A DNA stretch of 64,000 bases from a virus, in IMG/VR virus record IMGVR_UViG_3300030387_000070. One strand, written 5' to 3'. Made by a program: the position numbers and the translations under genes. Under the pieces are notes generated by a model that had not been told where the DNA came from, ran no database searches, and was given only the letters and a program-made list of their open reading frames with translations. How positions within the stretch are numbered: the first letter of the stretch is position 1; each line of letters opens with the position of its first letter. Shown here piece by piece: positions 1-64,000 of the stretch.

Positions 1-1
1 G

Positions 2-283
2 ATTGAGTATGCAGAAGAATTAGCCGAGTGCTTTAATGAAAATTTTGATTGTAATGTACCTGAAAACGATGCGTGGAGTAACTGTATCGAAGAAGTATTT
101 AGCTCTCTTGGTAGAGTAGAAAAAATTAAACAAAAGTTGGAACGTAATGGATATTGGGTTGATGAACTTGAAAGCTCTGATGGTGATATTCGTATTTGTT
201 GTAATTGGAGTAGCCTTCCGATGTATTTTAATTCGTGGAAGGAAGTTAAAGAATGGATTGATGAGGTGGAAGGAATTGACTGA
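2..283 (+). CDS. hypothetical protein, 5' end outside window
   Basis: Frame 2 is open from the window edge to TGA 281-283 (..NGYWVDELESSDGDIRICCNWSSLPMYFNSWKEVKEWIDEVEGID*). Found by hand; absent from the ORF track because it has no start in the window. Confidence 0.45.
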   Translation: MEYAEELAECFNENFDCNVPENDAWSNCIEEVFSSLGRVEKIKQKLERNGYWVDELESSDGDIRICCNWSSLPMYFNSWKEVKEWIDEVEGID

Positions 284-509
284 TCCTTGCCGTTACTGTG
301 TGGCACCAGAGCGTTATCCTGGTTGCCACGACCATTGTGAAAAACTGAAAGCTCATCGTGAAAGTGACGAGTATAAGAAGCTGTGCGAATACAAAGAAAA
401 GTATTTCAGAAATAATATACCGAAGAATACAGTAGCTATCTATCATGATATGCGCCGCAAGAAGCACAAAGGTTTACATATGATGGGCTATAAAGGAATG
501 GGTGTTTGA
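261..509 (+). CDS. small Cys/His-rich protein
   Basis: C-terminal part of track ORF 147-509 (..DPCRYCVAPERYPGCHDHCEKLK..). The N-terminal part of that ORF overlaps the better upstream frame, so the start was moved to ATG 261. Confidence 0.45.
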   Translation: MRWKELTDPCRYCVAPERYPGCHDHCEKLKAHRESDEYKKLCEYKEKYFRNNIPKNTVAIYHDMRRKKHKGLHMMGYKGMGV

Positions 510-510
510 T

Positions 511-723
511 ATGGACGAGAATATTTTCAATAACATAATGGATTTTTTCGATGAATGGGAAGATACGTTAAATCATCGTATCGACACTACCATTGAAATG
601 ACAAGTGGGAAACCCGAATTAAACAACCATAAAGAAAGAGTTATTAATAAAATTACGGCGCAGAAAAAATTTCTCTGGGAACTAGAAGAATCTTTCTATG
701 ATAGATTTCAAAAAAGCAAATGA
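511..723 (+). CDS. hypothetical protein
   Basis: Track ORF 502-723. ATG 511 follows an AAGGA run. Tiles with neighbours. Confidence 0.5.
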   Translation: MDENIFNNIMDFFDEWEDTLNHRIDTTIEMTSGKPELNNHKERVINKITAQKKFLWELEESFYDRFQKSK

Positions 724-732
724 GGTGATAAA

Positions 733-954
733 ATGTGGGATTTAATTAAAGATGAATATTCCCCAAAATATGGAATCGGGTGTGCGACCTTTTTCCGTGA
801 CAAACAATTAAAAACAGCGATGGTTATGTATAAATATGACGGTCGTAGTGTTATGTTTTGCTATTCCGAGTACGATAATAAGATTCTATTTGACGGTGAT
901 AAAGACGAAATTGAGATGACTATCAAAAAGAAACTCAACTTTTGGAAGGATTAA
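733..954 (+). CDS. hypothetical protein (MWDL paralog 1)
   Basis: Track ORF with GAGGTG upstream. N-terminus MWDLIKDEYSPKYGIG resembles the next ORF. Confidence 0.55.
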   Translation: MWDLIKDEYSPKYGIGCATFFRDKQLKTAMVMYKYDGRSVMFCYSEYDNKILFDGDKDEIEMTIKKKLNFWKD

Positions 955-956
955 CT

Positions 957-1193
957 ATGTGGGATTTAATGGGTAACAATTATTCAGAAGTATACGGTAT
1001 TGGATATGCTTTACTGAATGGAATTTCAGCTGGGTTTTATGTAAGTGTCATGTACAAGAATCTTGGAAATGAAATTTACTTCTATTATCTTGATGATGCT
1101 CCTTACGGAGAGCTCGATGATAATACCAAAAATAAAATTGAGGATATTATCTATGATGACCTTAATAAGCGTCATATTTTTGGGGAGGACTGA
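957..1193 (+). CDS. hypothetical protein (MWDL paralog 2)
   Basis: Track ORF 942-1193 trimmed to ATG 957 (GGAAGGA upstream). MWDLMGNNYSEVYGIG parallels ORF 733. Confidence 0.55.
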   Translation: MWDLMGNNYSEVYGIGYALLNGISAGFYVSVMYKNLGNEIYFYYLDDAPYGELDDNTKNKIEDIIYDDLNKRHIFGED

Positions 1194-1195
1194 TT

Positions 1196-1444
1196 ATGTG
1201 GGATTTAAGAGAAGTTCATGCACTGCACGATGGTGATGGTTGGGTTTGGAATGAATCTTTTCATCACAAGAATGTGTTCGTATGTGAGAATGAAGATCCG
1301 AAAGAAATCTTTTGGCAAGAATGTCAGATGTTCTTCCTTCAGGATTATCTGAATAAATGTGAAGTCGTGGATGATGGCGATATCCTAGAACTTCAGCTGA
1401 AAGATTCCGGTGAACCAGTTCTCGCTATGATTGTGGCAGGGTAA
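1196..1444 (+). CDS. hypothetical protein (MWDL..LHDGD)
   Basis: Track ORF with GGAGGA upstream. The N-terminus MWDLREVHALHDGDGW recurs at ORF 57359. Confidence 0.55.
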   Translation: MWDLREVHALHDGDGWVWNESFHHKNVFVCENEDPKEIFWQECQMFFLQDYLNKCEVVDDGDILELQLKDSGEPVLAMIVAG

Positions 1445-1717
1445 ATGAGAATAGAGATGTTGCTTTTTAATGACGTTCTGGATGACTGCGTAGTAATTAT
1501 CAAAGATGATAATGGCAATAATAGAGTTGTTTCTGGTAGCGCTGATTCGATACTTTATGACTGGTGGCACGAATGCAATTATGTGGCAAGTAATGATTCT
1601 TTGGTTGTTTACGCAGCTTGTTTTGGAGTAGAAGTGAAATGCAAAACGTTCGGAGAATATATGGAAATGATTGATAAGATTGCCGGAAACTGCGATGGAA
1701 TTGAAAGGAAAGAATGA
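1445..1717 (+). CDS. hypothetical protein
   Basis: Track ORF. The start abuts the previous stop (TAAATG). Confidence 0.5.
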   Translation: MRIEMLLFNDVLDDCVVIIKDDNGNNRVVSGSADSILYDWWHECNYVASNDSLVVYAACFGVEVKCKTFGEYMEMIDKIAGNCDGIERKE

Positions 1718-1720
1718 GTT

Positions 1721-1891
1721 ATGCAACGATATGAAATTGTATTTTACCGCAATGATATTCTTGACGAGTTAATTCCATTTAAGAAAATGAATAAGGAATT
1801 TAATTCATATCAGGAAGCAAGAGTGTGGGCACAGAATGAGTTGTACGACTTGCCTACGGCAGTCGCAATGAATGTGTTTATGGACATTTGA
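1721..1891 (+). CDS. hypothetical protein (56 aa)
   Basis: Hand-found ORF below the track cutoff (MQRYEIVFYRNDILDELIPF..). AAGGAAAG upstream. Fills an otherwise empty gap. Confidence 0.4.
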   Translation: MQRYEIVFYRNDILDELIPFKKMNKEFNSYQEARVWAQNELYDLPTAVAMNVFMDI

Positions 1892-1900
1892 GGTGAGAAT

Positions 1901-2155
1901 ATGGACGCCTTACATACGATTATGAATGAGCTTAAAAGTGGAAAGATGTTTGGTAAGACCGAGCATGGTACAGTGAGTGATTACTTTCGGTGGAATGTAA
2001 TCAAGAGCGGTACATTTATCAGGTATCGCAACTTTGGACAAAGTTCAGTTGGTTGTAATCTTAAAGATCTTGCATGGGTTATTGAAGTGATTTTTAGGAC
2101 TACGCCAGAGAAGTTTCTTGAAAAGTATGAATGTATTGATTCTTGGGAGGTGTAA
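1901..2155 (+). CDS. hypothetical protein
   Basis: Track ORF with GAGGTGA upstream. Confidence 0.55.
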   Translation: MDALHTIMNELKSGKMFGKTEHGTVSDYFRWNVIKSGTFIRYRNFGQSSVGCNLKDLAWVIEVIFRTTPEKFLEKYECIDSWEV

Positions 2156-2251
2156 ATATGTTTAACATTGATGGTCGTAATTTCAAAGTTAAAATCTGGT
2201 CTGATTGGTACGCTTTTGAAGAAAAGGAAAGCGCATAAGAAGTGAATAGAT

Positions 2252-2437
2252 ATGAGCGACACTGAAAAGATTATCAATGCGTTAAAAGATGAATATTCTT
2301 ATTGGCAGAATATCGCTTATGAAGCACAAAAAGAAGGCGATGAAGAGGGAATGACATGGTATTATGGCAAAGCAACAGGAATAAAAAAATCTATCGAAAC
2401 AATCAAAAAAATGAAGGATTACGGAATCATTTTATAA
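2252..2437 (+). CDS. hypothetical protein
   Basis: Track ORF that tiles with neighbours. Confidence 0.45.
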   Translation: MSDTEKIINALKDEYSYWQNIAYEAQKEGDEEGMTWYYGKATGIKKSIETIKKMKDYGIIL

Positions 2438-2450
2438 AAGGGATATTGAT

Positions 2451-2639
2451 ATGAATTTACTTACATTTCTTTCTTTGGTCACTGATGGCACAAGCATAGC
2501 TCTTTGGGATGACTACAAGGAGCAAAAAATCAAAGATTATTGTAAACGTGACCAGATTTCAATTTCTGAAGCCAGTCGGTACGAAGTGTCGTTCTTTACG
2601 GCAGAATGCGAAGGTATGATTACAATTTTTGTGCATTAA
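2451..2639 (+). CDS. hypothetical protein
   Basis: Track ORF with AAGGGA upstream. Confidence 0.45.
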   Translation: MNLLTFLSLVTDGTSIALWDDYKEQKIKDYCKRDQISISEASRYEVSFFTAECEGMITIFVH

Positions 2640-2667
2640 AAAGATTGATAAAAGGGAGATTTTAGAT

Positions 2668-3534
2668 ATGAAAAACCTGTATTGCTATGATAATGAAATC
2701 ATAAAATGGACTTTACGCGACAATCTATATTGTTTGCATATTCAGCACGATGATATTGCGGACAATAATCCTCGTTGGTGGGACGAACATGATTCTGTAA
2801 TGGCCTGTTTTCATTCTCGGTATCGTCTTGGTGATAAGATTGATGCGAGTACGGCAGAAGAGTTTTGGAACAATCTTGTTTACGAGTATTGCTCTGATGA
2901 AGAAATTCTGGATGCACTTTTTAACATGAAGTTGGAAGATACCTGTGTCGTTGTTGATGAGAATTACAGTGACGAAAAACGATATACTATTTGTGGTATC
3001 GGAACTCTTTTTGATAAAAAGGTCTCTAATAATCCAATGTATGTTGGATTAAAGTATAACGAAATTGCTACATATGTTGCTGGTGAATTTTCTATTCGAG
3101 ATTGTCAGATTCTTCTTGATAAGCATATTGCATGGCTTCCTCTTTGGCTGCACGATCACTCTGGTTTATCTATGGATTGTGATACACGGTTCAGAGGTTC
3201 GTTGGATGACAGTAATGTTGGTTGGATTGTGATCGCTATTACGGATGGTTCGGATAATACCAAAAACGAAGCAGAACGAATCATGCGTAACGAGGTAAAG
3301 ACTTACAGCGATTATCTTTCTGGTGAAAACTATGGCTATACGCTTTATAAAGAAGAGCATGGAGAGTGGAAAGAAATTGACAGAGCATTCGGATTTATCG
3401 GTTCCGATGTATTTGAAAACGGTATCACATACAGCGTTGGCTGTGGCCTTGAAACAGCATTAAAGGAAGATCGGTGCCGTATCGGTGATGCAGAGAAGGT
3501 TGTGACCGTCACTTATAACTTTGATAAATGTTGA
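2668..3534 (+). CDS. conserved phage protein, function unknown
   Basis: Track ORF 2629-3534 trimmed to ATG 2668 (GGGAG upstream). Motifs LWLHDHSGLSM and VKTYSDYLSGENYGYTLY..FGFIGSD recall a widespread phage/ICE family whose name I cannot give. Confidence 0.6.
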   Translation: MKNLYCYDNEIIKWTLRDNLYCLHIQHDDIADNNPRWWDEHDSVMACFHSRYRLGDKIDASTAEEFWNNLVYEYCSDEEILDALFNMKLEDTCVVVDENYSDEKRYTICGIGTLFDKKVSNNPMYVGLKYNEIATYVAGEFSIRDCQILLDKHIAWLPLWLHDHSGLSMDCDTRFRGSLDDSNVGWIVIAITDGSDNTKNEAERIMRNEVKTYSDYLSGENYGYTLYKEEHGEWKEIDRAFGFIGSDVFENGITYSVGCGLETALKEDRCRIGDAEKVVTVTYNFDKC

Positions 3535-3557
3535 GTCCTAAAAGGGGTTGAATAGAT

Positions 3558-3722
3558 ATGGCATATAAATACACCGAAGAAGAAGTTTGGGATGCGATTC
3601 ATACACTTTCTGATATGAGAGCTGGATTTAACTGCTTTGACGAAAATGATGTACAGAAGTATGAAGCGTGTTCAATGGGGATTGTTGCATTAAGAACGCT
3701 TGTGGACGCCGATAAAAGTTGA
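3558..3722 (+). CDS. hypothetical protein (54 aa)
   Basis: Hand-found ORF (MAYKYTEEEVWDAIHTLSDM..) with AAAGGGG upstream. Fills a gap. Confidence 0.4.
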   Translation: MAYKYTEEEVWDAIHTLSDMRAGFNCFDENDVQKYEACSMGIVALRTLVDADKS

Positions 3723-3742
3723 ATTTTAGGAGGAAAATAAAG

Positions 3743-4237
3743 ATGGATAACAACATGATGGAACGTCAGATTGCTAATTATATGGTAGAGTATGGTACTA
3801 AGAATACAAATTATGGCACATGGGTGTTTGAGGTTGATGAACTGGCGAAAAAGTTCAATATTACAGAGAAATGGATTCAGGAACATGAAGACGGTATTAT
3901 GTCTGAGCTGTATCTCAGAGAAGAAGTGGCTGACGTTGAACGTGAATTAAGCGGCAATGATATGACTATCACACTTTTTGATGTGAATTTCTACACCGAC
4001 TATTGCCCTAACTACATTGAAGACAAACAGGAAAAGGATGATGACGTAAATCAGTATTGGTTTGCAGAAACACGTTGGTGTACCGATGATATTATTGGTA
4101 TTGCAAAAGACAATGGAATTAAAATGACTCCGCAGCAAGCAGAACAGTGGTGGAAGAAGAATGAAAATTGGTTCAAGAATATCATTGTAGAATATGGTAA
4201 TGAAGTGCTGGAAGATGCAGATTTTAGTGAGGTGTAA
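3743..4237 (+). CDS. hypothetical protein
   Basis: Track ORF 3719-4237 trimmed to ATG 3743, behind TAGGAGGA. Confidence 0.55.
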   Translation: MDNNMMERQIANYMVEYGTKNTNYGTWVFEVDELAKKFNITEKWIQEHEDGIMSELYLREEVADVERELSGNDMTITLFDVNFYTDYCPNYIEDKQEKDDDVNQYWFAETRWCTDDIIGIAKDNGIKMTPQQAEQWWKKNENWFKNIIVEYGNEVLEDADFSEV

Positions 4238-4240
4238 GTT

Positions 4241-4477
4241 ATGTGGTGTGTTGTAGAGTGCAATTGTGACGGCGGAACTATTTTTAGCCCGGATTTTTTT
4301 GATACAAAGGAAGACGCAATTAAATTTATCGAAAATAATGCGAATGAATGCTACGAAAGTGAGTGTGATTTACCGGAAGCAAACATCTATATTGGAAATG
4401 ATGGACTTTCTGCCACAGTAAGCACTGATGAGTACAGTTGGGTATGGCAAGCATTTGATATTTCAAACAAGATTTAA
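4241..4477 (+). CDS. hypothetical protein
   Basis: Track ORF with GTGAGGTG upstream. Confidence 0.5.
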   Translation: MWCVVECNCDGGTIFSPDFFDTKEDAIKFIENNANECYESECDLPEANIYIGNDGLSATVSTDEYSWVWQAFDISNKI

Positions 4478-4492
4478 AAGGAGAGTTTTATT

Positions 4493-4651
4493 ATGAAGTA
4501 TCAGGTAACTGTAGCTCGTACTGGCTATGTTGAAATTGAAGCCGATAATGAACAAGAAGCGATGGATATTGTTGCAAACGATATGAACTCAAAAGATATT
4601 GAATGGACGTGTGATTTTACAGTAACGGATTGTGAAGAGAGTGAGGAATAA
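4493..4651 (+). CDS. hypothetical protein (52 aa)
   Basis: Hand-found ORF (MKYQVTVARTGYVEIEADNEQEAMDIV..) with AAAGGAGAG upstream. Confidence 0.4.
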   Translation: MKYQVTVARTGYVEIEADNEQEAMDIVANDMNSKDIEWTCDFTVTDCEESEE

Positions 4652-4654
4652 ATT

Positions 4655-5137
4655 ATGGCTATCGTAAATGGATTTGATACTCAGAAACTGCGGTATATCC
4701 TCTTTGGTGATAAAGGCTATGAGATATACAAGGAAAACGATTTTTACTACCTAAGTAATGGATATGGTTATAAGTATGATGAGAAAGATGGTTGGTCTGA
4801 TTCTGATATTACAATGCTCCACAAATATTTTGAATATGTAAATCCTAGTTGTTGTTCATATTGGGAAAAATTTCATGATATAAAAGAGTTTAGACGAATC
4901 TACTATCAAGAAAACCGAGATGGTTGTTTGTACACTTATCCGTGTATTGTTTGCGAGATGGACAATAGAAATAAGGCTTTACTAAATGAGAAGTATACAA
5001 ACATTCTAGCAAAAGCGAAAAAGTGGGGTTGGTTTGCAGAGTGTAAGGATAGTTTAAGCTGCGTTCACTTTATGAATAAACAGAACACTCTTGAAGCATG
5101 GATTTGTCCGATTCGTTACAAAGAAGGTGCTATCTAA
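4655..5137 (+). CDS. hypothetical protein
   Basis: Track ORF with GTGAGGA upstream. Confidence 0.55.
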   Translation: MAIVNGFDTQKLRYILFGDKGYEIYKENDFYYLSNGYGYKYDEKDGWSDSDITMLHKYFEYVNPSCCSYWEKFHDIKEFRRIYYQENRDGCLYTYPCIVCEMDNRNKALLNEKYTNILAKAKKWGWFAECKDSLSCVHFMNKQNTLEAWICPIRYKEGAI

Positions 5138-5331
5138 TGTTCTATCATCTTGAATACTCTGTCAGACACTTTATGTACGGCGATACATATAGAGGGCATG
5201 AAGTCTATCCCACAAAAGAGCTGCGCGATGCAGAACTTGACTGGATGAAAACGTGTTACAGCAAGCCGACAGAGCTTGTCTATACAACATATGAAACCGA
5301 AACACTTAATGAAGATAAGATAATAATATAA
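5137..5331 (+). CDS. hypothetical protein
   Basis: Track ORF 5098-5331 trimmed to the ATG in the TAATG overlap with the previous stop. Confidence 0.45.
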   Translation: MFYHLEYSVRHFMYGDTYRGHEVYPTKELRDAELDWMKTCYSKPTELVYTTYETETLNEDKIII

Positions 5332-5344
5332 AGGAGAAAGATAT

Positions 5345-5605
5345 ATGTACAATGTTGATGAACATGATTTCAAAGTCAAAATTCATGATGGCTGGCTGAT
5401 TGCTACGGAATCGGCAGATAAAGAAAGCTTTCCGGGGATGGGAATTTTTTACTCTAAAGACGGGGAAACATTTTCATGGGACGATTTGATTACAATTGTT
5501 GAACAGGACGCAGAAAATGATAAGATTCAAACCGACCTGTATAAGAAAGGCTGCGAAGATTGTTGTTATGTTTTTAATTACGAAGATGGAGAATTGAGGA
5601 AGTGA
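5345..5605 (+). CDS. hypothetical protein
   Basis: Track ORF with AAAGGAGAAAG upstream. Confidence 0.55.
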   Translation: MYNVDEHDFKVKIHDGWLIATESADKESFPGMGIFYSKDGETFSWDDLITIVEQDAENDKIQTDLYKKGCEDCCYVFNYEDGELRK

Positions 5606-5613
5606 GTGTTGTG

Positions 5614-5823
5614 ATGAAAAGCTGCTTCAATAGAAATTTCTTTAAATTTAAAACAAAGTCTGGGTACATTATTATTTTGACTTCAACGGATAAAAATGGG
5701 CACATGACTGCATTTGTATTTAGCTCAGTCGATGGAAAAACTTTTCATCCGTGGGATTTGATTAAGGTTTTTGATAACGAGGACGAGCGTATGGCAGATT
5801 TCAATTATGACGACATGAGGTGA
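5614..5823 (+). CDS. hypothetical protein
   Basis: Track ORF 5602-5823; first ATG is at 5614. Confidence 0.45.
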   Translation: MKSCFNRNFFKFKTKSGYIIILTSTDKNGHMTAFVFSSVDGKTFHPWDLIKVFDNEDERMADFNYDDMR

Positions 5824-5828
5824 GAGTT

Positions 5829-6125
5829 ATGACTAGTCGTGAGATTGCAGAAGATTTCATCAATACAATGAACCCGTCAAGGTGGGCTGGTGTTGGTCAA
5901 AAGCCTGAAAATTTTGACACTAGAATTGTTACATACACTATTGATGGTTTTCCTGAATATGAGCTTGATATTTCTTATGACGAAGACGATGAACTTGGTT
6001 ATATAGCAATGCTTGAACTGAGATGGTCAGATGATGAGGAGTTGATCTACGTCTTTGATGTCCATGAAATCAATTCTGAGGATGAAATTGAATCTTCAAT
6101 CAATTATCTTATTGATGATCTTTAA
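5829..6125 (+). CDS. highly acidic small protein
   Basis: Track ORF 5820-6125 trimmed to ATG 5829 (GAGGTGAG upstream). Very D/E-rich (..ISYDEDDELGYIAMLELRWSDDEELIYVFDVHEINSEDEIESS..). Confidence 0.5.
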   Translation: MTSREIAEDFINTMNPSRWAGVGQKPENFDTRIVTYTIDGFPEYELDISYDEDDELGYIAMLELRWSDDEELIYVFDVHEINSEDEIESSINYLIDDL

Positions 6126-6150
6126 TAGAATAATATAAAGGAGAATGAAT

Positions 6151-6324
6151 ATGACAAAATTTGAGAAACAGACGGTTATTAACGCATTGCATTTTTATAG
6201 CGAATATTGTTGCAACCACAGTGAAAAATCTGCGAATATGATAGCACAGAAATGTACGGCTGAAGGTTTGCTTTATACATTTCAATCTATTCTGGATGAA
6301 AATGCAGGAAGTGTAAAAATCTAA
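6151..6324 (+). CDS. hypothetical protein (57 aa)
   Basis: Hand-found ORF (MTKFEKQTVINALHFYSEYCCNHSEK..) with AAAGGAGAA upstream. Confidence 0.4.
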   Translation: MTKFEKQTVINALHFYSEYCCNHSEKSANMIAQKCTAEGLLYTFQSILDENAGSVKI

Positions 6325-6344
6325 ATAGAATCGAGGTTTTAAAA

Positions 6345-6566
6345 ATGATTACAGTTGTTTATGACGATACGATGTGTAATGGTCCTTACCGTGTAGAGCA
6401 CAAAACAATGGAAGATGCGGTAGAGTCTGTTAATAATGATTTTGAGAGCTTGATGAAAGAATTGCGAGATGAAGGTTATGAACCTGAATGGATTCGTGAC
6501 GGTCATCATATGCTTGAGGTTTATGTTCCGAATACGTCTATTAACGCATGGTGGGATTTTGAGTAA
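6345..6566 (+). CDS. hypothetical protein
   Basis: Track ORF with GAGG upstream. Confidence 0.5.
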   Translation: MITVVYDDTMCNGPYRVEHKTMEDAVESVNNDFESLMKELRDEGYEPEWIRDGHHMLEVYVPNTSINAWWDFE

Positions 6567-6577
6567 GGAGAATTGAA

Positions 6578-6784
6578 ATGGACATTAACGAAATCAAAAT
6601 GTTTGAACAGAAGATGGTTGATAGCGCGTTTATTGACGCTGTTGATTATGATCCGAAGGTGGCTGCACGAGCTGTGGGAGCACGTAAGATGAAAATGAAG
6701 GGTGTGTGCTCCTTTAACGAATACATTGGTTATTTGCAGACGATTACCGGCAACGCAAAGTTGTTCTGGAAGTATCAGTTTTGA
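6578..6784 (+). CDS. hypothetical protein
   Basis: Track ORF with TAAGGAGAA upstream. Confidence 0.5.
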   Translation: MDINEIKMFEQKMVDSAFIDAVDYDPKVAARAVGARKMKMKGVCSFNEYIGYLQTITGNAKLFWKYQF

Positions 6785-6793
6785 GGTGATGAT

Positions 6794-7054
6794 ATGGTTT
6801 TGAAGCTTGAATTTACCGATGGTCACGAGCCATGGATATCATTTCCAATGAATAGAGAAGAGGCTTTAAACCTGTGGAATAAGCTGAGTAAGATGCCAAC
6901 GGTACGACCGGAGTTCAGGTTTGGCAAATTGAAGTGTCGCTGTGATTGTCTTGGCAACTGGTATGTTGCTCAGTGGTTTGATGGAATGCACAAGAGTAAG
7001 GAGTTCAGATATCTTGCCAACGCTTTGAAATACATGGAAAAAGAAACGGTTTAA
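6794..7054 (+). CDS. hypothetical protein
   Basis: Track ORF with GAGGTGA upstream. Confidence 0.5.
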   Translation: MVLKLEFTDGHEPWISFPMNREEALNLWNKLSKMPTVRPEFRFGKLKCRCDCLGNWYVAQWFDGMHKSKEFRYLANALKYMEKETV

Positions 7055-7076
7055 CGAATAGATTGTGAGGGTAAAA

Positions 7077-7337
7077 ATGTTTGTACTTATCAATACTTAT
7101 ATTGCAAAAGGTGAGAATTCATTTCTCCCAGAAGTTGTTTATAAAAAGGGTTTTAATACGATTCTTGAGGCGGAAAATGAAATGAACAAACAAGTGGACG
7201 ATATTCTTGTAAATCATTATTGTAAATATTATAAAGATGAAAGCGGTGAACAGAATTTTAGTGTTTTGCGATTAAAAGGTGATATTCGTATTGATGCTTG
7301 TGACGTATACGATTGGTGGAAAATCGTAGAGATTTGA
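7077..7337 (+). CDS. hypothetical protein
   Basis: Track ORF 7065-7337 trimmed to ATG 7077, behind GTGAGGG. Confidence 0.5.
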   Translation: MFVLINTYIAKGENSFLPEVVYKKGFNTILEAENEMNKQVDDILVNHYCKYYKDESGEQNFSVLRLKGDIRIDACDVYDWWKIVEI

Positions 7338-7365
7338 TAAAACAGTTCTTCTAGGAGGGAATAAT

Positions 7366-7557
7366 ATGATTGATAATAAGACTATGCTTTGCGCAATTGC
7401 AGGCAAACATAATATGGAAGTTCTTGAAGGGGCACTTGATACAGTCAATGAATTTTTGGATTCTGGTGCTGTTATTTATGTGAAAGTAAAAGGAAAAGAT
7501 GGTTTTGTAAAACTCGAAAAAATTGAAACCAGAGTGATGATTATGCCGTTTATTTAA
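7366..7557 (+). CDS. hypothetical protein
   Basis: Track ORF with TAGGAGGG upstream. Confidence 0.5.
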   Translation: MIDNKTMLCAIAGKHNMEVLEGALDTVNEFLDSGAVIYVKVKGKDGFVKLEKIETRVMIMPFI

Positions 7558-7579
7558 AAACATAAAGGAGTAAAACAAA

Positions 7580-8896
7580 ATGACTACTAACAATTCTATG
7601 ACCGTAATAACCTCTAAGCCCTTCGGCGCACTGAATGTGGATGTGTACCAGAATGATAAACATCAGTATTATATGACCCGTGAACAGATTGGGCGAGCAC
7701 TGGAATGTAAAGAACCTCGGAAGTACATTGCGAAGATTCATGAGCGTAATGCAGACCGTCTTGACCCGTTGAGCTCGGTCGTCAATTTGACGACTGAGGT
7801 CGGAAATTATACGCAAGAACGTCAAATATATATGTACAGTTTGCGTGGCGTAATGGAAATCTGCCGCCTTTCTCGTCAGCCGAAAGCAGATGCGTTTATG
7901 GATTTCTGCTGGGACATTATGGAATCTTTGATGCGTGGTGATTCCGTTCTTGCTACTCCTCAGATGGATGCTGCACTGAGTAAGGAGTTCATTGATGTAA
8001 GACTTCACGCTCTGTTTGATAGTGTGAAGAATCTTCAGAGTGAGCTTGATTCTACCCGGAAAAATCTTAGTGACCAGATCGAGGAGGCTCGTGCCACCAG
8101 TAATGAGGCACTGAATGTGATTAGCAGCGTATCTCAGTGTGTCCATCAGATTAAGGACAAGCAGATGGATGATGCGATTCGTTCTACCAGAAACTTCACT
8201 CCTCGTAAGGATGTGATGAGCGACTGGCGTAAGAAGATGTATGAACGTATCAATGTGATTGCCGCAATCAATGAAATGAAGGTTCAGGATGTATTTCGTG
8301 ATATTTACGAATATATGAATCGTGTCTATACCTTCGTTATTGAGGAAGAACGCAGAAAGTATTGTGCAAGAACCGGTCGCACTGGTCACATTCCTACGAT
8401 TGATATTGTTGAAGCAAGTACGATGTATAAGTCCATCTTTGGTGCTTTGGTTGAAGATTCGTATACTGAAGCAATCAATAAGAAGAAGGAAGAGACCGCT
8501 GAGCAGAAAGCTCTGCTTGAAGCTAAGGCTGTTGATGCAGCTCCTGAAGTAGATGTCTGTGTTGCTCCTGTGATTGAGGTAGAAGCTAAGGAAGTTGAGC
8601 CTGAACCGATTGTGGAGGAAAAGCCCAAGAAGCAGAGCGAAACGGCAAAAATTCTTTTCCCGATTCTGTTACCTTTGGCAGAAAAGCTTAATGATAAGCC
8701 TCAGTACAAGCACACTTATACTCTGATTTACGAGCGTATTGGCTATAAGAAAATGAATAATTTTTTTGTGGCTTACGAAAAGGCACATGGTAAGGCACCT
8801 CATCCGAAGACTAAGGTGTTTATCGAAAATGAAAAGAATCTCGCGCTGTTTAAGAAGACTGTGAAGCAGTTGATGAAAGAACAGGAGGATAAGTAA
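7580..8896 (+). CDS. phage anti-repressor, Bro-N domain family
   Basis: N-terminus ..FGALNVDVYQNDKHQYYMTREQIGRALEC..KIHERNADRL..YMYSLRGVMEICRLSRQPKADAFMDF matches the remembered BRO-N/anti-repressor pattern. Long low-complexity, charged C-terminal half. Confidence 0.7.
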   Translation: MTTNNSMTVITSKPFGALNVDVYQNDKHQYYMTREQIGRALECKEPRKYIAKIHERNADRLDPLSSVVNLTTEVGNYTQERQIYMYSLRGVMEICRLSRQPKADAFMDFCWDIMESLMRGDSVLATPQMDAALSKEFIDVRLHALFDSVKNLQSELDSTRKNLSDQIEEARATSNEALNVISSVSQCVHQIKDKQMDDAIRSTRNFTPRKDVMSDWRKKMYERINVIAAINEMKVQDVFRDIYEYMNRVYTFVIEEERRKYCARTGRTGHIPTIDIVEASTMYKSIFGALVEDSYTEAINKKKEETAEQKALLEAKAVDAAPEVDVCVAPVIEVEAKEVEPEPIVEEKPKKQSETAKILFPILLPLAEKLNDKPQYKHTYTLIYERIGYKKMNNFFVAYEKAHGKAPHPKTKVFIENEKNLALFKKTVKQLMKEQEDK

Positions 8897-8956
8897 ATGT
8901 ATGTAATATCGAATGGTCACAACTATTGGAAGATTAATGAATTCGAGGTGTGAGTT

Positions 8957-9139
8957 ATGCTCAAATATGGAAATATAACGTGTAAACGTTGTGGTATTAC
9001 ATGGTATGGACCAAAATGCGGAAAGCTTTACTGTGAAGAGTGTCGTAAGGTTGTAAACAACGAGAAGAGTCTCAAATGGTACAGAAGTAATAGAGAGCTT
9101 GTTGCAAGGAATCGTGCAGAGAGAAAGGCAATGAGGTGA
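8957..9139 (+). CDS. small zinc-ribbon protein
   Basis: CKRCG..CGKLYCEEC pairs followed by a basic tail. Sits immediately upstream of the recombinase. Confidence 0.5.
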   Translation: MLKYGNITCKRCGITWYGPKCGKLYCEECRKVVNNEKSLKWYRSNRELVARNRAERKAMR

Positions 9140-9963
9140 ATGTGATGAGTGCAGTTGTTGAAAGAAAAGAAGAACAGATATCTAAATTGATCTATTTTAA
9201 TCCGAAGCCTTCTGTTCCGGCTAAAAAACGTGGTGTTACAAAAAGTAAGCAGAAGCGCAAGCGTAATATTTCTCCAATTAGAAGCTTGGATGATGTTCAA
9301 ATGATTTCGGAATACTTCTGGGATAAAAAGCAATATCGCAATTGGTGTCTATTTAATGTAGGTATTGCAACTGGTTTGCGTGCTAGTGATTTGCTCAAAT
9401 TGAAGGTTTCCGATATGTCTTATTGCCTTTATAATGGAAAGATTGAAGTGGTTGAAGACGCTGGAGTTTGCATCGTTGAAGAAAAAACATCTAAATATCG
9501 TGAAATCATTCTTACTCCAGAAGCGAGAGATATCGTTGAAACATACATTAAGATTGCGAATCTTGGATATGACGATTGGATGTTTCCGTCTCGGCAGGGG
9601 AGTTGGAAAAAGTCATTGAGGACAAATGGTGGAGATGGGAAAACTGGTATTCCTCATATTGCAGAACCCAAAAAGGCCGGTGATCCTATTGATGTTGATT
9701 CTTTTGCTCGTATCCTTCGTAATGCTGGCAGAGATTTGGGTCTTAATTACAAGATTGCATCTCATTCTTGCCGTAAGACATTTGGTTATCGTGAGATGTG
9801 TCTTAATAAGGATGACAACCAGGCATTGTCTTGGATTCAGGGTCAGTTGAATCATAGTAGTCAGGACATTACATTACGGTACGTTGGTTTTGATGAGGAT
9901 AAGGCAAAAGAATATTATAAGAAGACTTTTTATGGTGTGAATACACACAGCTTGGAAGACTGA
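9136..9963 (+). CDS. tyrosine recombinase / phage integrase family
   Basis: Catalytic signature present in order: GLRASD (Arg), EEKTSK (Lys), ASHSCRKTF (His-x-x-Arg), LNHSS (His), TLRYVG (Tyr). Confidence 0.85.
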   Translation: MNVMSAVVERKEEQISKLIYFNPKPSVPAKKRGVTKSKQKRKRNISPIRSLDDVQMISEYFWDKKQYRNWCLFNVGIATGLRASDLLKLKVSDMSYCLYNGKIEVVEDAGVCIVEEKTSKYREIILTPEARDIVETYIKIANLGYDDWMFPSRQGSWKKSLRTNGGDGKTGIPHIAEPKKAGDPIDVDSFARILRNAGRDLGLNYKIASHSCRKTFGYREMCLNKDDNQALSWIQGQLNHSSQDITLRYVGFDEDKAKEYYKKTFYGVNTHSLED

Positions 9964-9968
9964 GGTGT

Positions 9969-10655
9969 ATGATGGCTGATACTTATATTAAAATCTGGGA
10001 TACTTACGAGAGCTACTTCGAACCCCTTAGTGCTGCTGAGGTGGGGCGTCTGGTACTGGCGATGATGAAATACAAATCGTCTGGAACGGAGCCTGAACTT
10101 AACGGAAATGAGCGGTATGTTTGGCCTGCTGTGAAGAGAGATTTGGATAAAGATGCCGAATACATCGAAGGTAAGAGGATTTCTGGTAAAGCTGGTGGTT
10201 CATCAAGCAAGCGTAAGCAAAACGAAGCAAACGCAAGCAAAACAAAGCTAGAAAAAGAAAAAGAGAAAGAAAAAGATAAGATATCGTCTTCGTCTTGTGA
10301 TGAGATGACAACGACAAAACCTATCGAGGATGTTTTCCGAGAGAATATCGGGAAGCTTGGTGCTACTGGTCAAAAGGCTTTAGCAGAATATGTTAAGCGC
10401 ATGGGTGACGAACTTGTGCTTGCTGTGATTGGTAAGTGTTCTGATCTCGGCGGTAGCACATGGGCTTATGTGCGAAAAGCTCTTGATGAAGCAGAATCTC
10501 TTGGTTGCAAGACTGCTGATGATTATCGCCGGGCTTGTCCGATAGGGAGTGGTCGTAACACGAGAGTGGATAGACAATCTCCCAGTGGGAATGATTGGCT
10601 AAAAAATGCAACGAAACGTCGTTCACTAGTTAAAAGAGAACTGGAAACAGCATGA
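9969..10655 (+). CDS. DnaD-like / phage replication-initiation-associated protein
   Basis: The N-terminus (WDTYESYFEPLSAAEVGRLVLAMMKY) and the C-terminal block (KALAEYVKRMGDELVLAVIGKCSDLGGSTWAYVRKALDEAESLG) resemble the DnaD/DnaB_2-type domain as I recall it. Confidence 0.5.
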   Translation: MMADTYIKIWDTYESYFEPLSAAEVGRLVLAMMKYKSSGTEPELNGNERYVWPAVKRDLDKDAEYIEGKRISGKAGGSSSKRKQNEANASKTKLEKEKEKEKDKISSSSCDEMTTTKPIEDVFRENIGKLGATGQKALAEYVKRMGDELVLAVIGKCSDLGGSTWAYVRKALDEAESLGCKTADDYRRACPIGSGRNTRVDRQSPSGNDWLKNATKRRSLVKRELETA

Positions 10656-10670
10656 GTGGAGGTTTAAATT

Positions 10671-11072
10671 ATGGGACTGTTACTCGGTTTGGGTTTGCTT
10701 GGTGCAGCGTTTGGTATTGATGCAGTGAAGCAAGCACCGTTTGATAGGGCATATCGCCGTCTGGAAAATGAATGGGGAACTTGTACATCGGAAGAGAGTA
10801 AACGATGTGATGCTCTGAAATATGCCGTACAGAACGGTTTGTGCTTCGAGAATGAAAAGAAGCCTGTGATTGAGTGGCAGAAGCTGAGGGATCTTCAGTG
10901 GAAATATCAGCTGGCTGGCATCTCTTGGCCGAGAGAATCTGCGATTCGAGATGTGTGCCGTCTGGCGGCTCGTGACCGTGGATTTGAGTACAAAGGCTAT
11001 CTGCGAAACACGTTGACGTTTGGTTATATCACTGATCCGAAAAATATTTGCAAGCTTGGCATCGTAGATTGA
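10671..11072 (+). CDS. hypothetical protein (N-terminal hydrophobic segment)
   Basis: Track ORF with GGAGG upstream. Confidence 0.5.
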   Translation: MGLLLGLGLLGAAFGIDAVKQAPFDRAYRRLENEWGTCTSEESKRCDALKYAVQNGLCFENEKKPVIEWQKLRDLQWKYQLAGISWPRESAIRDVCRLAARDRGFEYKGYLRNTLTFGYITDPKNICKLGIVD

Positions 11073-11086
11073 AAGGAGATTTGAAA

Positions 11087-11392
11087 ATGAATAACACTCG
11101 TAGAAAAGCTATTAAGCAGACCATTGACCATTTTTGTTCCATCCGTAAGAAGCTGGAGGAACTTGTATCTGAGGTCGAAAGTGTAAAATCCGATGTTGAG
11201 GATATCCAGTGGGAAGAAGAAGAGTATCGTGATAATATGCCGGAGAACCTACAGGGAAGTGAACGGTATGACAAAGCAGATGAAGCTTGCACAAACCTGT
11301 CCGATGCTGTGGATGCTCTGGATGATATGATTGGTGCGTTGGATTTTGATTTTGGAGATGTGACTACATCTCTTGAGGAAGCAATGGAATGA
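11087..11392 (+). CDS. acidic coiled-coil protein
   Basis: Track ORF 11048-11392 trimmed to ATG 11087, behind AAAGGAGA. Contains ..EEEEYRDNMPENLQGSERYDKADEA... Confidence 0.5.
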   Translation: MNNTRRKAIKQTIDHFCSIRKKLEELVSEVESVKSDVEDIQWEEEEYRDNMPENLQGSERYDKADEACTNLSDAVDALDDMIGALDFDFGDVTTSLEEAME

Positions 11393-11577
11393 TTAACAAA
11401 ACAAATCCATTGAGGAGAAATGCGTGGGCTGTGTTCTTGTACAGAGGTAGGCAAGTTTGTTCATACCTATTGCGTAATAGCAGTCTTGGTGATAAGGAAC
11501 GCATGGTAGAACTGCTGGCACGAAGGTACATGACAGAGCCTGAGAATATTGTTGTAGATATTGAATTTAGAGATTGA
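11389..11577 (+). CDS. hypothetical protein
   Basis: Track ORF with an ATGA overlap onto the previous gene. Confidence 0.45.
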   Translation: MINKTNPLRRNAWAVFLYRGRQVCSYLLRNSSLGDKERMVELLARRYMTEPENIVVDIEFRD

Positions 11578-11671
11578 GGTGATAGAGAATGACCGCATTT
11601 GTAATGTTTGCTTTTAATGTGGCACTGATAATAGCAGTGAATAATAGTCCGTTTGCGTTTTAAGTAGAGGC

Positions 11672-11905
11672 ATGAATATGAAAGAACTGGAAGAAATTTA
11701 CAATCGATTATATGATGAATACATTGACGCTAGACGAGAGCATTTTGAGGCTGCTCTCGATATGAAAAAGAATGGTGACAGAATATATCTACATGGTAAA
11801 GTGCATGGGTTAGAAATTGCTATTAACATCGTCGATGAAGTGCTCGAAAAGGTTAAGGCAGAATATACCAAGGAAGCTTTTGACGTAGACCCATATAAAA
11901 CCTAA
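11672..11905 (+). CDS. hypothetical protein
   Basis: Track ORF. Confidence 0.5.
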   Translation: MNMKELEEIYNRLYDEYIDARREHFEAALDMKKNGDRIYLHGKVHGLEIAINIVDEVLEKVKAEYTKEAFDVDPYKT

Positions 11906-11924
11906 ATTCTTTGGAGGATGGATA

Positions 11925-12137
11925 ATGAAGATTGAGCTAACTCTTAATGAAGCACGAGTGATTCAAGATGCACTTGATGTGACAAGTCTATGCAGGTCTG
12001 GATGTTATATGGGTTATAAGAGCGGCGACAAGGATTTGTGTTTTAGGCTTGAAAAAGATGGTAATTGGCATTGTAAGCTGATGCGAGAAATTGATTCCAT
12101 CAATGGCAAGCTTGAGGATGCAATGGACGGAAAGTGA
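11925..12137 (+). CDS. hypothetical protein
   Basis: Track ORF with GGAGGATGG upstream. Confidence 0.5.
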   Translation: MKIELTLNEARVIQDALDVTSLCRSGCYMGYKSGDKDLCFRLEKDGNWHCKLMREIDSINGKLEDAMDGK

Positions 12138-12327
12138 TAAAATCCGGGTTCTTGTGGATATTTAACAAAAGGATGTGTGGACCGATGATATAACTATTGA
12201 TGACGTAGGATTATTAGTAAAATTTTGGTAATTTTGATAATTGTGTTGAATAATCTCTTTGTGCGGTGTATGCTTGAGACAACCTCAATACAAGATGGTC
12301 AAGCCAAAAGAATGTGAGGTTAATATA

Positions 12328-12462
12328 ATGTGGATTATGATAATTTTACTTATGGTATTGAATGCTGTGTGCGCATTTGGTCTGTTAGGAGCGCTTTCCG
12401 ACGCAGATGATCAGAGTGAGCGGCTGGAAATGAAACAGGGAAGGAATGGTCGAAATGGATAA
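12328..12462 (+). CDS. small membrane protein (44 aa)
   Basis: Track ORF 12259-12462 trimmed to ATG 12328, behind GTGAGG. One hydrophobic helix (WIMIILLMVLNAVCAFGLLGAL). Confidence 0.4.
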   Translation: MWIMIILLMVLNAVCAFGLLGALSDADDQSERLEMKQGRNGRNG

Positions 12463-12685
12463 TTTGAAACCGTGTCCATTCTGCGGTGGAGAAGTTACCA
12501 TAGCAGAGGGCGGTTATCGCCAAACACGATGGATGTATGTTACGAGAGGAAACAAAGAAAATAGGTGCAACTGCTATGTTATCATGGAAAGCAAAACTTA
12601 CGACTTTGATTCCTCTGAAATGGAAAAAGCAAAAATCAAAACCGACCTTATCGAAGCGTGGAATAAACGGATTTATAAAAACTAA
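12455..12685 (+). CDS. Lar-family restriction-alleviation-like protein
   Basis: LKPCPFCGGEVTI...C.C...EAWNKR matches the Lar_restr_allev pattern as I recall it. Confidence 0.5.
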   Translation: MDNLKPCPFCGGEVTIAEGGYRQTRWMYVTRGNKENRCNCYVIMESKTYDFDSSEMEKAKIKTDLIEAWNKRIYKN

Positions 12686-12704
12686 GATTTAGAAGGAGAT
12701 AATA

Positions 12705-12857
12705 ATGGGCGTATTAGTAGACCGGGAAACGGCAAAGAAAGTTGAAAGAATCTTTGAACATCCAAACGAAATCTACTCTGTATATCTCAAATCGTCTGAC
12801 GAAGCAGTCTGGCTCCAAGGAAAAGTTGAACTATACAAATATTTAAGAAGCTTGTAA
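12705..12857 (+). CDS. hypothetical protein (50 aa)
   Basis: Hand-found ORF with AGAAGGAGA upstream. Confidence 0.4.
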   Translation: MGVLVDRETAKKVERIFEHPNEIYSVYLKSSDEAVWLQGKVELYKYLRSL

Positions 12858-12884
12858 AACTAAGTTCTACGGAGGAGATACATT

Positions 12885-13082
12885 ATGAAAAAGTTCGTTG
12901 CTCTTTTTGAAGGTTGGAATGATAAACACGATCATGAATGTATGTGCTATGTTATTGATGTGGATGATGACTTTGAAAGCATTTTGAGTGTTGAAGAACA
13001 GGCAGAGAGGATGGCTCGAAATGAATATCCTCATCTGAAAAGTTTTGAGACGCTTTACATCAAAGAACTGCTTAACAGATAA
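12885..13082 (+). CDS. hypothetical protein
   Basis: Track ORF with ACGGAGGAGA upstream. Confidence 0.5.
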   Translation: MKKFVALFEGWNDKHDHECMCYVIDVDDDFESILSVEEQAERMARNEYPHLKSFETLYIKELLNR

Positions 13083-13101
13083 AACTAATCTTTTATAGGA
13101 G

Positions 13102-13680
13102 ATGACTTCGGTGATACTAACATTAGGTATCGACAATTTTGATAAAGACAAATTTGAAATTCCTCATAATTCAGAAAAATCACAGTTCTTGAATAAGCCG
13201 GCAGGAGGTTTGTGGGGTTCAACTTTTACTCCAAATTATAATTATGTAAGTGATTGGGCGATGTTTGTTTTTGAAAACGATTTTGCCACTTCTATATACC
13301 GCAATGGAATCGCATACGAGCTAAATTCTAACGCCAGAGTTTTAGACGTTGATACTCGTTATGATTTCGTCAAACTGTTGAAGAACTTTGGGTGCCTTTG
13401 GCTTCCTGGATGTGCTTTAATTTGCATTCAAAACAAACGATTTATAGATTGGGACAAGATTGTTAAGCTTTATGACGCAGTTCATTTTAGTCGAGAAGCG
13501 ATTATATCTTGTCGTTTTATAATGAATGAGGAACGATTGGATAATGGCAAAGTGTTTACTGTGTCCAATTTGTACTCGTATGATTGCGAGAGTTGGGTAG
13601 TGTGTAACCCCGATGTGATTGATATGAAATCGATTCGCAAGATCGAAATAGATAGTGAAGGACGATTGGTGAAAAGCTAA
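13102..13680 (+). CDS. hypothetical protein
   Basis: Track ORF with TAGGAG upstream. Confidence 0.55.
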   Translation: MTSVILTLGIDNFDKDKFEIPHNSEKSQFLNKPAGGLWGSTFTPNYNYVSDWAMFVFENDFATSIYRNGIAYELNSNARVLDVDTRYDFVKLLKNFGCLWLPGCALICIQNKRFIDWDKIVKLYDAVHFSREAIISCRFIMNEERLDNGKVFTVSNLYSYDCESWVVCNPDVIDMKSIRKIEIDSEGRLVKS

Positions 13681-13690
13681 GTAAAAGGAG

Positions 13691-14008
13691 ATGGCTACAA
13701 TGAAGCGAAGAGTAAATGGAGATAAGTTCAAACGTGCAAAACAGTACATTGACAATAATCTGGGGCCAACTGAATTTTTGGCTTTGTGTTATGACTTGTA
13801 TGATTTTGAGCATGGAGTAAATAATAAGCCGAGTGGTCCATTTAATAAGACTCTGGATGTTCTTGGAATGTGGGATGAAACAGACTCTGTGGCCGCAGCA
13901 ATCATGGACTCTGCACACAAGATGTTTGGAAAAATGGTGTTTATGCTGCTGGAAGACAATGTGACGGAATATCTGGACTATGATGTGGATTGTTTGCACA
14001 GTGATTGA
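13691..14008 (+). CDS. hypothetical protein
   Basis: Track ORF with AAAGGAG upstream. Confidence 0.5.
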   Translation: MATMKRRVNGDKFKRAKQYIDNNLGPTEFLALCYDLYDFEHGVNNKPSGPFNKTLDVLGMWDETDSVAAAIMDSAHKMFGKMVFMLLEDNVTEYLDYDVDCLHSD

Positions 14009-14059
14009 TAAAACCAATATTTTTGAAAGGAAGGGATTCTTATTAACTCTAATTTGTTA

Positions 14060-14653
14060 ATGAATCGTGAGCAAAGTATTGCTATTGTGTGTATAATGTG
14101 CTTGCTGGCAGGGAATTTGATATCGAAGATTAGCCCGGTGAATCAGAACAATTCGTACCTTTATAATAGTAGTCCTCCGGCAATTAGTATTGTGCAACAA
14201 GAGGAAAAGGAACCAGAAGTCATTGTAGAGACTGTTACTGAAACGAAGGTGGTGAACTTTAGTCAGGGTAAACATGAGCTCACTGACGATGAGCGTGCTC
14301 TTGCGGAGCAGATTGTTGCTTGTGAAGCAGGTGCTGATAGTTTGGAAGGCCAAATGGCTGTGGCCCAATGTCTTTATGATTCCGCTGTGCTTGATGGTTT
14401 AACCATTCAGCAGGTCTTTAAGAAGTATGGTTATAGCTCCTTATATAATAGGAAGGTGACGGCAGAGAACGAACTGGCTGTGTCTATGGTATTTGATTAC
14501 GGCGCTAAGATTTCAGACAAACCCATTCAATGGTTTGTGACCCCGGCGTCAGCTCCCGGCAGTTGGCACGAGCGTGGAGCAACCTTTGCTGGACAATTTG
14601 GCGCACACAGGTTTTATTATGACGCGAAGCTGGTTGTGGATGATGCTGAGTAA
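14060..14653 (+). CDS. SleB/CwlJ-type cell-wall hydrolase with N-terminal membrane anchor
   Basis: Hydrophobic N-terminus (IAIVCIMCLLAGNLISKI). ERALAEQIVACEAGADSLEGQMAVAQCLYDSA resembles the Hydrolase_2 (SleB) core. Confidence 0.55.
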   Translation: MNREQSIAIVCIMCLLAGNLISKISPVNQNNSYLYNSSPPAISIVQQEEKEPEVIVETVTETKVVNFSQGKHELTDDERALAEQIVACEAGADSLEGQMAVAQCLYDSAVLDGLTIQQVFKKYGYSSLYNRKVTAENELAVSMVFDYGAKISDKPIQWFVTPASAPGSWHERGATFAGQFGAHRFYYDAKLVVDDAE

Positions 14654-14685
14654 ATGGCATCATCTAAAATTTCGATAAATAATAC

Positions 14686-14738
14686 AACAAAAAGATGTGT
14701 AATATATTGACGAAAACAAAAAGATGTGTATAATATAT
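14686..14738 (+). promoter_or_regulatory. sigma70-like promoter embedded in a direct repeat
   Basis: AACAAAAAGATGTGTAATATAT (14686-14707) and AACAAAAAGATGTGTATAATATAT (14715-14738). TTGACG at 14707-14712, a 16-nt spacer, then TATAAT at 14729-14734. Lies upstream of ORF 14777. Confidence 0.55.
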
Positions 14739-14776
14739 CTTGAAAGTTGTTTATGTGAGCGGAAGGCGGTATTTCA

Positions 14777-15103
14777 ATGAGTGAGAAAAAGGTTTTGGAA
14801 ATTATACAGGTTGAGAACTTTTTGAAGTACATAAGAAAAAAGCGAGTGTGGGTTTGTTTTATTTGCAATGGTGTGGATGTTCACATGATCTGCAAAAAGA
14901 TGGATGACATTGGTGTAGAGACACATGGGATTGTCAAAGGCATTGAATTTTTTGGAAACGAAAGTCATGTTGAGTTGCGGCAAGAATGCTACGAAGTAAG
15001 GAGAGTTGAGTTTAGGCCGGGCGATAAAGAGAAAGCGTATGAGATGATCTTCAATAACACCAGCGTGTTTGTGTCAGAGAATCCCGAGTTGTACGGGCAC
15101 TAA
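14777..15103 (+). CDS. hypothetical protein
   Basis: Track ORF downstream of the repeat-flanked promoter. Confidence 0.5.
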   Translation: MSEKKVLEIIQVENFLKYIRKKRVWVCFICNGVDVHMICKKMDDIGVETHGIVKGIEFFGNESHVELRQECYEVRRVEFRPGDKEKAYEMIFNNTSVFVSENPELYGH

Positions 15104-15122
15104 AAATATTTTCAAAAACCTC

Positions 15123-15158
15123 TTGACTTATATGGTTGTATCCTGTATAATATAGCTA
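15123..15158 (+). promoter_or_regulatory. promoter with reverse-oriented 21-bp motif (copy 1)
   Basis: TTGACT at 15123-15128, a 17-nt spacer, then TATAAT at 15146-15151. GTATCCTGTATAATATAGCTA occupies 15138-15158. Confidence 0.7.
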
Positions 15159-15194
15159 TGGAACGGAGCTACACTATTATAGAGGAGAAAGATT

Positions 15195-15614
15195 ATGGAC
15201 AACAATATTGACCCAAAGGTCGGAGAGGTTTGGTTGGTCGATTTGTCAAATGCGACAGGTCATCAGCAGCGCGGTATTCGACCGTTCGTTGTGACGAGCA
15301 ACAATAAGCGCAACTTCTTTAGCCCCACAATCAAAGGGAATCCATTGTCTTCCAGAATATACAAGCGCTCTCCGGTTCATGTTCTACTTTCAAAGGAAGA
15401 TTGTGATTTCTTAGAAGTTGACAGTATCGTTCTTTGTGAAGAGACTGACACGCTTAACAAAGGACAGTTCATCAAAAAACTTGGTGTCTTGTCGGAACGT
15501 CAGATGAATATGATTGCAATGGCAAGATGTAAGGATGAACCGTTTTTGCTCGCAGCATTCCTGAGCGGCGTACAACATACTATGGAATTTCAGAATTTTG
15601 CCGCATTTGCTTGA
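15195..15614 (+). CDS. PemK/MazF-family endoribonuclease toxin
   Basis: VGEVWLVDLSNATGHQQRGIRPFVVTS and ..VDSIVLCEETDTLNKGQFIKKLGVLSERQMNMI match the MazF/PemK pattern. GAGGAGAAAG upstream. Confidence 0.8.
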   Translation: MDNNIDPKVGEVWLVDLSNATGHQQRGIRPFVVTSNNKRNFFSPTIKGNPLSSRIYKRSPVHVLLSKEDCDFLEVDSIVLCEETDTLNKGQFIKKLGVLSERQMNMIAMARCKDEPFLLAAFLSGVQHTMEFQNFAAFA

Positions 15615-15667
15615 TTTTTTATAATGTTTAATGGTACACTACATATAATAAGAAGGAGTGTGCCACT

Positions 15668-16594
15668 ATGCTTACTGAAGAAAAAATCAACGCTTTTGCC
15701 GAAAGGTATTCTGATAAAAGCGGTAAGTTTGTTGTATCGACACTTAACAATGTTATGATCTATGAGGCCGAGTGTGGGTATGAGTTGTTTGATTTTACAA
15801 AAAATGATTTTGTAAAGATGTTTGCAAAATACAATTGGGTGAACTCAAGTCGTTCATTTAGAAATGTGAAATCAATAATCACTGGCTACATCAAAAGTGA
15901 AGATCGTACAAGTTTGTATGACTTGGCTGAATTTTCGGAAAATGACGTAAGTTCAGACGATATGTATGCAGACAAGTATTTTGCATCGGTTGATGAATTT
16001 GTTGACTTATTAAATAAATACGAAGAGCCATATCAGATTCGTATGAACGTGATTGCTGTATTATACTGGATCGGACTTACCGCTGGTGAAATTGTTAATC
16101 TAACAATCAATGATGTTGATTTTGAATCTCGTACTGTTCTCAATAGGACTGGTATTGATGCGAGGTTGATGGATATCATCAAGCAGTGTTATGAAATGAA
16201 ACAATATGATGCTCCCAACATGGGAGGATACAGAACGTTTTATGTCATAAACGGTGATTACATCCTTCGCAAAACAGAGGACAGGACTGGAGCAGACAGT
16301 GACCCAAAGATATCTACAAATACAATTCATACCTATTTTATGAGATTGAATGATATTCTCGAAAAAAGAGGTTGTTCTAAGATTTTGGACCAAAGACATT
16401 TAACAAGAAACAACGAGTATATCAAGGTTTATGACTATTGCAAAACTCATCCAGAATTTAATCTTGTAGAACTTAGCTTCGGAAATGGTAAAGATCCTCT
16501 TGCAGACATTATCGGAAGAAAGTGTAGCAAGGTAGCCTATATTAGCTTCCGGCAAGGATACAAGGGCTGGATTGAGTATTTCCATAAAAATTAA
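15668..16594 (+). CDS. tyrosine-recombinase-like protein, possibly catalytically degenerate
   Basis: IAVLYWIGLTAGEIVNLTINDVDF resembles the GLR..E box but has Thr in place of Arg. RHLTRN is a possible His-x-x-Arg box. The assignment is tentative. Confidence 0.35.
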   Translation: MLTEEKINAFAERYSDKSGKFVVSTLNNVMIYEAECGYELFDFTKNDFVKMFAKYNWVNSSRSFRNVKSIITGYIKSEDRTSLYDLAEFSENDVSSDDMYADKYFASVDEFVDLLNKYEEPYQIRMNVIAVLYWIGLTAGEIVNLTINDVDFESRTVLNRTGIDARLMDIIKQCYEMKQYDAPNMGGYRTFYVINGDYILRKTEDRTGADSDPKISTNTIHTYFMRLNDILEKRGCSKILDQRHLTRNNEYIKVYDYCKTHPEFNLVELSFGNGKDPLADIIGRKCSKVAYISFRQGYKGWIEYFHKN

Positions 16595-16598
16595 AAAT

Positions 16599-16621
16599 AG
16601 GGGCTTCGGCCCCTTAATTTT
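16599..16621 (+). terminator. rho-independent terminator
   Basis: AGGGGC-TTCG-GCCCCT hairpin followed by TAATTTT. Confidence 0.75.
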
Positions 16622-16628
16622 AACACGT

Positions 16629-16649
16629 TAGCTATATAATACAGGATAC
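16629..16649 (+). promoter_or_regulatory. 21-bp motif, forward (copy 2)
   Basis: TAGCTATATAATACAGGATAC, 22 nt upstream of ATG 16671. Contains TATAAT. The upstream sequence is A/T-rich with no clear TTGACA. Confidence 0.6.
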
Positions 16650-16670
16650 TTATTAGAAAGGGAAATGTAG

Positions 16671-18884
16671 ATGAGAACGCTTTTGCTGTTCCGTGGAGCA
16701 CCAGGTTGTGGGAAGTCCACCTATATTAAAGAGCATAATCTTGAGCAGTATGTATTGAATGCTGATACACTTCGACTTATGTGCCAGAGCGCACAGGAAA
16801 CACCTGCCGGGCGGATGGAGATCTCTCCGCAGAATGATGATGTTGTATGGGAGATGCTTTTCAAACTGCTTGAGGTGCGTATGAGTCATGGCGAGTTTAC
16901 CGTGATTGATGCAACGAATTCCAAGACGGTCGAAATGAATCGTTATAAGAATCTTGCAAAACAGTATCGTTATCGGATGTATGTTATTGACATGACGGAC
17001 CTTCCGATTGAGGAATGCAAACGAAGAAACGCTCAGAGAGAATGGCTGAATCGAGTTCCTGAAGCGGCCATTGATAAGATGTACGCTCGGTTTGCTACTC
17101 AAAAAGTTCCTTCTGGTGTGACAGTTCTTCCTTCTACTACGGATGTGATGTCCGATTTGAACTACTGTCCGAATGACTTCAACCAGTGGAAGAAGATCCA
17201 TATCATCGGTGATGTTCATGGCTGTTATACTTGTTTAAGTGAATACCTTGGTGAGATGAAGGACGACGAACTGTATATCTTCGTTGGTGATTATCTCGAT
17301 CGTGGCATCGAAAACGTTGAGGTATTCAAGTTCTTGTGTGATGTTGTAAATAACAACCGCAAGAATGTGATCCTTTTGGAGGGCAATCATGAGTGTTGGC
17401 TAAACAAGTGGGGGCATGATGAACCGGTTCAGAGTGAAGAGTTTGCAAACTACACTCGTCCGCAGCTCTTTAAAGCCGGTATTGACAAGAACACTGCTCG
17501 TAAGATCTATTCCAGAGTAGGCCAATGTGCCTACTTTGAGTATGATGGGAAGCGGTATTTCGTGAGCCACGGTGGTTTGAGTTATCTGCCTTATTTTCTT
17601 CCTTTCGTATCTGCTGATCAGATGATTAAAGGTGTAGGTCGCTATCCTGATATGCTAACCGTGGCTGAGTCTTGGGAAAAATCGATGCCGGATAGCTACA
17701 TTCAGATCTTCGGCCATCGAAATGTGCAGGATGTTCCTATTGATATGGGGCATCGGTGCTACAATCTCGAAGGAAAAATCGAGTTTGGTGGATATCTCCG
17801 TTGCGTTGAACTTGAACACGGTCAGTCAATCAAATGTGTAGAAACCAAGAACGATGTGTTCCGAAAAGAGGAGCCAAAGACTGAAACTGCCGTTGAAATG
17901 AAAACTGAGTTCGATAACGCAGAACTTGTTAGTAAGATGCGTCAAAGCAAATATGTGTTTGAGAAGCGATTCGGAGATATTTCTTCTTTCAACTTCTCTC
18001 GTGAAGCATTTTATAAGAAGCACTGGGATGAGGTTTCTACCAAAGCAAGGGGATTGTTCATTAACACAAAGACGAATAAGATTGTAGCTCGAAGCTATGA
18101 TAAGTTCTTTGCGGTTGATGAGCGGAATGAAACGAGAATTGGAAACCTACAGAACACTTTGAAGTTCCCAGTGACTGCATATCTAAAAGAGAACGGATTT
18201 CTTGGTATCATTTCGTATGATGCAGAACAGGATGGTCTGTTCATTGCAAGTAAATCCACTCCTGAAGGGCCTTTTGCAGATATGTTCCGAAAGATTATTA
18301 TGGATACTACTTCCGATGAAGATCGTAAGAATCTGAAGGAGGTTGCCAAGGAGCATGGCTCCATCATCTTTGAGGTTATTGATCCTGTGAATGATGCTCA
18401 TATCATAGAATACAAGAAACCGCACATTGTTTTGCTGGATGTTGTTGCAAACGATATGAATTTCAGTGTGATAGATTATGATGACTTGAAACGTGTCGCA
18501 GAAAAGTGTCATCTGCAGATTAAGGAGAAGGTTAAAACCTTTGAGAACTGGAGTGAATTCTATCCTTGGTATGAGGAAGTCATGAATGAGAACTATCTGT
18601 ACCATGACATCGAGCATGTTGAAGGCTTTGTTCTGAGAGATAGTAACAACTTTATGTTCAAGTTAAAGCTTCCTTATTATAAGCATTGGAAGTTCCTGCG
18701 TGGTGTTATGAAGAGCGTCCAGAAACGTGGCTATTACGAAAACACCGCCAAGCTGTTTACGGCTGAAGATAATTTGTTCTATGGTTGGATGCGTGAGCAA
18801 CGAGAGAAAGATCAAGAGGCGTTCAGCAAGAAGGGAATCATTCAGCTGCGAAATGAGTTCTATGCAAGTCAGCAGAAGAGTTGA
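16671..18884 (+). CDS. polynucleotide kinase-phosphatase fused to an RNA-ligase-type nucleotidyltransferase (Pnkp-like RNA repair enzyme)
   Basis: P-loop FRGAPGCGKSTY. Calcineurin-type phosphoesterase boxes IHIIGDVHGC, GDYLDRG, EGNHE and SHGG. C-terminal module with ARGLFINT..YDKFFAVDE and LKENGFLG (a Kx[DN]G-type motif I). The three-domain order matches bacterial Pnkp. Confidence 0.75.
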   Translation: MRTLLLFRGAPGCGKSTYIKEHNLEQYVLNADTLRLMCQSAQETPAGRMEISPQNDDVVWEMLFKLLEVRMSHGEFTVIDATNSKTVEMNRYKNLAKQYRYRMYVIDMTDLPIEECKRRNAQREWLNRVPEAAIDKMYARFATQKVPSGVTVLPSTTDVMSDLNYCPNDFNQWKKIHIIGDVHGCYTCLSEYLGEMKDDELYIFVGDYLDRGIENVEVFKFLCDVVNNNRKNVILLEGNHECWLNKWGHDEPVQSEEFANYTRPQLFKAGIDKNTARKIYSRVGQCAYFEYDGKRYFVSHGGLSYLPYFLPFVSADQMIKGVGRYPDMLTVAESWEKSMPDSYIQIFGHRNVQDVPIDMGHRCYNLEGKIEFGGYLRCVELEHGQSIKCVETKNDVFRKEEPKTETAVEMKTEFDNAELVSKMRQSKYVFEKRFGDISSFNFSREAFYKKHWDEVSTKARGLFINTKTNKIVARSYDKFFAVDERNETRIGNLQNTLKFPVTAYLKENGFLGIISYDAEQDGLFIASKSTPEGPFADMFRKIIMDTTSDEDRKNLKEVAKEHGSIIFEVIDPVNDAHIIEYKKPHIVLLDVVANDMNFSVIDYDDLKRVAEKCHLQIKEKVKTFENWSEFYPWYEEVMNENYLYHDIEHVEGFVLRDSNNFMFKLKLPYYKHWKFLRGVMKSVQKRGYYENTAKLFTAEDNLFYGWMREQREKDQEAFSKKGIIQLRNEFYASQQKS

Positions 18885-19001
18885 GTTAAAATAGACATTT
18901 TATCGTGATTTTCGTTAAAATAATTAACGAAGTATCGTGATATTTATTCCTCCGAAAATGCCATGCGTGGGGCTGACAGCCGGGAAAGACCGGCGATATA
19001 T

Positions 19002-19083
19002 GCCAAGGTGCTGCAAATGGGAGACAGGGCGAGCCCAAACCTCGCTGTGGAAACACATGCGGTTTCGAATACCGTCCTTGGCA
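19002..19083 (+). tRNA. tRNA-Leu(CAA), type II, CCA encoded
   Basis: Hand fold:
- acceptor GCCAAGG/CCTTGGC
- 3-bp D stem
- anticodon stem GCGAG/CTCGC with loop CCCAAAC
- extra arm TGTG-GAAA-CACA
- T arm GCGGT-TTCGAAT-ACCGT
- then A and CCA
Position 33 is C, which is unusual. Confidence 0.65.
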
Positions 19084-19114
19084 CCAGATAATTTTATGAA
19101 GAAAGGATGATTGC

Positions 19115-19798
19115 ATGGTTAATAGGGCAGAAGATCATATTGGTGATGTCTTTGATTTGTTTGAGGTGATTGATGTTATTCGAGATGAAAATAATATTCC
19201 ATCTTACAAATGTCGATGTAAAGAATGTGGATGGACAGGGCTAAAAAATATAGCTCAGGCGAGAGCGGTTAAAGTGTGTCGGCATAAACAATCGAGTGGC
19301 GATTATAGAAATTTTTCTACACGGTGGAAAAACAAAAGAATCGGACGAATCTTTCATGGAATGAAAGCAAGATGCTATGATGTTGATGATAAAAACTATA
19401 TAACGTATGGCATGAAAGGAATTTGTGTTTATCAAGAATGGTTGGATAATCCAAAGTCATTTGAAGAGTGGTCGTTGAAAAATGGATACAAAGATAGTTT
19501 GACAATCGATAGAATTGATTCGACAAAAGATTACTGTCCTGATAATTGCAGATGGATATCATTGGAAGATAATTCAAAATATAAATCCACAACTCGAATG
19601 TTAGAAGTAGATGGTGAAATACATACGGGACGTGATTGGGCGGCAGAATTAGGGCTTGGAACAAACACGATAAATAAATATGTAAGAAGATACGGAGAAG
19701 ATAATACAAAACAATTTATAAGAAGAGTATTAAAGGACCCGGATAAAGTGAATTCTCGACAAGGGAAACAAACTATCTATAATCTTTACATGAACTAA
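19115..19798 (+). CDS. HNH-type homing-endonuclease-like protein
   Basis: LTIDRIDSTKDYCPDNCRWISLEDNS is the HNH_3-like core. N-terminal CxxC zinc motif (CRCKECG). C-terminal HTH-like WAAELGLGTNTINKYVRRYG. Sits between two tRNA genes. Confidence 0.65.
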   Translation: MVNRAEDHIGDVFDLFEVIDVIRDENNIPSYKCRCKECGWTGLKNIAQARAVKVCRHKQSSGDYRNFSTRWKNKRIGRIFHGMKARCYDVDDKNYITYGMKGICVYQEWLDNPKSFEEWSLKNGYKDSLTIDRIDSTKDYCPDNCRWISLEDNSKYKSTTRMLEVDGEIHTGRDWAAELGLGTNTINKYVRRYGEDNTKQFIRRVLKDPDKVNSRQGKQTIYNLYMN

Positions 19799-19805
19799 AT
19801 TGAAA

Positions 19806-19845
19806 TGGCCCAGTGTAAAAACTGAGTACATTGGGCCAAATATTT
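19806..19845 (+). terminator. hairpin terminator after the HNH gene
   Basis: 12-bp stem TGGCCCAGTGTA / TACATTGGGCCA (one G-U pair) with a 9-nt loop, followed by an A/T-rich tail. Confidence 0.5.
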
Positions 19846-19851
19846 ATATGA

Positions 19852-19935
19852 GCACCCGTGGTGAAATTGGCAACCACGATGGACTTAAAATCCATTCCCG
19901 GTAACGGGTTGCGAGTCCGAGTCTCGCCGGGTGCA
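19852..19935 (+). tRNA. tRNA-Leu(UAA), type II
   Basis: Hand fold:
- acceptor GCACCCG/CGGGTGC
- anticodon stem ATGGA/TCCAT with loop CTTAAAA
- extra arm CCCG-GTAA-CGGG
- T arm GCGAG-TCCGAGT-CTCGC (non-canonical T loop)
No encoded CCA. Confidence 0.65.
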
Positions 19936-19940
19936 TATTT

Positions 19941-20013
19941 CTGGGCGTAGCGAAGTTGGCATCGCACCTGTTTTGGGAACAGGGGACCGCAAGTTCAAAT
20001 CTTGTCGCTCAGA
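19941..20013 (+). tRNA. tRNA-Pro(UGG), CCA encoded
   Basis: Hand fold:
- acceptor CTGGGCG/CGCTCAG
- D arm GCGA..TCGC
- anticodon stem CCTGT/ACAGG with loop TTTGGGA
- T arm GCAAG-TTCAAAT-CTTGT
- then A and CCA. Confidence 0.75.
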
Positions 20014-20019
20014 CCACTA

Positions 20020-20106
20020 CGAGGATTCGCCAAGTTGGTAAGGCAGCGGAATTTGACTCCGCCAGCGCTGAACAAGCGGTCACAGGTTCGAGTCCTGTAT
20101 CCTCGG
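20020..20106 (+). tRNA. tRNA-Gln(UUG)-like with a 19-nt extra arm
   Basis: Hand fold:
- acceptor CGAGGAT/ATCCTCG
- D arm TCGCCAAGTTGGTAAGGCA
- anticodon stem GCGGA/TCCGC with loop ATTTGAC
- variable region CAGCGCTGAACAAGCGGTC (CGCT/AGCG hairpin)
- T arm ACAGG-TTCGAGT-CCTGT
- discriminator G. Confidence 0.55.
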
Positions 20107-20113
20107 CTTATAT

Positions 20114-20195
20114 GCGGGTATGGTGTAACTGGCAGCCACGTCAGATTTAGGATCTGATGCCGAAAGGCGTGAGGGATCGTGCCCCTCTACCCGTA
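20114..20195 (+). tRNA. tRNA-Leu(UAG), type II, CCA encoded
   Basis: Hand fold:
- acceptor GCGGGTA/TACCCGT (G1-U72)
- anticodon stem TCAGA/TCTGA with loop TTTAGGA
- extra arm GCC-GAAA-GGC
- T arm GAGGG-ATCGTGC-CCCTC (atypical loop)
- then A and CCA. Confidence 0.55.
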
Positions 20196-20297
20196 CCACG
20201 GTCATAGAATGGTTGCGTACCGTTTGTTGATCTCCTTTACTATTATTCCCGGCTCGCCAGTGATGGTGCAGTAGTGCTTTGTAAGCTGGGTTTTCAT

Positions 20298-20369
20298 GCA
20301 GCGGTCGTACAACGGCTAGTACATCAGCCTTCCAAGCTGAGGATGAGGTTTCGACTACCTTTCGCTGCT
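20298..20369 (+). tRNA. tRNA-Gly(UCC), CCA encoded
   Basis: Hand fold:
- acceptor GCAGCGG/TCGCTGC
- D arm GTAC..GTAC
- anticodon stem TCAGC/GCTGA with loop CTTCCAA
- T arm GAGGT-TTCGACT-ACCTT
- then T and CCA. Confidence 0.75.
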
Positions 20370-20560
20370 CCAATCTTGTATGGGTAGGATCTTTAGCGGT
20401 CAGATCCAGCCGCGCCTGTGCAAGATACCACCCCGAAAGGGGCGAGATATAGGAAATGTGCATCGCTGTTATTCCTTCCTCGTCTATATGATATAGATGC
20501 AATAGTGTTTTATAAGGAAGGTCCCCAGTTGAATAGTTGCAGCTGTTTGACTGGTAATAT

Positions 20561-20634
20561 GGGATAGTAGCTCAGTTGGTCAGAGCTGGCGGCTCATAAC
20601 CGCTTGGTCGCGAGTTCAAATCTTGCCTGTCCCA
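20561..20634 (+). tRNA. tRNA-Met/Ile2(CAU)
   Basis: Hand fold:
- acceptor GGGATAG/CTGTCCC
- D arm GCTC-AGTTGGTCA-GAGC
- anticodon stem GGCGG/CCGCT with loop CTCATAA
- T arm GCGAG-TTCAAAT-CTTGC. Confidence 0.75.
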
Positions 20635-20742
20635 CTAACCCGATAGGGTGAATACATAGAATTTGCTAGAAATTTTGTTTTATGGGCGAATAAATAATAT
20701 GACGTTGATACGTCTATTATTTTTCGCTAATTTTTAAAGTTT

Positions 20743-20763
20743 TAGCTATGTAACACAGGATAC
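20743..20763 (+). promoter_or_regulatory. 21-bp motif, forward (copy 3)
   Basis: TAGCTATGTAACACAGGATAC, 18 nt upstream of GTG 20781. A/T-rich upstream sequence (CTAATTTTTAAAGTTT). Confidence 0.55.
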
Positions 20764-20780
20764 GAAAAGGAGGTGGTTTG

Positions 20781-21503
20781 GTGAAACATTATGGAAGTAT
20801 TTGCGAGATTGATGGTTCTAAGATTGAGCCTGTCTCGTGTATCACTGGTGGTTCACCTTGTTAGCCAAGACCTTTCTATTGCCGGCAAGCGGGCAGGTTT
20901 GGCTGGAGAACGGTCTGGTCTATTTATGGAAATGATTCGTGTGATAAAGGAGATGAGGGAGGCCACCAATGGAGAGTATCCAAAATTTGCAATCTGGGAA
21001 AACGTCCCAGGAGCCTTCTCTTCCAACAAAGGAGAAGACTTTAGATGTGTCTTGGAAGAATTTGCACGCATTGTCGAACCAAGTGTTTCAGTTCCTCGAC
21101 CTTCGGGAAGAGAATGTAAGTGGGCAAAAGCTGGAGCAATCGCCGGAAACGGATGGTCCTTGGCGTGGAGATTATTCGACGCTAGTGGTTGGGGTGTTCC
21201 CCAGCGTAGAAAACGTCTCGCGCTTGTCATGGACCTTAGAGGACAATGTGCCGGAAAAGTATTATTTGAGCAAACGGGCGTGTCAGGGGATCTTGATAAG
21301 AGCGTCAAGACGTGGAAAACCATTGCCCGACCTTCTGAAGGATGCACTGCAGGAGATGATTCATTGGTGGGAGATGAAAGATCCTACACTTTGAAGATTC
21401 GTTCTGGCTGCGCAGGGGGGGTAAAGGAGCACTCGTGCAGAATGAATTGAGTGCGACTCTCTCCACTTTGCAAGATCAGACTTTGTTCTGTGTAAAGCAT
21501 TAA
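20781..21503 (+). pseudogene. C5-cytosine DNA methyltransferase, catalytic part (motifs IV-VIII), frame-disrupted
   Basis: - GTG 20781 follows AAGGAGG by 7 nt and gives ..IEPVSCITGGSPC, then TAG at 20862.
- One frame over: QDLSIAGKRAGLAGERSGLF, WENVPGAFSS, GVPQRRKRLALV.
- Further homologous-looking pieces lie in the two other frames: ..LEDNVPEKYYLSKRACQGIL.. and GGKGALVQNELSATLSTLQDQTLF.
- At least 3 frame changes are needed to read all of this. Confidence 0.7.
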
Positions 21504-21515
21504 GGAGGGAACGGA

Positions 21516-22262
21516 TTGGAAAAAGAAACCAGTTTACATAATTTAAAACAAAATATTTCCACAGCGGTATTTGAAAGCCATAGTCAGGATGCTCGATACA
21601 CTCAGCAAGGTAATACAAGCCCAGCTTGTACAGCTCAATGGGGTACTGGTGGTAATAATATGCCGCTTGTCGCTGAAAAGAAAGCCTTTGCTATGCAGCG
21701 TATTGGCGAATATAAGGAAAGCGAACAGGCCAGCACAATGAAATCTCGTGATTATAAAGATGCAACTGATCTTGTAGTTGAAGAGAAAGAGGTGAAATGT
21801 GCTGGGTTTCCACTTGGATTTAGAGCAGAAAATACGAAATGCTACGATGAAGTGGCTACTACGCTTTGCAATGGTACGCGGCCTGGATTTACTACTGGAT
21901 GTGTTCTCAATTGGATTGTTCGCCGCTTGACTCCTGTTGAGTGTGAACGGTTACAGGGTTTTCCTGATGGATGGACCGATATTGGCGAGTGGGTTGACGA
22001 AAATGGTAAAAAGCACAAGCCAGCCGATTCTCCTCGGTACAAGGCGCTCGGCAATTCGATTGCTTTGCCTCAGTGGTATTGGATTTGCCAGAAGATGAAA
22101 CCGTATATTGGTGAAAATCCTACGCTTGGCAGTCTTTTCGATGGAATCGGTGGCTTTCCGCTTGTCTTTGAAAGTACGTATGGTGATGGTACTGCTATCT
22201 GGGGATCTGAAATTGAATCGTTTTGTGTTGCGGTGACAAAGAAGCATTTTCCAGAAGACTAA
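21516..22262 (+). CDS. C5-cytosine DNA methyltransferase, target-recognition and motif IX-X part with a C-terminally appended motif I-II
   Basis: TTG start 7 nt after AAGGAGG. Contains WGTGGNNMPLV, VRRLTPVECERLQGFPDGWT and RYKALGNSIALP. It then continues into LGSLFDGIGGFPLVFE..IWGSEIESFCVAVTKKHFPED*, which is the FxGxGG AdoMet motif normally found at the N-terminus. Confidence 0.75.
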   Translation: MEKETSLHNLKQNISTAVFESHSQDARYTQQGNTSPACTAQWGTGGNNMPLVAEKKAFAMQRIGEYKESEQASTMKSRDYKDATDLVVEEKEVKCAGFPLGFRAENTKCYDEVATTLCNGTRPGFTTGCVLNWIVRRLTPVECERLQGFPDGWTDIGEWVDENGKKHKPADSPRYKALGNSIALPQWYWICQKMKPYIGENPTLGSLFDGIGGFPLVFESTYGDGTAIWGSEIESFCVAVTKKHFPED

Positions 22263-22299
22263 ATCTCATAAAAGGCTAATTCAAATAAGAGGTGACACG

Positions 22300-22506
22300 A
22301 TGAACAGCAAATTTCCTATCAATGCAACCATCGACCCCGGCTCTTTGAATATTCCGGCAAGTCCTATCTTCCAAAAGGAAAAGAATACATATCTTTGTCC
22401 GTTTTGTGTGACGAAGCTGGAGAAGTTCGAGCGTGAATGTTCTGATTGTCATCGCAAGATGGATTGGAGTAGGTTTACTGAAAAGAAGGAGGAGATGTTC
22501 ACTTGA
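22300..22506 (+). CDS. small zinc-ribbon protein
   Basis: Track ORF with CPFC...CSDC pairs. Confidence 0.5.
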   Translation: MNSKFPINATIDPGSLNIPASPIFQKEKNTYLCPFCVTKLEKFERECSDCHRKMDWSRFTEKKEEMFT

Positions 22507-22781
22507 ATATAGATTTCTTCCAACGGCGCAAGACTCAGCTTGAAGATACGCTTCTTTTGAAAAATCAGGCGGTCGATATGCTTGATTATTTAAAGACACA
22601 TTGTATCAACAGCGACCAGTATTGTGCTATTCGAGACTACATTGAAGAAGCTGCGAAGATTCTGGAGAGTGACCTCGAATACGCAAACAACAAGTTGCAG
22701 TCCGCATTCAGACCTAAGTATGGTCGGAATAACAGATTAACTCGTGCTCAATCTAAGATGTTCCGTGATAGAGAATATTAA
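22503..22781 (+). CDS. hypothetical protein
   Basis: Track ORF with a TTG start overlapping the previous stop. Confidence 0.45.
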   Translation: MNIDFFQRRKTQLEDTLLLKNQAVDMLDYLKTHCINSDQYCAIRDYIEEAAKILESDLEYANNKLQSAFRPKYGRNNRLTRAQSKMFRDREY

Positions 22782-22798
22782 AAATGGGGTGATGCCAT

Positions 22799-23011
22799 AT
22801 GAACACATGCAAGAAAATATGTAACTGGTGTGGTCGTGAAATCAAGCCGATAGGTAGCGAGCAGGGAATCAGTTTTGAGCATCAATACTCTTATGGTAGC
22901 CAACTTGATGGTTCACTTTTGAGTTTTGATTTGTGTCCTGAGTGTTCAGAACGGTTCCCAGTAGTGCTCGGCGCAATGTTTATACATAATCCATTAAAGG
23001 ACGATTTCTAA
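22799..23011 (+). CDS. small zinc-ribbon protein
   Basis: Track ORF with CNWCG...CPEC pairs. Confidence 0.5.
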   Translation: MNTCKKICNWCGREIKPIGSEQGISFEHQYSYGSQLDGSLLSFDLCPECSERFPVVLGAMFIHNPLKDDF

Positions 23012-23156
23012 CGGCGGGTGCCGTATGAAATATAAGCCATCAATAAACCAGACGGAGGATAATACATAAAATGAATAGTGCATGAATTGATTTAAGACGA
23101 TAACAGGAAACATAAGTGATTATCAATGGAACAAAATTACATAAAGGAGACTTGAT

Positions 23157-24257
23157 ATGGCAGATAGAATTTTTAATCTTCCTCAGACCCGTGGTTCTTT
23201 TGAGATGGCTGGTAAGGTCACCGGCACCCAGCGTAGTAACTTCTATAACGAGAAGGAGACTAAGAGTGGTGCTATGCGCCGTGTCCTGAGCTTTGGCGTT
23301 CAGACTTCCAACGAAAACACTTTCTACGTTGATCTGGCTGGTATGCCTCGTGATAAGGTTTACTTCTTCCGTCGTGCCGATAAGGATAAGGGCATCGAGA
23401 AGGATAAGAAGGAAGTCGCTTGGAAGGATCGTCTGACTTATATTGCACCGGAAGGCTACGACATGATTGGCGTTAAGGTCGGTGTTACTAAGAAGACGAA
23501 TGAGTCTGGTAAGGTCGTCAATGATAACAAGACTCTAACCGACTTCGATGCAGCTAAGGAGATTTCCGAGAACCTGCATGACGGTGACAACGTGTATGTC
23601 CGTGGCAATATCGAGTACAGCACCTATAACGGCAAACACCAGATTCGCTTTGTTCCTACTCAGGTTTCTCTGAGCTCTAAGGAAATCGACTTCGATGCAG
23701 AGGGTTTTGAAGAGCTGGCTCTGTTTACTCAGACCATTGTTTATACTGGTTGCCGTAAGAGCGATGAGTGCGATGAGGTAGTTGTCGATGCAAAGATCGT
23801 GAACTACAACACCATTGAGGATGCAGAGTTCTTCATTGATTATAAGGCAAACGCTCAGAATAAGGTTCTGGCTGATTCTATTCGTAAGCGTCTGAAGCCT
23901 TATACTAGCTTCGAGTGTTTTGGTCCCATCGTTAATCAGCAGAAGGTTGAGGAAGTTGAGACTGAGAATATCTGGGGTGGTCCTAACAAGATGAAGCGTC
24001 AGAGCACTCCGGCAATTCGCAAGCTGTATATCGAGGGTGTTAATCCTGATTCCTTTGATCCGAATCCTGGTGATAAGGACGCGGAGCCCACTTACACTGA
24101 GGACAATATCTCTGAAGCACGGGCAAAAATTGCTGCCAACGCTCAGGCAAAGAAGGACTTCGACGGCAAAGCTGCTGAGAACGACACTTCTTGGTGGGGT
24201 GGTTCTAACAAGTCTACTGCAACTCCTGATGATGAGGAAGATATCAACTGGGGCTAA
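23157..24257 (+). CDS. putative ssDNA-binding protein
   Basis: Inferred from position directly upstream of a Sak4-like ATPase, the strong RBS AAAGGAGA, and an acidic C-terminal tail (..TPDDEEDINWG) like SSB tails. No canonical OB motif recognised. Confidence 0.35.
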   Translation: MADRIFNLPQTRGSFEMAGKVTGTQRSNFYNEKETKSGAMRRVLSFGVQTSNENTFYVDLAGMPRDKVYFFRRADKDKGIEKDKKEVAWKDRLTYIAPEGYDMIGVKVGVTKKTNESGKVVNDNKTLTDFDAAKEISENLHDGDNVYVRGNIEYSTYNGKHQIRFVPTQVSLSSKEIDFDAEGFEELALFTQTIVYTGCRKSDECDEVVVDAKIVNYNTIEDAEFFIDYKANAQNKVLADSIRKRLKPYTSFECFGPIVNQQKVEEVETENIWGGPNKMKRQSTPAIRKLYIEGVNPDSFDPNPGDKDAEPTYTEDNISEARAKIAANAQAKKDFDGKAAENDTSWWGGSNKSTATPDDEEDINWG

Positions 24258-24270
24258 AATTTTTTAGTTT

Positions 24271-24291
24271 TAGCTAAGTAATACAGGATAC
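24271..24291 (+). promoter_or_regulatory. 21-bp motif, forward (copy 4)
   Basis: TAGCTAAGTAATACAGGATAC, 37 nt upstream of ATG 24328. Confidence 0.5.
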
Positions 24292-24327
24292 CGATAAAAG
24301 AAAAGATTTAGAAAGGAATTTACATAT

Positions 24328-25488
24328 ATGGCTATTGTTTGTGATGCATCTGCTATTCGTAAGAAGCTTCGTATGCTTGTGTATGGCGAGCAGGGAACTG
24401 GTAAGTCTCGATTTGCTATGCAGTTCTGCTACATGAAGACTCCTGAAGGTCGTCCGTTCCGTGTTCTGTATCTGGATACTGAGTCTGGTTCTATCGACGA
24501 TTATCGTGAGGAACTGATGGAGAATGGGCTCGACCCGATGAATCTCCGTATCGTTTACACTCAGTCTCTCGCAGAGGTACAGGATTTCATCCATACCGTT
24601 GCAGATAATGAGGACTTCGAGGATGAAGATGGTAACGTTTGGCTGGATGCAGATGGCAAGCCTTTCCGTGCCGATGCTATCGTTGTTGACTCTGCAACTA
24701 TTCTTAATCTAACCACAAAACAGGGCTTGACCAATTTCTCGCAGAAGCGTGCAAAGGTTAAGGCTGCAGCACAGGGTCTGACCGGCGACGAGAAGTCGGT
24801 GAAGATTGAGGGTGCTGGTATGGAGTTGAAGGATTATCAGCAGCTGAACTTTAAGGGTCAGTCCCTGATTCTGGATCTGAATGCAACTGGTGTGAGCTAC
24901 ATCGTTATTTGCCGTGAGAAGGATGAGACTGAAACCAAGCTGGTGAATGGTTCTTCTGTGAGCGTTTCTACCGGTCGCAAGATTCCTGATGGCTTTAAGG
25001 GTCAGGAGTATAATGTCGGCACCGAGTTCCGTATGTACCATCCCGGCGATGATAAGTCTATCAACTTTGCTTATTTTGATAAGGATCGCACCGGTGTTCA
25101 TAATGGCGGTGAGGTTGTCGAAGACCTGACTCTGCTTGAGTATCAGGAGTATCTTGACCGCTCTGCAAAGAACCGTGAGGTCATCATCAAGAATGGTCTG
25201 AATGATGCAGTTAAGACCGAGATGAAGCTTCGTGCTCGTGAACTTGGTCTTGATGACAATGATATCAGTGATGATGCTCCTGCAGAGAACACCTCCGAAT
25301 CTAAGGAGCCTTCTCTGGATGACATTAAGGCAAAGCTGAACGATCTGATTGCTTCCGCTTCTCCTGTAAAGAAGAGTGCAGCACAGAAGGCAGTTAAGGC
25401 GGCTGGCCTGTCTACCGCATTCCGTTCCATGACTGACATCGAGGAACTGAAGAAGGTTGCCGCAATCATGGAGAAGGAACTGGCTTAA
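24328..25488 (+). CDS. RecA-like P-loop ATPase (AAA_24 / Sak4-like)
   Basis: Walker A LVYGEQGTGKSRFA and YLDTESGSIDDY. Long acidic C-terminal extension. Confidence 0.65.
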   Translation: MAIVCDASAIRKKLRMLVYGEQGTGKSRFAMQFCYMKTPEGRPFRVLYLDTESGSIDDYREELMENGLDPMNLRIVYTQSLAEVQDFIHTVADNEDFEDEDGNVWLDADGKPFRADAIVVDSATILNLTTKQGLTNFSQKRAKVKAAAQGLTGDEKSVKIEGAGMELKDYQQLNFKGQSLILDLNATGVSYIVICREKDETETKLVNGSSVSVSTGRKIPDGFKGQEYNVGTEFRMYHPGDDKSINFAYFDKDRTGVHNGGEVVEDLTLLEYQEYLDRSAKNREVIIKNGLNDAVKTEMKLRARELGLDDNDISDDAPAENTSESKEPSLDDIKAKLNDLIASASPVKKSAAQKAVKAAGLSTAFRSMTDIEELKKVAAIMEKELA

Positions 25489-26180
25489 TGGAACTTACCC
25501 GTAAATGCAAGATTTGCGGGAAGAACATTTTCATCGAGCGAGACCGTAGCACTTTTTTCTATGACAAGATTGGTTTTTACCATAAGGATTGTTTTGTAGA
25601 GAAAAAGAAAAATCAAAAACGCCCTTGGACAGATGACCTGCTAAGGGCATTTTTTGACAAAGTGAATGACACTACGGATAAAAAGGTCGATGATCTTCTT
25701 TCCAAAAAGAGAGAGCAAGACAAAAATCGTGAGCTTGCTCATATCAAACAGGAAGAGAAAAAGATTCTTTTCGACCATATTCGAGATACATACGCCCCGG
25801 CGGTTGTTCCTGGCAGCTTCTACTCGAAACTTACACAGTTGATTTCCGGTAATTATTACAAATATAGAGGTTCTATTCCTCCGCTAGAACTTTACGATAT
25901 GTGGGTTCTAGCGAAACCCCGACTAGATAAAATAATTGCCGAGAAAGAAGCAAAAGGCTGTGATATGAGTCAGCGATGGAATTACGACTTGGCTGTTTTA
26001 TTGGCTCAATATCCTAGTTATCTCGAACGAAAAGAAAGACTTGCTTCGATTCGCAGTGAAAGCGAAGACAAAACGAAGGAAAATCTGACTGAAACGGTAC
26101 TGAAACGAATGAAAACAGCACCGAAACAGAGTAAAAACGAGAATGAAATTGATATAAATGCAATTCTCGATGAGATATAA
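25488..26180 (+). CDS. zinc-finger protein, function unknown
   Basis: CKICGK...HKDC at the N-terminus. ATG overlaps the previous stop (TAATG). Confidence 0.5.
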   Translation: MELTRKCKICGKNIFIERDRSTFFYDKIGFYHKDCFVEKKKNQKRPWTDDLLRAFFDKVNDTTDKKVDDLLSKKREQDKNRELAHIKQEEKKILFDHIRDTYAPAVVPGSFYSKLTQLISGNYYKYRGSIPPLELYDMWVLAKPRLDKIIAEKEAKGCDMSQRWNYDLAVLLAQYPSYLERKERLASIRSESEDKTKENLTETVLKRMKTAPKQSKNENEIDINAILDEI

Positions 26181-26193
26181 AAGAGGTTGGTAA

Positions 26194-27409
26194 ATGGATA
26201 ATACAGTTCATGACGCTCAAAGATTGAAGGAGCTTCAGGCACTCCCTCTTGAGCGAAAGATTCAAATCACTCAAAATCGCATCCAGGAATGGTATATGCA
26301 CTATGATGGCGGTGTGTACGTAAGCTTCTCCGGTGGTAAGGATTCTACTGTACTTGCTCATTTGACAAAGCAGCTGTTCCCAGATGTCCCGCTTGTGTTT
26401 AGTAATACAGGCTTGGAATACTCGTCAATCCAGAAATTTGCACGAAACGCAGATGCTGTTTTTGTTTATCCCAAGATGGGATTTAGTGATGTGGTCTCTA
26501 CATATGGTTATCCTCTTATCTCTAAAGAAGTGGCTGAAGCGATTTACTACGCTAGACGAATCAGAAATAGCGGCGCAGCCACCATGAGAGAGAGAGAGAG
26601 TAAGAACAACTCTCAGGAAAAAACAAGAACTTCTGGGTTTAAGGATGAACTGTCTGGGAGGTGTCTTTAGCAACCCGTGGCTTTACGATGAAACAGGAGT
26701 CTTTCAAGGAAACAGACGGACGATTCTACTTGGTAATGAACCGGGAGCTGAAATGCAGGCTGGAACAAAATCCATGTTCAATAAGGAAAAATGGTTGCCA
26801 GCAACACAAGAACTTCCGTTTGCAATTTCTCATTACTGCTGTTCAGTTATGAAAAAAGGTCCGATGAAGAAGTACGCAAGGGCAACCAAGCGTAAACCTA
26901 TTATTGGAACGTTGACTGATGAAAGTCGTGTTCGCAAGCAAGCTTGGATTCGACATGGGTGTAATGCTTTTGATAGCAAGTCTCCAACAAGTCAGCCTAT
27001 GAGTTTTTGGACTGAGCAGGACGTGCTCACTTTCATCAAACAGTCAGGAATTCAAATTGCAGATGTCTATGGCGATATTGTTCCTACGAGTGATAAGCCG
27101 GATGCGCCATTGTGCTGTACTGGGTGTGATCGTACCGGATGCACGTTTTGCGGATTTGGAGCTCACAACAAGAATGACAATAGATTCTCAACTCTTGCAG
27201 AACTTGACCCAAAGAAGTACGAGTATAGTATGAATGGTGGTCAATGGGTAGACAATCCAAAATATGATGCAACTGCACCAGAGTATGATGGTGTATGGAA
27301 GAATTGGAACCCGAAGAAAATCTGGGTGCCAAGCAAAGAAGGTCTTGGACTGAGAAAAGTTTTCGATATGTTTAATGAACTGTATCCAAACAACAAAATT
27401 CAATATTAA
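26194..27409 (+). pseudogene. PAPS-reductase-like PP-loop protein, frame broken
   Basis: YVSFSGGKDSTVLAHL is the PP-loop SGGKDS motif. The reading frame changes by +1 between track ORFs 26194-26670 and 26645-27409. The second frame is already open from 26588 (ERERVRTTLRKKQELLGLRMNCLGG..). Confidence 0.65.
26586..26600 (+). repeat. (GA)7G dinucleotide tract
   Basis: GAGAGAGAGAGAGAG, read directly. It lies where the two frames of the PAPS-reductase-like gene overlap. Confidence 0.95.
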
Positions 27410-27432
27410 AAAATATAAAGGGAGGTGGATGA

Positions 27433-28956
27433 GTGGAACTCATTTCAAATATCCCGAACGAAATTTTATTTGTTGGTGCAATTTACAAGCATCCTGACTA
27501 TTTGGTCGAGTATGGGCATTATGTCAAGAGCAAGTACGATTTTGCCGATGAAGCAACAAAATTTTTCTACGATGCAGCGTTAATTATTTATGAAACTCGG
27601 ACTCAAGAATTTAATAAAACGTCTGTTTTAACGTTTATGGCTGAAGACGAGTCCAGATTGTCCCAATATAAGCGGCTGAAGGGCTGGTCAACCATTGAAT
27701 ACTACATGAGTCTTGCGAATGACGATGATATCAAGGGATATTTCAATATCCTGAAGAAATATTCGCTACTTCGTGAGTATCAGAGAAACGGATTTAACAT
27801 TGAAGGAATCTTGAAGCATCGACAGTTTGAAATGTTTGGTGCTCAGGACATTTACAAATTGATTCGTGGCAAGGCAGACAAGATCAATACGGTTATCATT
27901 ACAAACGATGATGCTGAGATTTTGAATAATGGTCTGCTGCCAATGGTCAATGAACGTCTGAGCGTTCCTGATATGGGCTTGCCGTTCCAGTACCCCATCA
28001 TGAACGATTTATTCCGAGGATTGAAGCTGGGCACTGTGATGTTCAATGGTATGCCATCTAACGCTGGCAAGACTAGATACATGATGGCGATTGTTGCCTA
28101 CGTCACATTAGTTCAAAAGCAAAAAGCTCTTTTGCTGCTGAATGAGATGGATCTTGAGTCAGTCCGGTATTGCTTACTGGTTACCGCCATCAACAATCCT
28201 GAATTTCAAGAGTTGCATGGTCATCGCTTCCACAAGGATGAGCGAGAAATCACTCTTGGAATGTACCGGGATGCAAATGGAAACTTCATCTTCCGAAAGC
28301 AAAACGAAGATGGAGAATACATAGAAAGCATTGATGAGTTTACCGCTCGTGTCTACGAAGAAAGCGAAGAGTACCGCAATGTGCTTGATGTTTGCCAGTG
28401 GATTGAGAGCGAATCACAAGGCTTGATTATCGCAAAGGATGTTTCAGCTGATTATAGTGATAAGTCTCTGCGATTTGAAATCCAGAAGGCAGCTCTCACT
28501 CAGGGAGTTAAGTATGTGTTCTACGATACTCTAAAGAACGATATTGCATCTATTGGTGAATGGGCAGCGTTCAAGGTCACGGCCACCGAGCTTGAAGAGA
28601 TTGCGAAAAATCTAAAGATCTTTATCTATGGTAGCATCCAGTTGGCTGAAAATGCCCATGAGTATCTTCCTGATGAGCTGAATTCAAACAACATTGCTGA
28701 GTCAAAAATGATTAAGCATGTTGCTTGGACGATGGTTTTATTCAAGGAGATTCCAAAAGATAAGTTTGCGAAGTATCAATACATCTCTCATGACCCTGAG
28801 TGGGGCGGTGACTGTGCCCATCGGCTAAATCCAGATAAGCGGTATTACGTTGGAAACATCGATAAGAACCGCTTTGGTGAGAAAAAGAAAATCATGTTTG
28901 AAGTGAATTTGAATCAGAATATTTGGAGAGAGGTCGGTGTCTGCACCAGAAAGTAA
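27433..28956 (+). CDS. DnaB-like replicative DNA helicase
   Basis: 507 aa. N-terminal DnaB-like region, then a RecA-type core with GMPSNAGKTRYMMAIV (Walker A-like) and LLLNEMDLE. GGAGGTGGATGA upstream of GTG. Confidence 0.65.
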   Translation: MELISNIPNEILFVGAIYKHPDYLVEYGHYVKSKYDFADEATKFFYDAALIIYETRTQEFNKTSVLTFMAEDESRLSQYKRLKGWSTIEYYMSLANDDDIKGYFNILKKYSLLREYQRNGFNIEGILKHRQFEMFGAQDIYKLIRGKADKINTVIITNDDAEILNNGLLPMVNERLSVPDMGLPFQYPIMNDLFRGLKLGTVMFNGMPSNAGKTRYMMAIVAYVTLVQKQKALLLLNEMDLESVRYCLLVTAINNPEFQELHGHRFHKDEREITLGMYRDANGNFIFRKQNEDGEYIESIDEFTARVYEESEEYRNVLDVCQWIESESQGLIIAKDVSADYSDKSLRFEIQKAALTQGVKYVFYDTLKNDIASIGEWAAFKVTATELEEIAKNLKIFIYGSIQLAENAHEYLPDELNSNNIAESKMIKHVAWTMVLFKEIPKDKFAKYQYISHDPEWGGDCAHRLNPDKRYYVGNIDKNRFGEKKKIMFEVNLNQNIWREVGVCTRK

Positions 28957-28965
28957 GGAACTACA

Positions 28966-29988
28966 ATGGTAAATATCGCAGATCTGAAAAATTACATTCT
29001 TGAAGAACAGCAGATTGAACCGATTCTGGAGGAACTTGGTTGTCATCATATCAGTCACAAGACTGGTTATTACCAGTGTGCAAATCCAGATGGTGACAAT
29101 AGAACGGCACTCTGTATCTACGAGAATGAGAATCTTACTGCGGTAGATTACACACGAGATATTGCCAATGGAAAGACCAGTTATGATTTGATTTCTGTCG
29201 TCCAGTTCTTTCTGGAACTGTCTTTCCCAAAAGCCATTAAGCAAATCTGCGAATGGGTTGGTCTTGACTACTATCACAACTTTGAGGAAGACCTTCCTAA
29301 AAGTATGTTGATTCTAAAAGAGCTCATTGCCATGCAAAATGAAGGCGAAGAATACGAGGATGACCGTCCGATAGTCCCCATCTCCGAAGCCATTCTCGGT
29401 TATTACAAACCTTATGTGAACCAGATTTTTGCTGATGATGGGATATCTTATGAGACGCAGCAGGAGTTTGAAATTGGCTTTGATGAATTGACAAATAGAA
29501 TCACGATTCCAATCAGAGACGAAATTGGCACTCTGGTTGGTGTAAAGGGAAGATACTTCGGCAAGCCGCCTGAAGGCGAGATGAAGTACAAGTATATTGA
29601 GCCGTGTGCCAGAAACCGTATTCTGTATGGCCTGTATAAGACAGAGCCGTATATCAAGAATGAAGGTCTGGTATATGTTGGTGAAGCTGAAAAGTCTGTC
29701 ATGCAGATGTGGAACATAGATGTCTGCAACTGTGTGGCGACTGGCGGTAAGAAGGTTTCACAGAATCAAATTGAAATTTTGACACGTCTTTGCGTTGATA
29801 TTTGCTTTGTCTTTGATAAAGACGTTCAGCTTAGTGAGCTTATGGTTCTCGCCAATCGATTCGTCGATGGCGTAAGTGTGTATGCTGTAGTAGATGATAA
29901 AGGGATTCTGGATGAAAAGGAAGCCCCAACTGATAATCCTGAAAAATTTAAGGCATTGATTGAGAATTGTGTTAGGAGAATTAAATGA
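28966..29988 (+). CDS. DNA primase (Toprim)
   Basis: Toprim-like VYVGEAEKSVMQMW..ATGGKK..CFVFDKD. Adjacent to the helicase. Confidence 0.6.
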   Translation: MVNIADLKNYILEEQQIEPILEELGCHHISHKTGYYQCANPDGDNRTALCIYENENLTAVDYTRDIANGKTSYDLISVVQFFLELSFPKAIKQICEWVGLDYYHNFEEDLPKSMLILKELIAMQNEGEEYEDDRPIVPISEAILGYYKPYVNQIFADDGISYETQQEFEIGFDELTNRITIPIRDEIGTLVGVKGRYFGKPPEGEMKYKYIEPCARNRILYGLYKTEPYIKNEGLVYVGEAEKSVMQMWNIDVCNCVATGGKKVSQNQIEILTRLCVDICFVFDKDVQLSELMVLANRFVDGVSVYAVVDDKGILDEKEAPTDNPEKFKALIENCVRRIK

Positions 29989-31709
29989 ATGTAAAACTCT
30001 GGAAGGGGAGTAGGAACGACCTATCAGACCCGATTGGAACGATTATGGAGAACAGAGGGGTTGAGGATTATAAGACCTACATGAACCTAGATGATTCTTG
30101 TCTGAATTCTCCGTGGGAACTGGACAACATGGAAGATGCTGTCATGATGTTGAATAAACACCTTTGGAAAAAGTCTACCATCTCTATCCTTGTAGACTGT
30201 GATGTGGACGGTTTTACAAGTGCTTCGATGATGTTTCAGTATTTGAAGGCGATTGGTTATTTTAGAAAAATCAATGTTCTGTATCATAGTGGCAAGGAAC
30301 ATGGACTCTCTAAAGAAATTGAGGTTCCACCTGAAACTACTTTGCTGATTATTCCTGACGCTGGCAGCAATGATGTTGAGCAGTGTAGGGAACTCCATGA
30401 AAAGGGCATTGATATTTTGATTCTTGATCATCATATCTGCGATAGAGAAAATCCTTACGCGATAATTGTCAACAACCAGAATGGCACATATCCTAACAAG
30501 GAACTGTCCGGTGCGGGTGTTGTGTATAAGTTCCTTCAGGCTGTTGATGAAAGTAATTGGACTGATGTTGCAGACCGATATCTTGATTTGGTGGCGGTCG
30601 GAAATATTGGTGATGTAATGGATATGCACTCGCATGAAACAAAACGGCTTTGTACAAAGGGCTTGGCACGAATTGTGAATCCGATGATTTGTGCTCTGGT
30701 TGAGGCGAATAGCTTCAACATTAAGGGTGACCCTACTATCAATGATGTTCAGTTCTACATTGTCCCGATGATGAATGCACTGATTCGTGTTGGCTCATCT
30801 GAACAAAAGAAGCGGATGTTTCGTGCAATGGTCAGTGAAGAACAGACTTTCCAATACACTCCGACTCGTGGTAAGAATGCTGGTGTCACGATTGATGAAA
30901 CTCTTGCGCAGCATGTGGCTCGTGAGTGTTCCTCTTGTAAGTATCAACAGAATAAAATCAAGGACAAGGCTGTTGGAGAGCTTCAGAAGTTGATTGAAAA
31001 GCACGGTGCAGACCAGAACAAGATTCTTTTCTGCAACTCCACAGGTGTTCTTGATAACACTTTGACTGGTGTTGTGGCAATCAAGCTTGCTGAAATGTAT
31101 GCGAAACCGTGCGTGTTGCTCCGTACTTTTACTGACGAACCGGATTATTATGGTGGTTCGATGAGAAATCCTGACGGTTCTCCGATTGAAAGCCTAAAGG
31201 AATTCTTGATGAGCACCGGAGATTTTGAATCGGTTCTTGGTCATGACAATGCTGCTGGTGTGAAAATCAAGAAAGAAAATGTGTCAAAGGCTATTGCAGA
31301 CTGTGATGAGCTACTTAAAGATGTCACGATGAGTAAGGCAATCGTGGTTGACTTTGATTTTGATTACAATAAATTGAACGTTGCATTGCCGAAAACGATG
31401 TATGAGATGCACAAAATCTGGGCACAGGGTATTTCTGAGCCGTATTTCTACATTAGAAACATTCCGCTTGTTCATAGTGGATGTGCTCCGATGGGCAAAA
31501 ACGGTAATATGTGGAAGTATTCTGATGAAGAAAAAGGCATTGATTTTGTGTGTTTTAATGACAATGGCCGGATGATTGGCTGGATTAACAATGACTTCTA
31601 TGGTGGTCAAGAAGAAAAATACATCAATGCTGTATGCCGGTTGTCTTTGAATCAGTATGGAAACAAGGTGACTCCGCAGGCACAGATTGTTGATTTTGAG
31701 GTGATTTGA
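29985..31709 (+). CDS. DHH-family phosphoesterase, RecJ-like
   Basis: DHH motifs VDCDVDGFTS, IIPDAGSND and ILDHHI. Confidence 0.7.
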   Translation: MNVKLWKGSRNDLSDPIGTIMENRGVEDYKTYMNLDDSCLNSPWELDNMEDAVMMLNKHLWKKSTISILVDCDVDGFTSASMMFQYLKAIGYFRKINVLYHSGKEHGLSKEIEVPPETTLLIIPDAGSNDVEQCRELHEKGIDILILDHHICDRENPYAIIVNNQNGTYPNKELSGAGVVYKFLQAVDESNWTDVADRYLDLVAVGNIGDVMDMHSHETKRLCTKGLARIVNPMICALVEANSFNIKGDPTINDVQFYIVPMMNALIRVGSSEQKKRMFRAMVSEEQTFQYTPTRGKNAGVTIDETLAQHVARECSSCKYQQNKIKDKAVGELQKLIEKHGADQNKILFCNSTGVLDNTLTGVVAIKLAEMYAKPCVLLRTFTDEPDYYGGSMRNPDGSPIESLKEFLMSTGDFESVLGHDNAAGVKIKKENVSKAIADCDELLKDVTMSKAIVVDFDFDYNKLNVALPKTMYEMHKIWAQGISEPYFYIRNIPLVHSGCAPMGKNGNMWKYSDEEKGIDFVCFNDNGRMIGWINNDFYGGQEEKYINAVCRLSLNQYGNKVTPQAQIVDFEVI

Positions 31710-31710
31710 T

Positions 31711-32058
31711 ATGGGAAATCGGAAGCGTGCTATTGCCATCGACTTTGATGGCACTCTCTGTGAGAATAATTATCCCGATATTGGTGAGCCAAACTGGAAT
31801 GTAATTTATGAAGCAATTCAGGAACAGAAGCATGGTGCGGGCTTGATTCTATGGACTTGCCGGGAAGGGAAGCTCTTGTATGACGCAATGGAAGCTTGCT
31901 TCGATTGGGGCATTCAGTTTGATGCAATCAATGAGAGCCTTCCTGAGTGGAAAGAGCATTTTGGCACTGCTCCTAGAAAGGTTGGAGCTGATGAATATTG
32001 GGATGATAAGGCTAAAGTTGTAAAGAATGGAGAGTTGATTGATAATGCTGATGCCTGA
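31711..32058 (+). CDS. small HAD-superfamily hydrolase-like protein
   Basis: AIAIDFDGTLC is a DxDGT motif I. Confidence 0.45.
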   Translation: MGNRKRAIAIDFDGTLCENNYPDIGEPNWNVIYEAIQEQKHGAGLILWTCREGKLLYDAMEACFDWGIQFDAINESLPEWKEHFGTAPRKVGADEYWDDKAKVVKNGELIDNADA

Positions 32059-32230
32059 ACAGTTTGAAGCAGACGTTAAAGAATTTATCGCAGAATGCCA
32101 AAGCCATCCAGTGATAGATTTATCAAAAGATGATCCATGCGAAGGATGTCGCTTTGAGGACTTTTGCGATAGGTTTTATCCGGGCGATGGTAGCACATGG
32201 CATTGGCGAGTTTATGAAGGGGGCGAATGA
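32045..32230 (+). CDS. hypothetical protein
   Basis: Track ORF 32039-32230; first ATG is at 32045. Confidence 0.4.
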   Translation: MLMPEQFEADVKEFIAECQSHPVIDLSKDDPCEGCRFEDFCDRFYPGDGSTWHWRVYEGGE

Positions 32231-32989
32231 ATGGTTTACATTACAGGTGATATTCATGGTGATTTTAATCGTCTCTTAAAGCTAAATAAGTTTTGCCATA
32301 AACACAATCTTGGAAGGAATGACTGGATTGTCTGCCTTGGCGATGTCGGTTTGAACTACTACGGCAAGGATGACCCTCGTGAATGGAGTATCAAGACCAT
32401 CGCCGCAGATATTCCTGCAAATCTGTTTTGTATTCATGGCAACCACGAGCGCCGCCCGTCTCGTAAGGATGGTTACAAACTAAGGAAGATTTGTGGTGAT
32501 ATTTGCGGAAGAGTGTGGTATGACCCGCAGTATCCAAACCAGTATTTTGCTATTGATGGTGAGGTTTACCAGATTTCTGCTGATATGGAAATTTTGAACT
32601 GCCTTGTTTGCGGCGGAGCTTATTCCGTAGATAAATATTATCGGTTGGAGCGGGGATATAATTGGTTTCCCGATGAACAGCCGAATGAAAAAATAAAAAA
32701 GAAAGTTGCGCAGCAGGTAAACGATAGTAATATCGATGTTGTGTTAAGTCACACCTGTCCGACACGCTACGTTCCTACAGAGTTGTTTCTTAGTTGTGTT
32801 GATCAAAGCACTGTTGATAGTTCTACGGAAGAGTTTCTTGATGATATTCTTGATATTCTGGAAGAGACTCATATTGGTAAGCCGTTCTGGTATTTTGGTC
32901 ACTTCCATGGAAATAAATACACTGACAATTATGTGATGCTTTTTGATGATGTTATTAAATTTGGAGATAAGGTGAATACGGATGACTAA
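32231..32989 (+). CDS. calcineurin-like metallophosphoesterase
   Basis: YITGDIHGD, LGDVGLNY and IHGNHE boxes. Confidence 0.7.
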   Translation: MVYITGDIHGDFNRLLKLNKFCHKHNLGRNDWIVCLGDVGLNYYGKDDPREWSIKTIAADIPANLFCIHGNHERRPSRKDGYKLRKICGDICGRVWYDPQYPNQYFAIDGEVYQISADMEILNCLVCGGAYSVDKYYRLERGYNWFPDEQPNEKIKKKVAQQVNDSNIDVVLSHTCPTRYVPTELFLSCVDQSTVDSSTEEFLDDILDILEETHIGKPFWYFGHFHGNKYTDNYVMLFDDVIKFGDKVNTDD

Positions 32990-33305
32990 AGATAAAAGTT
33001 TACGAGTGCTTGATTATATTGATGGCAAGGAAATCCTCATTCAAATGGGTGAGGAAGGTTCTGAGCTGTCGAAAGCTGCGATAAAGTTTTATCGTGCAAT
33101 TGACATGAAGAACCCAACACCTGTAAGTATCAATGAAGCTTACGAAAATCTCGTAGAAGAATTCGGTGATGTGTTGAACTGTATCTACGCATACTATGAT
33201 GATGACGAGGATTGCATCTTAGCGTTTACATCGAAAGCGAATGAGATTGCTAACGAGAAGCGCAAGCGCTGGATTAAGCGTCTGAAGGAACGCGACCAGT
33301 TTTAA
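32982..33305 (+). CDS. MazG-like nucleotide pyrophosphohydrolase (tentative)
   Basis: EEGSELSKAAIKF...LVEEFGDVLNCIY resembles the EExxE...ExxD helical MazG pattern. Confidence 0.4.
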   Translation: MTKDKSLRVLDYIDGKEILIQMGEEGSELSKAAIKFYRAIDMKNPTPVSINEAYENLVEEFGDVLNCIYAYYDDDEDCILAFTSKANEIANEKRKRWIKRLKERDQF

Positions 33306-33323
33306 TGGTGAAAGGAGAATAGA

Positions 33324-36300
33324 ATGCCAAGTAGTCTACACACACACTCGAATTACAGTCTACTAGATGGGTACTCTTCTCCTGAAGAAAATCTAAAAAG
33401 AGCATCAGAACTTGGTTTGAAAGCCATTGCCATTACGGAACATGGTGAGGTAACAAGCTGGCCGTACTATTCTGAACTAAAAGGCAAGTATCCGAATGTC
33501 AAACTTCTTTATGGTATCGAGGCATACGAGTGCGAAGATAGGGAAGTCAAGGACAAGAATAGTAAATATTGGCATTTAATCATTATTGCCAAGAACGAAG
33601 CTGGTCGTCAGGCAGTCAATCGCTTATCTACACTCGGTCATCTTCATGGCTTTTACAGCCGTCCTCGTATCACAAAAGAGGATATCGCTAAGGAAGATAC
33701 GAATAATTTGATTATCCTGTCTGCTTGTTTGGCGAGTAGGCTGTCAAGAACGGATGATTATGACACTTGTGTCAAGCTGGTTCAAGAGTATAAGAGCTTA
33801 TTCCCTCACTATTATCTTGAGGTTCAGGCTCATGCAAACAGTGAACAAGCAAAATATAATCAGAAAATCATGCGGTTGGCAAACGATACTCATACAAAAG
33901 TAGTCGTCACAAACGATGTTCATGCTGCTACCAAAGAGGATCTTTATTATCAAGATTATTTCCTTCGTATCGCTCATGATACGGAAACCGCCACAGAAAT
34001 CTATGAAGGGTGCTACTTCATGTCTCGTGATGAGCAGCATAGAGCCCTTGATAATCAGATTGGATACGATGCGGCAGAATGGTGTATCAATAATACTGAC
34101 GAGGTTGCTGATCTGTGTGATGATGTGGATATGCCTTGGCATGAACCGGAACTTCCCAAAATTGAGATTCCGCCACAGTATTCTAATTCGGCAGCTTATC
34201 TGAAAGACCTTGTAAAAGAGGGATGTAAGAAACGTAGCATTGATAAGTTTGATGTAGAAAAGCAGAAAATCTATCGAAAACGTGTTGATGATGAGCTGTT
34301 TGTCATTGAGAAGAAAGACTTCTGTGACTACTTTTTGATTCTGGTTGATTACATCAACTGGTGTAAGAAAAATGATGTCATTGTTGGCCCTGGTCGTGGT
34401 TCTGCTGCTGGTTCTCTTGTATGTTACCTGATTGGCATTACGCAGCTTGATTCCATCAAGTATGAACTTGACTTCGGACGATTCCTTACCATTGAGCGAA
34501 AAGACCTTCCTGACGTTGATGTTGATGTCAGTGACCGTGCCAAGGTTGTCGAGTATCTGACACAGAAGTATGGAGAAGATCGAGTAGTTCAGGTTATGAA
34601 CATCGTGTACACTACTCCGGTTACTTCAATTCAAGATGTTGGTAAGGTGCTCGGTTTCCCGTATGCCGAGATAAGAAAAATCAGTGAGAAGTTCGTTCAA
34701 AAGACATGGAAAGATTGCCTTGAAGCCAACACAGAAGTAGCTGAGAATCCAAAATATAAGGAACTACTTGATATTGCAAGTCATATCAATGGTCGCCCAC
34801 GAGGATATGGTATCCATGCTGGCGGTGTTATTGTTTGCCGACATCCTTATTACGAGTATATCGGTATCCGGCATGGTACTGACGGAGAGCACGTTATTTC
34901 CGTTGATAAGGTGATGGACGAGAAGATTGGACTTGTTAAGTTTGATATTCTTGGTGTTGCGTCGCTGGTTGCCATTGATGAAGCGAAGCGTGAGGATAAT
35001 ATTCCAGACTGGGAAATTGATATCAACAATCCTGAATTTGAAAACGACAAGGCAACTTACGATTTGATTTGCTCCGGTAAGACAGACAATCTATTCCAGA
35101 TTGAATCGTCCGGCATGAAAGATCTGGTTGCGCAGCTTCAACCTAGGTCGATTGAAGAACTATCCGCTTTGATTGCTCTTTATCGCCCTGATGCAATGCC
35201 GTCCATTCCTACATACGTTGACTGCAAGTATCATCCCGAACACATTCATTATTTCCATCCTGATATGGAACCAATTTTCCGCAGTACCTATGGCGTGAAC
35301 ATCTATCAGGAACAGAGTATGAAGCTCACAAAGGTCTTTGGTGGCCGAAGCGATGCTGGTGCTGATAGAATGCGTAAGTGCTTGGCAAAGAAAAAACCTG
35401 AGAAGGTCAAGGAAGAGGTAGAACTTCTTCACGATGAAATTCTTGCAAATGGATACGATAAAGCAACCGCTGAGTATATTTGTAACGAGTTGTCAACGAA
35501 GGGCGGCTATGGTTTCAATAAGTGTATTTCTGGCAACACGAAGTTGTGGAGAATGAGAAGTGGTCGGTTTGAGCCTACTGTTGCAGAAATGTACAAGATT
35601 CGCAATGATAGGAAGTTTGCTATCTTGACAAATCACACACATCTTAGGGACAAATATAGACGATACGGTTACGGTAGTGCGTTGTCAATGTGTGATGATG
35701 GACGCATTCGGATGAATAAAATTATTGATATCAAGTATTCTGGATATCGAATGCTGTATCGTGTAACAACTGAGACCGGTGCGACCATTGAATGTACAGA
35801 TAATCATAAATTCCCGACAACTGATGGCATTAAGTTGCTTTCTGATATGAGAATTGGTGATGAGTTATATGAGATTGGTGCTTATGAGGTTTGCAGAAAC
35901 AAGTATAATCTGACGGATGGAAATTTCGAAAGCAATTTGCCGAAGCCGGGACAAATGGGGTTCCAGACGAAGGAATTTAGTGCGAATCGTCTGTTTGAAG
36001 AGACGAAAGAAAAGAATAGACTGAAAAGAAGCCCATGTGAAATTTGCGGTAGAGAATATTCCGAAGATGCTCGTTTTGAAGTACACCACAAAGATTTTGA
36101 CCATACGCATAATGTACCTGATAACTATACTTGGTGCTGTGCATCGTGTCACAAGAAACTTCATTACGCTCACGGGCGAGTAAAACAGTATGAAAAGGGC
36201 ATCCCGTCAAAGACCGCTAAGATTATTTCTATTGAGGAAATTGGTTTTGATGATGTCTATGATGTGACAATGGATGCTCCGAATCACAATTTTGTAGTGT

Positions 36301-37340
36301 CAACTGGTATTGTAACTTGCAACTCTCATTCACAAGCCTATGCTGACATCTGTCTCCAGACTGCATATTTGAAAGCCCACCATCCGCTTGCATTCTTTAA
36401 GGCTATGCTGAACCTGAATAAAGCAAAGGTCGGCAAGGTCAACAAGATTATGGTGGATGCACGCAGCTTTGATATTCAGATTCTTCCGCCGAGTATCAAT
36501 CGTTCCGGCATGGACTTTACTGTGTCAAATGGTAAAATCCTGTTTGGCTTATCTGCTATCGGTGGTATTGGCGATACGCTTGCTGAAACTATCATTGCAG
36601 AACGAGATAGAAATGGAAAATTTAAGGGACTTGATGATTTCACGAGTCGTGTTCGTGCAACGAAGGCGCAGATTATTGCATTGGTTAAATCCGGTGCGAT
36701 TCCTACAAAGAACAAACGAATATTCTTGGAAAAGTACATTACCAGCGGTCTGGAACAATCTGAGTTTAAGCCAGTCAGTACACTTCCTACCAAGGCAGTT
36801 TTGCTGAGTAAGTGGGGTATTGATACAGAGCATTATAAGGTTGGTAAAAAGGTTGACAAAGAAACCGTCTTACGGATCTATAATGAAAAGCGCCGTGTCG
36901 TACATGAAACCGAGAAGCTGAAAAAGAAAGAAGCGTATATGGACGAGCAGACCACAAAATATCTACAAGATGAAGAACTTTGGGAGTTCCAGACTTTGCA
37001 GACCTTTATCAGTGACCCGAATCCTTTCGAGAAGGCATTTACTTATATCAAGGATTTCTCTGAAATCGAAGAAGGTGATTCTTGTGTACTGGTTGGTATT
37101 ATCGCAAAGATTCAGAAGAAGAAAACGAAGACTGGTATGCAGTTTGCATTTGTAAATCTGTATTCTGGCGATGGTATTATTGAGCTGACCGTATGGCCGA
37201 GAGTCTTGTCGGATTATCAGGATTTGATTGTAAAGGGAAGTCAGGTGGCTGTGCTTGGAAAGAAGGAAGATGAATCGCACGTTATTGCAAGCAACTTCAA
37301 ACCTTACAAGCAGTGGTTGCATGATAGAGAGATAGCGTAA
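33324..37340 (+). CDS. dnaE: DNA polymerase III alpha subunit (DnaE-type) interrupted by an intein
   Basis: PHP N-terminus (LHTHSNYSLLDG, ITEHG). GPGRGSAAGSLVCYLIGIT, ERKDLPDVDVDV, HAGGV. GYGFNK|C...N|SHSQAYA..AYLKAHHP. Confidence 0.9.
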   Translation: MPSSLHTHSNYSLLDGYSSPEENLKRASELGLKAIAITEHGEVTSWPYYSELKGKYPNVKLLYGIEAYECEDREVKDKNSKYWHLIIIAKNEAGRQAVNRLSTLGHLHGFYSRPRITKEDIAKEDTNNLIILSACLASRLSRTDDYDTCVKLVQEYKSLFPHYYLEVQAHANSEQAKYNQKIMRLANDTHTKVVVTNDVHAATKEDLYYQDYFLRIAHDTETATEIYEGCYFMSRDEQHRALDNQIGYDAAEWCINNTDEVADLCDDVDMPWHEPELPKIEIPPQYSNSAAYLKDLVKEGCKKRSIDKFDVEKQKIYRKRVDDELFVIEKKDFCDYFLILVDYINWCKKNDVIVGPGRGSAAGSLVCYLIGITQLDSIKYELDFGRFLTIERKDLPDVDVDVSDRAKVVEYLTQKYGEDRVVQVMNIVYTTPVTSIQDVGKVLGFPYAEIRKISEKFVQKTWKDCLEANTEVAENPKYKELLDIASHINGRPRGYGIHAGGVIVCRHPYYEYIGIRHGTDGEHVISVDKVMDEKIGLVKFDILGVASLVAIDEAKREDNIPDWEIDINNPEFENDKATYDLICSGKTDNLFQIESSGMKDLVAQLQPRSIEELSALIALYRPDAMPSIPTYVDCKYHPEHIHYFHPDMEPIFRSTYGVNIYQEQSMKLTKVFGGRSDAGADRMRKCLAKKKPEKVKEEVELLHDEILANGYDKATAEYICNELSTKGGYGFNKCISGNTKLWRMRSGRFEPTVAEMYKIRNDRKFAILTNHTHLRDKYRRYGYGSALSMCDDGRIRMNKIIDIKYSGYRMLYRVTTETGATIECTDNHKFPTTDGIKLLSDMRIGDELYEIGAYEVCRNKYNLTDGNFESNLPKPGQMGFQTKEFSANRLFEETKEKNRLKRSPCEICGREYSEDARFEVHHKDFDHTHNVPDNYTWCCASCHKKLHYAHGRVKQYEKGIPSKTAKIISIEEIGFDDVYDVTMDAPNHNFVVSTGIVTCNSHSQAYADICLQTAYLKAHHPLAFFKAMLNLNKAKVGKVNKIMVDARSFDIQILPPSINRSGMDFTVSNGKILFGLSAIGGIGDTLAETIIAERDRNGKFKGLDDFTSRVRATKAQIIALVKSGAIPTKNKRIFLEKYITSGLEQSEFKPVSTLPTKAVLLSKWGIDTEHYKVGKKVDKETVLRIYNEKRRVVHETEKLKKKEAYMDEQTTKYLQDEELWEFQTLQTFISDPNPFEKAFTYIKDFSEIEEGDSCVLVGIIAKIQKKKTKTGMQFAFVNLYSGDGIIELTVWPRVLSDYQDLIVKGSQVAVLGKKEDESHVIASNFKPYKQWLHDREIA
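35523..36323 (+). mobile_element. intein (267 aa) with HNH endonuclease domain inside DnaE
   Basis: Inserted in the conserved GYGFNK-SHS box. Begins CISGNTKLW, has block B IECTDNHKF, an HNH core CEICG..FEVHHKDFDHTHNVPDNYTWCCASCHKKLH, and ends NHNFVVSTGIVTCN followed by Ser. Confidence 0.85.
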
Positions 37341-37352
37341 GAGGGTTATAAA

Positions 37353-39683
37353 GTGGCAGATAAGAAATTTAATGAAAATATGATCCGTTGCTACATTAGG
37401 ATAAAACGAGTCTTTTATCCGAAAGATGGGAAGGAGGTGGAGCCCGGCGGCTTCGCCACTTTCTCTGCCGAAGTGATAAAAGTCAAGCAGGGGAACCCCA
37501 TTATGAGCCGATACAGTGACCTCCGACTGAAAGGCAACGTCCCTAGCCTTGATATGAATAAGACTTATTCGTTCTGTGGTGAGTATGTTCACCATGAAAA
37601 GTTTGGGGACCAGTATAAAATCGTCTATATGAACGAGTTCCAAGAGATTACTGACCCAGAAGAACAGAAAAGTTTTCTCCATTTTATCTTAACAGAACAT
37701 CAGTTTGAGATGCTTTACGAAGCATTTGATAATCCGTATGAGATCATCAAGAACGGTGATATCAAGTCTCTTTGCACTGTTAGTGGTATCACAGAAGGTC
37801 GAGCACAGAAAATTATCGATGCCTTTGAAAATAACATTGATAACAGCGAAGCATACACGAAGCTGATTGAGTATGGTTTGACTCCAAGTGCAATCGGAAA
37901 ACTTGTTCATCAATATCACGGTGCAGACACTCTTGTGAAGAAAATTGAAGAGAATCCTTATGTTCTGATTGACGATGTATATGGGATTGGATGGAAGAAA
38001 GCTGACGCTCTTGCTTTGAATATGGGATTGAAGCCAAACTCTCAGTTCCGAATTGAAGCTTACGTCATGCATTTTCTTGCTGATCGTGCCGAAGAAGGCA
38101 ATTCTATCATCCCGGCAAACCAGACAATCAATAGTTGCATTAAGGAACTTGGCTTGGATGAGGGTGACCAAGAGGTTATCAAGAGAGCACTTTTCCATCT
38201 GCACGATGTCCGCGAAACGCTTTGGTGGAGTGATGATCGTCAGGAATTTGCTTTAACAAGAGTGTGGAATCTGGAAAATAAGATTTCAAAGGAAATTAAG
38301 CGTCTGGCGGATGCACCTGTCGAGCCGATTGGTCGAAACATGGATGCTGCAATCGACGAAGCAGAACATGCTCTTGGCATCGAGTACACTGAGGAGCAGA
38401 GAGATGCTATTAAAAAGGTATGCTCTAGCAACATCTGTATCTTAACAGGCTACGGCGGAACTGGTAAAAGTACCGTTGTCGCTGGTGTTCTAAAGGTTCT
38501 TCGTGGTAAGTCTTTTGCTCAGACTGCACTTTCTGGTCGTGCCGCAGCTCGTATGCAGGAGATTACTGGTCAGGATGGAAAGACCATTCACCGTCTTCTT
38601 GGCTACGACATCGAGAACGGTGGGTTTGTTCACGATAAGGACAATCCTCTGGAAGAAGACATTATCATTCTGGATGAGACCTCTATGGTTGGAGCTCAGT
38701 TGTTCTATGACTTGATTCAGGCTATCGAGACCGGAAAGCGATTCATCATGATTGGCGATGACGGCCAGCTTGAGAGTATTGGTATGTGCAACATCTTCAA
38801 GGATATGCTTGCCTCCAAGGTTGTTCCGGTTGCTCGCTTGACGAAGATTCACCGTCAGGCTGCTAAGTCAGCGATTATCACAGAGAGCATCAAGGTTCGT
38901 AATGCCACGCAGTTGGTTCCTTACGGTTGGGCTGGTAATGAGATTCGTGGTGAGCTGCGTGATTTGGAGCTAGATATCTACAAGGATGCAGGCGAGTCGT
39001 TTAACCACATCATCAATCAATACCGTACCTTATATAATAAGGTAGGGAATGACAGCGCAAAGATTCAGATTGTACTTCCGCAGAAGCTCCGTGGTAGCAT
39101 TTGCACCTACGAGGTGAATAACGCCATTCAGGAAATTGTAAATCCGAGTCGTGGTCAGGCAGAAGCAAAGGTCACAATCTACGGTGATGGCAAGGATAGA
39201 GTGTACACTCTGCGTGAGGGCGATCAGGTCATTATCAACAAGAATAACTATGAGCTTCATACATACAATCTCAAGACAAAGAAAAAGGAAGAGAAGTGTC
39301 CGGTGTTCAACGGAAACCGTGGCATTATCCGAAAGATTGAGAGTAGTTTTATTCTGGTTGACTTTGACCAGTGGGGAACTATCTTCATTCCTCATTATTT
39401 TGGTGGGAACAACATCTGGGCAACACTTGAACTCGCTTATGCTTTGAGTTGTCATAAACTGCAAGGTAGCGAAGCTCCGTATGTAATTGTCGGCATGGAC
39501 AACTCTGCATACCTGATGTTGACGAGAGAATGGCTCTATACGGCCATCACTCGTGCCAAGAAGTATTGTGTGATTTGCGCCGAAACTCATGCTCTTGATC
39601 GGGCTGTAAAGACTTCAAGAGTGCCATATAAGCGGACGTTCTTGAAGGAATTTTTACGGAAAGAATTTTCAGAAAAGCGTTGA
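37353..39683 (+). CDS. RecD-like SF1 DNA helicase
   Basis: Walker A ILTGYGGTGKST and Walker B IIILDETSMV. C-terminal YALSCHKLQGSEAPYVIV..TAITRAKK. Confidence 0.8.
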   Translation: MADKKFNENMIRCYIRIKRVFYPKDGKEVEPGGFATFSAEVIKVKQGNPIMSRYSDLRLKGNVPSLDMNKTYSFCGEYVHHEKFGDQYKIVYMNEFQEITDPEEQKSFLHFILTEHQFEMLYEAFDNPYEIIKNGDIKSLCTVSGITEGRAQKIIDAFENNIDNSEAYTKLIEYGLTPSAIGKLVHQYHGADTLVKKIEENPYVLIDDVYGIGWKKADALALNMGLKPNSQFRIEAYVMHFLADRAEEGNSIIPANQTINSCIKELGLDEGDQEVIKRALFHLHDVRETLWWSDDRQEFALTRVWNLENKISKEIKRLADAPVEPIGRNMDAAIDEAEHALGIEYTEEQRDAIKKVCSSNICILTGYGGTGKSTVVAGVLKVLRGKSFAQTALSGRAAARMQEITGQDGKTIHRLLGYDIENGGFVHDKDNPLEEDIIILDETSMVGAQLFYDLIQAIETGKRFIMIGDDGQLESIGMCNIFKDMLASKVVPVARLTKIHRQAAKSAIITESIKVRNATQLVPYGWAGNEIRGELRDLELDIYKDAGESFNHIINQYRTLYNKVGNDSAKIQIVLPQKLRGSICTYEVNNAIQEIVNPSRGQAEAKVTIYGDGKDRVYTLREGDQVIINKNNYELHTYNLKTKKKEEKCPVFNGNRGIIRKIESSFILVDFDQWGTIFIPHYFGGNNIWATLELAYALSCHKLQGSEAPYVIVGMDNSAYLMLTREWLYTAITRAKKYCVICAETHALDRAVKTSRVPYKRTFLKEFLRKEFSEKR

Positions 39684-39715
39684 CAATCATGTTCGTATCC
39701 TGTATAATATAGCTA
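39680..39715 (+). promoter_or_regulatory. promoter with reverse-oriented 21-bp motif (copy 5)
   Basis: TTGACA at 39680-39685 (overlaps the helicase stop codon), a 17-nt spacer, then TATAAT at 39703-39708. GTATCCTGTATAATATAGCTA occupies 39695-39715. Confidence 0.7.
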
Positions 39716-39753
39716 TGAAAAGTCTCCATCTCGGAGGCTTAAAATTCTCTCTT

Positions 39754-39774
39754 TAACTATATAATACAGGATAC
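39754..39774 (+). promoter_or_regulatory. 21-bp motif, forward (copy 6)
   Basis: TAACTATATAATACAGGATAC. Confidence 0.55.
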
Positions 39775-39785
39775 GGGAAAGGAAT

Positions 39786-39817
39786 GGCTTGCTCGTAATG
39801 GCAAGCCTTTCTTTATT
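39786..39817 (+). terminator. rho-independent terminator-like hairpin
   Basis: GGCTTGC (39786-39792) pairs with GCAAGCC (39801-39807), followed by TTTCTTTATT. Confidence 0.6.
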
Positions 39818-39822
39818 CATTA

Positions 39823-39843
39823 CAACTATATAACACAGGATAC
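39823..39843 (+). promoter_or_regulatory. 21-bp motif, forward (copy 7)
   Basis: CAACTATATAACACAGGATAC, 14 nt upstream of ATG 39857 (AAGGAGG lies between). Confidence 0.55.
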
Positions 39844-39856
39844 GCAAGGAGGCTTT

Positions 39857-41188
39857 ATGACAGATAAAGAGCTCATAGGTAAGCTCGATGCGATGGTAAA
39901 GGCATTGCAGAGCACGAAGAAAAAGACAGATAAGACCCGCATTTTGCTGGATGAACGAAAGGATTTTGGGGCTGAAGCTGACGAGTTGATGGCCTTCTTC
40001 CGATTCTTGCTTGATCCGGCAATCGTAACTGGACTGTCGGATGCAAAAATCAATAAGCAGGTGAGTGCCAAGCCTGAAATTGATATCCAGTATCTCAGTT
40101 GTGGATACCTTTATATTATGGGTGCTGGTCACAACACTGGTTCTGACGCATCCATCGCAACAATTCAAAATTATTTACATAAAAATCCTGAAAATGAAGA
40201 GTTTCTGAAGCGGCTGTTTACCAAAAATCTTCCGATTGGCGTTGAGGCAGCTGCCATCAATAAGGTATATGGCGAGGAAATTATTCCTGTCTGGGAAGTC
40301 CAGCAGGGATATCCAATCGATAAGGTGAAGTTGAAACCCGGCACATGGTTTAGTCTGAGTCAGAAGATGAACGGCAATAGGGGCACAATGTATCGTGGAG
40401 ATTTAATTTCTCGTCAAGCGCAGAAGTTTGAAGGACTCGATCATATTAAGAATGATCTGCTCGCTCTATATGATGGAGGTGTGGAGAGGCGAGATTCTTT
40501 GGTGTTTGATGGCGAACTCATTTATAAGAACCCTGAAGGAATGTCGGACGGAGAGGCGTTTCGTTTCGGCACTGGCCTACTTAATTCTGACAGCAAGAAC
40601 AAGACTGGAATTAAATTTGTGATTTTTGATGTAATTCCTGTTGTAGAGTTCGACTGTGAAAAGTGTGCTGTCCAGTATCAAACCCGCCGGGAATGGCTAA
40701 ATTGTCTTCGTGCGGAGATTGCTCGTAAGAATCTTGAAAACATCGAAATTGTTCCAATGGTATACGAAGGTACTGACCAGAGTGTGATTCCGAAGTGGCT
40801 TGATTATGCTGTGGCACATGATTGGGAGGGTTTGATGTTGAACACCAATGTTCCTTATCAGCGTAAGCGTCATACCGGCTGTCTCAAAATTAAGCGTTTT
40901 TACACTGTTGACCTGCGAATCACCGCGATTGAAGAGGGTCAGAATCGTCTGGCTGGTACGATGGGCGCTCTGGTTGTGGACTACAAGGGCAACGAGCTTC
41001 GTGTCGGCTCTGGTTTTGATGATGCTACGAGAGCTGCTGTGTGGGCAAATCCTGATAATTACATCGGCAAGATCGTTGAATGTAAGTACAAAGAGGTCAC
41101 GATGGATAAAAAGACCGGTCTTGAGTCTCTGCAATTCCCGACCTTTGTAAGATTTAGAGATGACAAGAATGAGGTGTCTTATGGCTGA
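39857..41188 (+). CDS. ATP-dependent DNA ligase
   Basis: Motif I SQKMNGNRG, III VFDGELIY, IV WEGLMLN, V CLKIKRF. C-terminal OB-like region. Confidence 0.75.
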   Translation: MTDKELIGKLDAMVKALQSTKKKTDKTRILLDERKDFGAEADELMAFFRFLLDPAIVTGLSDAKINKQVSAKPEIDIQYLSCGYLYIMGAGHNTGSDASIATIQNYLHKNPENEEFLKRLFTKNLPIGVEAAAINKVYGEEIIPVWEVQQGYPIDKVKLKPGTWFSLSQKMNGNRGTMYRGDLISRQAQKFEGLDHIKNDLLALYDGGVERRDSLVFDGELIYKNPEGMSDGEAFRFGTGLLNSDSKNKTGIKFVIFDVIPVVEFDCEKCAVQYQTRREWLNCLRAEIARKNLENIEIVPMVYEGTDQSVIPKWLDYAVAHDWEGLMLNTNVPYQRKRHTGCLKIKRFYTVDLRITAIEEGQNRLAGTMGALVVDYKGNELRVGSGFDDATRAAVWANPDNYIGKIVECKYKEVTMDKKTGLESLQFPTFVRFRDDKNEVSYG

Positions 41189-41528
41189 TGTTAGATTGAT
41201 TGACTCAAATAAGGCTGAAAAGGAATTTGAATCTTGCTTAAATCTTCTTTGTAAAAATCCTATAACAAGTAACACGTATGAAATGAGTTTTAGTAGGCAG
41301 ATTTGTAACGCAGCTTTACGAACTTTGCAGAACACTCCGACCATCGACCCGGAAACGCTGCGACCGGTGGCACACTGGGAGGAAATTCCAGGCTCCTATG
41401 TGAGCTGTGCTGGGAAAAACTCATGGTGTGAACCAGCAACCCGTTGCTCGAACCCAGAATGTAGAGAGGTGAACCCGTGTGGCCTCAAAACGCCATTTTG
41501 CCCGATGTGTGGTGCAAAGATGGAGTGA
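41181..41528 (+). CDS. hypothetical protein with C-terminal zinc ribbon
   Basis: Track ORF 41160-41528 trimmed to ATG 41181, behind GAGGTG. Contains ..CSNPEC...CPMCG. Confidence 0.5.
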   Translation: MADVRLIDSNKAEKEFESCLNLLCKNPITSNTYEMSFSRQICNAALRTLQNTPTIDPETLRPVAHWEEIPGSYVSCAGKNSWCEPATRCSNPECREVNPCGLKTPFCPMCGAKME

Positions 41529-41531
41529 ATC

Positions 41532-41843
41532 ATGGCTAAAAACAAGTTAAAAGATTCCTTTTATTGGATGGGTAAGAATGGGCAAGAATGCAATGTTGAT
41601 TTGTCGTCCGAGCGTGTAAGCCGTTATATCAATGAAGCTAAAAATAATCTAAAGAAGATCCCGAAGGGCAAAGGAGATTTTTGCTATGTTGCTGGCAAAG
41701 AGGCACTTGTTATTGGAACGGTAAATAAAGAAGGAGAACGTTCAATCTTTGTTGCAAGAGACTATTTTGAAGCGGATTACGTTCCGGGATGCGGGTGGAT
41801 AAAAGTGGAGGATGAAGATGAATCTTTCAAAGAAGACGATTAA
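41532..41843 (+). CDS. hypothetical protein
   Basis: Track ORF. Confidence 0.5.
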   Translation: MAKNKLKDSFYWMGKNGQECNVDLSSERVSRYINEAKNNLKKIPKGKGDFCYVAGKEALVIGTVNKEGERSIFVARDYFEADYVPGCGWIKVEDEDESFKEDD

Positions 41844-42090
41844 GCATATCCTTCGGATTCTGGATAATAAATGTATCGAGGTTCCTACGAAGACATCCGC
41901 TTATAGCAGCGGTGGACGTAGAATTTTGACTCGTGATTTTGAGCCAAAGGAGTCACACGGAATGAATGGCTGGCAACGAATCGTCTATGTACCGTCCGAA
42001 GGATATTTCTACGGAATTTATAACGGAAAATCGGAAGAAGATTGGGACATTCCAGATATCTGGTCTCCTGCCCAGCTTGCTGATTTATGA
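41812..42090 (+). CDS. hypothetical protein
   Basis: Track ORF; GGAGGATGAAG precedes the ATG. Confidence 0.45.
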   Translation: MKMNLSKKTIKHILRILDNKCIEVPTKTSAYSSGGRRILTRDFEPKESHGMNGWQRIVYVPSEGYFYGIYNGKSEEDWDIPDIWSPAQLADL

Positions 42091-42100
42091 GGTTTTTAAA

Positions 42101-42313
42101 ATGCTACTTTTAACGCTAGATGGAGAGATTATAAATCTTGACCGCATGGCAATCATTGATACCGCAAGCCTTAATGTTTATGCAAGGCAGGGCATGGGTG
42201 AGCGTGGAATTGTTCTTGGCAGCTATAACTCCGAAAGTAGATGCTATGACGTTATTGCAAATATTTTTGACTGCTATCGAAAAAATGAGAAAGCATACAT
42301 AATGCCAAAATGA
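42101..42313 (+). CDS. hypothetical protein
   Basis: Track ORF 41966-42313 trimmed to ATG 42101, after the previous stop. Confidence 0.45.
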   Translation: MLLLTLDGEIINLDRMAIIDTASLNVYARQGMGERGIVLGSYNSESRCYDVIANIFDCYRKNEKAYIMPK

Positions 42314-42549
42314 ATGATTTTAAAAAACTAGCTATCCCAAAGAAAGAACGACTTGAAGTTCAACTTACGGATGGCACAGAAGAGCACAATATATTGTACA
42401 TAATCACATCTCTAGCCACTATTAAAGGTGCTGAGATTTTTAAAAATTTTCGTTTGTATTCTGTAGGCTCCGCCGGGGAGCTCAACTTATTAGAGAAGCG
42501 AGACGGCGATCCCTACTTTGATAAGCTGAAAGGAACAGAATATGAGTAA
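42310..42549 (+). CDS. hypothetical protein
   Basis: Track ORF with an ATGA overlap. Confidence 0.45.
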   Translation: MNDFKKLAIPKKERLEVQLTDGTEEHNILYIITSLATIKGAEIFKNFRLYSVGSAGELNLLEKRDGDPYFDKLKGTEYE

Positions 42550-42889
42550 TTCGATGAATCGAGAAGACCGGCGCAGAGAGCAGCGTAAGGCACGAATCCT
42601 TGCCCGGCGAATCAAAAAGGCCGGTGGTCCCGACTTTCTGGCTGGAATGCCCGCAGAGGAATGGGAGCCAAAGATTGGTGATGAGGTCACTATTAAGGTA
42701 AAGAGGATTCAGGGTAAGAAGGATTTCTTCAAGATGAGTCCTCAGTATCAGGACTTTATCAATAGCCTTGAAGACGGAAAGCCTTACAAGATTACCAGTA
42801 CCGGCATGAAGGGTCAGGTTTACGGCATTGACGCACATCCTTATTTCCAGATTTGGAAGGGTGATATGGAACCCTACAAGGAGTCCTAA
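42542..42889 (+). CDS. hypothetical protein (basic N-terminus)
   Basis: Track ORF. Confidence 0.5.
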   Translation: MSNSMNREDRRREQRKARILARRIKKAGGPDFLAGMPAEEWEPKIGDEVTIKVKRIQGKKDFFKMSPQYQDFINSLEDGKPYKITSTGMKGQVYGIDAHPYFQIWKGDMEPYKES

Positions 42890-43134
42890 TGAGGATGTAC
42901 TTCAGGACGGACTATTATGCAGATGTTGGCATAGATGAAGTCGTTCGGCTTCAAAGAGGAACTACATGCGAAGTAGTTTCAGAAACTGAATTTTTTTATT
43001 TTATCGTAACTGATAATGAATCATTCAGGAAAATGTTAAACATTGTCATGATTCCAAAAGAAGACCTTGAAGATGATGTATATGTCGTGACTGGTAAGAG
43101 CGAAAAACTTGAGGAAGGAGGTGGGGTGATATGA
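42889..43134 (+). CDS. hypothetical protein
   Basis: Track ORF with a TAATG overlap. Confidence 0.45.
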   Translation: MRMYFRTDYYADVGIDEVVRLQRGTTCEVVSETEFFYFIVTDNESFRKMLNIVMIPKEDLEDDVYVVTGKSEKLEEGGGVI

Positions 43135-43334
43135 TTGGTATTGACCATCGTGAGCAGGGTCGTAAGAAACGAGCCCTTGCAGAGTATTATAGGACCTTAG
43201 CTCGATATCCTGTCGAGTGTGGAGAGCCGATTACATATCAGTTGTCAGAAGAGCAGCTTAAACAGGTTCTCTGTGGAGAGGTTACTGTTGATGAGTTGAT
43301 TGAAAAAGGTGAGGTAAATGAGAGACAGAATTAA
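43131..43334 (+). CDS. hypothetical protein
   Basis: Track ORF with GGAGGTGGGG upstream. Confidence 0.5.
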   Translation: MIGIDHREQGRKKRALAEYYRTLARYPVECGEPITYQLSEEQLKQVLCGEVTVDELIEKGEVNERQN

Positions 43335-43335
43335 G

Positions 43336-43482
43336 ATGTGGATCGCTTTCATTAAGATTTTTAAGGATTATCTTATTGCGGTCGGAATCATGATTGCGTT
43401 GTGGCTGTTGTCTTGCCTTATCAAATATGGGATTTCAGTATCCAACTTCCCAGATTGGTTTAAGTTTGCACTTCTAAAATAA
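43336..43482 (+). CDS. small membrane protein (48 aa)
   Basis: Hand-found ORF with one hydrophobic helix (LIAVGIMIALWLLSCLI). Confidence 0.35.
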   Translation: MWIAFIKIFKDYLIAVGIMIALWLLSCLIKYGISVSNFPDWFKFALLK

Positions 43483-43493
43483 AGGAGGATTAA

Positions 43494-43718
43494 ATGGTAA
43501 CCGATATTCTTAATAGAGAGATTCATGTTGGCGACACAGTTCTTAGAGCTAGAACTCGAAATGGTCGCGGAGTTCTTTGGAGCATTCGTAAAGTTGTCTC
43601 AATTATGAACGTAATGATTAAAGTTCAAGACGGAAAGTACACAACGAATGTTGCACCCAGGAATTGTATCGTAATTGACGAGAGTGACATTCCTGAAAAC
43701 TGGCAGGACGAATATTAA
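43494..43718 (+). CDS. hypothetical protein
   Basis: Track ORF with AAAGGAGGA upstream. Confidence 0.5.
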   Translation: MVTDILNREIHVGDTVLRARTRNGRGVLWSIRKVVSIMNVMIKVQDGKYTTNVAPRNCIVIDESDIPENWQDEY

Positions 43719-43728
43719 GGAGAGTTGA

Positions 43729-44445
43729 ATGACTGTTGATTTGATCGCGTACACACAGCGAGTTGTTCCTACAAGTGATAAGAATCCTTTAGATATTGTG
43801 GAGGAAGCTGCGAGTATTTGTTACGATTCTTCAATGACTGACGATTATAAGATTGCCAAGGGATGTAAGGCAAGCGGTCACTATTCTGTGCTTGAGCACA
43901 TCAATTTTACGTTTTACGTCAAAGATGTAAGCCGAGCACTTCTGGCGCAGATTAGTCGTCATCGACATATTAGCATGAGCTGCCGCAGCCAGCGTTATTG
44001 CAGCGAGGATGGATTCAAGTATGTGAACCCGTTTACCGGTGAAGATGCTGATGTTTTCGATAATATGATGTCGGACATTGATACCGATTATCAGATTCTC
44101 AAGAAGTATCACAACGCCAAAAACGAAGATGCCCGTGCAGTTCTGCCAAATGCTTGCTGTACAGAGTTTTACATTACGATGAACGCTCGTGCTTTGATTG
44201 AGATGAGTCATCTTCGACTTTGTTCTAGGGCTCAAAAAGAAATCCGCGAGATGTTTACAGAAATGAAGAAGGAAGTTACACAGATTTGTCCTGAAGTAGC
44301 AAACTGGATGGTTCCTTCCTGCGAGGCTAATCCGAAGTATCCGTTCTGCCCAGAGGGTCGTGGTTGCTGTGGCCGTCATCCTCGGTTGGCAGATGTTTAT
44401 AAGCCTATTGAAAAAAACAAGGAGGTTATTGATGCAAACACTTGA
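43729..44445 (+). CDS. thyX: flavin-dependent thymidylate synthase
   Basis: ThyX signature SRHRHISMSCRSQRY (RHRxxSxxxxSxR), plus HYSVLEH. Confidence 0.9.
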   Translation: MTVDLIAYTQRVVPTSDKNPLDIVEEAASICYDSSMTDDYKIAKGCKASGHYSVLEHINFTFYVKDVSRALLAQISRHRHISMSCRSQRYCSEDGFKYVNPFTGEDADVFDNMMSDIDTDYQILKKYHNAKNEDARAVLPNACCTEFYITMNARALIEMSHLRLCSRAQKEIREMFTEMKKEVTQICPEVANWMVPSCEANPKYPFCPEGRGCCGRHPRLADVYKPIEKNKEVIDANT

Positions 44446-44926
44446 CGAAATTAAGAAGAACGTAGACCATCCAGTCCATTACGGCGGTGCAGACAATCCC
44501 TACGAAGCCATTAAAGTGTTGCGAGAGTGGCAGCTGGATAAAGATGCTTACCTTTGGAATGTTGGTAAGTATCTGAGCCGTGCAGGTCACAAAGATGGCA
44601 ATTCTCAGCTTCAAGATTTGACGAAGGCACGTTGGTATTTGGACTATAAAATCCGGCTTTTAGAGGAACAACAGAAGATTACTGAAAGTGTCGTAGATAC
44701 GCTAAAGAAGATTCCTGATGAGGCTAATGATAAGCTGACTACGATGCCGGATTGCGGAGACGTTTATATTCCTACTATTGGAAAGACAGTAAAAGAATGC
44801 GTTCAGTATGTTCCTCGTCATGCAAAGCCTGACTATACGGATGATTTGGTTTTCCGTCCAGAAATCCATGCTCCAAGCATTGAAACTGCCGTGGTTCCTG
44901 ATTGCGCCGATGAAGTCAAGTTTTAA
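44432..44926 (+). CDS. DUF3310-like protein
   Basis: Track ORF 44360-44926 trimmed to ATG 44432, behind AAGGAGG. VDHPVHYGGADNPYEAIKVLREW resembles the DUF3310 core as I recall it. Confidence 0.45.
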   Translation: MQTLDEIKKNVDHPVHYGGADNPYEAIKVLREWQLDKDAYLWNVGKYLSRAGHKDGNSQLQDLTKARWYLDYKIRLLEEQQKITESVVDTLKKIPDEANDKLTTMPDCGDVYIPTIGKTVKECVQYVPRHAKPDYTDDLVFRPEIHAPSIETAVVPDCADEVKF

Positions 44927-44939
44927 GAGGTTTACATAA

Positions 44940-45497
44940 ATGAGATACAACTGGAAGTTACCTATTATCGTTATTTGTGTCGTGCTGATTTCCATTCTTG
45001 GCATGACCTTTATTGTGCAGGGGCCTAAGAACACGGCCATCTCTTATGAAGAGCAGATTCAGGAAGCTAAGTCTGGCATTGAGATTCAGGAGAAGCGCAG
45101 AGCTGATCTGATTCCAAATCTGGTTGAAACCGTCAAGGCTTATGACCAACATGAGTATCAGACTTTGATGGATGTTGTGAATGCTCGTGGCACTTCCGGC
45201 CAGACCGCTCAAGAAATTACGACTCAGATTGCAGCTATTGCGGAAGCATATCCTGAACTGAAGTCTAGCGACAACTACAAGGAGCTTATGAATGAGTTAT
45301 CCGTCACTGAAAATTTGATTGCAAACTATCGTGGCGATTACAATCGCGTCGTGAAGGAATATAAGCAGAGCGTTCGTAAGTTTCCGAACTCCTTTCTGCT
45401 GGGTCTGACTGGATATGAGGTTCAGAATTATGAGTATCTGTCCTATGAGGGGAATGAGGCGGCACCGGCAGTCGGTAACCTTTTTGGAAATCTGTAA
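44940..45497 (+). CDS. lemA: LemA-family membrane protein
   Basis: N-terminal TM helix, then ..QEKRRADLIPNLVETVKAYDQHEYQTLMDVVNAR..AYPELKSSDNYKELMNEL..YNRVVKEYKQSVRKFPN, typical of LemA. Confidence 0.8.
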   Translation: MRYNWKLPIIVICVVLISILGMTFIVQGPKNTAISYEEQIQEAKSGIEIQEKRRADLIPNLVETVKAYDQHEYQTLMDVVNARGTSGQTAQEITTQIAAIAEAYPELKSSDNYKELMNELSVTENLIANYRGDYNRVVKEYKQSVRKFPNSFLLGLTGYEVQNYEYLSYEGNEAAPAVGNLFGNL

Positions 45498-46221
45498 TGC
45501 CGAAATTACTTATCGTGAATTGATCGTCAGTGTTGGTATTGTGTTCATTATGCTGATACTTGGTAGCGTTATCGCTGGAAATATCACCAGAGATTCACTT
45601 GAGCAGAAAAAAGAATATAATACAGCAATTTCGATTGAGTCCGAAAATATGTTCGATTATGGAATGAGAACCAACGTAGGTAATGCTTTTTGCCAAGGCG
45701 CACTAGAAGCAGTAGATACCGTAAGCGATCCACGTATCGACGGTCAGTGGATGTATATCTATTGCGAAGAAAAGCATTACACGATGCATACACGAACTGT
45801 CACTACTACGGATAGCAAAGGCCATACAAAAACAAGAGTCGAAACGTACTGGACTTGGGACTATTACAGCTCAGAAGAGCATAGCTCCAAAAATGTAACG
45901 TTTCTGGGTAAAGAATTTAAGTATGGTGACATCAAAATGCCATCCAGCAAGTACCTGACAACTGTACAAGTCAGTTCTCATGTGAAATTCGAGTTTTATG
46001 TCAAAGATGTTCGTTATGATGGTACATTATACGCGAATTTGAGCGATAAAAGTATACATAATGCACAGTTCATTAAAAACAAAAACATTGAAGAAGCACG
46101 AGATTATATGATTTCTGCAGCTGGTACACGAGTGGTTTGGTTTTATATATTCTGGATCGCATTGATTGTAGCTGTGGTCGGAGTTTTTTATGTGGCCGAA
46201 AATCGTTGGTTGGAAGATTAA
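45484..46221 (+). CDS. membrane protein downstream of LemA (start uncertain)
   Basis: Track ORF 45415-46221. An N-terminal and a C-terminal TM helix (VSVGIVFIMLILGSVIAG and VVWFYIFWIALIVAVVGVFYV). The start was placed after the LemA coding end but is not well supported. Confidence 0.45.
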   Translation: MEICNAEITYRELIVSVGIVFIMLILGSVIAGNITRDSLEQKKEYNTAISIESENMFDYGMRTNVGNAFCQGALEAVDTVSDPRIDGQWMYIYCEEKHYTMHTRTVTTTDSKGHTKTRVETYWTWDYYSSEEHSSKNVTFLGKEFKYGDIKMPSSKYLTTVQVSSHVKFEFYVKDVRYDGTLYANLSDKSIHNAQFIKNKNIEEARDYMISAAGTRVVWFYIFWIALIVAVVGVFYVAENRWLED

Positions 46222-46232
46222 GAGGTGATTGC

Positions 46233-48428
46233 ATGAAATGTGTGATTAAACGCGATGGAACGAAAGTTCCTTTTGATAAGAGTAAGATTGTAAATGCGAT
46301 TGAGAAGGCGATGACGAATACGACTGGGGGAGTTGATTCTCGCGTGTCTAACGCTATTGCAGACTACATCGCAGACATTCCTGATACGATGTCTGTAGAG
46401 CAGATTCAGGATGTGGTTATTGGTCAGTTGAAAAATAGCCCTCTTTCGGATGTGGCTGACGCTTATAGTCACTGGCGTATTCTTCGGCAGGAGATTCGTG
46501 AGAAGCAGCGAGCGTATGGCGAAATTCTCTCCATCTGTGATGTAGATAACGAGAAGGTCAAGCAGGAGAACAGCAACAAAAATCCTGTTGTGAATAGCGT
46601 GCAGCGCGACTATATGGCTGGCGAAGTCTCCAAAGATCTGAGCTTTAATCTGCTTCTCCCGAAAGATATTGTGGATGCTCACTATGATGGCCGAATTCAT
46701 TTCCACGATTCCGACTATTTTGCTCAGCACATGTTTAACTGCTCGTTGGTCAATCTGGAAGATATGTTGCAGAACGGCACTGTGATTTCTGGTACTGGCA
46801 TTGATAAACCCCACAGCTTTTCTACCGCCTGCAACATTGCCACACAGATCATTGCGCAGGTGGCATCCAATCAGTACGGCGGCCAGAGCATTACGTTGTC
46901 TCATCTGGCTCCTTTTGTGGATGTCTCCCGAAAGAAGATTGCGGGTGAAGTCCATGAGGAGTTTTACGACATGATTCAAAACAATGAGATTGATAAAATG
47001 CCAAATCAGGAGACTATCAATCGAATTGTAGAGAAGCGTTTACATAAAGAAATCGTTGCAGGTGTTCAGACTATTCAGTATCAGGTCATTACTTTGATGA
47101 CCACAAACGGGCAGGCTCCTTTTATTACCATTTTTATGTACCTAGATGAAGTTCCTGAAGGCCAGACCCGTGATGACCTTGCAATTATCATTGAAGAAGT
47201 TCTTCGTCAGCGCATTAAAGGTGTGAAAAATGAAACTGGTGCATGGATTACTCCGGCTTTCCCAAAATTGATTTATGTGCTGGAAGAAGACAACATTCGA
47301 GATAATTCTAAGTATTACTATCTGACTGAACTGGCAGCTAAATGTACTGCCAAGAGATTCGTACCTGACTACATTTCTGAGAAGAAGATGTTTGAGTACA
47401 AAGGTGCTTGCTACCCCTGTATGGGATGTCGCAGCTTCCTGACTCCTGATCGAACCACCGAGAATATTTCTGGTGCCATGAATTGGGAGAAGGGCCACAA
47501 GTATTATGGTCGCTTTAATGCCGGTGTTGTCACCATCAATCTGGTAGATGTTGCTTGTAGCTCTAAGAAGGATATTTCTGAGTTTTGGAAAATTTTTGAT
47601 GAGCGTCTTGAACTGTGCCATCGAGCACTTCAGATTCGGTATAAGCGATTGATGGGTACGCCTTCTGATGTTAGTCCAATTCATTTTCAGCATGGTGCAA
47701 TCGCACGTTTGAAGAAGGGCGAGAAGATTGATAAATTGCTGTTTGACGGATATGCAACCATCAGTTTAGGTTACGCAGGTCTGTATGAATGTGTAAAGTA
47801 TATGACCGGTAAGAGCCATACTGATGATAAGGCAAAACCTTTTGCTCTTGAGATTATGCAACATATGAACGACAAGTGCAGTGAGTGGAAGGTAGCAGAA
47901 AATATTGATTACAGTCTCTACGGCACCCCGCTGGAATCCACCACCTACAAGTTCGCCAAGTGCCTGCAAAAGCGGTTTGGCATCATTCCAGATGTAACCG
48001 ACCATGATTACATCACCAATAGCTATCATGTCGTGGTTCGTGAGCATATTGATGCATTCAAGAAGCTGAAGTTTGAGTCTGAGTTTCAGCAGCTGTCTCC
48101 CGGCGGAGCCATCTCGTATATCGAGTGCCCTAATATGACCAACAACATTCCTGCTGTGATGAGTGTCATCAAATACATCTACGACACTATTATCTACGCA
48201 GAGCTGAACATCAAGTCTGATTATTGTCAGGTTTGTGGTTATGACGGCGAGATTAAGATTGTCGAGGACAATGGTAAGCTTGTTTGGGAATGCCCAAATT
48301 GTGGTAATCGAGACCAGAATAAACTGAATGTTGCACGACGTACCTGCGGATTTATTGGGACTCAGTTTTGGAATCAGGGGCGGACGCAAGAGATTCGAGA
48401 TCGAGTAGTTCATCTGAGCGATAACTAA
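46233..48428 (+). CDS. nrdD: anaerobic ribonucleoside-triphosphate reductase
   Basis: Trimmed to ATG 46233, behind AGAGGTGA. ATP-cone N-terminus (VIKRDGTKVPFDKSKIVNAIEKA). C-terminal zinc site (CQVCG...CPNCG) and glycyl-radical tail RRTCGFIG. Confidence 0.9.
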   Translation: MKCVIKRDGTKVPFDKSKIVNAIEKAMTNTTGGVDSRVSNAIADYIADIPDTMSVEQIQDVVIGQLKNSPLSDVADAYSHWRILRQEIREKQRAYGEILSICDVDNEKVKQENSNKNPVVNSVQRDYMAGEVSKDLSFNLLLPKDIVDAHYDGRIHFHDSDYFAQHMFNCSLVNLEDMLQNGTVISGTGIDKPHSFSTACNIATQIIAQVASNQYGGQSITLSHLAPFVDVSRKKIAGEVHEEFYDMIQNNEIDKMPNQETINRIVEKRLHKEIVAGVQTIQYQVITLMTTNGQAPFITIFMYLDEVPEGQTRDDLAIIIEEVLRQRIKGVKNETGAWITPAFPKLIYVLEEDNIRDNSKYYYLTELAAKCTAKRFVPDYISEKKMFEYKGACYPCMGCRSFLTPDRTTENISGAMNWEKGHKYYGRFNAGVVTINLVDVACSSKKDISEFWKIFDERLELCHRALQIRYKRLMGTPSDVSPIHFQHGAIARLKKGEKIDKLLFDGYATISLGYAGLYECVKYMTGKSHTDDKAKPFALEIMQHMNDKCSEWKVAENIDYSLYGTPLESTTYKFAKCLQKRFGIIPDVTDHDYITNSYHVVVREHIDAFKKLKFESEFQQLSPGGAISYIECPNMTNNIPAVMSVIKYIYDTIIYAELNIKSDYCQVCGYDGEIKIVEDNGKLVWECPNCGNRDQNKLNVARRTCGFIGTQFWNQGRTQEIRDRVVHLSDN

Positions 48429-48442
48429 ACAAAGGATGAAAT

Positions 48443-48775
48443 ATGGATACTACACAACAGATTTTAGAGCGAGATTGGGATAATGATTTTGTTAAAAAGA
48501 TGCAGAATCGTATTTTGGTATCTCATTATAAATATGGTTGGATGAATCAGACATATCCAGATTTGGCTCAAGCTGTAAAGGAAATTTATCCAAGAGTCAA
48601 AAAGTATTTAGAGACAGGAAATACAGAATGGCTCATTGATGTTGCTAATTTTGCAATGATTGAATATTTGCATCCTAGCGTTGTTGGAGCGCATTTCAAA
48701 GGAACAGATAGTGAAGAGTCTCCGGGACTGACAAGTGGAATCAGCTACAAAGAACTCGAAGAGAGTATGAAGTAA
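48443..48775 (+). CDS. hypothetical protein
   Basis: Track ORF with AAAGGATGA upstream. Confidence 0.5.
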   Translation: MDTTQQILERDWDNDFVKKMQNRILVSHYKYGWMNQTYPDLAQAVKEIYPRVKKYLETGNTEWLIDVANFAMIEYLHPSVVGAHFKGTDSEESPGLTSGISYKELEESMK

Positions 48776-48899
48776 AATTTGAATATAAGTGGTGGGTTGG
48801 TGGGATTACATATGAAAGAAATCATTGTTTTCTTCGTGATTGTATGGGTTATCGCCTATTACATTCTGAAAGACAACTATAAAGATTAAGGAGATATTT

Positions 48900-49751
48900 A
48901 TGAAGAAATTTATGGCAATTTTTGTTGCATTCCTCGTTGCAGTTGGCGCAGTGCTTTGTACCGAGCGGGTACATACTGGTTATGTTGGTGTTGTTTATTC
49001 CGCGAATGGGGTCGAGCAGCAGACTATTTCTCAGGGCTGGCACTTTATGAGTCCTCTGAAGCATGTATCTGAGTTCCCGATTATTCAGCAGCGAGTGGTA
49101 TTTTCTAACGCTCCGTCTGATTATGGCGCAAAGGAACACGCAGATTGGCACATTGATGCTCCTGCTAATGGTGGTACGATTGCAATCAACTTGACTGTCA
49201 ATTATAACTTCCTGCCGGAGCATGTTGTTGAACTGTATACCAAGTTTGGTGGCATGGATGGTGAGAGCCTGATGGAGAGCAAAATCCAGAACGACATTAT
49301 TGCTTATGTTAAGGAAGTCACTCCTCAGTTCAGTGTCATGCAGATTTATTCTGATGATCGCGCAGGTGTTAATACTGCAATCACCAACTATCTGAATGAG
49401 AAGCTGACCGCAGAGTATGGAATCAATGTCTCTTCTGCGCTGATTGTTGACGCACAGCCTGACGATACCCTGATGCAGAAGATTCGTGCCAAGGAGCAGG
49501 CGAAGCAGGATGCAGAGATTGCAGAGCTGAATAAGCAGACCGCTCTAGCTCAGGCGGAGACTGACAAGGTTAAGGCGCAGACGGAAGCTGACGTTAAGAT
49601 GATTGAAGCACAGGCCGAGGCTGATGCAAATAAGGTGCTTTCCGAGTCTATTACTCCTGAGCTGATCCAGATGAAGGAAGCAGAAGCTCGTCTGAAGCAT
49701 GGTTGGATCACCGTTCAGGGTGCAGATACAGTCGTTACCAAGGGTGAGTAA
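48900..49751 (+). CDS. SPFH / band-7 (prohibitin-like) membrane protein
   Basis: N-terminal TM helix, then GYVGVVYSANGVEQQTISQGWHFMSPL..EFPIIQQ and a C-terminal alanine/glutamine-rich coiled coil. Confidence 0.75.
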   Translation: MKKFMAIFVAFLVAVGAVLCTERVHTGYVGVVYSANGVEQQTISQGWHFMSPLKHVSEFPIIQQRVVFSNAPSDYGAKEHADWHIDAPANGGTIAINLTVNYNFLPEHVVELYTKFGGMDGESLMESKIQNDIIAYVKEVTPQFSVMQIYSDDRAGVNTAITNYLNEKLTAEYGINVSSALIVDAQPDDTLMQKIRAKEQAKQDAEIAELNKQTALAQAETDKVKAQTEADVKMIEAQAEADANKVLSESITPELIQMKEAEARLKHGWITVQGADTVVTKGE

Positions 49752-49784
49752 ATAAGAATTACGATAAAGATTGGAGTCTATAAA

Positions 49785-50045
49785 ATGAAACGAATGTTTG
49801 GCATGATGCCCAGTAGTGAAGTTGAATTGCGTGAAAGTTACAAAGATAATTTTGGACTGACCGTAAGAATTGAAGCTGGCAAGCATGGATGGACTATTAT
49901 GTGGGCAGATGGTGATTCTGATTACAAGGATGTCGATGCAGAATCCGCTATTGAAAATTTTAATGAAGCATTTGAGACTGCACAGAATAGGATTGGAAAA
50001 CTCGTAAAAGTGCGTTGTTGTGGTGAATGTTGCGGTGAGTGCTAA
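49785..50045 (+). CDS. hypothetical protein (C-terminal CCGECCGEC)
   Basis: Track ORF. Confidence 0.5.
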   Translation: MKRMFGMMPSSEVELRESYKDNFGLTVRIEAGKHGWTIMWADGDSDYKDVDAESAIENFNEAFETAQNRIGKLVKVRCCGECCGEC

Positions 50046-50078
50046 GAGGTCTTATAAAATGAAAATTTTTGAAAGAAG

Positions 50079-50306
50079 GTGATTAACATAAACGCATGGA
50101 AGAAATTCTTTAAGGCACTTGGTTCTTTTCTTGGAATTGTTCTTATTCTGGTGGCTACATATTTTATCTCGTGGATTACCACGATCGGTATTATCTGGCT
50201 GATTTTTAAGCTGCTGAATATTACGTTTACCATCAAGGTCGCAACAGGTATTTGGTTGGCACTTATTTTACTTGAATGTTTCATTAAGGGCAATCGAAGT
50301 AAATAA
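50079..50306 (+). CDS. small membrane protein
   Basis: Track ORF with two or three hydrophobic helices. Confidence 0.45.
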   Translation: MININAWKKFFKALGSFLGIVLILVATYFISWITTIGIIWLIFKLLNITFTIKVATGIWLALILLECFIKGNRSK

Positions 50307-50347
50307 ATCAACTAGTAGGGTGGGCGTGGTGGCATGAAAGGAGCTAT

Positions 50348-50524
50348 ATGGATTATTGGTCTGTTGAAGTAATGTATTACGATGACGGGCATCAGGCGTT
50401 CAATACATATATGGTAAAAGCACAGGATCAAAATGACGCCATGAACAAAGCACATCATCGTTTTGAAAAATCTCATCCCGGTACGAGCTGCATGATTCAG
50501 AATGTAGAAAAGGCAGGTGGCTGA
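50348..50524 (+). CDS. hypothetical protein (58 aa)
   Basis: Hand-found ORF (MDYWSVEVMYYDDGHQAFNTYMVKAQDQNDAMNKAHH..) with AAAGGAG upstream. Confidence 0.4.
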   Translation: MDYWSVEVMYYDDGHQAFNTYMVKAQDQNDAMNKAHHRFEKSHPGTSCMIQNVEKAGG

Positions 50525-50525
50525 G

Positions 50526-50738
50526 ATGGAAGACGAAAATATCGTTTATGAAAACATCAATTCAAAAGACGATGATGAAAAATTTGTTCTAGCGCCTTGG
50601 GGTTGCCTTAATTGTGCATTCAAGGATTTCGGTTTAGAACTTCCTAAAATCTCTAGAAAGATGGCAGAAGCTTTAATGGATGATTTCTTTGAAATTATGG
50701 AAATGGCTGGCATTATAGAGAGGGAAAATGAATCTTGA
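50526..50738 (+). CDS. hypothetical protein
   Basis: Track ORF 50517-50738; first ATG is at 50526. Confidence 0.45.
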   Translation: MEDENIVYENINSKDDDEKFVLAPWGCLNCAFKDFGLELPKISRKMAEALMDDFFEIMEMAGIIERENES

Positions 50739-50808
50739 TAAAAGTGCCGTTCTATCGTGAAATTTCATCAAATTTATAACGTAGATATGTTAAATAATAG
50801 GAGGCAAA

Positions 50809-51207
50809 ATGAAGAAGTGGACAGGAAGGCTGCTCAAAGCAGAAGGCTACGAAATCCGAAATGCAGAAATCAGAAATGTTAGTCTTAGTATGGCAGATCA
50901 TGGAGTTTTGACTTCCTATTTGACATTGGATGGTCACGAATGGGGCGTTTGCTATGGCGGCTATGTTCTCGGTAAGGGATATGTCGGGAGTAAGACTTTT
51001 GAAGGATATGCTTCTGGCATGGAGGCCATTATGCGAATCATGGATACTGTTGGTTGCGACAAGTACGAAAGTATGAAAGGCAAGTATGTCCGTGTAGCAA
51101 CCAAGGGATGGGGTAGTACGGTAAAAATTATCGGCAATATTCTTGAGGATAAGTGGTTTGATTATGGATCTTTCTTTGATGACAAAGAGAAAGAGGAGGC
51201 TGGCTAA
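50809..51207 (+). CDS. hypothetical protein
   Basis: Track ORF with TAGGAGG upstream. Confidence 0.55.
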   Translation: MKKWTGRLLKAEGYEIRNAEIRNVSLSMADHGVLTSYLTLDGHEWGVCYGGYVLGKGYVGSKTFEGYASGMEAIMRIMDTVGCDKYESMKGKYVRVATKGWGSTVKIIGNILEDKWFDYGSFFDDKEKEEAG

Positions 51208-51208
51208 T

Positions 51209-51577
51209 ATGGATGCGGATGAGTTCATTATTAACGTAATTGCAAAGAAAAACAACGGAACAATTGAACTTTCTGTTCCTGATGATGTATTCAATCAGGC
51301 TGAACGTATTCTTTTGAAAAACGAACAATGCGTATTCTGCAAGACTCTCCCAGCGGAAGCCTTTGGCAGTGATTCGTGGATTAGCGTAAAAGAAGATTTG
51401 CCCAAAACTAATCCAAAGACTTGTGAAAGCGAGCCTGTTCTTGCTTATGACCCAGAAATGGGGAAGGCGGTAGTATTTTATCACGAGGATGGGCACTGGT
51501 ATGATATTGTTGACCGTAATTGGTGTCGTGTAGAGCCAACTCATTGGATGCTTTTGCCAGATGACCCACAGGAGTAA
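51209..51577 (+). CDS. DUF551-like protein
   Basis: Trimmed to ATG 51209, behind AGGAGG. WISVKEDLPKTNP...VLAYD...HWMLLPDDP is the DUF551 pattern as I recall it. Confidence 0.5.
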   Translation: MDADEFIINVIAKKNNGTIELSVPDDVFNQAERILLKNEQCVFCKTLPAEAFGSDSWISVKEDLPKTNPKTCESEPVLAYDPEMGKAVVFYHEDGHWYDIVDRNWCRVEPTHWMLLPDDPQE

Positions 51578-51582
51578 TTGAC

Positions 51583-51837
51583 ATGGAAAAGAAATACGTA
51601 AAAATCTTTAAATGCCGTGGATGCAATCGCGATATCATTAAAAATGATGTTGATTTATCTATTGCTGAGAAATGGACTCTTTCAGGAATGTTTCAAGATG
51701 GGTGTAAACCCGTTGAAGTGTCTGGCGGTTCTAGGCTCTCTGGACAGAATAAATTCCTGCTTCATCGGTGTGATCCAGAGAAGCTTTGTATTTGTGATTT
51801 CATTGGATGGAAAGAAATCGAGGCTAAAAATGATTAA
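51583..51837 (+). CDS. hypothetical protein
   Basis: Track ORF. Confidence 0.45.
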   Translation: MEKKYVKIFKCRGCNRDIIKNDVDLSIAEKWTLSGMFQDGCKPVEVSGGSRLSGQNKFLLHRCDPEKLCICDFIGWKEIEAKND

Positions 51838-52168
51838 CGATCCTTTTGTAGAAGATGGTATCATTTCCTGCCAGTGCTGTGGAAGTGGTGAATATCTCTT
51901 TAATGAAGATGGTAACCGAAATAACTACTGCGGCCAGTGTGGTTCTAAGATTGACTGGGTAGAAGACGAAGACGGCTGGAAGAGTAAAAATACTGACCTG
52001 CCAAAATATGGAGCGTTGTGTCAAATTAAATATAAAGATGGCCGAGAAGATACGGCTGTTTTAAATTCTTATGTTGGATGGCATACTGAAGGCGTATTTA
52101 ATACACTCAAGGAGCCAGATTATTGGCGTTATTTTACGGAGGATAACGATGAAAAAAGTGACTCTTGA
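51830..52168 (+). CDS. zinc-ribbon plus DUF551-like protein
   Basis: Trimmed to ATG 51830. CQCCG...CGQCG, then W..KNTDLPKYGALCQIKY...YWRYF. Confidence 0.45.
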   Translation: MINDPFVEDGIISCQCCGSGEYLFNEDGNRNNYCGQCGSKIDWVEDEDGWKSKNTDLPKYGALCQIKYKDGREDTAVLNSYVGWHTEGVFNTLKEPDYWRYFTEDNDEKSDS

Positions 52169-52496
52169 ACTTCTGGTTGATGAAAACGGAGACGAAGATA
52201 TCAACCCTATTAAAAGTGAGATCGAGAGCGCTCTTCAACGCTGTTACCACGATATGAAGTTGGTTTCATACGAAGAAGAGAAGCTCGATGTACGATGGTT
52301 TTGTGCAAAAGACGTAACTCCTCCTGTCCCAGAGTATGGTATGTGTTCTGAAGATGTCATCGTAAAATACAAGGATGGCACAGAAAGCGTTGCGTGCATC
52401 ACATTTAATGGAGTGTGGTACGATACTGATTACAATGAAGTTGCAGATGCAATAGTGTATTGGCGATACATGACGGATGACGAAAAGCCAGATTAA
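52149..52496 (+). CDS. DUF551-like protein
   Basis: Trimmed to ATG 52149, behind GGAGGA. ..AKDVTPPVPEYGMCSEDVIVKY...VYWRYMTDD. Confidence 0.45.
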   Translation: MKKVTLELLVDENGDEDINPIKSEIESALQRCYHDMKLVSYEEEKLDVRWFCAKDVTPPVPEYGMCSEDVIVKYKDGTESVACITFNGVWYDTDYNEVADAIVYWRYMTDDEKPD

Positions 52497-52531
52497 CAAA
52501 TAAAATTCCGCTTTTAACAGAAAGGAAAGGC

Positions 52532-52840
52532 ATGTTTAAGACTTTTAAAAATACTGCTGTATGCGTCCTTCTGGCAGCGATTATGCTGACTGGATGCAGT
52601 GCAAGTGTGAAAGACTCAGTAGGAAATGTAGCTGTAGAGAATGGCTGGTTCTATCGTATCAGTGATACTCCTATGGTATACGACAAAGATACACACATTA
52701 TGTATTACTTATTCTCTAAATGTACAGGCAATCAAGGCTACGGTTATATGTCTCCTTATTATAATGAGCACGGTCAGATGTGCTACTACGTTGATGGTCA
52801 GGTTATTCCAATCGAGGAGGTGCTAATCGATGCTGACTGA
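52532..52840 (+). CDS. putative lipoprotein
   Basis: Signal peptide with a lipobox (VLLAAIMLTGCSAS). Confidence 0.55.
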   Translation: MFKTFKNTAVCVLLAAIMLTGCSASVKDSVGNVAVENGWFYRISDTPMVYDKDTHIMYYLFSKCTGNQGYGYMSPYYNEHGQMCYYVDGQVIPIEEVLIDAD

Positions 52841-53036
52841 GATTGTTTGGATGCTTGTTAAATCGTATATCGTTTTGATTCTTACAGCCGCAATTATCCG
52901 CTCTGAAGAAATTCTATACGATTTCTTACGTAATACTGTAATGTATGACATCAAACTTAAATATGTAAAGTGGACTGTCGTTGCACTGAATATTCTTATT
53001 ATCGTATGTGTGAGTCTATGGACAAAGGTGATTTAA
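52830..53036 (+). CDS. small membrane protein
   Basis: Track ORF with two hydrophobic helices. Confidence 0.45.
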   Translation: MLTEIVWMLVKSYIVLILTAAIIRSEEILYDFLRNTVMYDIKLKYVKWTVVALNILIIVCVSLWTKVI

Positions 53037-53037
53037 A

Positions 53038-53475
53038 ATGGATACTAGCTTTAATTTAAAGCACGTTCCCGGAAGCTTTGCATGGATTATTGAGCGAGAG
53101 AATGCCGACAAAAACTGTAATAAATGTGATACCAACGGAAATGTGAATATAACATTCTTTGACGGTACTCAGAAAAAGTGGCGTTGCCCAATTTGCCTTG
53201 GATACAAAAAGGTTGTAAAAGACGTATATCGAATCAAAAAATGTAAAATCAAGAGAGTAAACATCGGAGCAAGGATTAACGAAGATGGCAATTTAACGGT
53301 AGAAGAAGAATCTATTCAACTAGAAGGAACTAACATAAGGGACAATATCGATCCTGATTTTGAGTATTACATTCGTAATATTTATGACACAGAAAGTGAT
53401 GCGAAAATTGCGGCAAACGAAATCAATAAAGCACGAGGGAACACTGATGAATTATATGAAGATTGTCCCATGTGA
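53038..53475 (+). CDS. hypothetical protein with zinc ribbon
   Basis: Track ORF with CNKC...CPIC pairs. Confidence 0.5.
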   Translation: MDTSFNLKHVPGSFAWIIERENADKNCNKCDTNGNVNITFFDGTQKKWRCPICLGYKKVVKDVYRIKKCKIKRVNIGARINEDGNLTVEEESIQLEGTNIRDNIDPDFEYYIRNIYDTESDAKIAANEINKARGNTDELYEDCPM

Positions 53476-54001
53476 TATAGCGAATGGTCCGGGCGTAAGA
53501 GTCACGTTATTCTGTGCTGGTTGCAATCACCATTGCCCCGGTTGCCAGAATCCTACTACATGGGACCCGAATGGTGGTCAGCCATTCACAGATGAAACGC
53601 TTGATAAAATTGTAGATTTACTTCGACCTGATTATATTCAGGGGCTTACGCTTACTGGTGGAGACCCACTGTATCCAGAGAACAGGGAGATGATTTGCAA
53701 AATTCTAATAAGAGTCAGACACGAGTTTGAAGGAAGCAAAGACATTTGGATGTGGACTGGATATACATGGGAAGAATTGATTCAACAGGCGGCAGAAGAA
53801 TTGAAATATCAAACTATTCCGACAACGGTAACAATTATTCGAAACATAAACGTGCTAGTCGATGGTCCATATATCGAATCTAAACGAGATATCTCTTTGC
53901 CGTACATGGGGAGTTCCAATCAACGTGTAATCGGCTGTAATAAGAGTTTTGCTTTACGAAGACCAGTCCTTTGGTGGACTCCAGAAGAGAAAGGAAAATA
54001 A
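53447..54001 (+). CDS. nrdG: anaerobic ribonucleotide reductase activating protein (radical SAM)
   Basis: Trimmed to ATG 53447. DIANGPGVRVTLFCAGCNHHCPGCQNPTTW carries the CxxxCxxC cluster motif. Confidence 0.85.
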   Translation: MNYMKIVPCDIANGPGVRVTLFCAGCNHHCPGCQNPTTWDPNGGQPFTDETLDKIVDLLRPDYIQGLTLTGGDPLYPENREMICKILIRVRHEFEGSKDIWMWTGYTWEELIQQAAEELKYQTIPTTVTIIRNINVLVDGPYIESKRDISLPYMGSSNQRVIGCNKSFALRRPVLWWTPEEKGK

Positions 54002-54002
54002 T

Positions 54003-54551
54003 ATGGATTTAGGAAACGTAACTAAGTATTTTTATGGGCATCACGGAACTGTAGAGGCTTGTTCCAGTGTTTATCGTCCAAACATCAAAATCAATAAACT
54101 GCACGAAGATGCTTATCTGCCGACTTATGGTTCTAAAAATGCTGCTTGCGCAGACCTTTATGCCTATATCGGTTTTGATGACGCAACGATGGTAAACAAG
54201 AATGGCGATCGCTGCATTATGATTCAGCCGGGTGAGACAGTTAAGGTACATACCGGTTTGCGGATGGCTCCGCCTGAAGGTTGGTATGTCGCTATTTATG
54301 CTCGCAGCGGTTTAGCAACAAAGCAGGGTTTGGCTCCTGCGAATAAAACAGGGATTTGTGATCAGGATTACCGTGGAGAATATATTGTGGCACTACATAA
54401 TCATTCTAATATCCCTCAAATGATTACTCATGGCGACCGTATTGCTCAGATGGCAGTTGTTCCGTTCTGGCAGGCTGATTTTGAAGAAGTTTCCAAATTG
54501 GACGAAACTGAGCGTGGAGCGGGCGGGTTTGGATCTACTGGAAAACAGTAA
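54003..54551 (+). CDS. dut: dUTP diphosphatase
   Basis: Trimmed to ATG 54003. ACADLYA, ARSGLATKQGL, GICDQDYRGE, GDRIAQM and RGAGGFGSTG. Confidence 0.85.
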   Translation: MDLGNVTKYFYGHHGTVEACSSVYRPNIKINKLHEDAYLPTYGSKNAACADLYAYIGFDDATMVNKNGDRCIMIQPGETVKVHTGLRMAPPEGWYVAIYARSGLATKQGLAPANKTGICDQDYRGEYIVALHNHSNIPQMITHGDRIAQMAVVPFWQADFEEVSKLDETERGAGGFGSTGKQ

Positions 54552-55024
54552 TGGAGAGAATTATGGGAAAGACAATTGATACATCCGAGCTTTTATATCG
54601 GATGGGCAAGTATGCAGAAATCGATGTTGGAGAAGAAGAACATAACGCGTTTATGCATTTCATGCTTCTTTTGACTCGCACAATTGAGAAGATGCCGAAT
54701 GCTGCATTGACTCATAAAAATCCGATTGATGATGAGATTATGGAAAATCAGTACAAGTTGGTGAACGCAATCTCACTTGTGACTGGTCGCACTAGAAACG
54801 ACGGCTGGTATCTTACTTGGATTGGCATGACCATGAAGATTGTACGGTTGAAGAGTGGAGAATCAGCTGGTTTCCGGTACATCAAAGATAATGAGGGGCA
54901 TGATTATCCGGGCGCAATGCACACATCTTGTGTTGTTGATTATTACATCTCAAGTGACAAGAAAAATATTATTGTCCAGACTGAGAACACTATTTATAAA
55001 TTTGAAAAAATTGAGGAGGACTAA
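54551..55024 (+). CDS. hypothetical protein
   Basis: Track ORF with a TAATG overlap onto dut. Confidence 0.5.
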   Translation: MERIMGKTIDTSELLYRMGKYAEIDVGEEEHNAFMHFMLLLTRTIEKMPNAALTHKNPIDDEIMENQYKLVNAISLVTGRTRNDGWYLTWIGMTMKIVRLKSGESAGFRYIKDNEGHDYPGAMHTSCVVDYYISSDKKNIIVQTENTIYKFEKIEED

Positions 55025-55027
55025 ATT

Positions 55028-55333
55028 ATGGCTAAGTATTTTTATGTTTACAATATCGCCGGTGTCGAGGATTCTATTGTAAAGATGTTCAACACTGATA
55101 CTGGCGTAATGGGTGAGAAAAGCGTCAAGAAGGATCGTATGGATGGGTTTATTGATGGTATCAAGACGAGTGGCTTTGTTTTGAACAAAGAGCTGGCAGA
55201 AGCTGACGTTGCAGAGGCCGAAGCAAAGCGTGTTCTGGCAGAGAAAATGACAGCTTATCAGGCAGCTCGCGATGACTATCACAACAAGAGTGAGACTCTG
55301 AAGAAGGTCAAGGCCAAGTACGGTATTAAATAA
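55028..55333 (+). CDS. hypothetical protein
   Basis: Track ORF with GAGGAGGA upstream. Confidence 0.5.
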   Translation: MAKYFYVYNIAGVEDSIVKMFNTDTGVMGEKSVKKDRMDGFIDGIKTSGFVLNKELAEADVAEAEAKRVLAEKMTAYQAARDDYHNKSETLKKVKAKYGIK

Positions 55334-55345
55334 GGAGAACACATA

Positions 55346-55657
55346 ATGAAGTATTATACGGTTGAATCTCATGCTGAGAAAGAAGCTCCATTTGGAATTG
55401 CATGGCAAGTAAAGCTGTTTGACGAGCATACTCTTTTGGAGGAATACGACCATATCTTTTATAACGAGATTGCTGGCTACTGCAAGTGTCTTGAAGATAT
55501 AGGATTCGTGGATGAGCGATGGACTTTTAAAAGGCCACAGGACGAAGACATCCATGACTTTGTTAAAATGTGCATAAAGAAAAAGGAGAATGCACTTCAG
55601 ACGGAGTGGTATGAAATGACCGGTAACTGGCCGAATGGCGCAGTGACTCTCGATTAA
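55346..55657 (+). CDS. hypothetical protein
   Basis: Track ORF with AAGGAGAA upstream. ..GYCKCLEDIGF resembles ORF 59783 (GYCQCLNDLGY). Confidence 0.5.
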   Translation: MKYYTVESHAEKEAPFGIAWQVKLFDEHTLLEEYDHIFYNEIAGYCKCLEDIGFVDERWTFKRPQDEDIHDFVKMCIKKKENALQTEWYEMTGNWPNGAVTLD

Positions 55658-55686
55658 AAGGTAAATTTTACGGAGGAAGTGATTCT

Positions 55687-56019
55687 ATGGCATACGCAGG
55701 CAAAAATGGATACGATAAAGACACGGATATTTTATTTCCGATAGCTACTAATATTATTGGATGGGTAGGTAAAACAGATAGAGAAGAGATTCTTGATCTC
55801 AGTTTTGAACGAATTTCCCTTTATCAAGTAGGGAAGATCCTTGAAAAACTTGGCTATCAGAATATTGATATGAGCGAAAACGGATGGGAAATGGATTACT
55901 GGTGGGAGTACGAACTTGCCAATAACGCCAATGATATTCCAAACCTTCCTTGTCGAGTTCAAATTAAAGGAAGTTGCGCAGAGGGCACAATGATGCTTAA
56001 TGTTTTAGATAACGAATAA
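55687..56019 (+). CDS. hypothetical protein
   Basis: Track ORF with ACGGAGGAAG upstream. Confidence 0.5.
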   Translation: MAYAGKNGYDKDTDILFPIATNIIGWVGKTDREEILDLSFERISLYQVGKILEKLGYQNIDMSENGWEMDYWWEYELANNANDIPNLPCRVQIKGSCAEGTMMLNVLDNE

Positions 56020-56054
56020 CTCTAATAGTAGTGGTGGGTGGGAGGAATAAATGT

Positions 56055-56300
56055 ATGAAACGGAATATCACAATAAAACAGACTTGCAATTGTAATGGTG
56101 ATAACTGTACTCAAATTGGAATCATTCGCAACGATGAAGTATATGTCATGCAAACAAGTTCTCCGAAAAGAGAAGACCCAGCGGAATTTACGTGCAGTAT
56201 GCCTGAACAGAAACATTGTTTAAAAAATATCCTTTATAAGATTGTAGAAAAACTAAATAGTCTTATTGGATGGATTATAGATACGTTTAACGATATTTGA
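56055..56300 (+). CDS. hypothetical protein
   Basis: Track ORF 56031-56300 trimmed to ATG 56055, behind GGGAGGA. Confidence 0.45.
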   Translation: MKRNITIKQTCNCNGDNCTQIGIIRNDEVYVMQTSSPKREDPAEFTCSMPEQKHCLKNILYKIVEKLNSLIGWIIDTFNDI

Positions 56301-56313
56301 TCAAGGAGATTGT

Positions 56314-56532
56314 ATGAAAGCACATATTCGAGAAGAAAAGAAAACAACTCCATTAAAACTTGGTGAGGGAATATTACTTCAAGAGAAAGATGGAAAAATT
56401 TACAAGGTTTGCGATACAGTAGAATATGATGAGACGCATACCGACGATGAAGTTATAAAGGTTGCTTTATCTGAAGAAAATATGATTGTTGGATCGAACT
56501 TTTTTAATACATCGTTTGTGTTTACAGATTGA
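56314..56532 (+). CDS. hypothetical protein
   Basis: Track ORF with AAGGAGA upstream. Confidence 0.5.
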   Translation: MKAHIREEKKTTPLKLGEGILLQEKDGKIYKVCDTVEYDETHTDDEVIKVALSEENMIVGSNFFNTSFVFTD

Positions 56533-56541
56533 GGTGTAGAT

Positions 56542-56772
56542 ATGCACAAGACTGATAGTTTGAAAAATCCGGTAATCGTATTTCCATGTAAGAATTGCGG
56601 TTGCACAACTAAGATTCGAGTGGCTTCTTTTGAAAATCCTGATTTGGACATTCCTGAGAATAATGTGATTGCGTGCTATAGATGTAGAGCGGAAGTTGCT
56701 GGGTCTGAGTTTATTTCTTGGAAAGAAGCAACTAAAACTATTTTTACCGTGGAGGTGCCAGATGGCGATTAA
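56542..56772 (+). CDS. zinc-ribbon protein (tandem family, member 1)
   Basis: CKNCGC...CYRCRAEV. Ends ..FTVEVPDGD with the next gene's start embedded. Confidence 0.5.
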   Translation: MHKTDSLKNPVIVFPCKNCGCTTKIRVASFENPDLDIPENNVIACYRCRAEVAGSEFISWKEATKTIFTVEVPDGD

Positions 56773-56995
56773 GATTATTGAACACAAACATGAGCGAAAG
56801 AAAATAAGATATGCCGTTAAATTCCTTTGTAAATGTGGATGCGTATTTTGGGCTGATGACGAAGATACGAAAATTCCAAAAGAATTTGATTGGACTGAAT
56901 ACTCACCGGTTAAACAGGCGATTTGCCCAGAATGCAACACAGAAGTTTCATCTTGTTTATCTGCAGTTCCAAGAGAAAAGATTTTTGTGGATTGA
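56762..56995 (+). CDS. zinc-ribbon protein (tandem family, member 2)
   Basis: Trimmed to ATG 56762. MAIKIIEHKHERKKIRYAVKFLCKCGCVFWADDED...CPECN. Confidence 0.5.
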   Translation: MAIKIIEHKHERKKIRYAVKFLCKCGCVFWADDEDTKIPKEFDWTEYSPVKQAICPECNTEVSSCLSAVPREKIFVD

Positions 56996-57003
56996 GGTGC
57001 CAA

Positions 57004-57303
57004 ATGGCTATACGAATTGAAGTCCATGGTAAAGAAAGAGAAAAAACAAAATACTCAGTAGAGTTTAGATGTTCTAGCTGCGGTTGCGAGTTTTGGGTTG
57101 ATGCAGATTCTCTTGGAGAGTTCAAGCCAGCCAATTATTGTGATTTAAAGTATAACTGTCCTGAATGTGATTCTAGTTCTTATCCGGTTGATATTATGGA
57201 GAACAGCCGTATCTTTAATGAGCACAAATGGAAACCTGTATTTTGGCAGATTATCGAATCTCCATTTCATCGGTATTGTAGAATTTGCGATAAAGAAAAA
57301 TAA
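57004..57303 (+). CDS. zinc-ribbon protein (tandem family, member 3)
   Basis: Trimmed to ATG 57004. MAIRIEVHGKEREKTKYSVEFRCSSCGCEFWVDADS...CPECD parallels member 2. Confidence 0.5.
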   Translation: MAIRIEVHGKEREKTKYSVEFRCSSCGCEFWVDADSLGEFKPANYCDLKYNCPECDSSSYPVDIMENSRIFNEHKWKPVFWQIIESPFHRYCRICDKEK

Positions 57304-57358
57304 TATGCTAAAGCAAGCTTATTTTTAAGAATGTATGTTTTAAAGTGTGGTGAACGTA

Positions 57359-57757
57359 ATGGAAGTTTGGGAACTAAATCTTCTGCATGATGGGGATATA
57401 GAACAAATATGTATGTGCTCTGATGAACAACCACTATTTGAAATGGCAGTCGATAGGGCATTTAATTTATTTGCAAAAATAAATGAGTGGCCTCTCAAAC
57501 AAGAAAATTGTCATGCTTCCGTAAGTGTAAACGACAAGCTTCATTCTATTTTAGTGAAGATTAGCACACAAGACGATAATACAGTTGAACTTTGGGAGTA
57601 TAAATGGGAATGTATTTATAAAGAACCTCATGAAGACAAGTCTAGTGACACCTTACTTCAGGAAGTTGTTTCTCGTGTACGAAACATTCCAAAACTATTT
57701 TATGATTGGGCAGAGAATTTCTGCTGGAAAGCGAGAAAAAATGGCTATTTGCAGTAA
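57359..57757 (+). CDS. hypothetical protein (W-E-L..LHDGD N-terminus)
   Basis: Track ORF 57347-57757 trimmed to ATG 57359. MEVWELNLLHDGD echoes ORF 1196. Confidence 0.45.
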   Translation: MEVWELNLLHDGDIEQICMCSDEQPLFEMAVDRAFNLFAKINEWPLKQENCHASVSVNDKLHSILVKISTQDDNTVELWEYKWECIYKEPHEDKSSDTLLQEVVSRVRNIPKLFYDWAENFCWKARKNGYLQ

Positions 57758-58085
57758 ATGTCTACATAAAGAAGTATGCGCTTTTAGGAAGCAAACAAAA
57801 GATAGTTGCGCCGAATTTTGCGAAGACTTCCTCGGTTGGGTCAAGGTCATGGATGAGCGTCCGATTCCTTTAAAAGACAACATTATAATAAGCGATTATG
57901 GTAATTCATTTATCGGATATTACGATTACGATAAGCGAGATCGAGAGTACTTTTACGATGTAAACGCCCTCGAAAAAATTTATGAATGTCCATCTTACTG
58001 GCTGAAAGGACTTAATTTGCATGAGCAGGAAAAAATCGCTAACAGAGAATACAAGTGTAGGAAATCCAATATGGGACAAGTATGA
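57741..58085 (+). CDS. Cys-rich plus DUF551-like protein
   Basis: Trimmed to ATG 57741. CSKCLHKEVC..C..FC, then GWVKVMDERPIPLKD. Confidence 0.45.
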   Translation: MAICSKCLHKEVCAFRKQTKDSCAEFCEDFLGWVKVMDERPIPLKDNIIISDYGNSFIGYYDYDKRDREYFYDVNALEKIYECPSYWLKGLNLHEQEKIANREYKCRKSNMGQV

Positions 58086-58389
58086 GATTGTGGGAGTCTC
58101 TTTTGACACATCAAATAATCCAAACAAGAAGTTCTTCAAGCCGGTTTACATAATGCCGGATGGAGATGTCGTAGCTTGCGATGGGACTCACGATTTCAAT
58201 TATGATCCTAACAAAGAAATTCAAATTGTTCCAAAGGAATCTATCCCATTTTATGGCAAGCCAACAGAGCCTGCTGTTTATTGTGATGATGATGGCAACT
58301 GTGTGGATGTTGACGGTAATCCTCTCGGTATGAAATGGGACGACTCTATGGAGAAACAGTTCCGAACGGTAAAAACTAGACTTTTATGA
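58021..58389 (+). CDS. hypothetical protein (start uncertain)
   Basis: Track ORF. It overlaps the previous gene by about 65 nt, so the true start may be internal. Confidence 0.4.
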   Translation: MSRKKSLTENTSVGNPIWDKYEIVGVSFDTSNNPNKKFFKPVYIMPDGDVVACDGTHDFNYDPNKEIQIVPKESIPFYGKPTEPAVYCDDDGNCVDVDGNPLGMKWDDSMEKQFRTVKTRLL

Positions 58390-58399
58390 GGTAGATTGA

Positions 58400-58861
58400 A
58401 TGGACGATAGATTTTCAATCGAAAAGAATCACTGGGAAATACAAAATCCAGAATGGGAAAGCTATTCTCATTTCATCTGCACTAAAGACCATTATTGGAC
58501 TGGTGTACACGGTATCAGCAACTATTTTCTTCAATATAAGAATTTTGGCAGAAGTAAACCAGTCGAACGATTTTCTGTAGAATGGCCGAACTTCGTAGAG
58601 CACATGTGGTTTATCCATTGGCGTGGCCCATGGGATTATATTTTTGCTTCATATAAATTATCCGAAATCAAACGATTTTTAGAACTTGATATTGATGCTA
58701 TTAAAAAGAACCATTGGCCGGATGGCCGCTGCACTTGCTACAGTGTTTATGACTACGTGACGAAAAAATGGTACTATTTTAAAATCGAAAATTTGGGAAC
58801 ATTTTATGGATGCGCGTGGCCGTTGGGTGATGATACAGGGGAGGTGATTAAATGTGACTAA
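58400..58861 (+). CDS. hypothetical protein
   Basis: Track ORF with GAGGTAG upstream. Confidence 0.5.
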   Translation: MDDRFSIEKNHWEIQNPEWESYSHFICTKDHYWTGVHGISNYFLQYKNFGRSKPVERFSVEWPNFVEHMWFIHWRGPWDYIFASYKLSEIKRFLELDIDAIKKNHWPDGRCTCYSVYDYVTKKWYYFKIENLGTFYGCAWPLGDDTGEVIKCD

Positions 58862-59345
58862 ACAAATAGGCTATTATAAATCCGACTGGTATATTATGGG
58901 CATCGACGGTAAATACAACAACGCCTGTATCTCACATACAGAATCGCAGCTTCGATATACAGTTCCAAGGTCGCCAGAATGGACCATCAATGGATTGGGT
59001 TTTGCTTACATTAGAGAACATGGATTTGAAGATTATCCTGAACTCTATGGTATTGTATTCTATGATATGGAGTGGTGGCGACGAAAACGCTATCAGGGTG
59101 ACTTTTATGTAGAGATACCAATTTGCGATTTATGTGCAGATACCTTTCATTTAAAATGGCGTTATAAGGAATTTCGTGTACATCAGTGGTCCAACTTGAG
59201 AAAAGAAACAAAGTGGGTGAAAGGCAGAAGCAACTACACTATTTGTGAGCTCGCCCATAAATTACCACATGAAGAGTTTATTGAGTATTTGAAAGACAAC
59301 GGCATCTATATTGTAAACGAAAGTGGTGTTGAACTTGGATGGTAA
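58854..59345 (+). CDS. hypothetical protein
   Basis: Track ORF with a GTG start behind GGGGAGGTGA. Confidence 0.5.
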   Translation: MTKQIGYYKSDWYIMGIDGKYNNACISHTESQLRYTVPRSPEWTINGLGFAYIREHGFEDYPELYGIVFYDMEWWRRKRYQGDFYVEIPICDLCADTFHLKWRYKEFRVHQWSNLRKETKWVKGRSNYTICELAHKLPHEEFIEYLKDNGIYIVNESGVELGW

Positions 59346-59742
59346 AGATGTAAAGCTTTCTCTTGGTGAGAAAATCTTGTTATCAATCATTGTTATATTC
59401 GCAATTCTCTTCATTGGATATTTTGTATGGGTGATTGGCGACGGTATCTATCGTCATTATAATCCGATTGAGTGGACTGCCACTATTGAAGAACTGGAAT
59501 CTGGCATCTACGGATATACATCTACTATGGTATCTAATGTCCCAGCAGAAAATTATGAGATGCTTACGGTTCTTTGTAATGGCACTTATATGAATATCAA
59601 AGGACATGTAAAAATTGTATATGATAGCAACGCTCCATATATCGAATATAAGTCAACCAATACTGTTAATACTGACTCTGTAATAATTCATGTTCAAAAA
59701 GGACAGATTAAAAATAATGGAGTTAGTACAGTAACGAGGTGA
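59323..59742 (+). CDS. membrane-anchored protein
   Basis: Track ORF with an N-terminal TM helix (ILLSIIVIFAILFIGYFVWVI). Confidence 0.45.
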   Translation: MVLNLDGKDVKLSLGEKILLSIIVIFAILFIGYFVWVIGDGIYRHYNPIEWTATIEELESGIYGYTSTMVSNVPAENYEMLTVLCNGTYMNIKGHVKIVYDSNAPYIEYKSTNTVNTDSVIIHVQKGQIKNNGVSTVTR

Positions 59743-59782
59743 TTCTTATGGAAGAATTAGGGTTTTATAAAGGAGGGCGCTA

Positions 59783-59953
59783 ATGAAGGATTTTAACTTT
59801 TATAGAGCAAAGTATATTCGTGATGGGAAATGGCGAATTGAGTTTTTCGATAAAGACGAAAAGTATGTTGGTTCTATTTATAAAGTAGGGTCGGACGGCG
59901 TCCGTGGGTATTGCCAGTGTTTAAATGATCTTGGCTACAAAGCAATTTTATAA
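59783..59953 (+). CDS. hypothetical protein (56 aa)
   Basis: Hand-found ORF (MKDFNFYRAKYIRDGKWRIEFFDKDEKYVG..) with AAAGGAGGG upstream. Confidence 0.4.
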   Translation: MKDFNFYRAKYIRDGKWRIEFFDKDEKYVGSIYKVGSDGVRGYCQCLNDLGYKAIL

Positions 59954-59982
59954 AACTTGGATTCTTATAAAGGAGGTTCACA

Positions 59983-60810
59983 ATGATTATTGATTGCAAA
60001 TCTATTGCACAAGATATCAAAGATAAAATCAAGAATATTATCGCAGAGGCCGATTACACTCCTGTTTTACATATTTATCAAGTAGGGGATAATCCTGCGT
60101 CTAATGCTTATATTAGAGGTAAATTGCGTGACTGTGAAGAGGTGGGGATCGAAGTAGAACTTATTAAACTGCCAGAAAATATTACTGAAGATGAATTGAA
60201 TAACAAGATCTTAGAAGATTATAATTGGGAATATGTGAACGGTATCATTGTTCAGCTTCCGTTGCCAAAACATATCAATCCTAAAAATATCTACATTCCA
60301 GACGCAGTTGATGTTGATGGATTTAATTCTACATCCAAATTTCAGCCTTGCACTCCGCTGGGCGTTATGAAGATTTTTGACTCCATCGGTTACGATCTGG
60401 ATGGCAAGAATGTGCTTGTGTGTGGTCAATCTGATATCGTAGGTCGTCCGTTGGTCAATATGCTGATTAAGCGGCACTGTAATGTAATCTCTGTGAATAG
60501 TACGGGTTCCGCCATGAAAGCCACTGCCATCGGATTTGGAATAGTCAATGTTATTATTTCCGCCGTTGGTAAGCGTGACTTTATTTCGACGTTTGATTTA
60601 TTTGATACGGATGTTTGCATCGACGTTGGTATCAACTATGACGAGAACGGAAAGCAGCACGGCGATTGTACTGATGCTGTTTATGATATGAAGGATGTCA
60701 AAGTAACACCTCGTATCGGCGGAGTTGGCCTTATGACTCGCGCTATGCTCTTATATAATGTATGTGTGGCGAAATACGGGGCAGAGAAGATGGAAGAGGT
60801 GATTGAATGA
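59983..60810 (+). CDS. folD: bifunctional methylenetetrahydrofolate dehydrogenase / methenyl-THF cyclohydrolase
   Basis: VGDNPASNAYIRGKLRDCEEVGI, GIIVQLPLPKHI, DVDGF, PCTPLGVMKIF, GQSDIVGRPL and TPRIGGVGLMTRAML. Confidence 0.85.
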   Translation: MIIDCKSIAQDIKDKIKNIIAEADYTPVLHIYQVGDNPASNAYIRGKLRDCEEVGIEVELIKLPENITEDELNNKILEDYNWEYVNGIIVQLPLPKHINPKNIYIPDAVDVDGFNSTSKFQPCTPLGVMKIFDSIGYDLDGKNVLVCGQSDIVGRPLVNMLIKRHCNVISVNSTGSAMKATAIGFGIVNVIISAVGKRDFISTFDLFDTDVCIDVGINYDENGKQHGDCTDAVYDMKDVKVTPRIGGVGLMTRAMLLYNVCVAKYGAEKMEEVIE

Positions 60811-61037
60811 AAGAACAGAAAATTCCGCTTGAACAGCAACTTATATATAACGTAGAAGAAGTAGCAACCCTCTTGAAAACTACACGCCCTGTGGTATACT
60901 CTTTAATAGAAAAGGGTTATCTTCCGAGCATTGTTCTTGGCAGACGGAAAGTGACGAGGAAGGCACTACTTACATTTCTTGATAAGAACGAGAACACTAA
61001 TTTTAGCCAAATCTTGAAATCAAAACAACTATCGTAA
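60807..61037 (+). CDS. excisionase-family HTH DNA-binding protein
   Basis: YNVEEVATLLKTTRPVVYSLIEKGYLPSIVLGRRKV..KALLTFL fits the HTH_17/Xis-type pattern. It is the last phage ORF before the junction. Confidence 0.6.
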   Translation: MKEQKIPLEQQLIYNVEEVATLLKTTRPVVYSLIEKGYLPSIVLGRRKVTRKALLTFLDKNENTNFSQILKSKQLS

Positions 61038-61049
61038 GCCATTTGGTCG

Positions 61050-61098
61050 TGCCCACAAAATTGCCCACATTTTATTTTCTGTGGGCAAACCGTGGGCA
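61050..61098. repeat. att-like cluster of four 7-8 bp recombinase-site-like repeats
   Basis: TGCCCACA at 61050-61057 and 61062-61069. The inverted copies TGTGGGCA at 61080-61087 and GTGGGCA at 61092-61098. Confidence 0.6.
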
Positions 61099-61149
61099 AA
61101 TCGACAATTTGTTTCCAAAGAATGACGTACACACGTCAAAACTTTATAG

Positions 61150-61224
61150 ATGGCAAAGGACGAAGCCCGTCACGGCCGTGGCTTCGAGGGCCTGCTGAAG
61201 CGCTACTTCAACACCGAAGTCTGA
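61150..61224 (+). pseudogene. 3'-terminal remnant of a rubrerythrin-family gene
   Basis: Encodes MAKDEARHGRGFEGLLKRYFNTEV*, which matches the remembered C-terminus (..ARDEARHGKAFEGLLKRYF) of rubredoxin/rubrerythrin-type peroxidases. An in-frame TAG lies immediately upstream (61147-61149). GC content rises sharply here. Confidence 0.5.
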
Positions 61225-61249
61225 TAAGGGTTCCCCGGTTATCTATGCT

Positions 61250-61288
61250 GCCCGCTGCAAGGACATTCCGCCTTGCAGCGGGCTTTTT
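61250..61288 (+). terminator. rho-independent terminator
   Basis: GCCCGCTGCAAGG-ACATTCC-GCCTTGCAGCGGGC followed by TTTTT. Confidence 0.8.
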
Positions 61289-61380
61289 GTGTTTCAATCG
61301 TGGTGACGACTTCTTTCGTAAAAATGGAATCCTAAAGATGCGCAAAGCGAACGCGGTGCGCATTTAAAATCGTCCCGCTA

Positions 61381-61421
61381 AAAGAGGCAGCTGCGCAGAA
61401 TTTCGCACAGCTGCCTCTTTT
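61381..61421. terminator. bidirectional hairpin terminator (serves copA on the - strand)
   Basis: AAAGAGGCAGCTGCGC-AGAATTTC-GCACAGCTGCCTCTTTT, with A/T runs on both sides. Confidence 0.75.
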
Positions 61422-61435
61422 GTGGTGGCTGAACC

Positions 61436-63994
61436 TTACTGGATGCCGGTAACAGGATAATCCTGTGCTTCCACGGCCTTCTTCAGCACCTCATCGTCCA
61501 CTTCGGCGTTCAGGGTAACGATGGCGGTACCGGCTTCGTGGCTGACAACAGCCTCGTCCACCTGCGGCAGAGCCTCCAAAGCCTTCTTGACGCGGGCTTC
61601 ACAGTGATGGCACATCATACCTTCTACGGTCAGGGTCTTTTTCATAGCAATCTTCTCCTTGTAAGTTGTATCTTCCTCCGCTGCGGGCTGCACAAGGGCA
61701 GCGGGCAGGGCAGGGACGTGTTTGGGCGGGTGGTCATGTTTTGCGCTGTGCAGGTCAAACAGGTTCAGCCGCAAGGCGTTGCTCACCACGCAGAAGCTGG
61801 AAAGGCTCATGGCAGCTGCGCCGAACATGGGGTTCAGCGTCAGTCCCAATGGAATGAACACACCGGCTGCCAGCGGGATGCCGATGATGTTATAGATGAA
61901 CGCCCAGAACAGGTTTTCGTGGATGTTGCGCAGGGCAGCACGGCTCAGCCGGATGGCGGCGGGCACGTCCGACAGCTTGGAGTTCATCAGTACCACGTCT
62001 GCAGCGTCAATGGCTACGTCTGTGCCTGCGCCAATGGCAATGCCGGTGTCAGCGCGGGTCAGGGCAGGAGCATCGTTGATGCCGTCGCCCACCATAGCTA
62101 CCTTGCCGTACTTTTGCAGCTGCCGGATGACGGCCTCCTTGCCCTCGGGCAGCACTCCCGCGATCACCTCGTCCACCCCGGCCTGTCGGCCAATGGCCTC
62201 GGCAGTGCGCTGGTTGTCGCCGGTCAGCATCACGACCCGGATACCCATATTTCGCAGCTCCCGGATGGCCTGCGGGCTGTCCTCCTTGATGGTATCTGCC
62301 ACTGCGATAACGCCCAGCAAACGACCTGCGCCACCAAAGAACAGGGGCGTCTTACCCTGTGCAGCCAGCGCGGCGGCTTCGGCTTGCAGCGCAGCGGGGA
62401 TGGCGACCTTTGCGCCGATAAAGGCCGCATTGCCGCCAAAGATCTCCTTGCCTTCCAGCGTGGCGGTAAGGCCGTTGCCCGGCAGGGCGGTAAAATCGGT
62501 AACAGAGGGCAGCTCCAGCTGCTTTTCCTCCGCATAGGCCAGCACTGCCCGCGCCAACGGGTGCTCGCTGCGGCCCTCCAGCGCGGCGGCCAGCGTGAGC
62601 AGCTCGGTCTCAGTCACGCCCGCAGCGGGCAGAAGGTCGGTGACGGTAGGTTCGCCGCAGGTGATTGTGCCGGTCTTGTCCAGCGCTACGATGCGGGTGC
62701 GTCCGGCTTCTTCCAGCGCCGCAGCGGTCTTGAACAGGATGCCGTTCTTCGCACCAAGGCCGTTGCCCACCATAATAGCCACCGGCGTTGCCAGACCCAG
62801 CGCACAGGGGCAGCTGATGACCAGCACCGAGATGCCCCGCGCCAGCGCGTAGCCCACATCCCGCCCCAGCAGCAGCCAGACAAGGGTGGTGACCACCGCA
62901 ATGCTGATGACCGCAGGCACGAAAAAGCCGGATACGGTATCTGCGATCTTTGCAATGGGGGCTTTGGTGGCGGCGGCATCGCTGACCATGCGGATGATCT
63001 GCGCCAGCGTGGTGTCCTCGCCTACGCGGGTAGCGCGGCACTGCAAATAGCCGGACTGGTTGGTGGTGGCGGCGCTTACCTTATCGCCCACGGCCTTGTC
63101 CACCGGGATGCTTTCGCCGGTCAGGGCGCTCTCGTTCACGGCGCTGCTGCCCTCCAGCACAATGCCGTCCACCGGGATGTTCTCGCCCGGACGCACCACA
63201 AAGATGTCCTCTTTCTGCACCTGCTCAATGGGCACGGTCACCTCGGCACCGTCCCGCAGCAGGGTGGCGGTTTTGGGGGCTAGCTTCATCAGGCTTTTGA
63301 GCGCATCGGTGGTCTTGCCCTTGGAGCGTGCCTCCAGCATTTTGCCCACCGTGATGAGGGTCAAAATCATGGCGGCAGACTCAAAATAGAACTCCATCAT
63401 GTAGTGCATGACTAGTTCCTCGTTGCCGTGTAGCTGCGCATCGGTCATGGCAAACAGGGCGTAGGTGCTCCATACAAAGCTTGCCATCGAGCCCATAGCC
63501 ACCAGCGTATCCATGTTGGGGGAGCGGTGCACCAGCCCCTTGAAGCCGTTGATGAAAAATTTCTGGTTGATCACCATCACGATGCCCGCCAGCAGCAGCT
63601 GTACCAGCCCCATGGCAATGTGGTTGCCGTCAAACCAGCGGGGCAGCGGCCAGCCCCACATCATGTGCCCCATGGAAAAGTACATCAGCACCAGCAAAAA
63701 GCCCAGCGAGGCGATAAGCCGCCGCTTTAGCTTGGGTGTTTCGTGGTCGGCCAGTGCGTCCAGCTCTGCGCTGGTACTGGCAGCGGCAGCAGCGGTCTTT
63801 TTAGGGCTTGCACCGTAACCGGCCTGCTCTACGGCACGGATAATGGCGGAATCTTCTGCTGTGCCCTCCACCCCCATGGAGTTTGTCAGCAGGCTTACCG
63901 AACAGCCGGTAACGCCCGGCACGCTCTTTACGGCCTTTTCTACCCGGGCAGAGCAGGCCGCGCAGCTCATGCCGGTAACGTTGAATTGTTCCAT
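61436..63994 (-). CDS. copA: copper-translocating P-type ATPase
   Basis: 852 aa. N-terminal [21 protein letters not shown] motif [30 protein letters not shown], and a C-terminal second [19 protein letters not shown]-rich. Confidence 0.95.
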
Positions 63995-64000
63995 TGTTGT

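Follow-up and report, generated by a model that had tools for sequence, protein, structure and literature searches.

Is the 21-bp element that recurs along this viral DNA an operator, a promoter or a signal in RNA? The window, that is, the whole 64,000-nt stretch of IMG/VR record IMGVR_UViG_3300030387_000070, comprises the right-hand ~61 kb of a prophage of the SPbeta type, together with host flank. We consider it likely that the element is the operator box of the prophage's own master repressor, a protein of the MrpR/YopR/SroF family encoded at 15668-16594.

An asymmetric element with sharp edges

The consensus of the element, TARCTA-N6-ACAGGATAC, spans 21 bp and is asymmetric. Its 9-mer ACAGGATAC occurs exactly seven times in the window (15138-, 16641+, 20755+, 24283+, 39695-, 39766+ and 39835+), compared with a mean of 0.36 in shuffled sequences, none of 100 shuffles reaching seven. 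The initial annotation, which had described seven copies in both orientations with an identical core, is thereby borne out, as are its coordinates for the full 21-mers:

15138..15158, - strand: box copy 1, reverse type (GTATCCTGTATAATATAGCTA on the + strand), covering the spacer, -10 and start region of the predicted mazF-like/mrpR-like operon promoter
16629..16649, + strand: box copy 2, forward type, 21 nt 5' of the Pnkp/RNA ligase gene start
20743..20763, + strand: box copy 3, forward type, 5' of the C5 DNA methyltransferase gene (GTG 20779 or ATG 20791)
24271..24291, + strand: box copy 4, forward type, 36 nt 5' of the Sak4-like ATPase gene, the first of the replication module
39695..39715, - strand: box copy 5, reverse type, inside the predicted 39680 promoter
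39754..39774, + strand: box copy 6, forward type, about 40 nt 3' of the inferred start of the 39680 promoter
39823..39843, + strand: box copy 7, forward type, 13 nt 5' of the DNA ligase gene start

No further core-carrying copy was found in the window at up to 6 mismatches, the one 6-mismatch match (16053) being attributable to chance, and cores with one mismatch elsewhere in the window lack the TAGCTA half. A comparison with coding regions had been proposed as a check on the motif: all seven copies are intergenic, none lying in a gene, and intergenic DNA makes up only about 5.7% of the prophage part. As first described, the central hexamer varies among copies (TATAAT, TGTAAC, AGTAAT, TATAAT, TATAAC), and the reverse copies are the reverse complement of the forward consensus except for one base, such that the + strand reads TATAAT.

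Across more than 80 related contigs the element hardly changes while its flanks do. At 86 loci collected with the MazF-like gene or the repressor protein as anchor and without use of the motif, almost no variation is seen within the 21 bp and the adjacent bases are variable, giving the element sharp edges. Orthologous copies keep their orientation across relatives, in which copy 4 is represented by about 22 orthologues.

Reverse copies lie within promoters of the host type

Two predicted promoters coincide with the reverse copies:

15123..15151, + strand: sigma-A-type promoter TTGACT-17-TATAAT, predicted, for the mazF-like and mrpR-like genes; 11/12 consensus positions
39680..39708, + strand: sigma-A-type promoter TTGACA-17-TATAAT, predicted; 12/12 consensus positions, the -35 overlapping the end of the RecD2-like gene

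Both are the best promoter-like matches in their regions, and the promoter search agrees with the earlier observation that only the reverse copies possess a perfect -35 at 17-nt spacing. In relatives, the -35 and the -10 of the 15123 promoter are both kept, box copy 1 is nearly invariant in 86 orthologues and the 9 nt between box and -35 vary; the 39680 promoter is conserved in 17 distinct orthologous sequences. The proposal that the reverse type represses host-sigma early promoters fits these data: each reverse copy overlies the spacer, the -10 and the start region of a near-consensus promoter, as would a classical operator. The ACAGGATAC half would fall in the spacer, the hexamer region would serve as -10 and the TAGCTA half would lie at the start site, so that a repressor bound to a reverse copy would exclude RNA polymerase; at 15138 the mazF-like/repressor operon would thereby be self-limiting.

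The same arrangement bears on two further suggestions of the initial annotation. Were the element the promoter of a phage sigma factor or of a phage RNA polymerase (YonO-like or another single-subunit enzyme), its length and conservation, which resemble those of phage polymerase promoters, would be accounted for; relatives do encode a YonO-like polymerase, and no promoter sequence is known for YonO itself (PMC5467207). However, reverse copies used in this way would drive transcription into the 3' ends of upstream genes, although their position is that of consensus host promoters, and in relatives a forward copy stands 5' of the YonO-like polymerase gene itself, which could not in this way obtain its own first expression. 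Box copies also lie ahead of early and replication genes, and the element switches together with the repressor allele within a short mosaic segment; no sigma factor, RNA polymerase or activator gene was found among the window genes. We disfavour a phage-polymerase or phage-sigma promoter as very improbable. The element might instead act as RNA, as a conserved 5' leader that serves RNA processing or the control of translation or is recognised by an RNA-binding protein; forward copies do lie in or near 5' untranslated regions, and the ligase-gene leader folds better than shuffled controls (z = -2.85). Against this, the two reverse copies point the other way and lie 5' of the inferred transcription start, and are therefore unable to yield the same RNA; conservation, symmetric between the strands, stops abruptly at 21 bp; and an Rfam search returned no family match. 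A leader RNA appears hardly credible.

The proposed repressor

An operon with a box copy on either side encodes a MazF-like toxin and a 308-aa protein; a small gene lies upstream of it:

14707-14734: promoter TTGACG-16-TATAAT of the 108-aa gene (promoter search)
14777..15103, + strand: 108-aa gene with its own promoter, adjoining the repressor operon upstream; candidate Sar-like antirepressor partner and rival candidate for box binding
15195..15614, + strand: MazF/PemK-like toxin gene, first in the repressor operon (Pfam PF02452, E 2e-19; PHROG 'MazF-like growth inhibitor')
15668..16594, + strand: gene for the 308-aa protein, assigned by profile and fold comparison to the MrpR/YopR/SroF family, with a predicted tyrosine-recombinase fold; proposed master repressor
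16599..16614, + strand: terminator-like hairpin AGGGGC-TTCG-GCCCCT followed by TAATTTT, 3' of the repressor gene; 14 nt to box copy 2

Comparison of the 308-aa family profile with SPbeta YopR by hhalign gave a probability of 97.9% (E 4.8e-13, 259 columns), and PF22822 (MrpR_N_CB) was matched by 23/35 family members; the local Pfam match of the window protein alone stays below threshold (20.6 vs 27 bits). The AlphaFold model of this protein (pLDDT 89.5) finds its best PDB matches by Foldseek in SroF-DNA (9rd5), SroF-Sar (9rgl), YopR (8bpz/8bj6) and MrpR (8a0a). All of the top seven are SroF, YopR or MrpR (E 3e-8 to 8e-7), ordinary recombinases ranking below them with E values of 2e-4 and upwards. 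Identity to MrpR/SroF at the sequence level is no more than about 15-18%, and Thr138 stands where the first catalytic Arg would be. Judged by profile and predicted fold, the 308-aa protein is a distant homologue of MrpR, YopR and SroF.

SroF of phi3T binds as a monomer to a 26-bp asymmetric box, and the box differs between phages (bioRxiv 10.1101/2025.11.27.690993). The 308-aa repressor would likewise clamp as a monomer around its long non-palindromic box, and a single box could therefore work in either orientation. Bound to its boxes, it would keep early and replication genes silent. The A/T richness of the central hexamer can be explained by the way in which this repressor family reads narrow-groove A/T DNA.

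The proposed repressor and the box change together

In three contigs (L138, L139 and L140) the MazF-like protein is 92-94% identical to that of the window and the repressor only 34-35% (94% and 34% in the syntenic allele-B phage L138). Both orthologous boxes of this allele read AGTATAGTAWACAGAATTT, also given as AGTATAGTAWACAGAAT(TT), with orientations unchanged and a TTGACA-17-TATACT promoter kept where the window has the 15123 promoter; at the position of copy 2, L138 and L139 carry a B-type box in place of the A-type at the same site. Protein and box thus change together, as seen in one alternative allele group, in three contigs and at two orthologous positions. The suggestion of an orientation-independent site for a phage regulator is accordingly strengthened, the element being asymmetric and sharply bounded, flanking a MrpR/SroF-family gene and changing with that gene.

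The repressor is not the only protein linked to the allele. Nucleotide homology breaks over the repressor gene and over the 108-aa gene, whose product is only 23% identical in L138, and a 275-aa integrase-like protein (9136-9963) diverges between box types A and B as well (44%). Either protein could be the true binder and a lytic switch, shutting off the repressor-operon promoter at reverse copies and promoting read-through at forward copies, like AimR of phi3T/SPbeta, a DNA-binding antiterminator that requires its site to be at a set distance 3' of a terminator and to be followed by no promoter (PMC10769878); at three of the hairpins the next forward copy starts 13-15 nt further on. However, monomeric binding to long asymmetric boxes has already been demonstrated for the MrpR/SroF family, the box distribution follows the MrpR pattern set out below, and no DNA-binding domain is recognisable in the 108-aa protein, which has neither a Pfam nor a PHROG match. 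In phi3T and SPbeta, moreover, the small co-evolving gene near the repressor encodes an antirepressor that binds the repressor and not DNA. A different allele-linked binder is accordingly improbable in our judgement.

Forward copies as possible leader operators or roadblocks

Hairpins accompany most of the forward copies. Besides that at 16599, these are:

20701..20714, + strand: hairpin with T-run, 3' of the tRNA cluster; 28 nt to box copy 3
39720..39740, + strand: conserved hairpin AAGTCTCC-loop-GGAGGCTT, between box copies 5 and 6
39786..39807, + strand: strong intrinsic-terminator-like hairpin, 8 pairs then TTTCTTTATT; 15 nt to box copy 7

Four of the five forward copies lie 13-28 nt 3' of a hairpin or terminator-like stem, no strong terminator being present upstream of copy 4 (24271), and in the 11-52 kb region each of the three terminator-like hairpins that are intergenic and carry a T-run precedes a forward copy. 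The 16599 hairpin is conserved in relatives and in the allele-B phage; in 17 sequences the stem at 39720 is nearly constant (two single-base variants) and its loop variable. All forward copies stand just 5' of ribosome-binding sites, 13-36 nt from start codons (measured gaps 21, 15 or 27, 36 and 13 nt), consistent with the proximity reported initially; the downstream genes, for Pnkp/RNA ligase, C5 methyltransferase, Sak4-like ATPase and DNA ligase, are also those first named.

These positions could also suit an element of dual purpose, an operator at reverse copies and the core of -35-less 'middle' promoters at forward copies, with the hexamer as -10 and the start within ACAGGATAC, used by host polymerase with a phage helper or weakly without one. 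Every forward copy, in the window and in relatives, is oriented like its downstream gene, as a promoter would be; a new promoter would usually be placed after a terminator-like stem; most forward copies have a TATAAY-like hexamer; and the 39786 terminator, lying between the 39680 promoter and the ligase gene, would otherwise cut that gene off. However, forward copies have neither a -35 nor a TG extension, and the claim that a + strand -10 is always kept fails for them: three of five miss key -10 positions (TGTAAC, AGTAAT, TATAAC), and among orthologues at loci collected without use of the motif the hexamer ends in T in only 19/85 at copy 2 (mostly TATAAC) and 27/62 at copy 3 (TATAAT, TATAAC, TGTAAC, TATTAC), C prevailing at -7, whereas the reverse-copy TATAAT is kept in 86/86. 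A TAnnnT hexamer is altogether missing from the allele-B2 forward box, and no candidate helper gene was found in the window. In relatives one forward copy sits directly 3' of a separate TTGAAT-17-TGgTATAAT promoter and would therefore act there as a leader site. We see no sign of middle promoters being activated or defined by forward copies, and we regard the dual-purpose element as unlikely, although forward copies may have a weak promoter role.

Under the repressor reading, we infer that forward copies are leader operators or roadblocks. Bound repressor would most likely stop polymerases arriving from the repressor operon, the tRNA promoters and the 39680 promoter, backing up a leaky terminator, and the Pnkp, methylase, replication and ligase units would thereby stay silent in the lysogen. 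If forward copies are roadblocks only, read-through or antitermination would be needed at the 39786-39807 terminator and in a similar module that recurs in relatives.

Comparison with SPbeta-like phages

The prophage shares with SPbeta the gene order YorF, Sak4, helicase, primase, RecJ, DnaE. Through the multi-copy SPBRE, MrpR occupies the promoter of its own operon and, besides it, early and replication promoters (PMC10516654), and the boxes described here are distributed in the same way, at the repressor's own operon promoter, in the replication module and, in relatives, at the polymerase gene. Layouts in SPbeta are also similar, with boxes directly adjoining ribosome-binding sites and a promoter enclosed by a box on each side, and the forward box before the YonO-like polymerase gene of relatives has its counterpart in the SPBRE that precedes yonP-yonO. 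The 108-aa gene, adjacent to the repressor gene and co-evolving with it, is the candidate equivalent of the small antirepressor genes of phi3T and SPbeta. The repressor and its boxes most likely represent a system of a kind already known, the novelty residing in the gut-phage lineage that carries it and in the sequence of the box.

A 21-bp intergenic element repeated across an SPbeta-like prophage

The sequence ACAGGATAC is found exactly seven times in the window, five times on the + strand and twice on the - strand, against a mean expectation of 0.36, and none of 100 dinucleotide-preserving shuffles reached seven. Every core is preceded by TARCTA and six A/T-rich bases, yielding asymmetric 21-mers of the form TARCTA-N6-ACAGGATAC (hereafter, boxes). 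The element is real and non-random: all seven copies are intergenic, though intergenic DNA makes up only ~5.7% of the prophage part, and no eighth core-bearing copy was found in the window when up to six mismatches were allowed. The coordinates, the hexamers, the one-base difference of the reverse copies and the gene assignments of the initial annotation all proved correct on re-examination.

Copies of the 21-bp box and the two operon genes lying between copies 1 and 2
15138-15158, reverse: box copy 1 (21-mer)
15195-15614, + strand: MazF/PemK-like toxin gene, first of two operon genes
15668-16594, + strand: gene for the 308-aa protein, second operon gene
16629-16649, forward: box copy 2 (21-mer)
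20743-20763, forward: box copy 3 (21-mer)
24271-24291, forward: box copy 4 (21-mer)
39695-39715, reverse: box copy 5 (21-mer)
39754-39774, forward: box copy 6 (21-mer)
39823-39843, forward: box copy 7 (21-mer)

Conservation was followed in 80 IMG/VR loci anchored on the MazF-like protein, the motif playing no part in their selection, and in six more contigs obtained by look-up with the repressor protein. The reverse box of the mazF operon is nearly invariant among these loci, in contrast to the freely varying nine bases that separate it from the -35, and the forward box 3' of the repressor gene is kept in relatives with variable bases on both sides. Since the boxes stay constant while the adjoining bases vary, the 21 bp represent the conserved unit. 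The orientation of orthologous copies is unchanged in all relatives. The boxes are spread across 25 kb, and additional site classes are present in relatives. As argued below from sequence comparison, they are best explained as the predicted operator set of a divergent MrpR/SroF-type repressor in an SPbeta-like prophage of the gut.

All window genes up to ~61.1 kb lie on the + strand, in DNA of ~40% GC. The succession of genes for YorF-like protein, Sak4-like ATPase, helicase, primase-like protein, RecJ-like protein, DnaE-like polymerase (with an intein) and RecD2-like helicase matches yorF to yorL of Bacillus phage SPbeta. Among the phage genes identified, the one nearest the host junction encodes an excisionase-like HTH protein (60807-61037), and from ~61148 onwards the sequence is 99.9% identical to prophage-free metagenome contigs (L341-L346), in which a copper ATPase adjoins a rubrerythrin gene. 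Gene order, the excisionase-like end gene and the host-identical flank together show that the window comprises the right-hand ~61 kb of an SPbeta-like prophage and some flanking host DNA. The junction falls within the 3' part of the rubrerythrin gene, next to the copper-exporting ATPase (61436-63994, - strand), and the host flank has a GC content of ~57% versus ~40% for the phage.

Related contigs of ~135 kb are common in IMG/VR and in human-gut assemblies. A nucleotide search with the DnaE-RecD2 region among GenBank phages returned only 60-nt chance matches, and the GTDB representative genomes contained eight singleton matches to the box pattern, about the level expected by chance. One of the eight is a perfect 21-mer in a 56% GC Faecalibacterium MAG contig (L124) bearing no resemblance to the phage, where TAGCTATATAATACAGGATAC with matching flanks lies at 3649-3668. 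This may be a chance match or a host-borne or remnant box, and is the sole hint to the host genus.

A predicted MrpR-type repressor

[quoted passage not shown] The 308-aa protein encoded between copies 1 and 2 is labelled 'integrase' or 'tyrosine recombinase' in public records. Taken alone, it gives a sub-threshold Pfam match to the MrpR N-terminal domain and weak matches to tyrosine recombinases; a direct BLASTP comparison with YopR (E 0.13) was uninformative, as was hhalign with a shallow profile. An exhaustive search retrieved relatives at 20-37% identity, and the profile built from these aligned with SPbeta MrpR/YopR with a probability of 97.9% (E 4.8e-13, 259 columns; hhalign); PF22822 was matched by 23 of 35 family members. 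The position of the first catalytic arginine of recombinases (GLRxxE) is occupied by Thr138, which is invariant in the family, and the aligned residue of SPbeta YopR is Ala, a correspondence that concerns this first position only.

Structure prediction points in the same direction. The AlphaFold model reached a pLDDT of 59.7 when only close homologues were used and of 89.5 with the deeper alignment derived from the representative search. The seven best Foldseek matches of the model in the PDB are phi3T SroF-DNA, SroF-Sar, YopR and MrpR entries; ordinary recombinases rank after them, with E-values at least 200-fold worse. Profile and model comparisons thus identify the 308-aa protein as a predicted MrpR homologue with the tyrosine-recombinase (CB + CAT) fold. 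No relative was found among GTDB representative genomes. In a third, more distant MrpR-like phage (L347), neither repeat finding nor inspection by eye resolved the boxes, the sequence being too A/T-rich.

The predicted repressor and the box change together

Three metagenome contigs (L138, L139 and L140) carry a syntenic phage with a different repressor allele, here called allele B. Their MazF is 92-94% identical to that of the window, whereas the repressor is only 34-35% identical, and nucleotide homology stops over the 108-aa gene (14777-15103, directly upstream of the repressor operon) and the repressor gene. A different box, of B type (AGTATAGTAWACAGAATTT), stands at each of the two orthologous positions. 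The one upstream of mazF is AGTATAGTATACAGAATTT in reverse complement, accompanied by TTGACA-17-TATACT; the one that follows the repressor gene and its terminator is AGTATAGTAAACAGAATTT, in forward orientation. An alignment of the two box types gives TA..TATA..A.ACAG.AT as the shared bases, about six of 21 positions being different. A scan with a 15-nt B-type pattern gave single chance matches only, and IMG/VR searches for allele-B or more distant relatives (P0078, P0120, P0085) found none. Two other genes diverge in the allele-B phage, namely the 108-aa gene (23%) and an integrase-like gene (44%). This joint change, seen in one alternative allele group, is the strongest link between the 308-aa protein and its predicted box, and suggests that the box sequence is specific to the repressor variant.

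Two orientations with distinct layouts

The two reverse copies lie within TTGACT-17-TATAAT (copy 1) and TTGACA-17-TATAAT (copy 5), the top promoter-like sites of their regions, with 11 and 12 matches to the 12 consensus bases, respectively. The promoter at copy 1 precedes the mazF-like and mrpR-like genes, that is, the predicted repressor's own operon; there, TATAAT is retained in all 86 orthologues and the -35 is invariant. In -35 and -10 hexamers, spacing and conservation, the sites of the reverse copies therefore fit putative host sigma-A (sigma-70-type) promoters. An 'extended -10' was rejected for these copies, the TG abutting the hexamer instead of standing one base away, and so was a leaderless small ORF starting at the ATG that follows them, as this ATG is not conserved.

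The forward copies do not conform to this picture. Inspection of the window and its relatives revealed neither a -35 nor a TG extension, and the A(-11) and T(-7) pair of sigma-A -10 boxes is not conserved. Among motif-independent loci, TATAAC is the prevailing hexamer at the 16629 orthologues, only 19 of 85 of which have T as the last base; for the 20743 orthologues the count is 27 of 62. One allele-B contig (L139) has a forward box devoid of any TAnnnT hexamer. The initial claim that a + strand -10 box is always kept consequently does not hold, the final T of the forward hexamer being absent from most orthologues. By analogy with characterised members, the A/T-rich centre of the box may reflect only the mode of DNA reading by this repressor family.

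What the forward copies share is their position. They always face the downstream gene, 13-36 nt 5' of its start, and four of the five are preceded at 13-28 nt by a hairpin or terminator-like stem (stem ends 16614, 20714, 39740 and 39807). Between 11 and 52 kb, each of the three intergenic terminator-like hairpins with a T-run has a forward copy after it. In relatives, one module recurs in which a reverse-type promoter is followed by a terminator, a forward copy and a gene, mirroring window positions 39680-39856, where stems are conserved and loops variable. Relatives also contain a forward copy right behind a separate TTGAAT-17-TGgTATAAT promoter, with a reverse-oriented copy just upstream of its -35.

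One protein of this phage family is known to act at such a place: AimR works from a DNA site at a critical distance past a terminator, with no promoter behind it (PMC10769878). In view of this precedent, the poor conservation of the -10 and the terminator-adjacent layout, we favour the reading of the forward copies as predicted leader operators. A repressor bound there would block polymerases arriving from upstream or help to terminate them; these could come from the repressor operon, the tRNA promoters (18892 and 19756) and the 39680 promoter. The weak point of this reading is the strong 39786 terminator, which must still be read through in lytic growth, so that a promoter function of the forward copies is a possible alternative.

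More tentatively, and with rather less than even confidence, we propose that box orientation is itself functional. In the reverse orientation, a monomeric, DNA-encircling repressor would plug the promoter; in the forward orientation, 13-15 nt past a leaky terminator, it would act as a polar roadblock, holding the polymerase on the U-tract and thereby turning partial into complete termination. Such a mechanism would be the converse of the antitermination exerted by AimR in this phage family, and removal of the repressor would release a read-through cascade into the Pnkp, methylase, replication and ligase units. In a variant of this proposal, the forward copies would be true middle promoters dependent on a phage factor.

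Two further explanations raised by the initial annotation appear unlikely. Relatives encode a YonO-like single-subunit RNA polymerase (PF05183), and the element might be the promoter of such a phage-encoded enzyme. No sigma factor or polymerase gene was found within the window, however, and two copies point against upstream genes, contrary to a single promoter orientation. Moreover, the YonO-like gene of the relatives itself sits directly behind a forward copy, and YonO uses a single late promoter in SPbeta (PMC5467207); these last two points make a phage-polymerase promoter improbable. In one relative (L017), the 930-aa YonO-like polymerase (1340-4132, - strand) directly follows a forward box (4163, - strand), and a ToxN-type toxin is also encoded (11067-11564, - strand). 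Alternatively, the transcribed element could be an RNA motif of the leaders, which is unlikely given its two orientations and the absence of an Rfam match for it; the Rfam search of the window returned six tRNA matches only at or above the gathering score of a family.

Neighbouring genes and other motifs

A second intergenic motif, ACAAAA(A/G)GATGTGT (roughly ACAA-N4-WTGT), is present at 12165-12180, 14687-14707 and 14716-14736. The latter two copies stand in tandem upstream of the 108-aa gene, the second covering a TTGACG-16-TATAAT promoter. We considered this motif (12168, 14690, 14719) as the real MrpR box, as it resembles SPBRE by eye at ~13 of 18 positions, and rejected it: there are only three copies, and the first is unchanged in the allele-B phage. 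With its first copy identical there, the motif is not tied to the repressor allele, and may be the site of another regulator, possibly of the host.

The 108-aa protein has no family match in Pfam or PHROG, and is only 23% identical in L138 despite a 94% identical MazF gene between it and the repressor. Its location and its joint divergence with the repressor make it a candidate Sar-like antirepressor. A LexA box near its gene was considered and rejected, as GAAC-N4-GTTC matches occur at chance level, with none nearby. In the more distant phage L347, a perfect GAACATATGTTC (a LexA-type box) and a palindromic operator (8297-8419) precede a 76-aa gene standing two genes before the repressor gene, a layout that fits the published SOS-controlled antirepressor arrangement by analogy. 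The MazF/PemK-like toxin gene (15195-15614) is predicted to be co-transcribed with the repressor gene, and no obvious antitoxin gene was seen. The arbitrium system of phi3T acts through the host MazE-MazF pair (PMC10769878), to which a phage-borne MazF in the repressor operon may be a notable parallel.

Further downstream, a Pnkp-type tRNA repair enzyme (kinase-phosphatase-RNA ligase, 737 aa; 16671-18884) adjoins a cluster of seven tRNA genes (Leu three times, and Pro, Gln, Gly and Met once each; 19002-20635), an arrangement suggestive of a defence against anticodon nucleases; in the allele-B phage a shorter RNA ligase takes the place of this enzyme. The C5 cytosine methyltransferase is split into two ORFs (20791-21450 and 21516-22262) that match the N- and C-terminal Pfam halves and lie 65 nt apart, and is a single 460-aa gene in L138. 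Overlapping ORFs at 26194-26670 and 26645-27409 match different parts of the PAPS-reductase domain and could represent a frameshift, a programmed shift or a split gene. The intein of the DnaE-like polymerase (33324-37340) corresponds to Pfam Intein_splicing at residues 747-998.

Near the ligase gene, GGAGGCTT is found twice, in the 3' arm of the first hairpin (39720-39740) and in the ribosome-binding site (39847-39854). The 5' arm, AAGTCTCC, can pair with either, and the minimum-free-energy fold pairs it with the ribosome-binding site, so the predicted arrangement may serve as an anti-Shine-Dalgarno element or attenuator. Finally, a palindrome AACGT-N4-ACGTT, followed by an A-rich stretch and a ribosome-binding site, recurs intergenically in the phage family; sites of this type (L138 984, 11028, 15089 and 16679; window 20701-20714 and 50739-50808) could be another regulatory site or a weak terminator.

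Significance and comparison with known systems

To our knowledge, all characterisation of MrpR/SroF-type repressors dates from 2023-2025 and concerns arbitrium phages of Bacillus. The present analysis suggests that the same repressor logic operates in an abundant ~135-kb prophage family of human-gut metagenomes, with host DNA of ~57% GC. The A and B repressor alleles and their boxes, residing in otherwise syntenic phages, would form a natural specificity pair, usable to decipher DNA reading by this fold and to predict mutual immunity of prophages. Two strong host promoters, putatively covered by repressor, and a box consensus should also improve prophage annotation. The strict link between orientation and layout, with forward boxes right after terminators, suggests a coupling of repression and termination; if the polar-roadblock proposal is true, one repressor is used in two ways depending on box orientation.

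T7-like single-subunit polymerase promoters (about 23 bp) resemble the boxes as a conserved element of ~20 bp repeated before gene blocks, but always face the same way with respect to their genes and are separate from host promoters. With lambda CI/Cro, the system shares promoter-overlapping sites, an autoregulated repressor gene and immunity regions swapped as mosaic cassettes; however, the operators of lambda are short, clustered palindromes to which dimers bind, whereas the boxes, long and asymmetric, are scattered across at least 25 kb and probably bound by monomers. The forward copies at 16629, 39754 and 39823 share the short post-terminator, promoterless layout of the AimR site (phi3T, SPbeta aimX). 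AimR, by contrast, has a TPR fold and promotes read-through, while the likely repressor here would be expected to have the opposite effect and strengthen termination; no homologue of AimR was identified.

SroF of phi3T is a monomer that nearly encircles a 26-bp non-palindromic box and recognises the A-tract at its centre in part through DNA shape; each phage has its own repressor specificity, and box sequences vary from phage to phage (bioRxiv 10.1101/2025.11.27.690993). In the PDB, SroF (9rd5) comes closest to the modelled 308-aa protein, a shape-read central A/T-rich stretch can explain the A/T-rich hexamer, and phage-specific repressor/box pairs recall the A/B allele pair. The differences are a box of 21 bp by conservation instead of 26 and of other sequence, and, with respect to SroF-Sar, an antirepressor represented only by the candidate 108-aa gene, with no LexA box found.

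The closest counterpart is SPBRE/MrpR. From the ten reported MrpR targets we derived the SPbeta box ACAAAWAATATGTATAT, of which SPbeta has eleven good copies; some are contained in TAGACA-17-TATAAT promoters, three directly adjoin ribosome-binding sites, and in one case a promoter has a box on either side. Both systems combine a repressor of tyrosine-recombinase fold with multi-copy, non-palindromic, intergenic boxes in the early half of a ~135-kb prophage, one at the repressor operon promoter and others before the replication module and the phage polymerase gene, some over sigma-A promoters and others against ribosome-binding sites. Conversely, ACAAAWAATATGTATAT is unrelated to TARCTA-N6-ACAGGATAC, the window protein is only ~15-18% identical to MrpR, the first gene of the operon encodes a MazF-like toxin, a gut bacterium of ~57% GC takes the place of Bacillus as host, and, unlike in SPbeta, the window showed no arbitrium genes. 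The 11 good copies of SPBRE are all co-oriented with the genes, whereas here there are two orientations, each with its own layout. This type of repressor with multi-copy boxes is thus known, and what is new is a gut-phage lineage with its own box sequence, set apart from SPbeta by two orientation classes and by the coupling of its forward copies to terminators.

Follow-up and report, generated by a model that had tools for sequence, protein, structure and literature searches.

The 64,000-nt stretch of viral DNA analysed here (IMG/VR record IMGVR_UViG_3300030387_000070; the window) carries an 87-nt tRNA gene whose anticodon is UUG and whose variable region, 19 nt long, holds a 4-bp hairpin, and the gene is no one-off: long-arm Gln-type tRNAs form a recurrent, phage-restricted class. 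By the textbook rule for bacteria, a long extra arm belongs to Leu, Ser and Tyr (and Sec) tRNAs only, and the arm is key to serine identity. We consider it about an even call that the window encodes a functional, prophage-borne, Gln-inserting tRNA whose arm alters its recognition by host tRNA-targeting factors, and its recurrence and setting suggest a possible role in an arms race over host defences that cut tRNAs.

ARAGORN calls a tRNA-Gln(ttg) at 20020–20107, and Rfam RF00005 matches 20020–20106 over its full length (51.7 bits, E 3e-8, gathering score 29) with a 15-nt insertion located in the variable region. The MFE fold of the 87 nt is the annotated cloverleaf plus the extra 4-bp hairpin (–31.2 kcal/mol, z –2.2) and not a fold with a normal variable loop, a prospect that the initial annotation had raised. 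The stems, UUG anticodon, discriminator G and 19-nt variable region with a 4-bp hairpin, all described in that annotation, hold (Table 1). Acceptor and T stems have 7/5 geometry and the anticodon stem has 5 bp in both the Rfam match and the MFE fold; the tertiary-interaction nucleotides (U8, A14, G15-C48, G18G19, T54-C56) are all there; the D loop has a single nucleotide between G19 and A21 and no 20a/20b insertion; and CCA is not encoded, the bases after G73 being CTT. The UUG anticodon reads CAA and, by wobble, also CAG.

The arm had been described as type-II-style, which suits its length and not its anatomy. Its stem of 3–4 bp is flanked by 3 unpaired nucleotides on either side, whereas the arms of phage tRNA-Ser have 1 unpaired nucleotide 5', 1–2 unpaired 3' and a stem of 5–7 bp, and those of phage tRNA-Leu have 1 unpaired nucleotide 5', about 2 unpaired 3' and a stem of 3–4 bp. 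The variable region starts with CA and ends with C, like the ordinary CAUUC loop of phage tRNA-Gln. What we observe is a hairpin inserted in the middle of a class-I variable loop (C44-A45-G / hairpin / G-U-C48), and its build is not that of a real type II arm.

Table 1. Positions in the window of the long-arm tRNA, its parts, its array and neighbouring features.
Feature	Position	Strand	Basis
tRNA(UUG) with extra arm, positions 1-73	20020..20106	+	ARAGORN; RF00005 51.7 bits; MFE
Acceptor 5' strand CGAGGAT (C1-G72, G2-C71, A3-U70)	20020..20026	+	sequence; 7/7 pairs
D arm GCCA-AGTTGGTA-AGGC; G10, G18G19	20029..20044	+	as in 60 ordinary phage tRNA-Gln; invariant in lineage
Anticodon arm GCGGA-AUUUGAC-UCCGC	20046..20062	+	sequence, RF00005, lineage alignment
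Anticodon TTG (UUG)	20053..20055	+	sequence, ARAGORN; U33 at 20052, A37 at 20056
Variable region CAG-CGCT-GAACA-AGCG-GTC, 19 nt	20063..20081	+	sequence, MFE, lineage alignment
Variable-region parts: CAG; stem CGCT; loop GAACA; stem AGCG; GTC	20063-65; 20066-69; 20070-74; 20075-78; 20079-81	+	
T arm ACAGG-TTCGAGT-CCTGT	20082..20098	+	sequence, RF00005; compensatory changes 49-65, 50-64
Acceptor 3' strand ATCCTCG + discriminator G73	20099..20106	+	sequence
Seven-tRNA array	19002..20635	+	ARAGORN; anticodon order common to nearly all complete arrays of 80 related loci
tRNAs 1-4: Leu-CAA; Leu-UAA; Pro-UGG; Gln-UUG	19002-19086; 19852-19935; 19941-20016; 20020-20106	+	ARAGORN
tRNAs 5-7: Leu-UAG; Gly-UCC; Met-CAU	20114-20198; 20298-20372; 20561-20635	+	ARAGORN
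Hypervariable island (tRNA cassette + DNA methyltransferase genes)	19000..21900		window vs related locus L313
737-aa polynucleotide kinase / metallophosphoesterase / T4-type RNA ligase 1 fusion, predicted RNA/tRNA repair	16671..18884	+	phrog_8238 1e-224
HNH endonuclease ORF between Leu-CAA and Leu-UAA	19115..19798	+	phrog_3377 1e-37; in 3/78 related arrays
Promoter-like TCGACA-16-TATAAT, 5' of tight Leu/Pro/Gln/Leu block	19756..19783	+	consensus match only
Terminator-like hairpin + T run, 3' of tRNA-Met	20701..20714	+	consensus match only
Two DNA methyltransferase-like ORFs (20791-21450 and 21516-22262)	20791..22262	+	PHROG matches

The identical gene is present in two IMG/VR contigs, and its lineage holds seven further variants. 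Across the eight, 96.4% of cells are paired versus 29–45% for slid partners, compensatory changes occur at 6-67 (G-C/A-U), 49-65 and 50-64, and the D and anticodon arms are invariant. In the extra stem the inner three pairs are invariant and the outer pair is unpaired in four of the eight variants, the loop varying in sequence and in length (4, 5 or 7 nt); compensatory covariation inside this stem was found in none of the eight variants, only three pairs being invariant. Several lineage-mates encode CCA. Judged by these comparisons, the fold of the long-arm tRNA is under selection and the gene is not decayed. Decay, one of the options in the initial annotation, is rejected because of the compensatory changes and the 96% pairing across eight variants. 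The broader reading, a decayed gene or else an ordinary Leu or Ser tRNA taken in the wrong register, is barely credible: the missing CCA and the unusual first pair would fit it, but the stems are all intact, the tertiary-interaction nucleotides are present, the MFE structure is the annotated one and lineage-mates have CCA; U33 and A37 in an anticodon loop of 7 nt set the register, and on the Leu model the gene scores 39.4 bits versus 70–80 for the three Leu tRNAs of its own array.

The identity set of E. coli tRNA-Gln comprises U1-A72, G2-C71, G3-C70, G10, U35, G36, A37, U38 and G73. Gln-tRNA is formed by GlnRS, or by a non-discriminating GluRS together with GatCAB, which needs U1-A72 in the bacteria studied; in tRNA-Ser, the D-loop nucleotides 20a/20b orient the arm. 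On sequence evidence, the body of the window tRNA is Gln-type, and is neither a Leu nor an ordinary Ser tRNA. It has G10-C25 and the D arm GCCAAG..GGUAAGGC, the same as in 60 aligned ordinary phage tRNA-Gln(UUG), which were picked by the D-arm pattern, so that the shared arm indicates compatibility and not independence. When the anticodon was left free in the search, 70 of 74 long-arm tRNAs having this D arm read UUG, in line with the earlier description of GCCAAG..GGTAAGGC as Gln-type. The anticodon determinants U35, G36 and A37 are present, and G2-C71 and G73 of the E. coli acceptor set are kept, G73 having been likened to bacterial tRNA-Gln from the outset; C1-G72 replaces U1-A72, A3-U70 replaces G3-C70, and position 38 is C, also the commoner state in ordinary phage tRNA-Gln. 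Sister phages have in their Gln slot a 72-nt short-arm tRNA whose acceptor stem (CGAGGAT/ATCCTCG) is the same, and the hosts of these phages may therefore not require the E. coli acceptor set for Gln. In view of this short allele, which lies outside the D-arm pattern, C1-G72 was dropped as a mark of long-arm tRNAs alone.

Isotype scores were obtained with home-made models, the Gln model being built from the 60 ordinary phage tRNA-Gln, in which the insertion is penalised; on these the window tRNA reaches 56.5 bits for Gln, 52.8 for Ser and 39.4 for Leu. True phage tRNA-Ser score 73–87 bits on the Ser model and true Leu tRNAs 70–93 on the Leu model; on the Gln model an ordinary member scores 82 bits and the window's Pro and Met tRNAs 36–45. 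A check with isotype models had been proposed in the initial annotation, and in our version of it Gln is slightly ahead of Ser though well under an ordinary member, and neither the Leu nor the Ser score reaches the range of true members. Members of the long-arm lineage do equally well or better on the Ser model (52.8–65.5 bits, with 53.6–62.3 on the Gln model), the lineage-mates of the window tRNA scoring 58.7–65.5 bits on the Ser model and ordinary tRNA-Gln 35. These Ser-model scores, together with C1-G72 and A3-U70, run against the explanation we prefer. Leu identity can be rejected from G73, G15-C48 and a Leu-model score of 39 bits versus 70–93, so that of the mis-charging by SerRS or LeuRS once suggested for this gene the Leu half falls away; the Ser half is unlikely but keeps some probability, because this lineage combines G73, G2-C71, A3-U70 and a long arm and has about equal scores on the Gln and Ser models.

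CAA makes up 26% of the Gln codons and, by its alignment pattern, is used as Gln in this phage. Of the 37 window CAA codons, 32 are matched by CAA or CAG in sister phages with an ordinary tRNA-Gln and none is matched by a Ser codon there, and CAA interchanges with CAG between long-allele and short-allele phages. Recoding of a stop codon was also considered and set aside; ORF coverage is high under the standard code and the window holds no suppressor tRNA.

Codon use bears on the idea that the arm and G73 lead host SerRS, which ignores the anticodon, to charge the tRNA, with Ser, alone or together with Gln, inserted at CAA. SerRS identity lies mainly in the long arm and G73 (PMC9976931, PMC7609411), and the window tRNA brings together G73, G2-C71, A3-U70 and C11-G24 with a 19-nt arm, has neither U1-A72 nor G3-C70 of the E. 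coli Gln set, and belongs to a lineage with 52.8–65.5 bits on the phage Ser model versus 35 for ordinary Gln tRNA. If true, the prophage would be supplying a natural missense tRNA of viral origin and causing Gln-to-Ser ambiguity at CAA in infection or lysogeny. We find it highly unlikely all the same, with CAA being an ordinary Gln codon that swaps with CAG. The Ser scores lie 20–35 bits under those of true phage tRNA-Ser, and the gain over ordinary tRNA-Gln probably comes largely from merely having an arm. Where bacterial tRNA-Ser conserves G1-C72 (PMC9976931), the window tRNA has C1-G72; its arm shows 3 unpaired nucleotides on each side and a 3–4 bp stem in place of the 1, 1–2 and 5–7 bp of Ser, and the D loop is without 20a/20b. 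Moreover, the arm is not tied to Ser identity, because a second family of homologous long-arm alleles in the same phage group has A73.

The window belongs to a group of ~130-kb prophages and comes from a prophage of a gut Firmicute; the flanking Cu-ATPase recurs as the exact same protein on many contigs that metagenomes have yielded from a sporulating Firmicute. Within the array, the Leu/Pro/Gln/Leu block has gaps of 5, 3 and 6 nt between its tRNAs. The Gln slot of related arrays holds an ordinary Gln tRNA of 71–77 nt in 69 of 78 cases and a long-arm allele in the other nine, and a long-arm tRNA-Met allele is present in the same array in 10 relatives. The minority status of the long alleles (9/78) would also fit a mildly deleterious or neutral polymorphism. 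Compared with locus L313, the window is 99.86% identical up to 18999, unaligned over 19000–20026, 75–82% identical over 20027–21772 and 97.4% identical from 21912; the breakpoints of this divergence fall exactly at the array edge, and the cassette/methyltransferase island is 66–82% identical within flanks of 97–99.9%. The tRNA sequences of the cassette are 66–78% identical versus 94.5% for the adjacent kinase-phosphatase-RNA ligase gene, with anticodons kept. The 737-aa product of that gene has the Pfam domains AAA_33, Metallophos and RNA_lig_T4_1, all above cut-off, and the window tRNA thus appears to sit in a variable island of counter-defence type next to a predicted repair enzyme. The enzyme is present in both long- and short-allele phages of the group, and up to 100% identical in short-allele sisters. 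A general linkage between it and long-arm tRNA-Gln was not found: tblastn of the 737-aa protein on all loci hit this phage group alone, and none of the fetched flanks of long-arm loci outside the group contains it. This absence outside the group speaks against our preferred explanation. The HNH endonuclease was discarded as driver or marker of the long allele, being found in three of 78 arrays, just one of them with a long allele.

Long-arm tRNA-Gln(UUG) genes in viral contigs fall into at least 10 acceptor-stem lineages, with 88 loci yielding 36 distinct sequences, a census bounded by its restrictive D-arm/T-loop search pattern and by IMG/VR, which one gut dataset dominates. A search for homologous tRNAs in related phages, which the initial annotation had proposed, has thus turned up both seven more variants of the lineage and at least 10 long-arm lineages. 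Tested against shuffled sequences, their hairpins are stabler (12 lineages, Fisher p 5e-7), with individual p-values mostly of 0.03–0.15 and weak 3-bp stems in several lineages. A second Gln tRNA was present in one of 70 long-arm loci. Scanning cellular genomes of 185,579 species returned only five contigs, all from gut Oscillospirales (gut Clostridia), with dense phage-like tRNA arrays; a tmRNA accompanies three of them and an amber suppressor of Gln-like type one, and viral contigs identical to two of them exist. These features suggest that the Oscillospirales copies are prophages or phage bins, and we do not take these 'chromosomal' copies for host-type tRNAs. The rule that long arms in bacteria are limited to Leu, Ser, Tyr and Sec, as given in the initial annotation, therefore stands for the cellular genomes scanned and fails for phages. 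Long arms at the same site also occur elsewhere in phage Ile-UAU, Lys-UUU, Trp and Cys tRNAs. Relatives in INPHARED were limited to short tRNA-sized matches to unannotated gut contigs, and a candidate long-arm tRNA-Gln(CUG) in locus L125 was rejected for its poor ARAGORN call and lack of a cloverleaf fold. We found no earlier description of a long-arm tRNA-Gln in the literature searched, a weak negative given that most subscription journals lay outside the search.

Of the options in the initial annotation, we build on the one that takes the gene for a Gln tRNA whose insertion changes its recognition; it gains from the Gln-type body, the Gln slot, the use of CAA as Gln and the hypervariable cassette beside a repair enzyme, and the altered recognition is what we infer. 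GlnRS, a class I enzyme, contacts the acceptor, the D stem and the anticodon face of its tRNA and leaves the variable region towards solvent, and EF-Tu and the ribosome already cope with long-arm tRNAs. The window tRNA is probably charged with glutamine, because GlnRS leaves the variable region solvent-facing and a long-arm amber tRNA-Ser can be converted into a GlnRS substrate (discussed below). In a second step, for which the case falls a little short of balanced, the arm would be retained since it alters how host factors that bind or cut tRNAs see the molecule. Candidate factors are modification enzymes, or else defence tRNases that work on or via the variable region or the elbow; we know of no nuclease that targets tRNA-Gln via its variable region. 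The phage could in this way keep its supply for Gln decoding while the host tRNA pool is attacked, and the turnover of cassette alleles and the neighbouring repair enzyme would then count as two further responses to this pressure. More tentatively, hairpin insertion may be a general phage trick across Gln, Met, Ile, Lys, Trp and Cys tRNAs, which would escape host tRNases while class I synthetases still charge them.

The main rival account is unlikely in our view yet deserves weight, namely that a small palindrome was inserted into a tolerant variable loop and spread by cassette recombination as a neutral or near-neutral polymorphism, the arm being functionless on a normal Gln tRNA and selection merely keeping the insertion folded so that the cloverleaf stays undisturbed. 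An extra stem without covariation, with an outer pair that is often broken and a loop free to vary, is what such an account expects, as are the weak 3-bp stems of several lineages, the single-hairpin p-values of mostly 0.03–0.15 and the missing general link to the repair enzyme. The arm also seems dispensable for the Gln slot, because long alleles (9/78) are a minority next to common short ones. What such neutrality leaves unexplained is the recurrence of the same architecture at the same site, across other isotypes as well as at least 10 lineages of tRNA-Gln, its near-absence from 185,579 cellular genomes, and the preservation of the inner three stem pairs while loop length and sequence change. 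The cassette, moreover, diverges far faster than its flanks with anticodons kept, a pattern unexpected from drift alone because tRNA genes normally evolve slowly. The arm might instead be a positive recognition handle for a phage or host factor, serving precursor processing or a modification enzyme, or steering the ligase to repair this tRNA preferentially. The tRNA does lie in a block with 3–6 nt spacers directly downstream of a repair enzyme, and natural long arms act as protein-binding handles (SerRS; PMC9976931), but short alleles are found in sister phages whose enzyme is the same (identity up to 100%), the enzyme is missing from the neighbourhood of most long-arm Gln loci and the loop sequences are not conserved, and we regard this role as quite unlikely.

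Known systems resemble the window tRNA and its neighbourhood in part. T4 Pnkp and Rnl1 repair tRNA against PrrC, and bacterial Pnkp is a kinase-metallophosphoesterase-ligase. The ORF next to the window tRNA likewise combines a kinase, a phosphoesterase and a T4 Rnl1-type ligase, the predicted toolkit for healing and sealing cut tRNAs; it differs from the T4 pair (cited in PMC10264068) in that one polypeptide carries all the domains, fused, and its phosphatase is calcineurin-type. It lies next to the tRNA and is not part of it. Phage 'escape' tRNAs include T5 tRNA-Tyr, which acts against retron-Eco7 (PtuAB)/Septu, and T5 tRNA-Lys, which acts against PARIS (PMC11555353, PMC13096335, PMC11464382, PMC10264068). 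Septu cuts tRNA-Tyr in its variable loop, and T5 tRNA-Tyr resists retron-Eco7 via its distinctive variable loop (PMC13096335). Like these, the window tRNA is a phage tRNA in a cluster, of unusual sequence or shape, with its anticodon kept and a homing endonuclease in the tRNA region; unlike T5 tRNA-Tyr, which is naturally long-armed, it belongs to a class-I isotype that gained an arm, and it is a putative escape tRNA. The published model of escape through anticodon-loop mutations does not involve the variable region.

A natural long arm together with an anticodon outside the Leu, Ser and Tyr sets is known from nematode nev-tRNAs and from bacterial allo-tRNAs and selC* tRNAs. Their bodies are of Leu or Ser/Sec type and decide which amino acid they receive, whereas the body here is Gln-type; allo-tRNAs and selC* tRNAs (covered in PMC7609411) further have 8/4 or 9/3 geometry and a long anticodon stem, in contrast to 7/5 and 5 bp. 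With bacterial tRNA-Gln, the window tRNA has in common UUG, G10 along with the rest of the D arm, G2-C71, A37, G73 and the C44-A45...C48 flanks, and it departs from it in C1-G72, A3-U70, C38 and a 19-nt hairpin variable region in place of 4–5 nt. Its long hairpin variable region is that of type II tRNAs (Ser, Leu, Tyr, Sec), and G73 is as in Ser; unlike them, it has a shorter stem with 3 unpaired nucleotides on each side, no 20a/20b, neither G1-C72 (Ser) nor A73/A15-U48 (Leu), isotype scores far under those of real Ser and Leu tRNAs, G73 where A73 is expected for Tyr, and an anticodon that belongs to a box of two codons, the reader being a class I enzyme. The closest construct is that of Rogers and Soll (1988), in which, as summarised in PMC9976931, an amber tRNA-Ser that kept its long arm became a GlnRS substrate through changes at 1-72 and 3-70 only. 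It is a long-arm GlnRS substrate, as the window tRNA probably is, and places Gln and Ser identities a few acceptor-stem pairs apart; it is a laboratory product with a Ser body, whereas here a natural Gln body bears the arm.

If the window tRNA is charged with Gln, the boundary between class I and class II tRNA shapes has been crossed in nature, and these genes would offer a natural test of how the variable region is read by GlnRS (or GluRS/GatCAB), SerRS, EF-Tu, modification enzymes and defence tRNases. To our knowledge, almost nothing is known of tRNA-targeting immunity in gut Firmicutes, and a fixed anticodon order with fast tRNA turnover beside a repair enzyme, in about 80 near-isogenic phage genomes, makes this group a natural system for an arms race over tRNA immunity. 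Long-arm tRNAs orthogonal to SerRS would also be of interest for genetic-code engineering.

Our data confirm the annotation of the window tRNA as a tRNA-Gln(UUG) with an extra arm. ARAGORN calls it as tRNA-Gln(ttg) of 88 nt, and the Rfam tRNA model matches it over its full length at 51.7 bits (threshold 29), with 15 variable-region nt scored as inserted. The fold of lowest free energy is precisely the cloverleaf with one additional 4-bp hairpin, so that no alternative with a variable loop of normal length is more stable, and all of the tertiary-interaction nucleotides are present (U8, A14, G15-C48, G18G19, U33, A37 and T54-C56). The search for homologues was also productive, since two IMG/VR contigs of ~134 kb carry an identical copy and scanning viral contigs and metagenomes with sequence patterns revealed seven further variants with the acceptor CGAGGRY. 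In the alignment of this lineage, standard pairs occupy 96.4% of pair cells versus 29–45% with slid partners, both sides have changed at three pairs (6-67, 49-65 and 50-64), and the D and anticodon arms are unchanged throughout. Within the extra arm, the inner pairs G-C, C-G and U-A are constant in the whole lineage, the fourth pair is open in half of the variants, and loops of 4, 5 or 7 nt with differing sequences occur. The initial annotation had considered a decayed gene; we reject this reading on the basis of the intact fold, the retained pairing and the two-sided changes. A wrong anticodon register was likewise rejected. The window tRNA appears to be a live gene with its folding under selection.

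By using covariance models built from 60 ordinary phage tRNA-Gln(UUG), 58 tRNA-Ser and 60 tRNA-Leu of the fetched comparison loci, we compared the window tRNA with each isotype.

Covariance-model scores, in bits, of the window tRNA and reference tRNAs
tRNA	Gln model	Ser model	Leu model
Window tRNA	56.5	52.8	39.4
Its lineage-mates	54–62	59–66	26–49
Ordinary Gln tRNA (locus L201)	82	35	no match
True phage Ser tRNAs	29–35	73–87	36–50
The array's three own Leu tRNAs	no match to 44	no match to 44	70–80
Window Pro and Met tRNAs	36–45	43–44	41–42

The Leu-model score, G73 and G15-C48 rule out a Leu identity and with it the proposed Leu mischarging at CAA, and the Ser-model score (52.8 versus 73–87 bits) rules out an ordinary tRNA-Ser; the isotype models therefore do not reassign the gene to either. 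By sequence and structure, the window tRNA appears to be a Gln/Ser intermediate in which the arm itself would supply most of the Ser-likeness. Its D loop has one nucleotide between G19 and A21, which resembles tRNA-Gln and not tRNA-Ser. Among the tRNAs of the fetched phage loci, the arm of tRNA-Ser comprises a stem of 5–7 bp with 1 unpaired nt on its 5′ side and 1–2 on its 3′ side, and that of tRNA-Leu 1 unpaired nt, a stem of 3–4 bp and then ~2 unpaired nt, whereas long-arm Gln tRNAs have 2–3 unpaired nt, a stem of 3–5 bp, a loop of 5 nt and 3–4 unpaired nt. The long-arm variable region almost always starts with CA and ends with C, as does the ordinary Gln loop CAUUC, and the simplest description would be a class-I variable loop with a hairpin inserted in its middle.

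CAA accounts for 99 of the 382 Gln codons in the long ORFs of the window. In genes common to three sister phages with an ordinary tRNA-Gln, window CAA codons face CAA or CAG in 32 of 37 comparisons and Ser codons in none; the 37 are not independent, as window codons recur in the comparisons with the three sisters. We found no sign of CAA reassignment or avoidance in the window ORFs or the three-sister alignment.

Our scans indicate that long-arm tRNA-Gln is a recurrent class restricted to phages. A restrictive pattern (Gln-type D arm, long variable region and T loop fixed, anticodon free), which a 90-nt allele of the Gln slot escaped, retrieved 75 loci from IMG/VR, where a single gut dataset dominates. 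The anticodon is UUG in 70/74 long-arm tRNAs, the rest being 2 Cys, 1 Lys and 1 Ser. Including metagenome and genome matches, long-arm tRNA-Gln amounts to 36 distinct sequences at 88 loci and at least 10 acceptor-stem lineages, between which the hairpin sequences are unrelated. Hairpin stability exceeds that of shuffles when 12 lineage representatives are pooled (Fisher p 5e-7), each being marginal singly. Applied to 185,579 cellular species, one genome per species, the same pattern detected archaeal tRNA-Ser for the most part, and long-arm tRNA-Gln on five contigs only, all from gut Oscillospirales, plus one degenerate copy. On these five contigs the gene always lies within a dense tRNA array, accompanied by a tmRNA in three and a Gln-like amber suppressor in one, and two contigs are identical to viral contigs; we read these copies as phage or prophage DNA. 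The long-arm tRNA is usually the sole Gln tRNA of its locus; one unrelated lineage of ~45-kb phages encodes no other tRNA, and there the gene directly precedes those for the scaffold and major capsid proteins. Short-arm forms outnumber it, since IMG/VR holds more than 120 ordinary tRNA-Gln(UUG) genes that share its D arm. Phage Met, Ile-UAU, Lys-UUU, Trp and Cys tRNAs also have long arms at the same site, and three phages (L019, L044 and L045) combine a non-Gln long-arm tRNA with a long-arm Gln. In full-text searches of the accessible literature, we found no published account of a tRNA-Gln with a long arm, nor of arm insertions in class-I phage tRNAs, and reviews assign long arms to Leu, Ser and Tyr. 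Judged from sequence, the class would be a structural surprise to tRNA specialists and would make several identity questions directly testable.

The Gln slot is the fourth of an array ordered Leu-CAA, Leu-UAA, Pro-UGG, Gln-UUG, Leu-UAG, Gly-UCC, Met-CAU. Spacers in the block of the window tRNA are 5, 3 and 6 nt, and a promoter-like site ahead of the block and a terminator-like hairpin after tRNA-Met are both consensus matches only. Among 80 related loci retrieved via the adjoining repair enzyme (88–100% amino-acid identity, genomes of ~125–139 kb), anticodon order is constant in nearly all complete arrays, and each slot holds 15–22 distinct sequences. Pairwise identities have a median of 94.5% in the repair gene versus 66–78% in the Leu, Pro and Gln slots (five of the six compared), and 97% in the Met slot. 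The window and L313, a relative with a 100% identical repair enzyme, are 99.86% identical over the 5 kb that end at 18999, 3 nt ahead of the first tRNA, then unalignable to 20026, 75–82% identical through the methyltransferases and 97.4% from 21912. This pattern marks the cassette (19000–21900) as a hypervariable island between near-identical flanks, and a tRNA cassette outpacing protein genes in evolution is unusual in its own right. The closest relative, L001, has a very different tRNA-Gly(UCC) despite 96.6% identity over 6.6 kb, which shows that single slots are exchangeable in cassettes identical elsewhere. The HNH endonuclease ORF within the array recalls SegB of the T4/T6 tRNA region; in other relatives its position is taken by a different insert of ~950 nt.

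An ordinary tRNA-Gln(UUG) of 71–77 nt occupies the Gln slot in 69/78 arrays, 17 of which have a 72-nt allele sharing the acceptor CGAGGAT/ATCCTCG and C1-G72 with the window tRNA and combining a 4-nt variable loop with A73. The 88-nt window allele (C1-G72, G73, long arm) occurs in one array, and a second long-arm family of 87–90 nt in eight; the latter has U1-A72 and A73, folds as a cloverleaf plus arm, and its arm (CAGCGTGCTTTATAGCCGATC) is plainly homologous to that of the window tRNA. It follows that the arm is uncoupled from G73 and that long alleles own neither C1-G72 nor A73/G73 exclusively. In the last slot, a 92-nt long-arm tRNA-Met(CAU) replaces the usual 77-nt form at ten loci among the relatives L313–L392 (e.g. 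L355, L345, L369, L375) and also occurs in L201; its 20-nt variable region (TGATGAGAATAACACCTCAC) forms a 4-bp hairpin.

The window is a prophage and covers one prophage end: the stretch beginning at 61148 and running to the last base matches chromosomal contigs from a sporulating Firmicute at 99.86% identity (Cu-ATPase, rubrerythrin, ScpAB, L28, EF-Tu), with the phage/host junction inside the host rubrerythrin gene. GC rises from ~0.40 to 0.55 at 61148–64000 and GC skew falls to zero. Over 1–60000, + strand skew is very strong ((G–C)/(G+C) of 0.13–0.30 in 4-kb windows) and long ORFs are nearly all on the + strand. Kinase, phosphoesterase and RNA ligase activities together heal and seal tRNAs that anticodon nucleases have cut, and the 737-aa fusion upstream of the array is a probable tRNA healing-and-sealing enzyme. 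By blastn and tblastn, comparison locus L002 has no homologue at the corresponding position. Two DNA methyltransferase-like ORFs lie downstream of the array.

Coordinates of features in the window and in comparison loci
Locus	Feature	Position	Strand	Remark
Window	737-aa polynucleotide kinase (AAA_33) / calcineurin-type phosphoesterase / T4 Rnl1-type RNA ligase fusion	16671–18884	+	directly upstream of array
Window	HNH endonuclease ORF	19115–19798	+	between tRNA-Leu(CAA) and tRNA-Leu(UAA); 3/78 related arrays
Window	tRNA-Gln(UUG) with extra arm	20020–20106	+	
Window	tRNA-Gly(UCC)	20298–20372		
Window	1338-aa DNA polymerase ORF	33324–37340	+	
Window	small helix-turn-helix (excisionase-like) ORF	60807–61037		phage side of junction
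Window	Cu-exporting P-type ATPase	61436–63994	–	host side
L001	tRNA-Gly(UCC)	12874–12949		
L005	degenerate tRNA-like elements	2426–2694	+	~45-kb lineage
L011	degenerate tRNA-like elements	6500–6900	–	~45-kb lineage
L084	amber-suppressor tRNA(CUA) and tmRNA in a dense tRNA array	2448–2526; 1758–2108	–	
L201	92-nt long-arm tRNA-Met(CAU)	8000–8091		

The window tRNA folds and is under selection, its body and anticodon are of Gln type, and it fills the Gln slot of a phage that uses CAA as Gln. These features bear out one part of the option of a Gln tRNA with a recognition-altering insertion; the altered recognition itself is our inference. The window tRNA would be charged with Gln. GlnRS belongs to class I and recognizes its substrate at the acceptor end, G10 and the anticodon, leaving the variable region towards solvent. 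An amber tRNA-Ser retaining its long arm became a Gln acceptor once pairs 1-72 and 3-70 were changed (PMC9976931). U1-A72 and G3-C70 are missing from the window lineage and likewise from the short sibling of the same slot, suggesting that hosts rely on other determinants. The arm would then alter recognition by host factors, to which circumstantial evidence points: the class is confined to phages and recurs across lineages and isotypes, the cassette changes at a far higher rate than its flanks and yet conserves its anticodons, and the repair enzyme and methyltransferases adjoin. In addition, Septu and retron-Eco7 are published defence nucleases that cut or read the tRNA-Tyr variable region, and a phage tRNA with a distinctive variable loop escapes such a nuclease (PMC13096335). 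VapC52 on tRNA-Ser is another published case, and retron Eco2 attacks tRNA-Gln, at the acceptor stem. However, tRNA-Gln(UUG) is not cut by AriB, no host defence gene was identified, and the repair enzyme has no general linkage to long-arm Gln tRNAs. Nor is any nuclease known that specifically targets tRNA-Gln(UUG). Divergence of phage tRNAs as a means of evading tRNA-targeting immunity is an already known principle.

A neutral, tolerated insertion is the main alternative to altered recognition, given that the arm is dispensable for the Gln slot, is a minority allele, lacks internal covariation and has weak stems in some lineages. Mischarging of the G73 lineage with Ser is disfavoured by the anatomy of the arm, C1-G72, scores 20–35 bits below real tRNA-Ser, the occurrence of A73 in long-arm alleles and normal CAA usage. 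An arm acting as a positive "handle" is possible but unsupported.

Long hairpin-forming variable regions were also seen in the normally short isotypes Ile-UAU, Trp-CCA, Cys-GCA and Lys-UUU (L019, L044, L045, L040/L049, L058, L180, L196, L215, L252, L226), some of which may be ARAGORN misfolds. In two members of the ~45-kb lineage (L011 and L005), two degenerate tRNA-like elements with T-arm-like GGTTCGAGTCC and CAGTTCGACTCTGG, scoring a weak 15–23 bits on the Gln model, lie upstream of the solitary long-arm tRNA-Gln and are possibly remnants of a longer array. L084, a "Ruminococcus" MAG contig, encodes a dense tRNA array, a tmRNA and a 79-nt amber-suppressor tRNA(CUA) reaching 65 bits on the tRNA-Gln model, which suggests a TAG-to-Gln recoded phage binned into the MAG. 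Finally, HNH endonuclease profiles match the DNA polymerase ORF of the window around residues 892–965, suggesting a homing-endonuclease or intein-like insertion.
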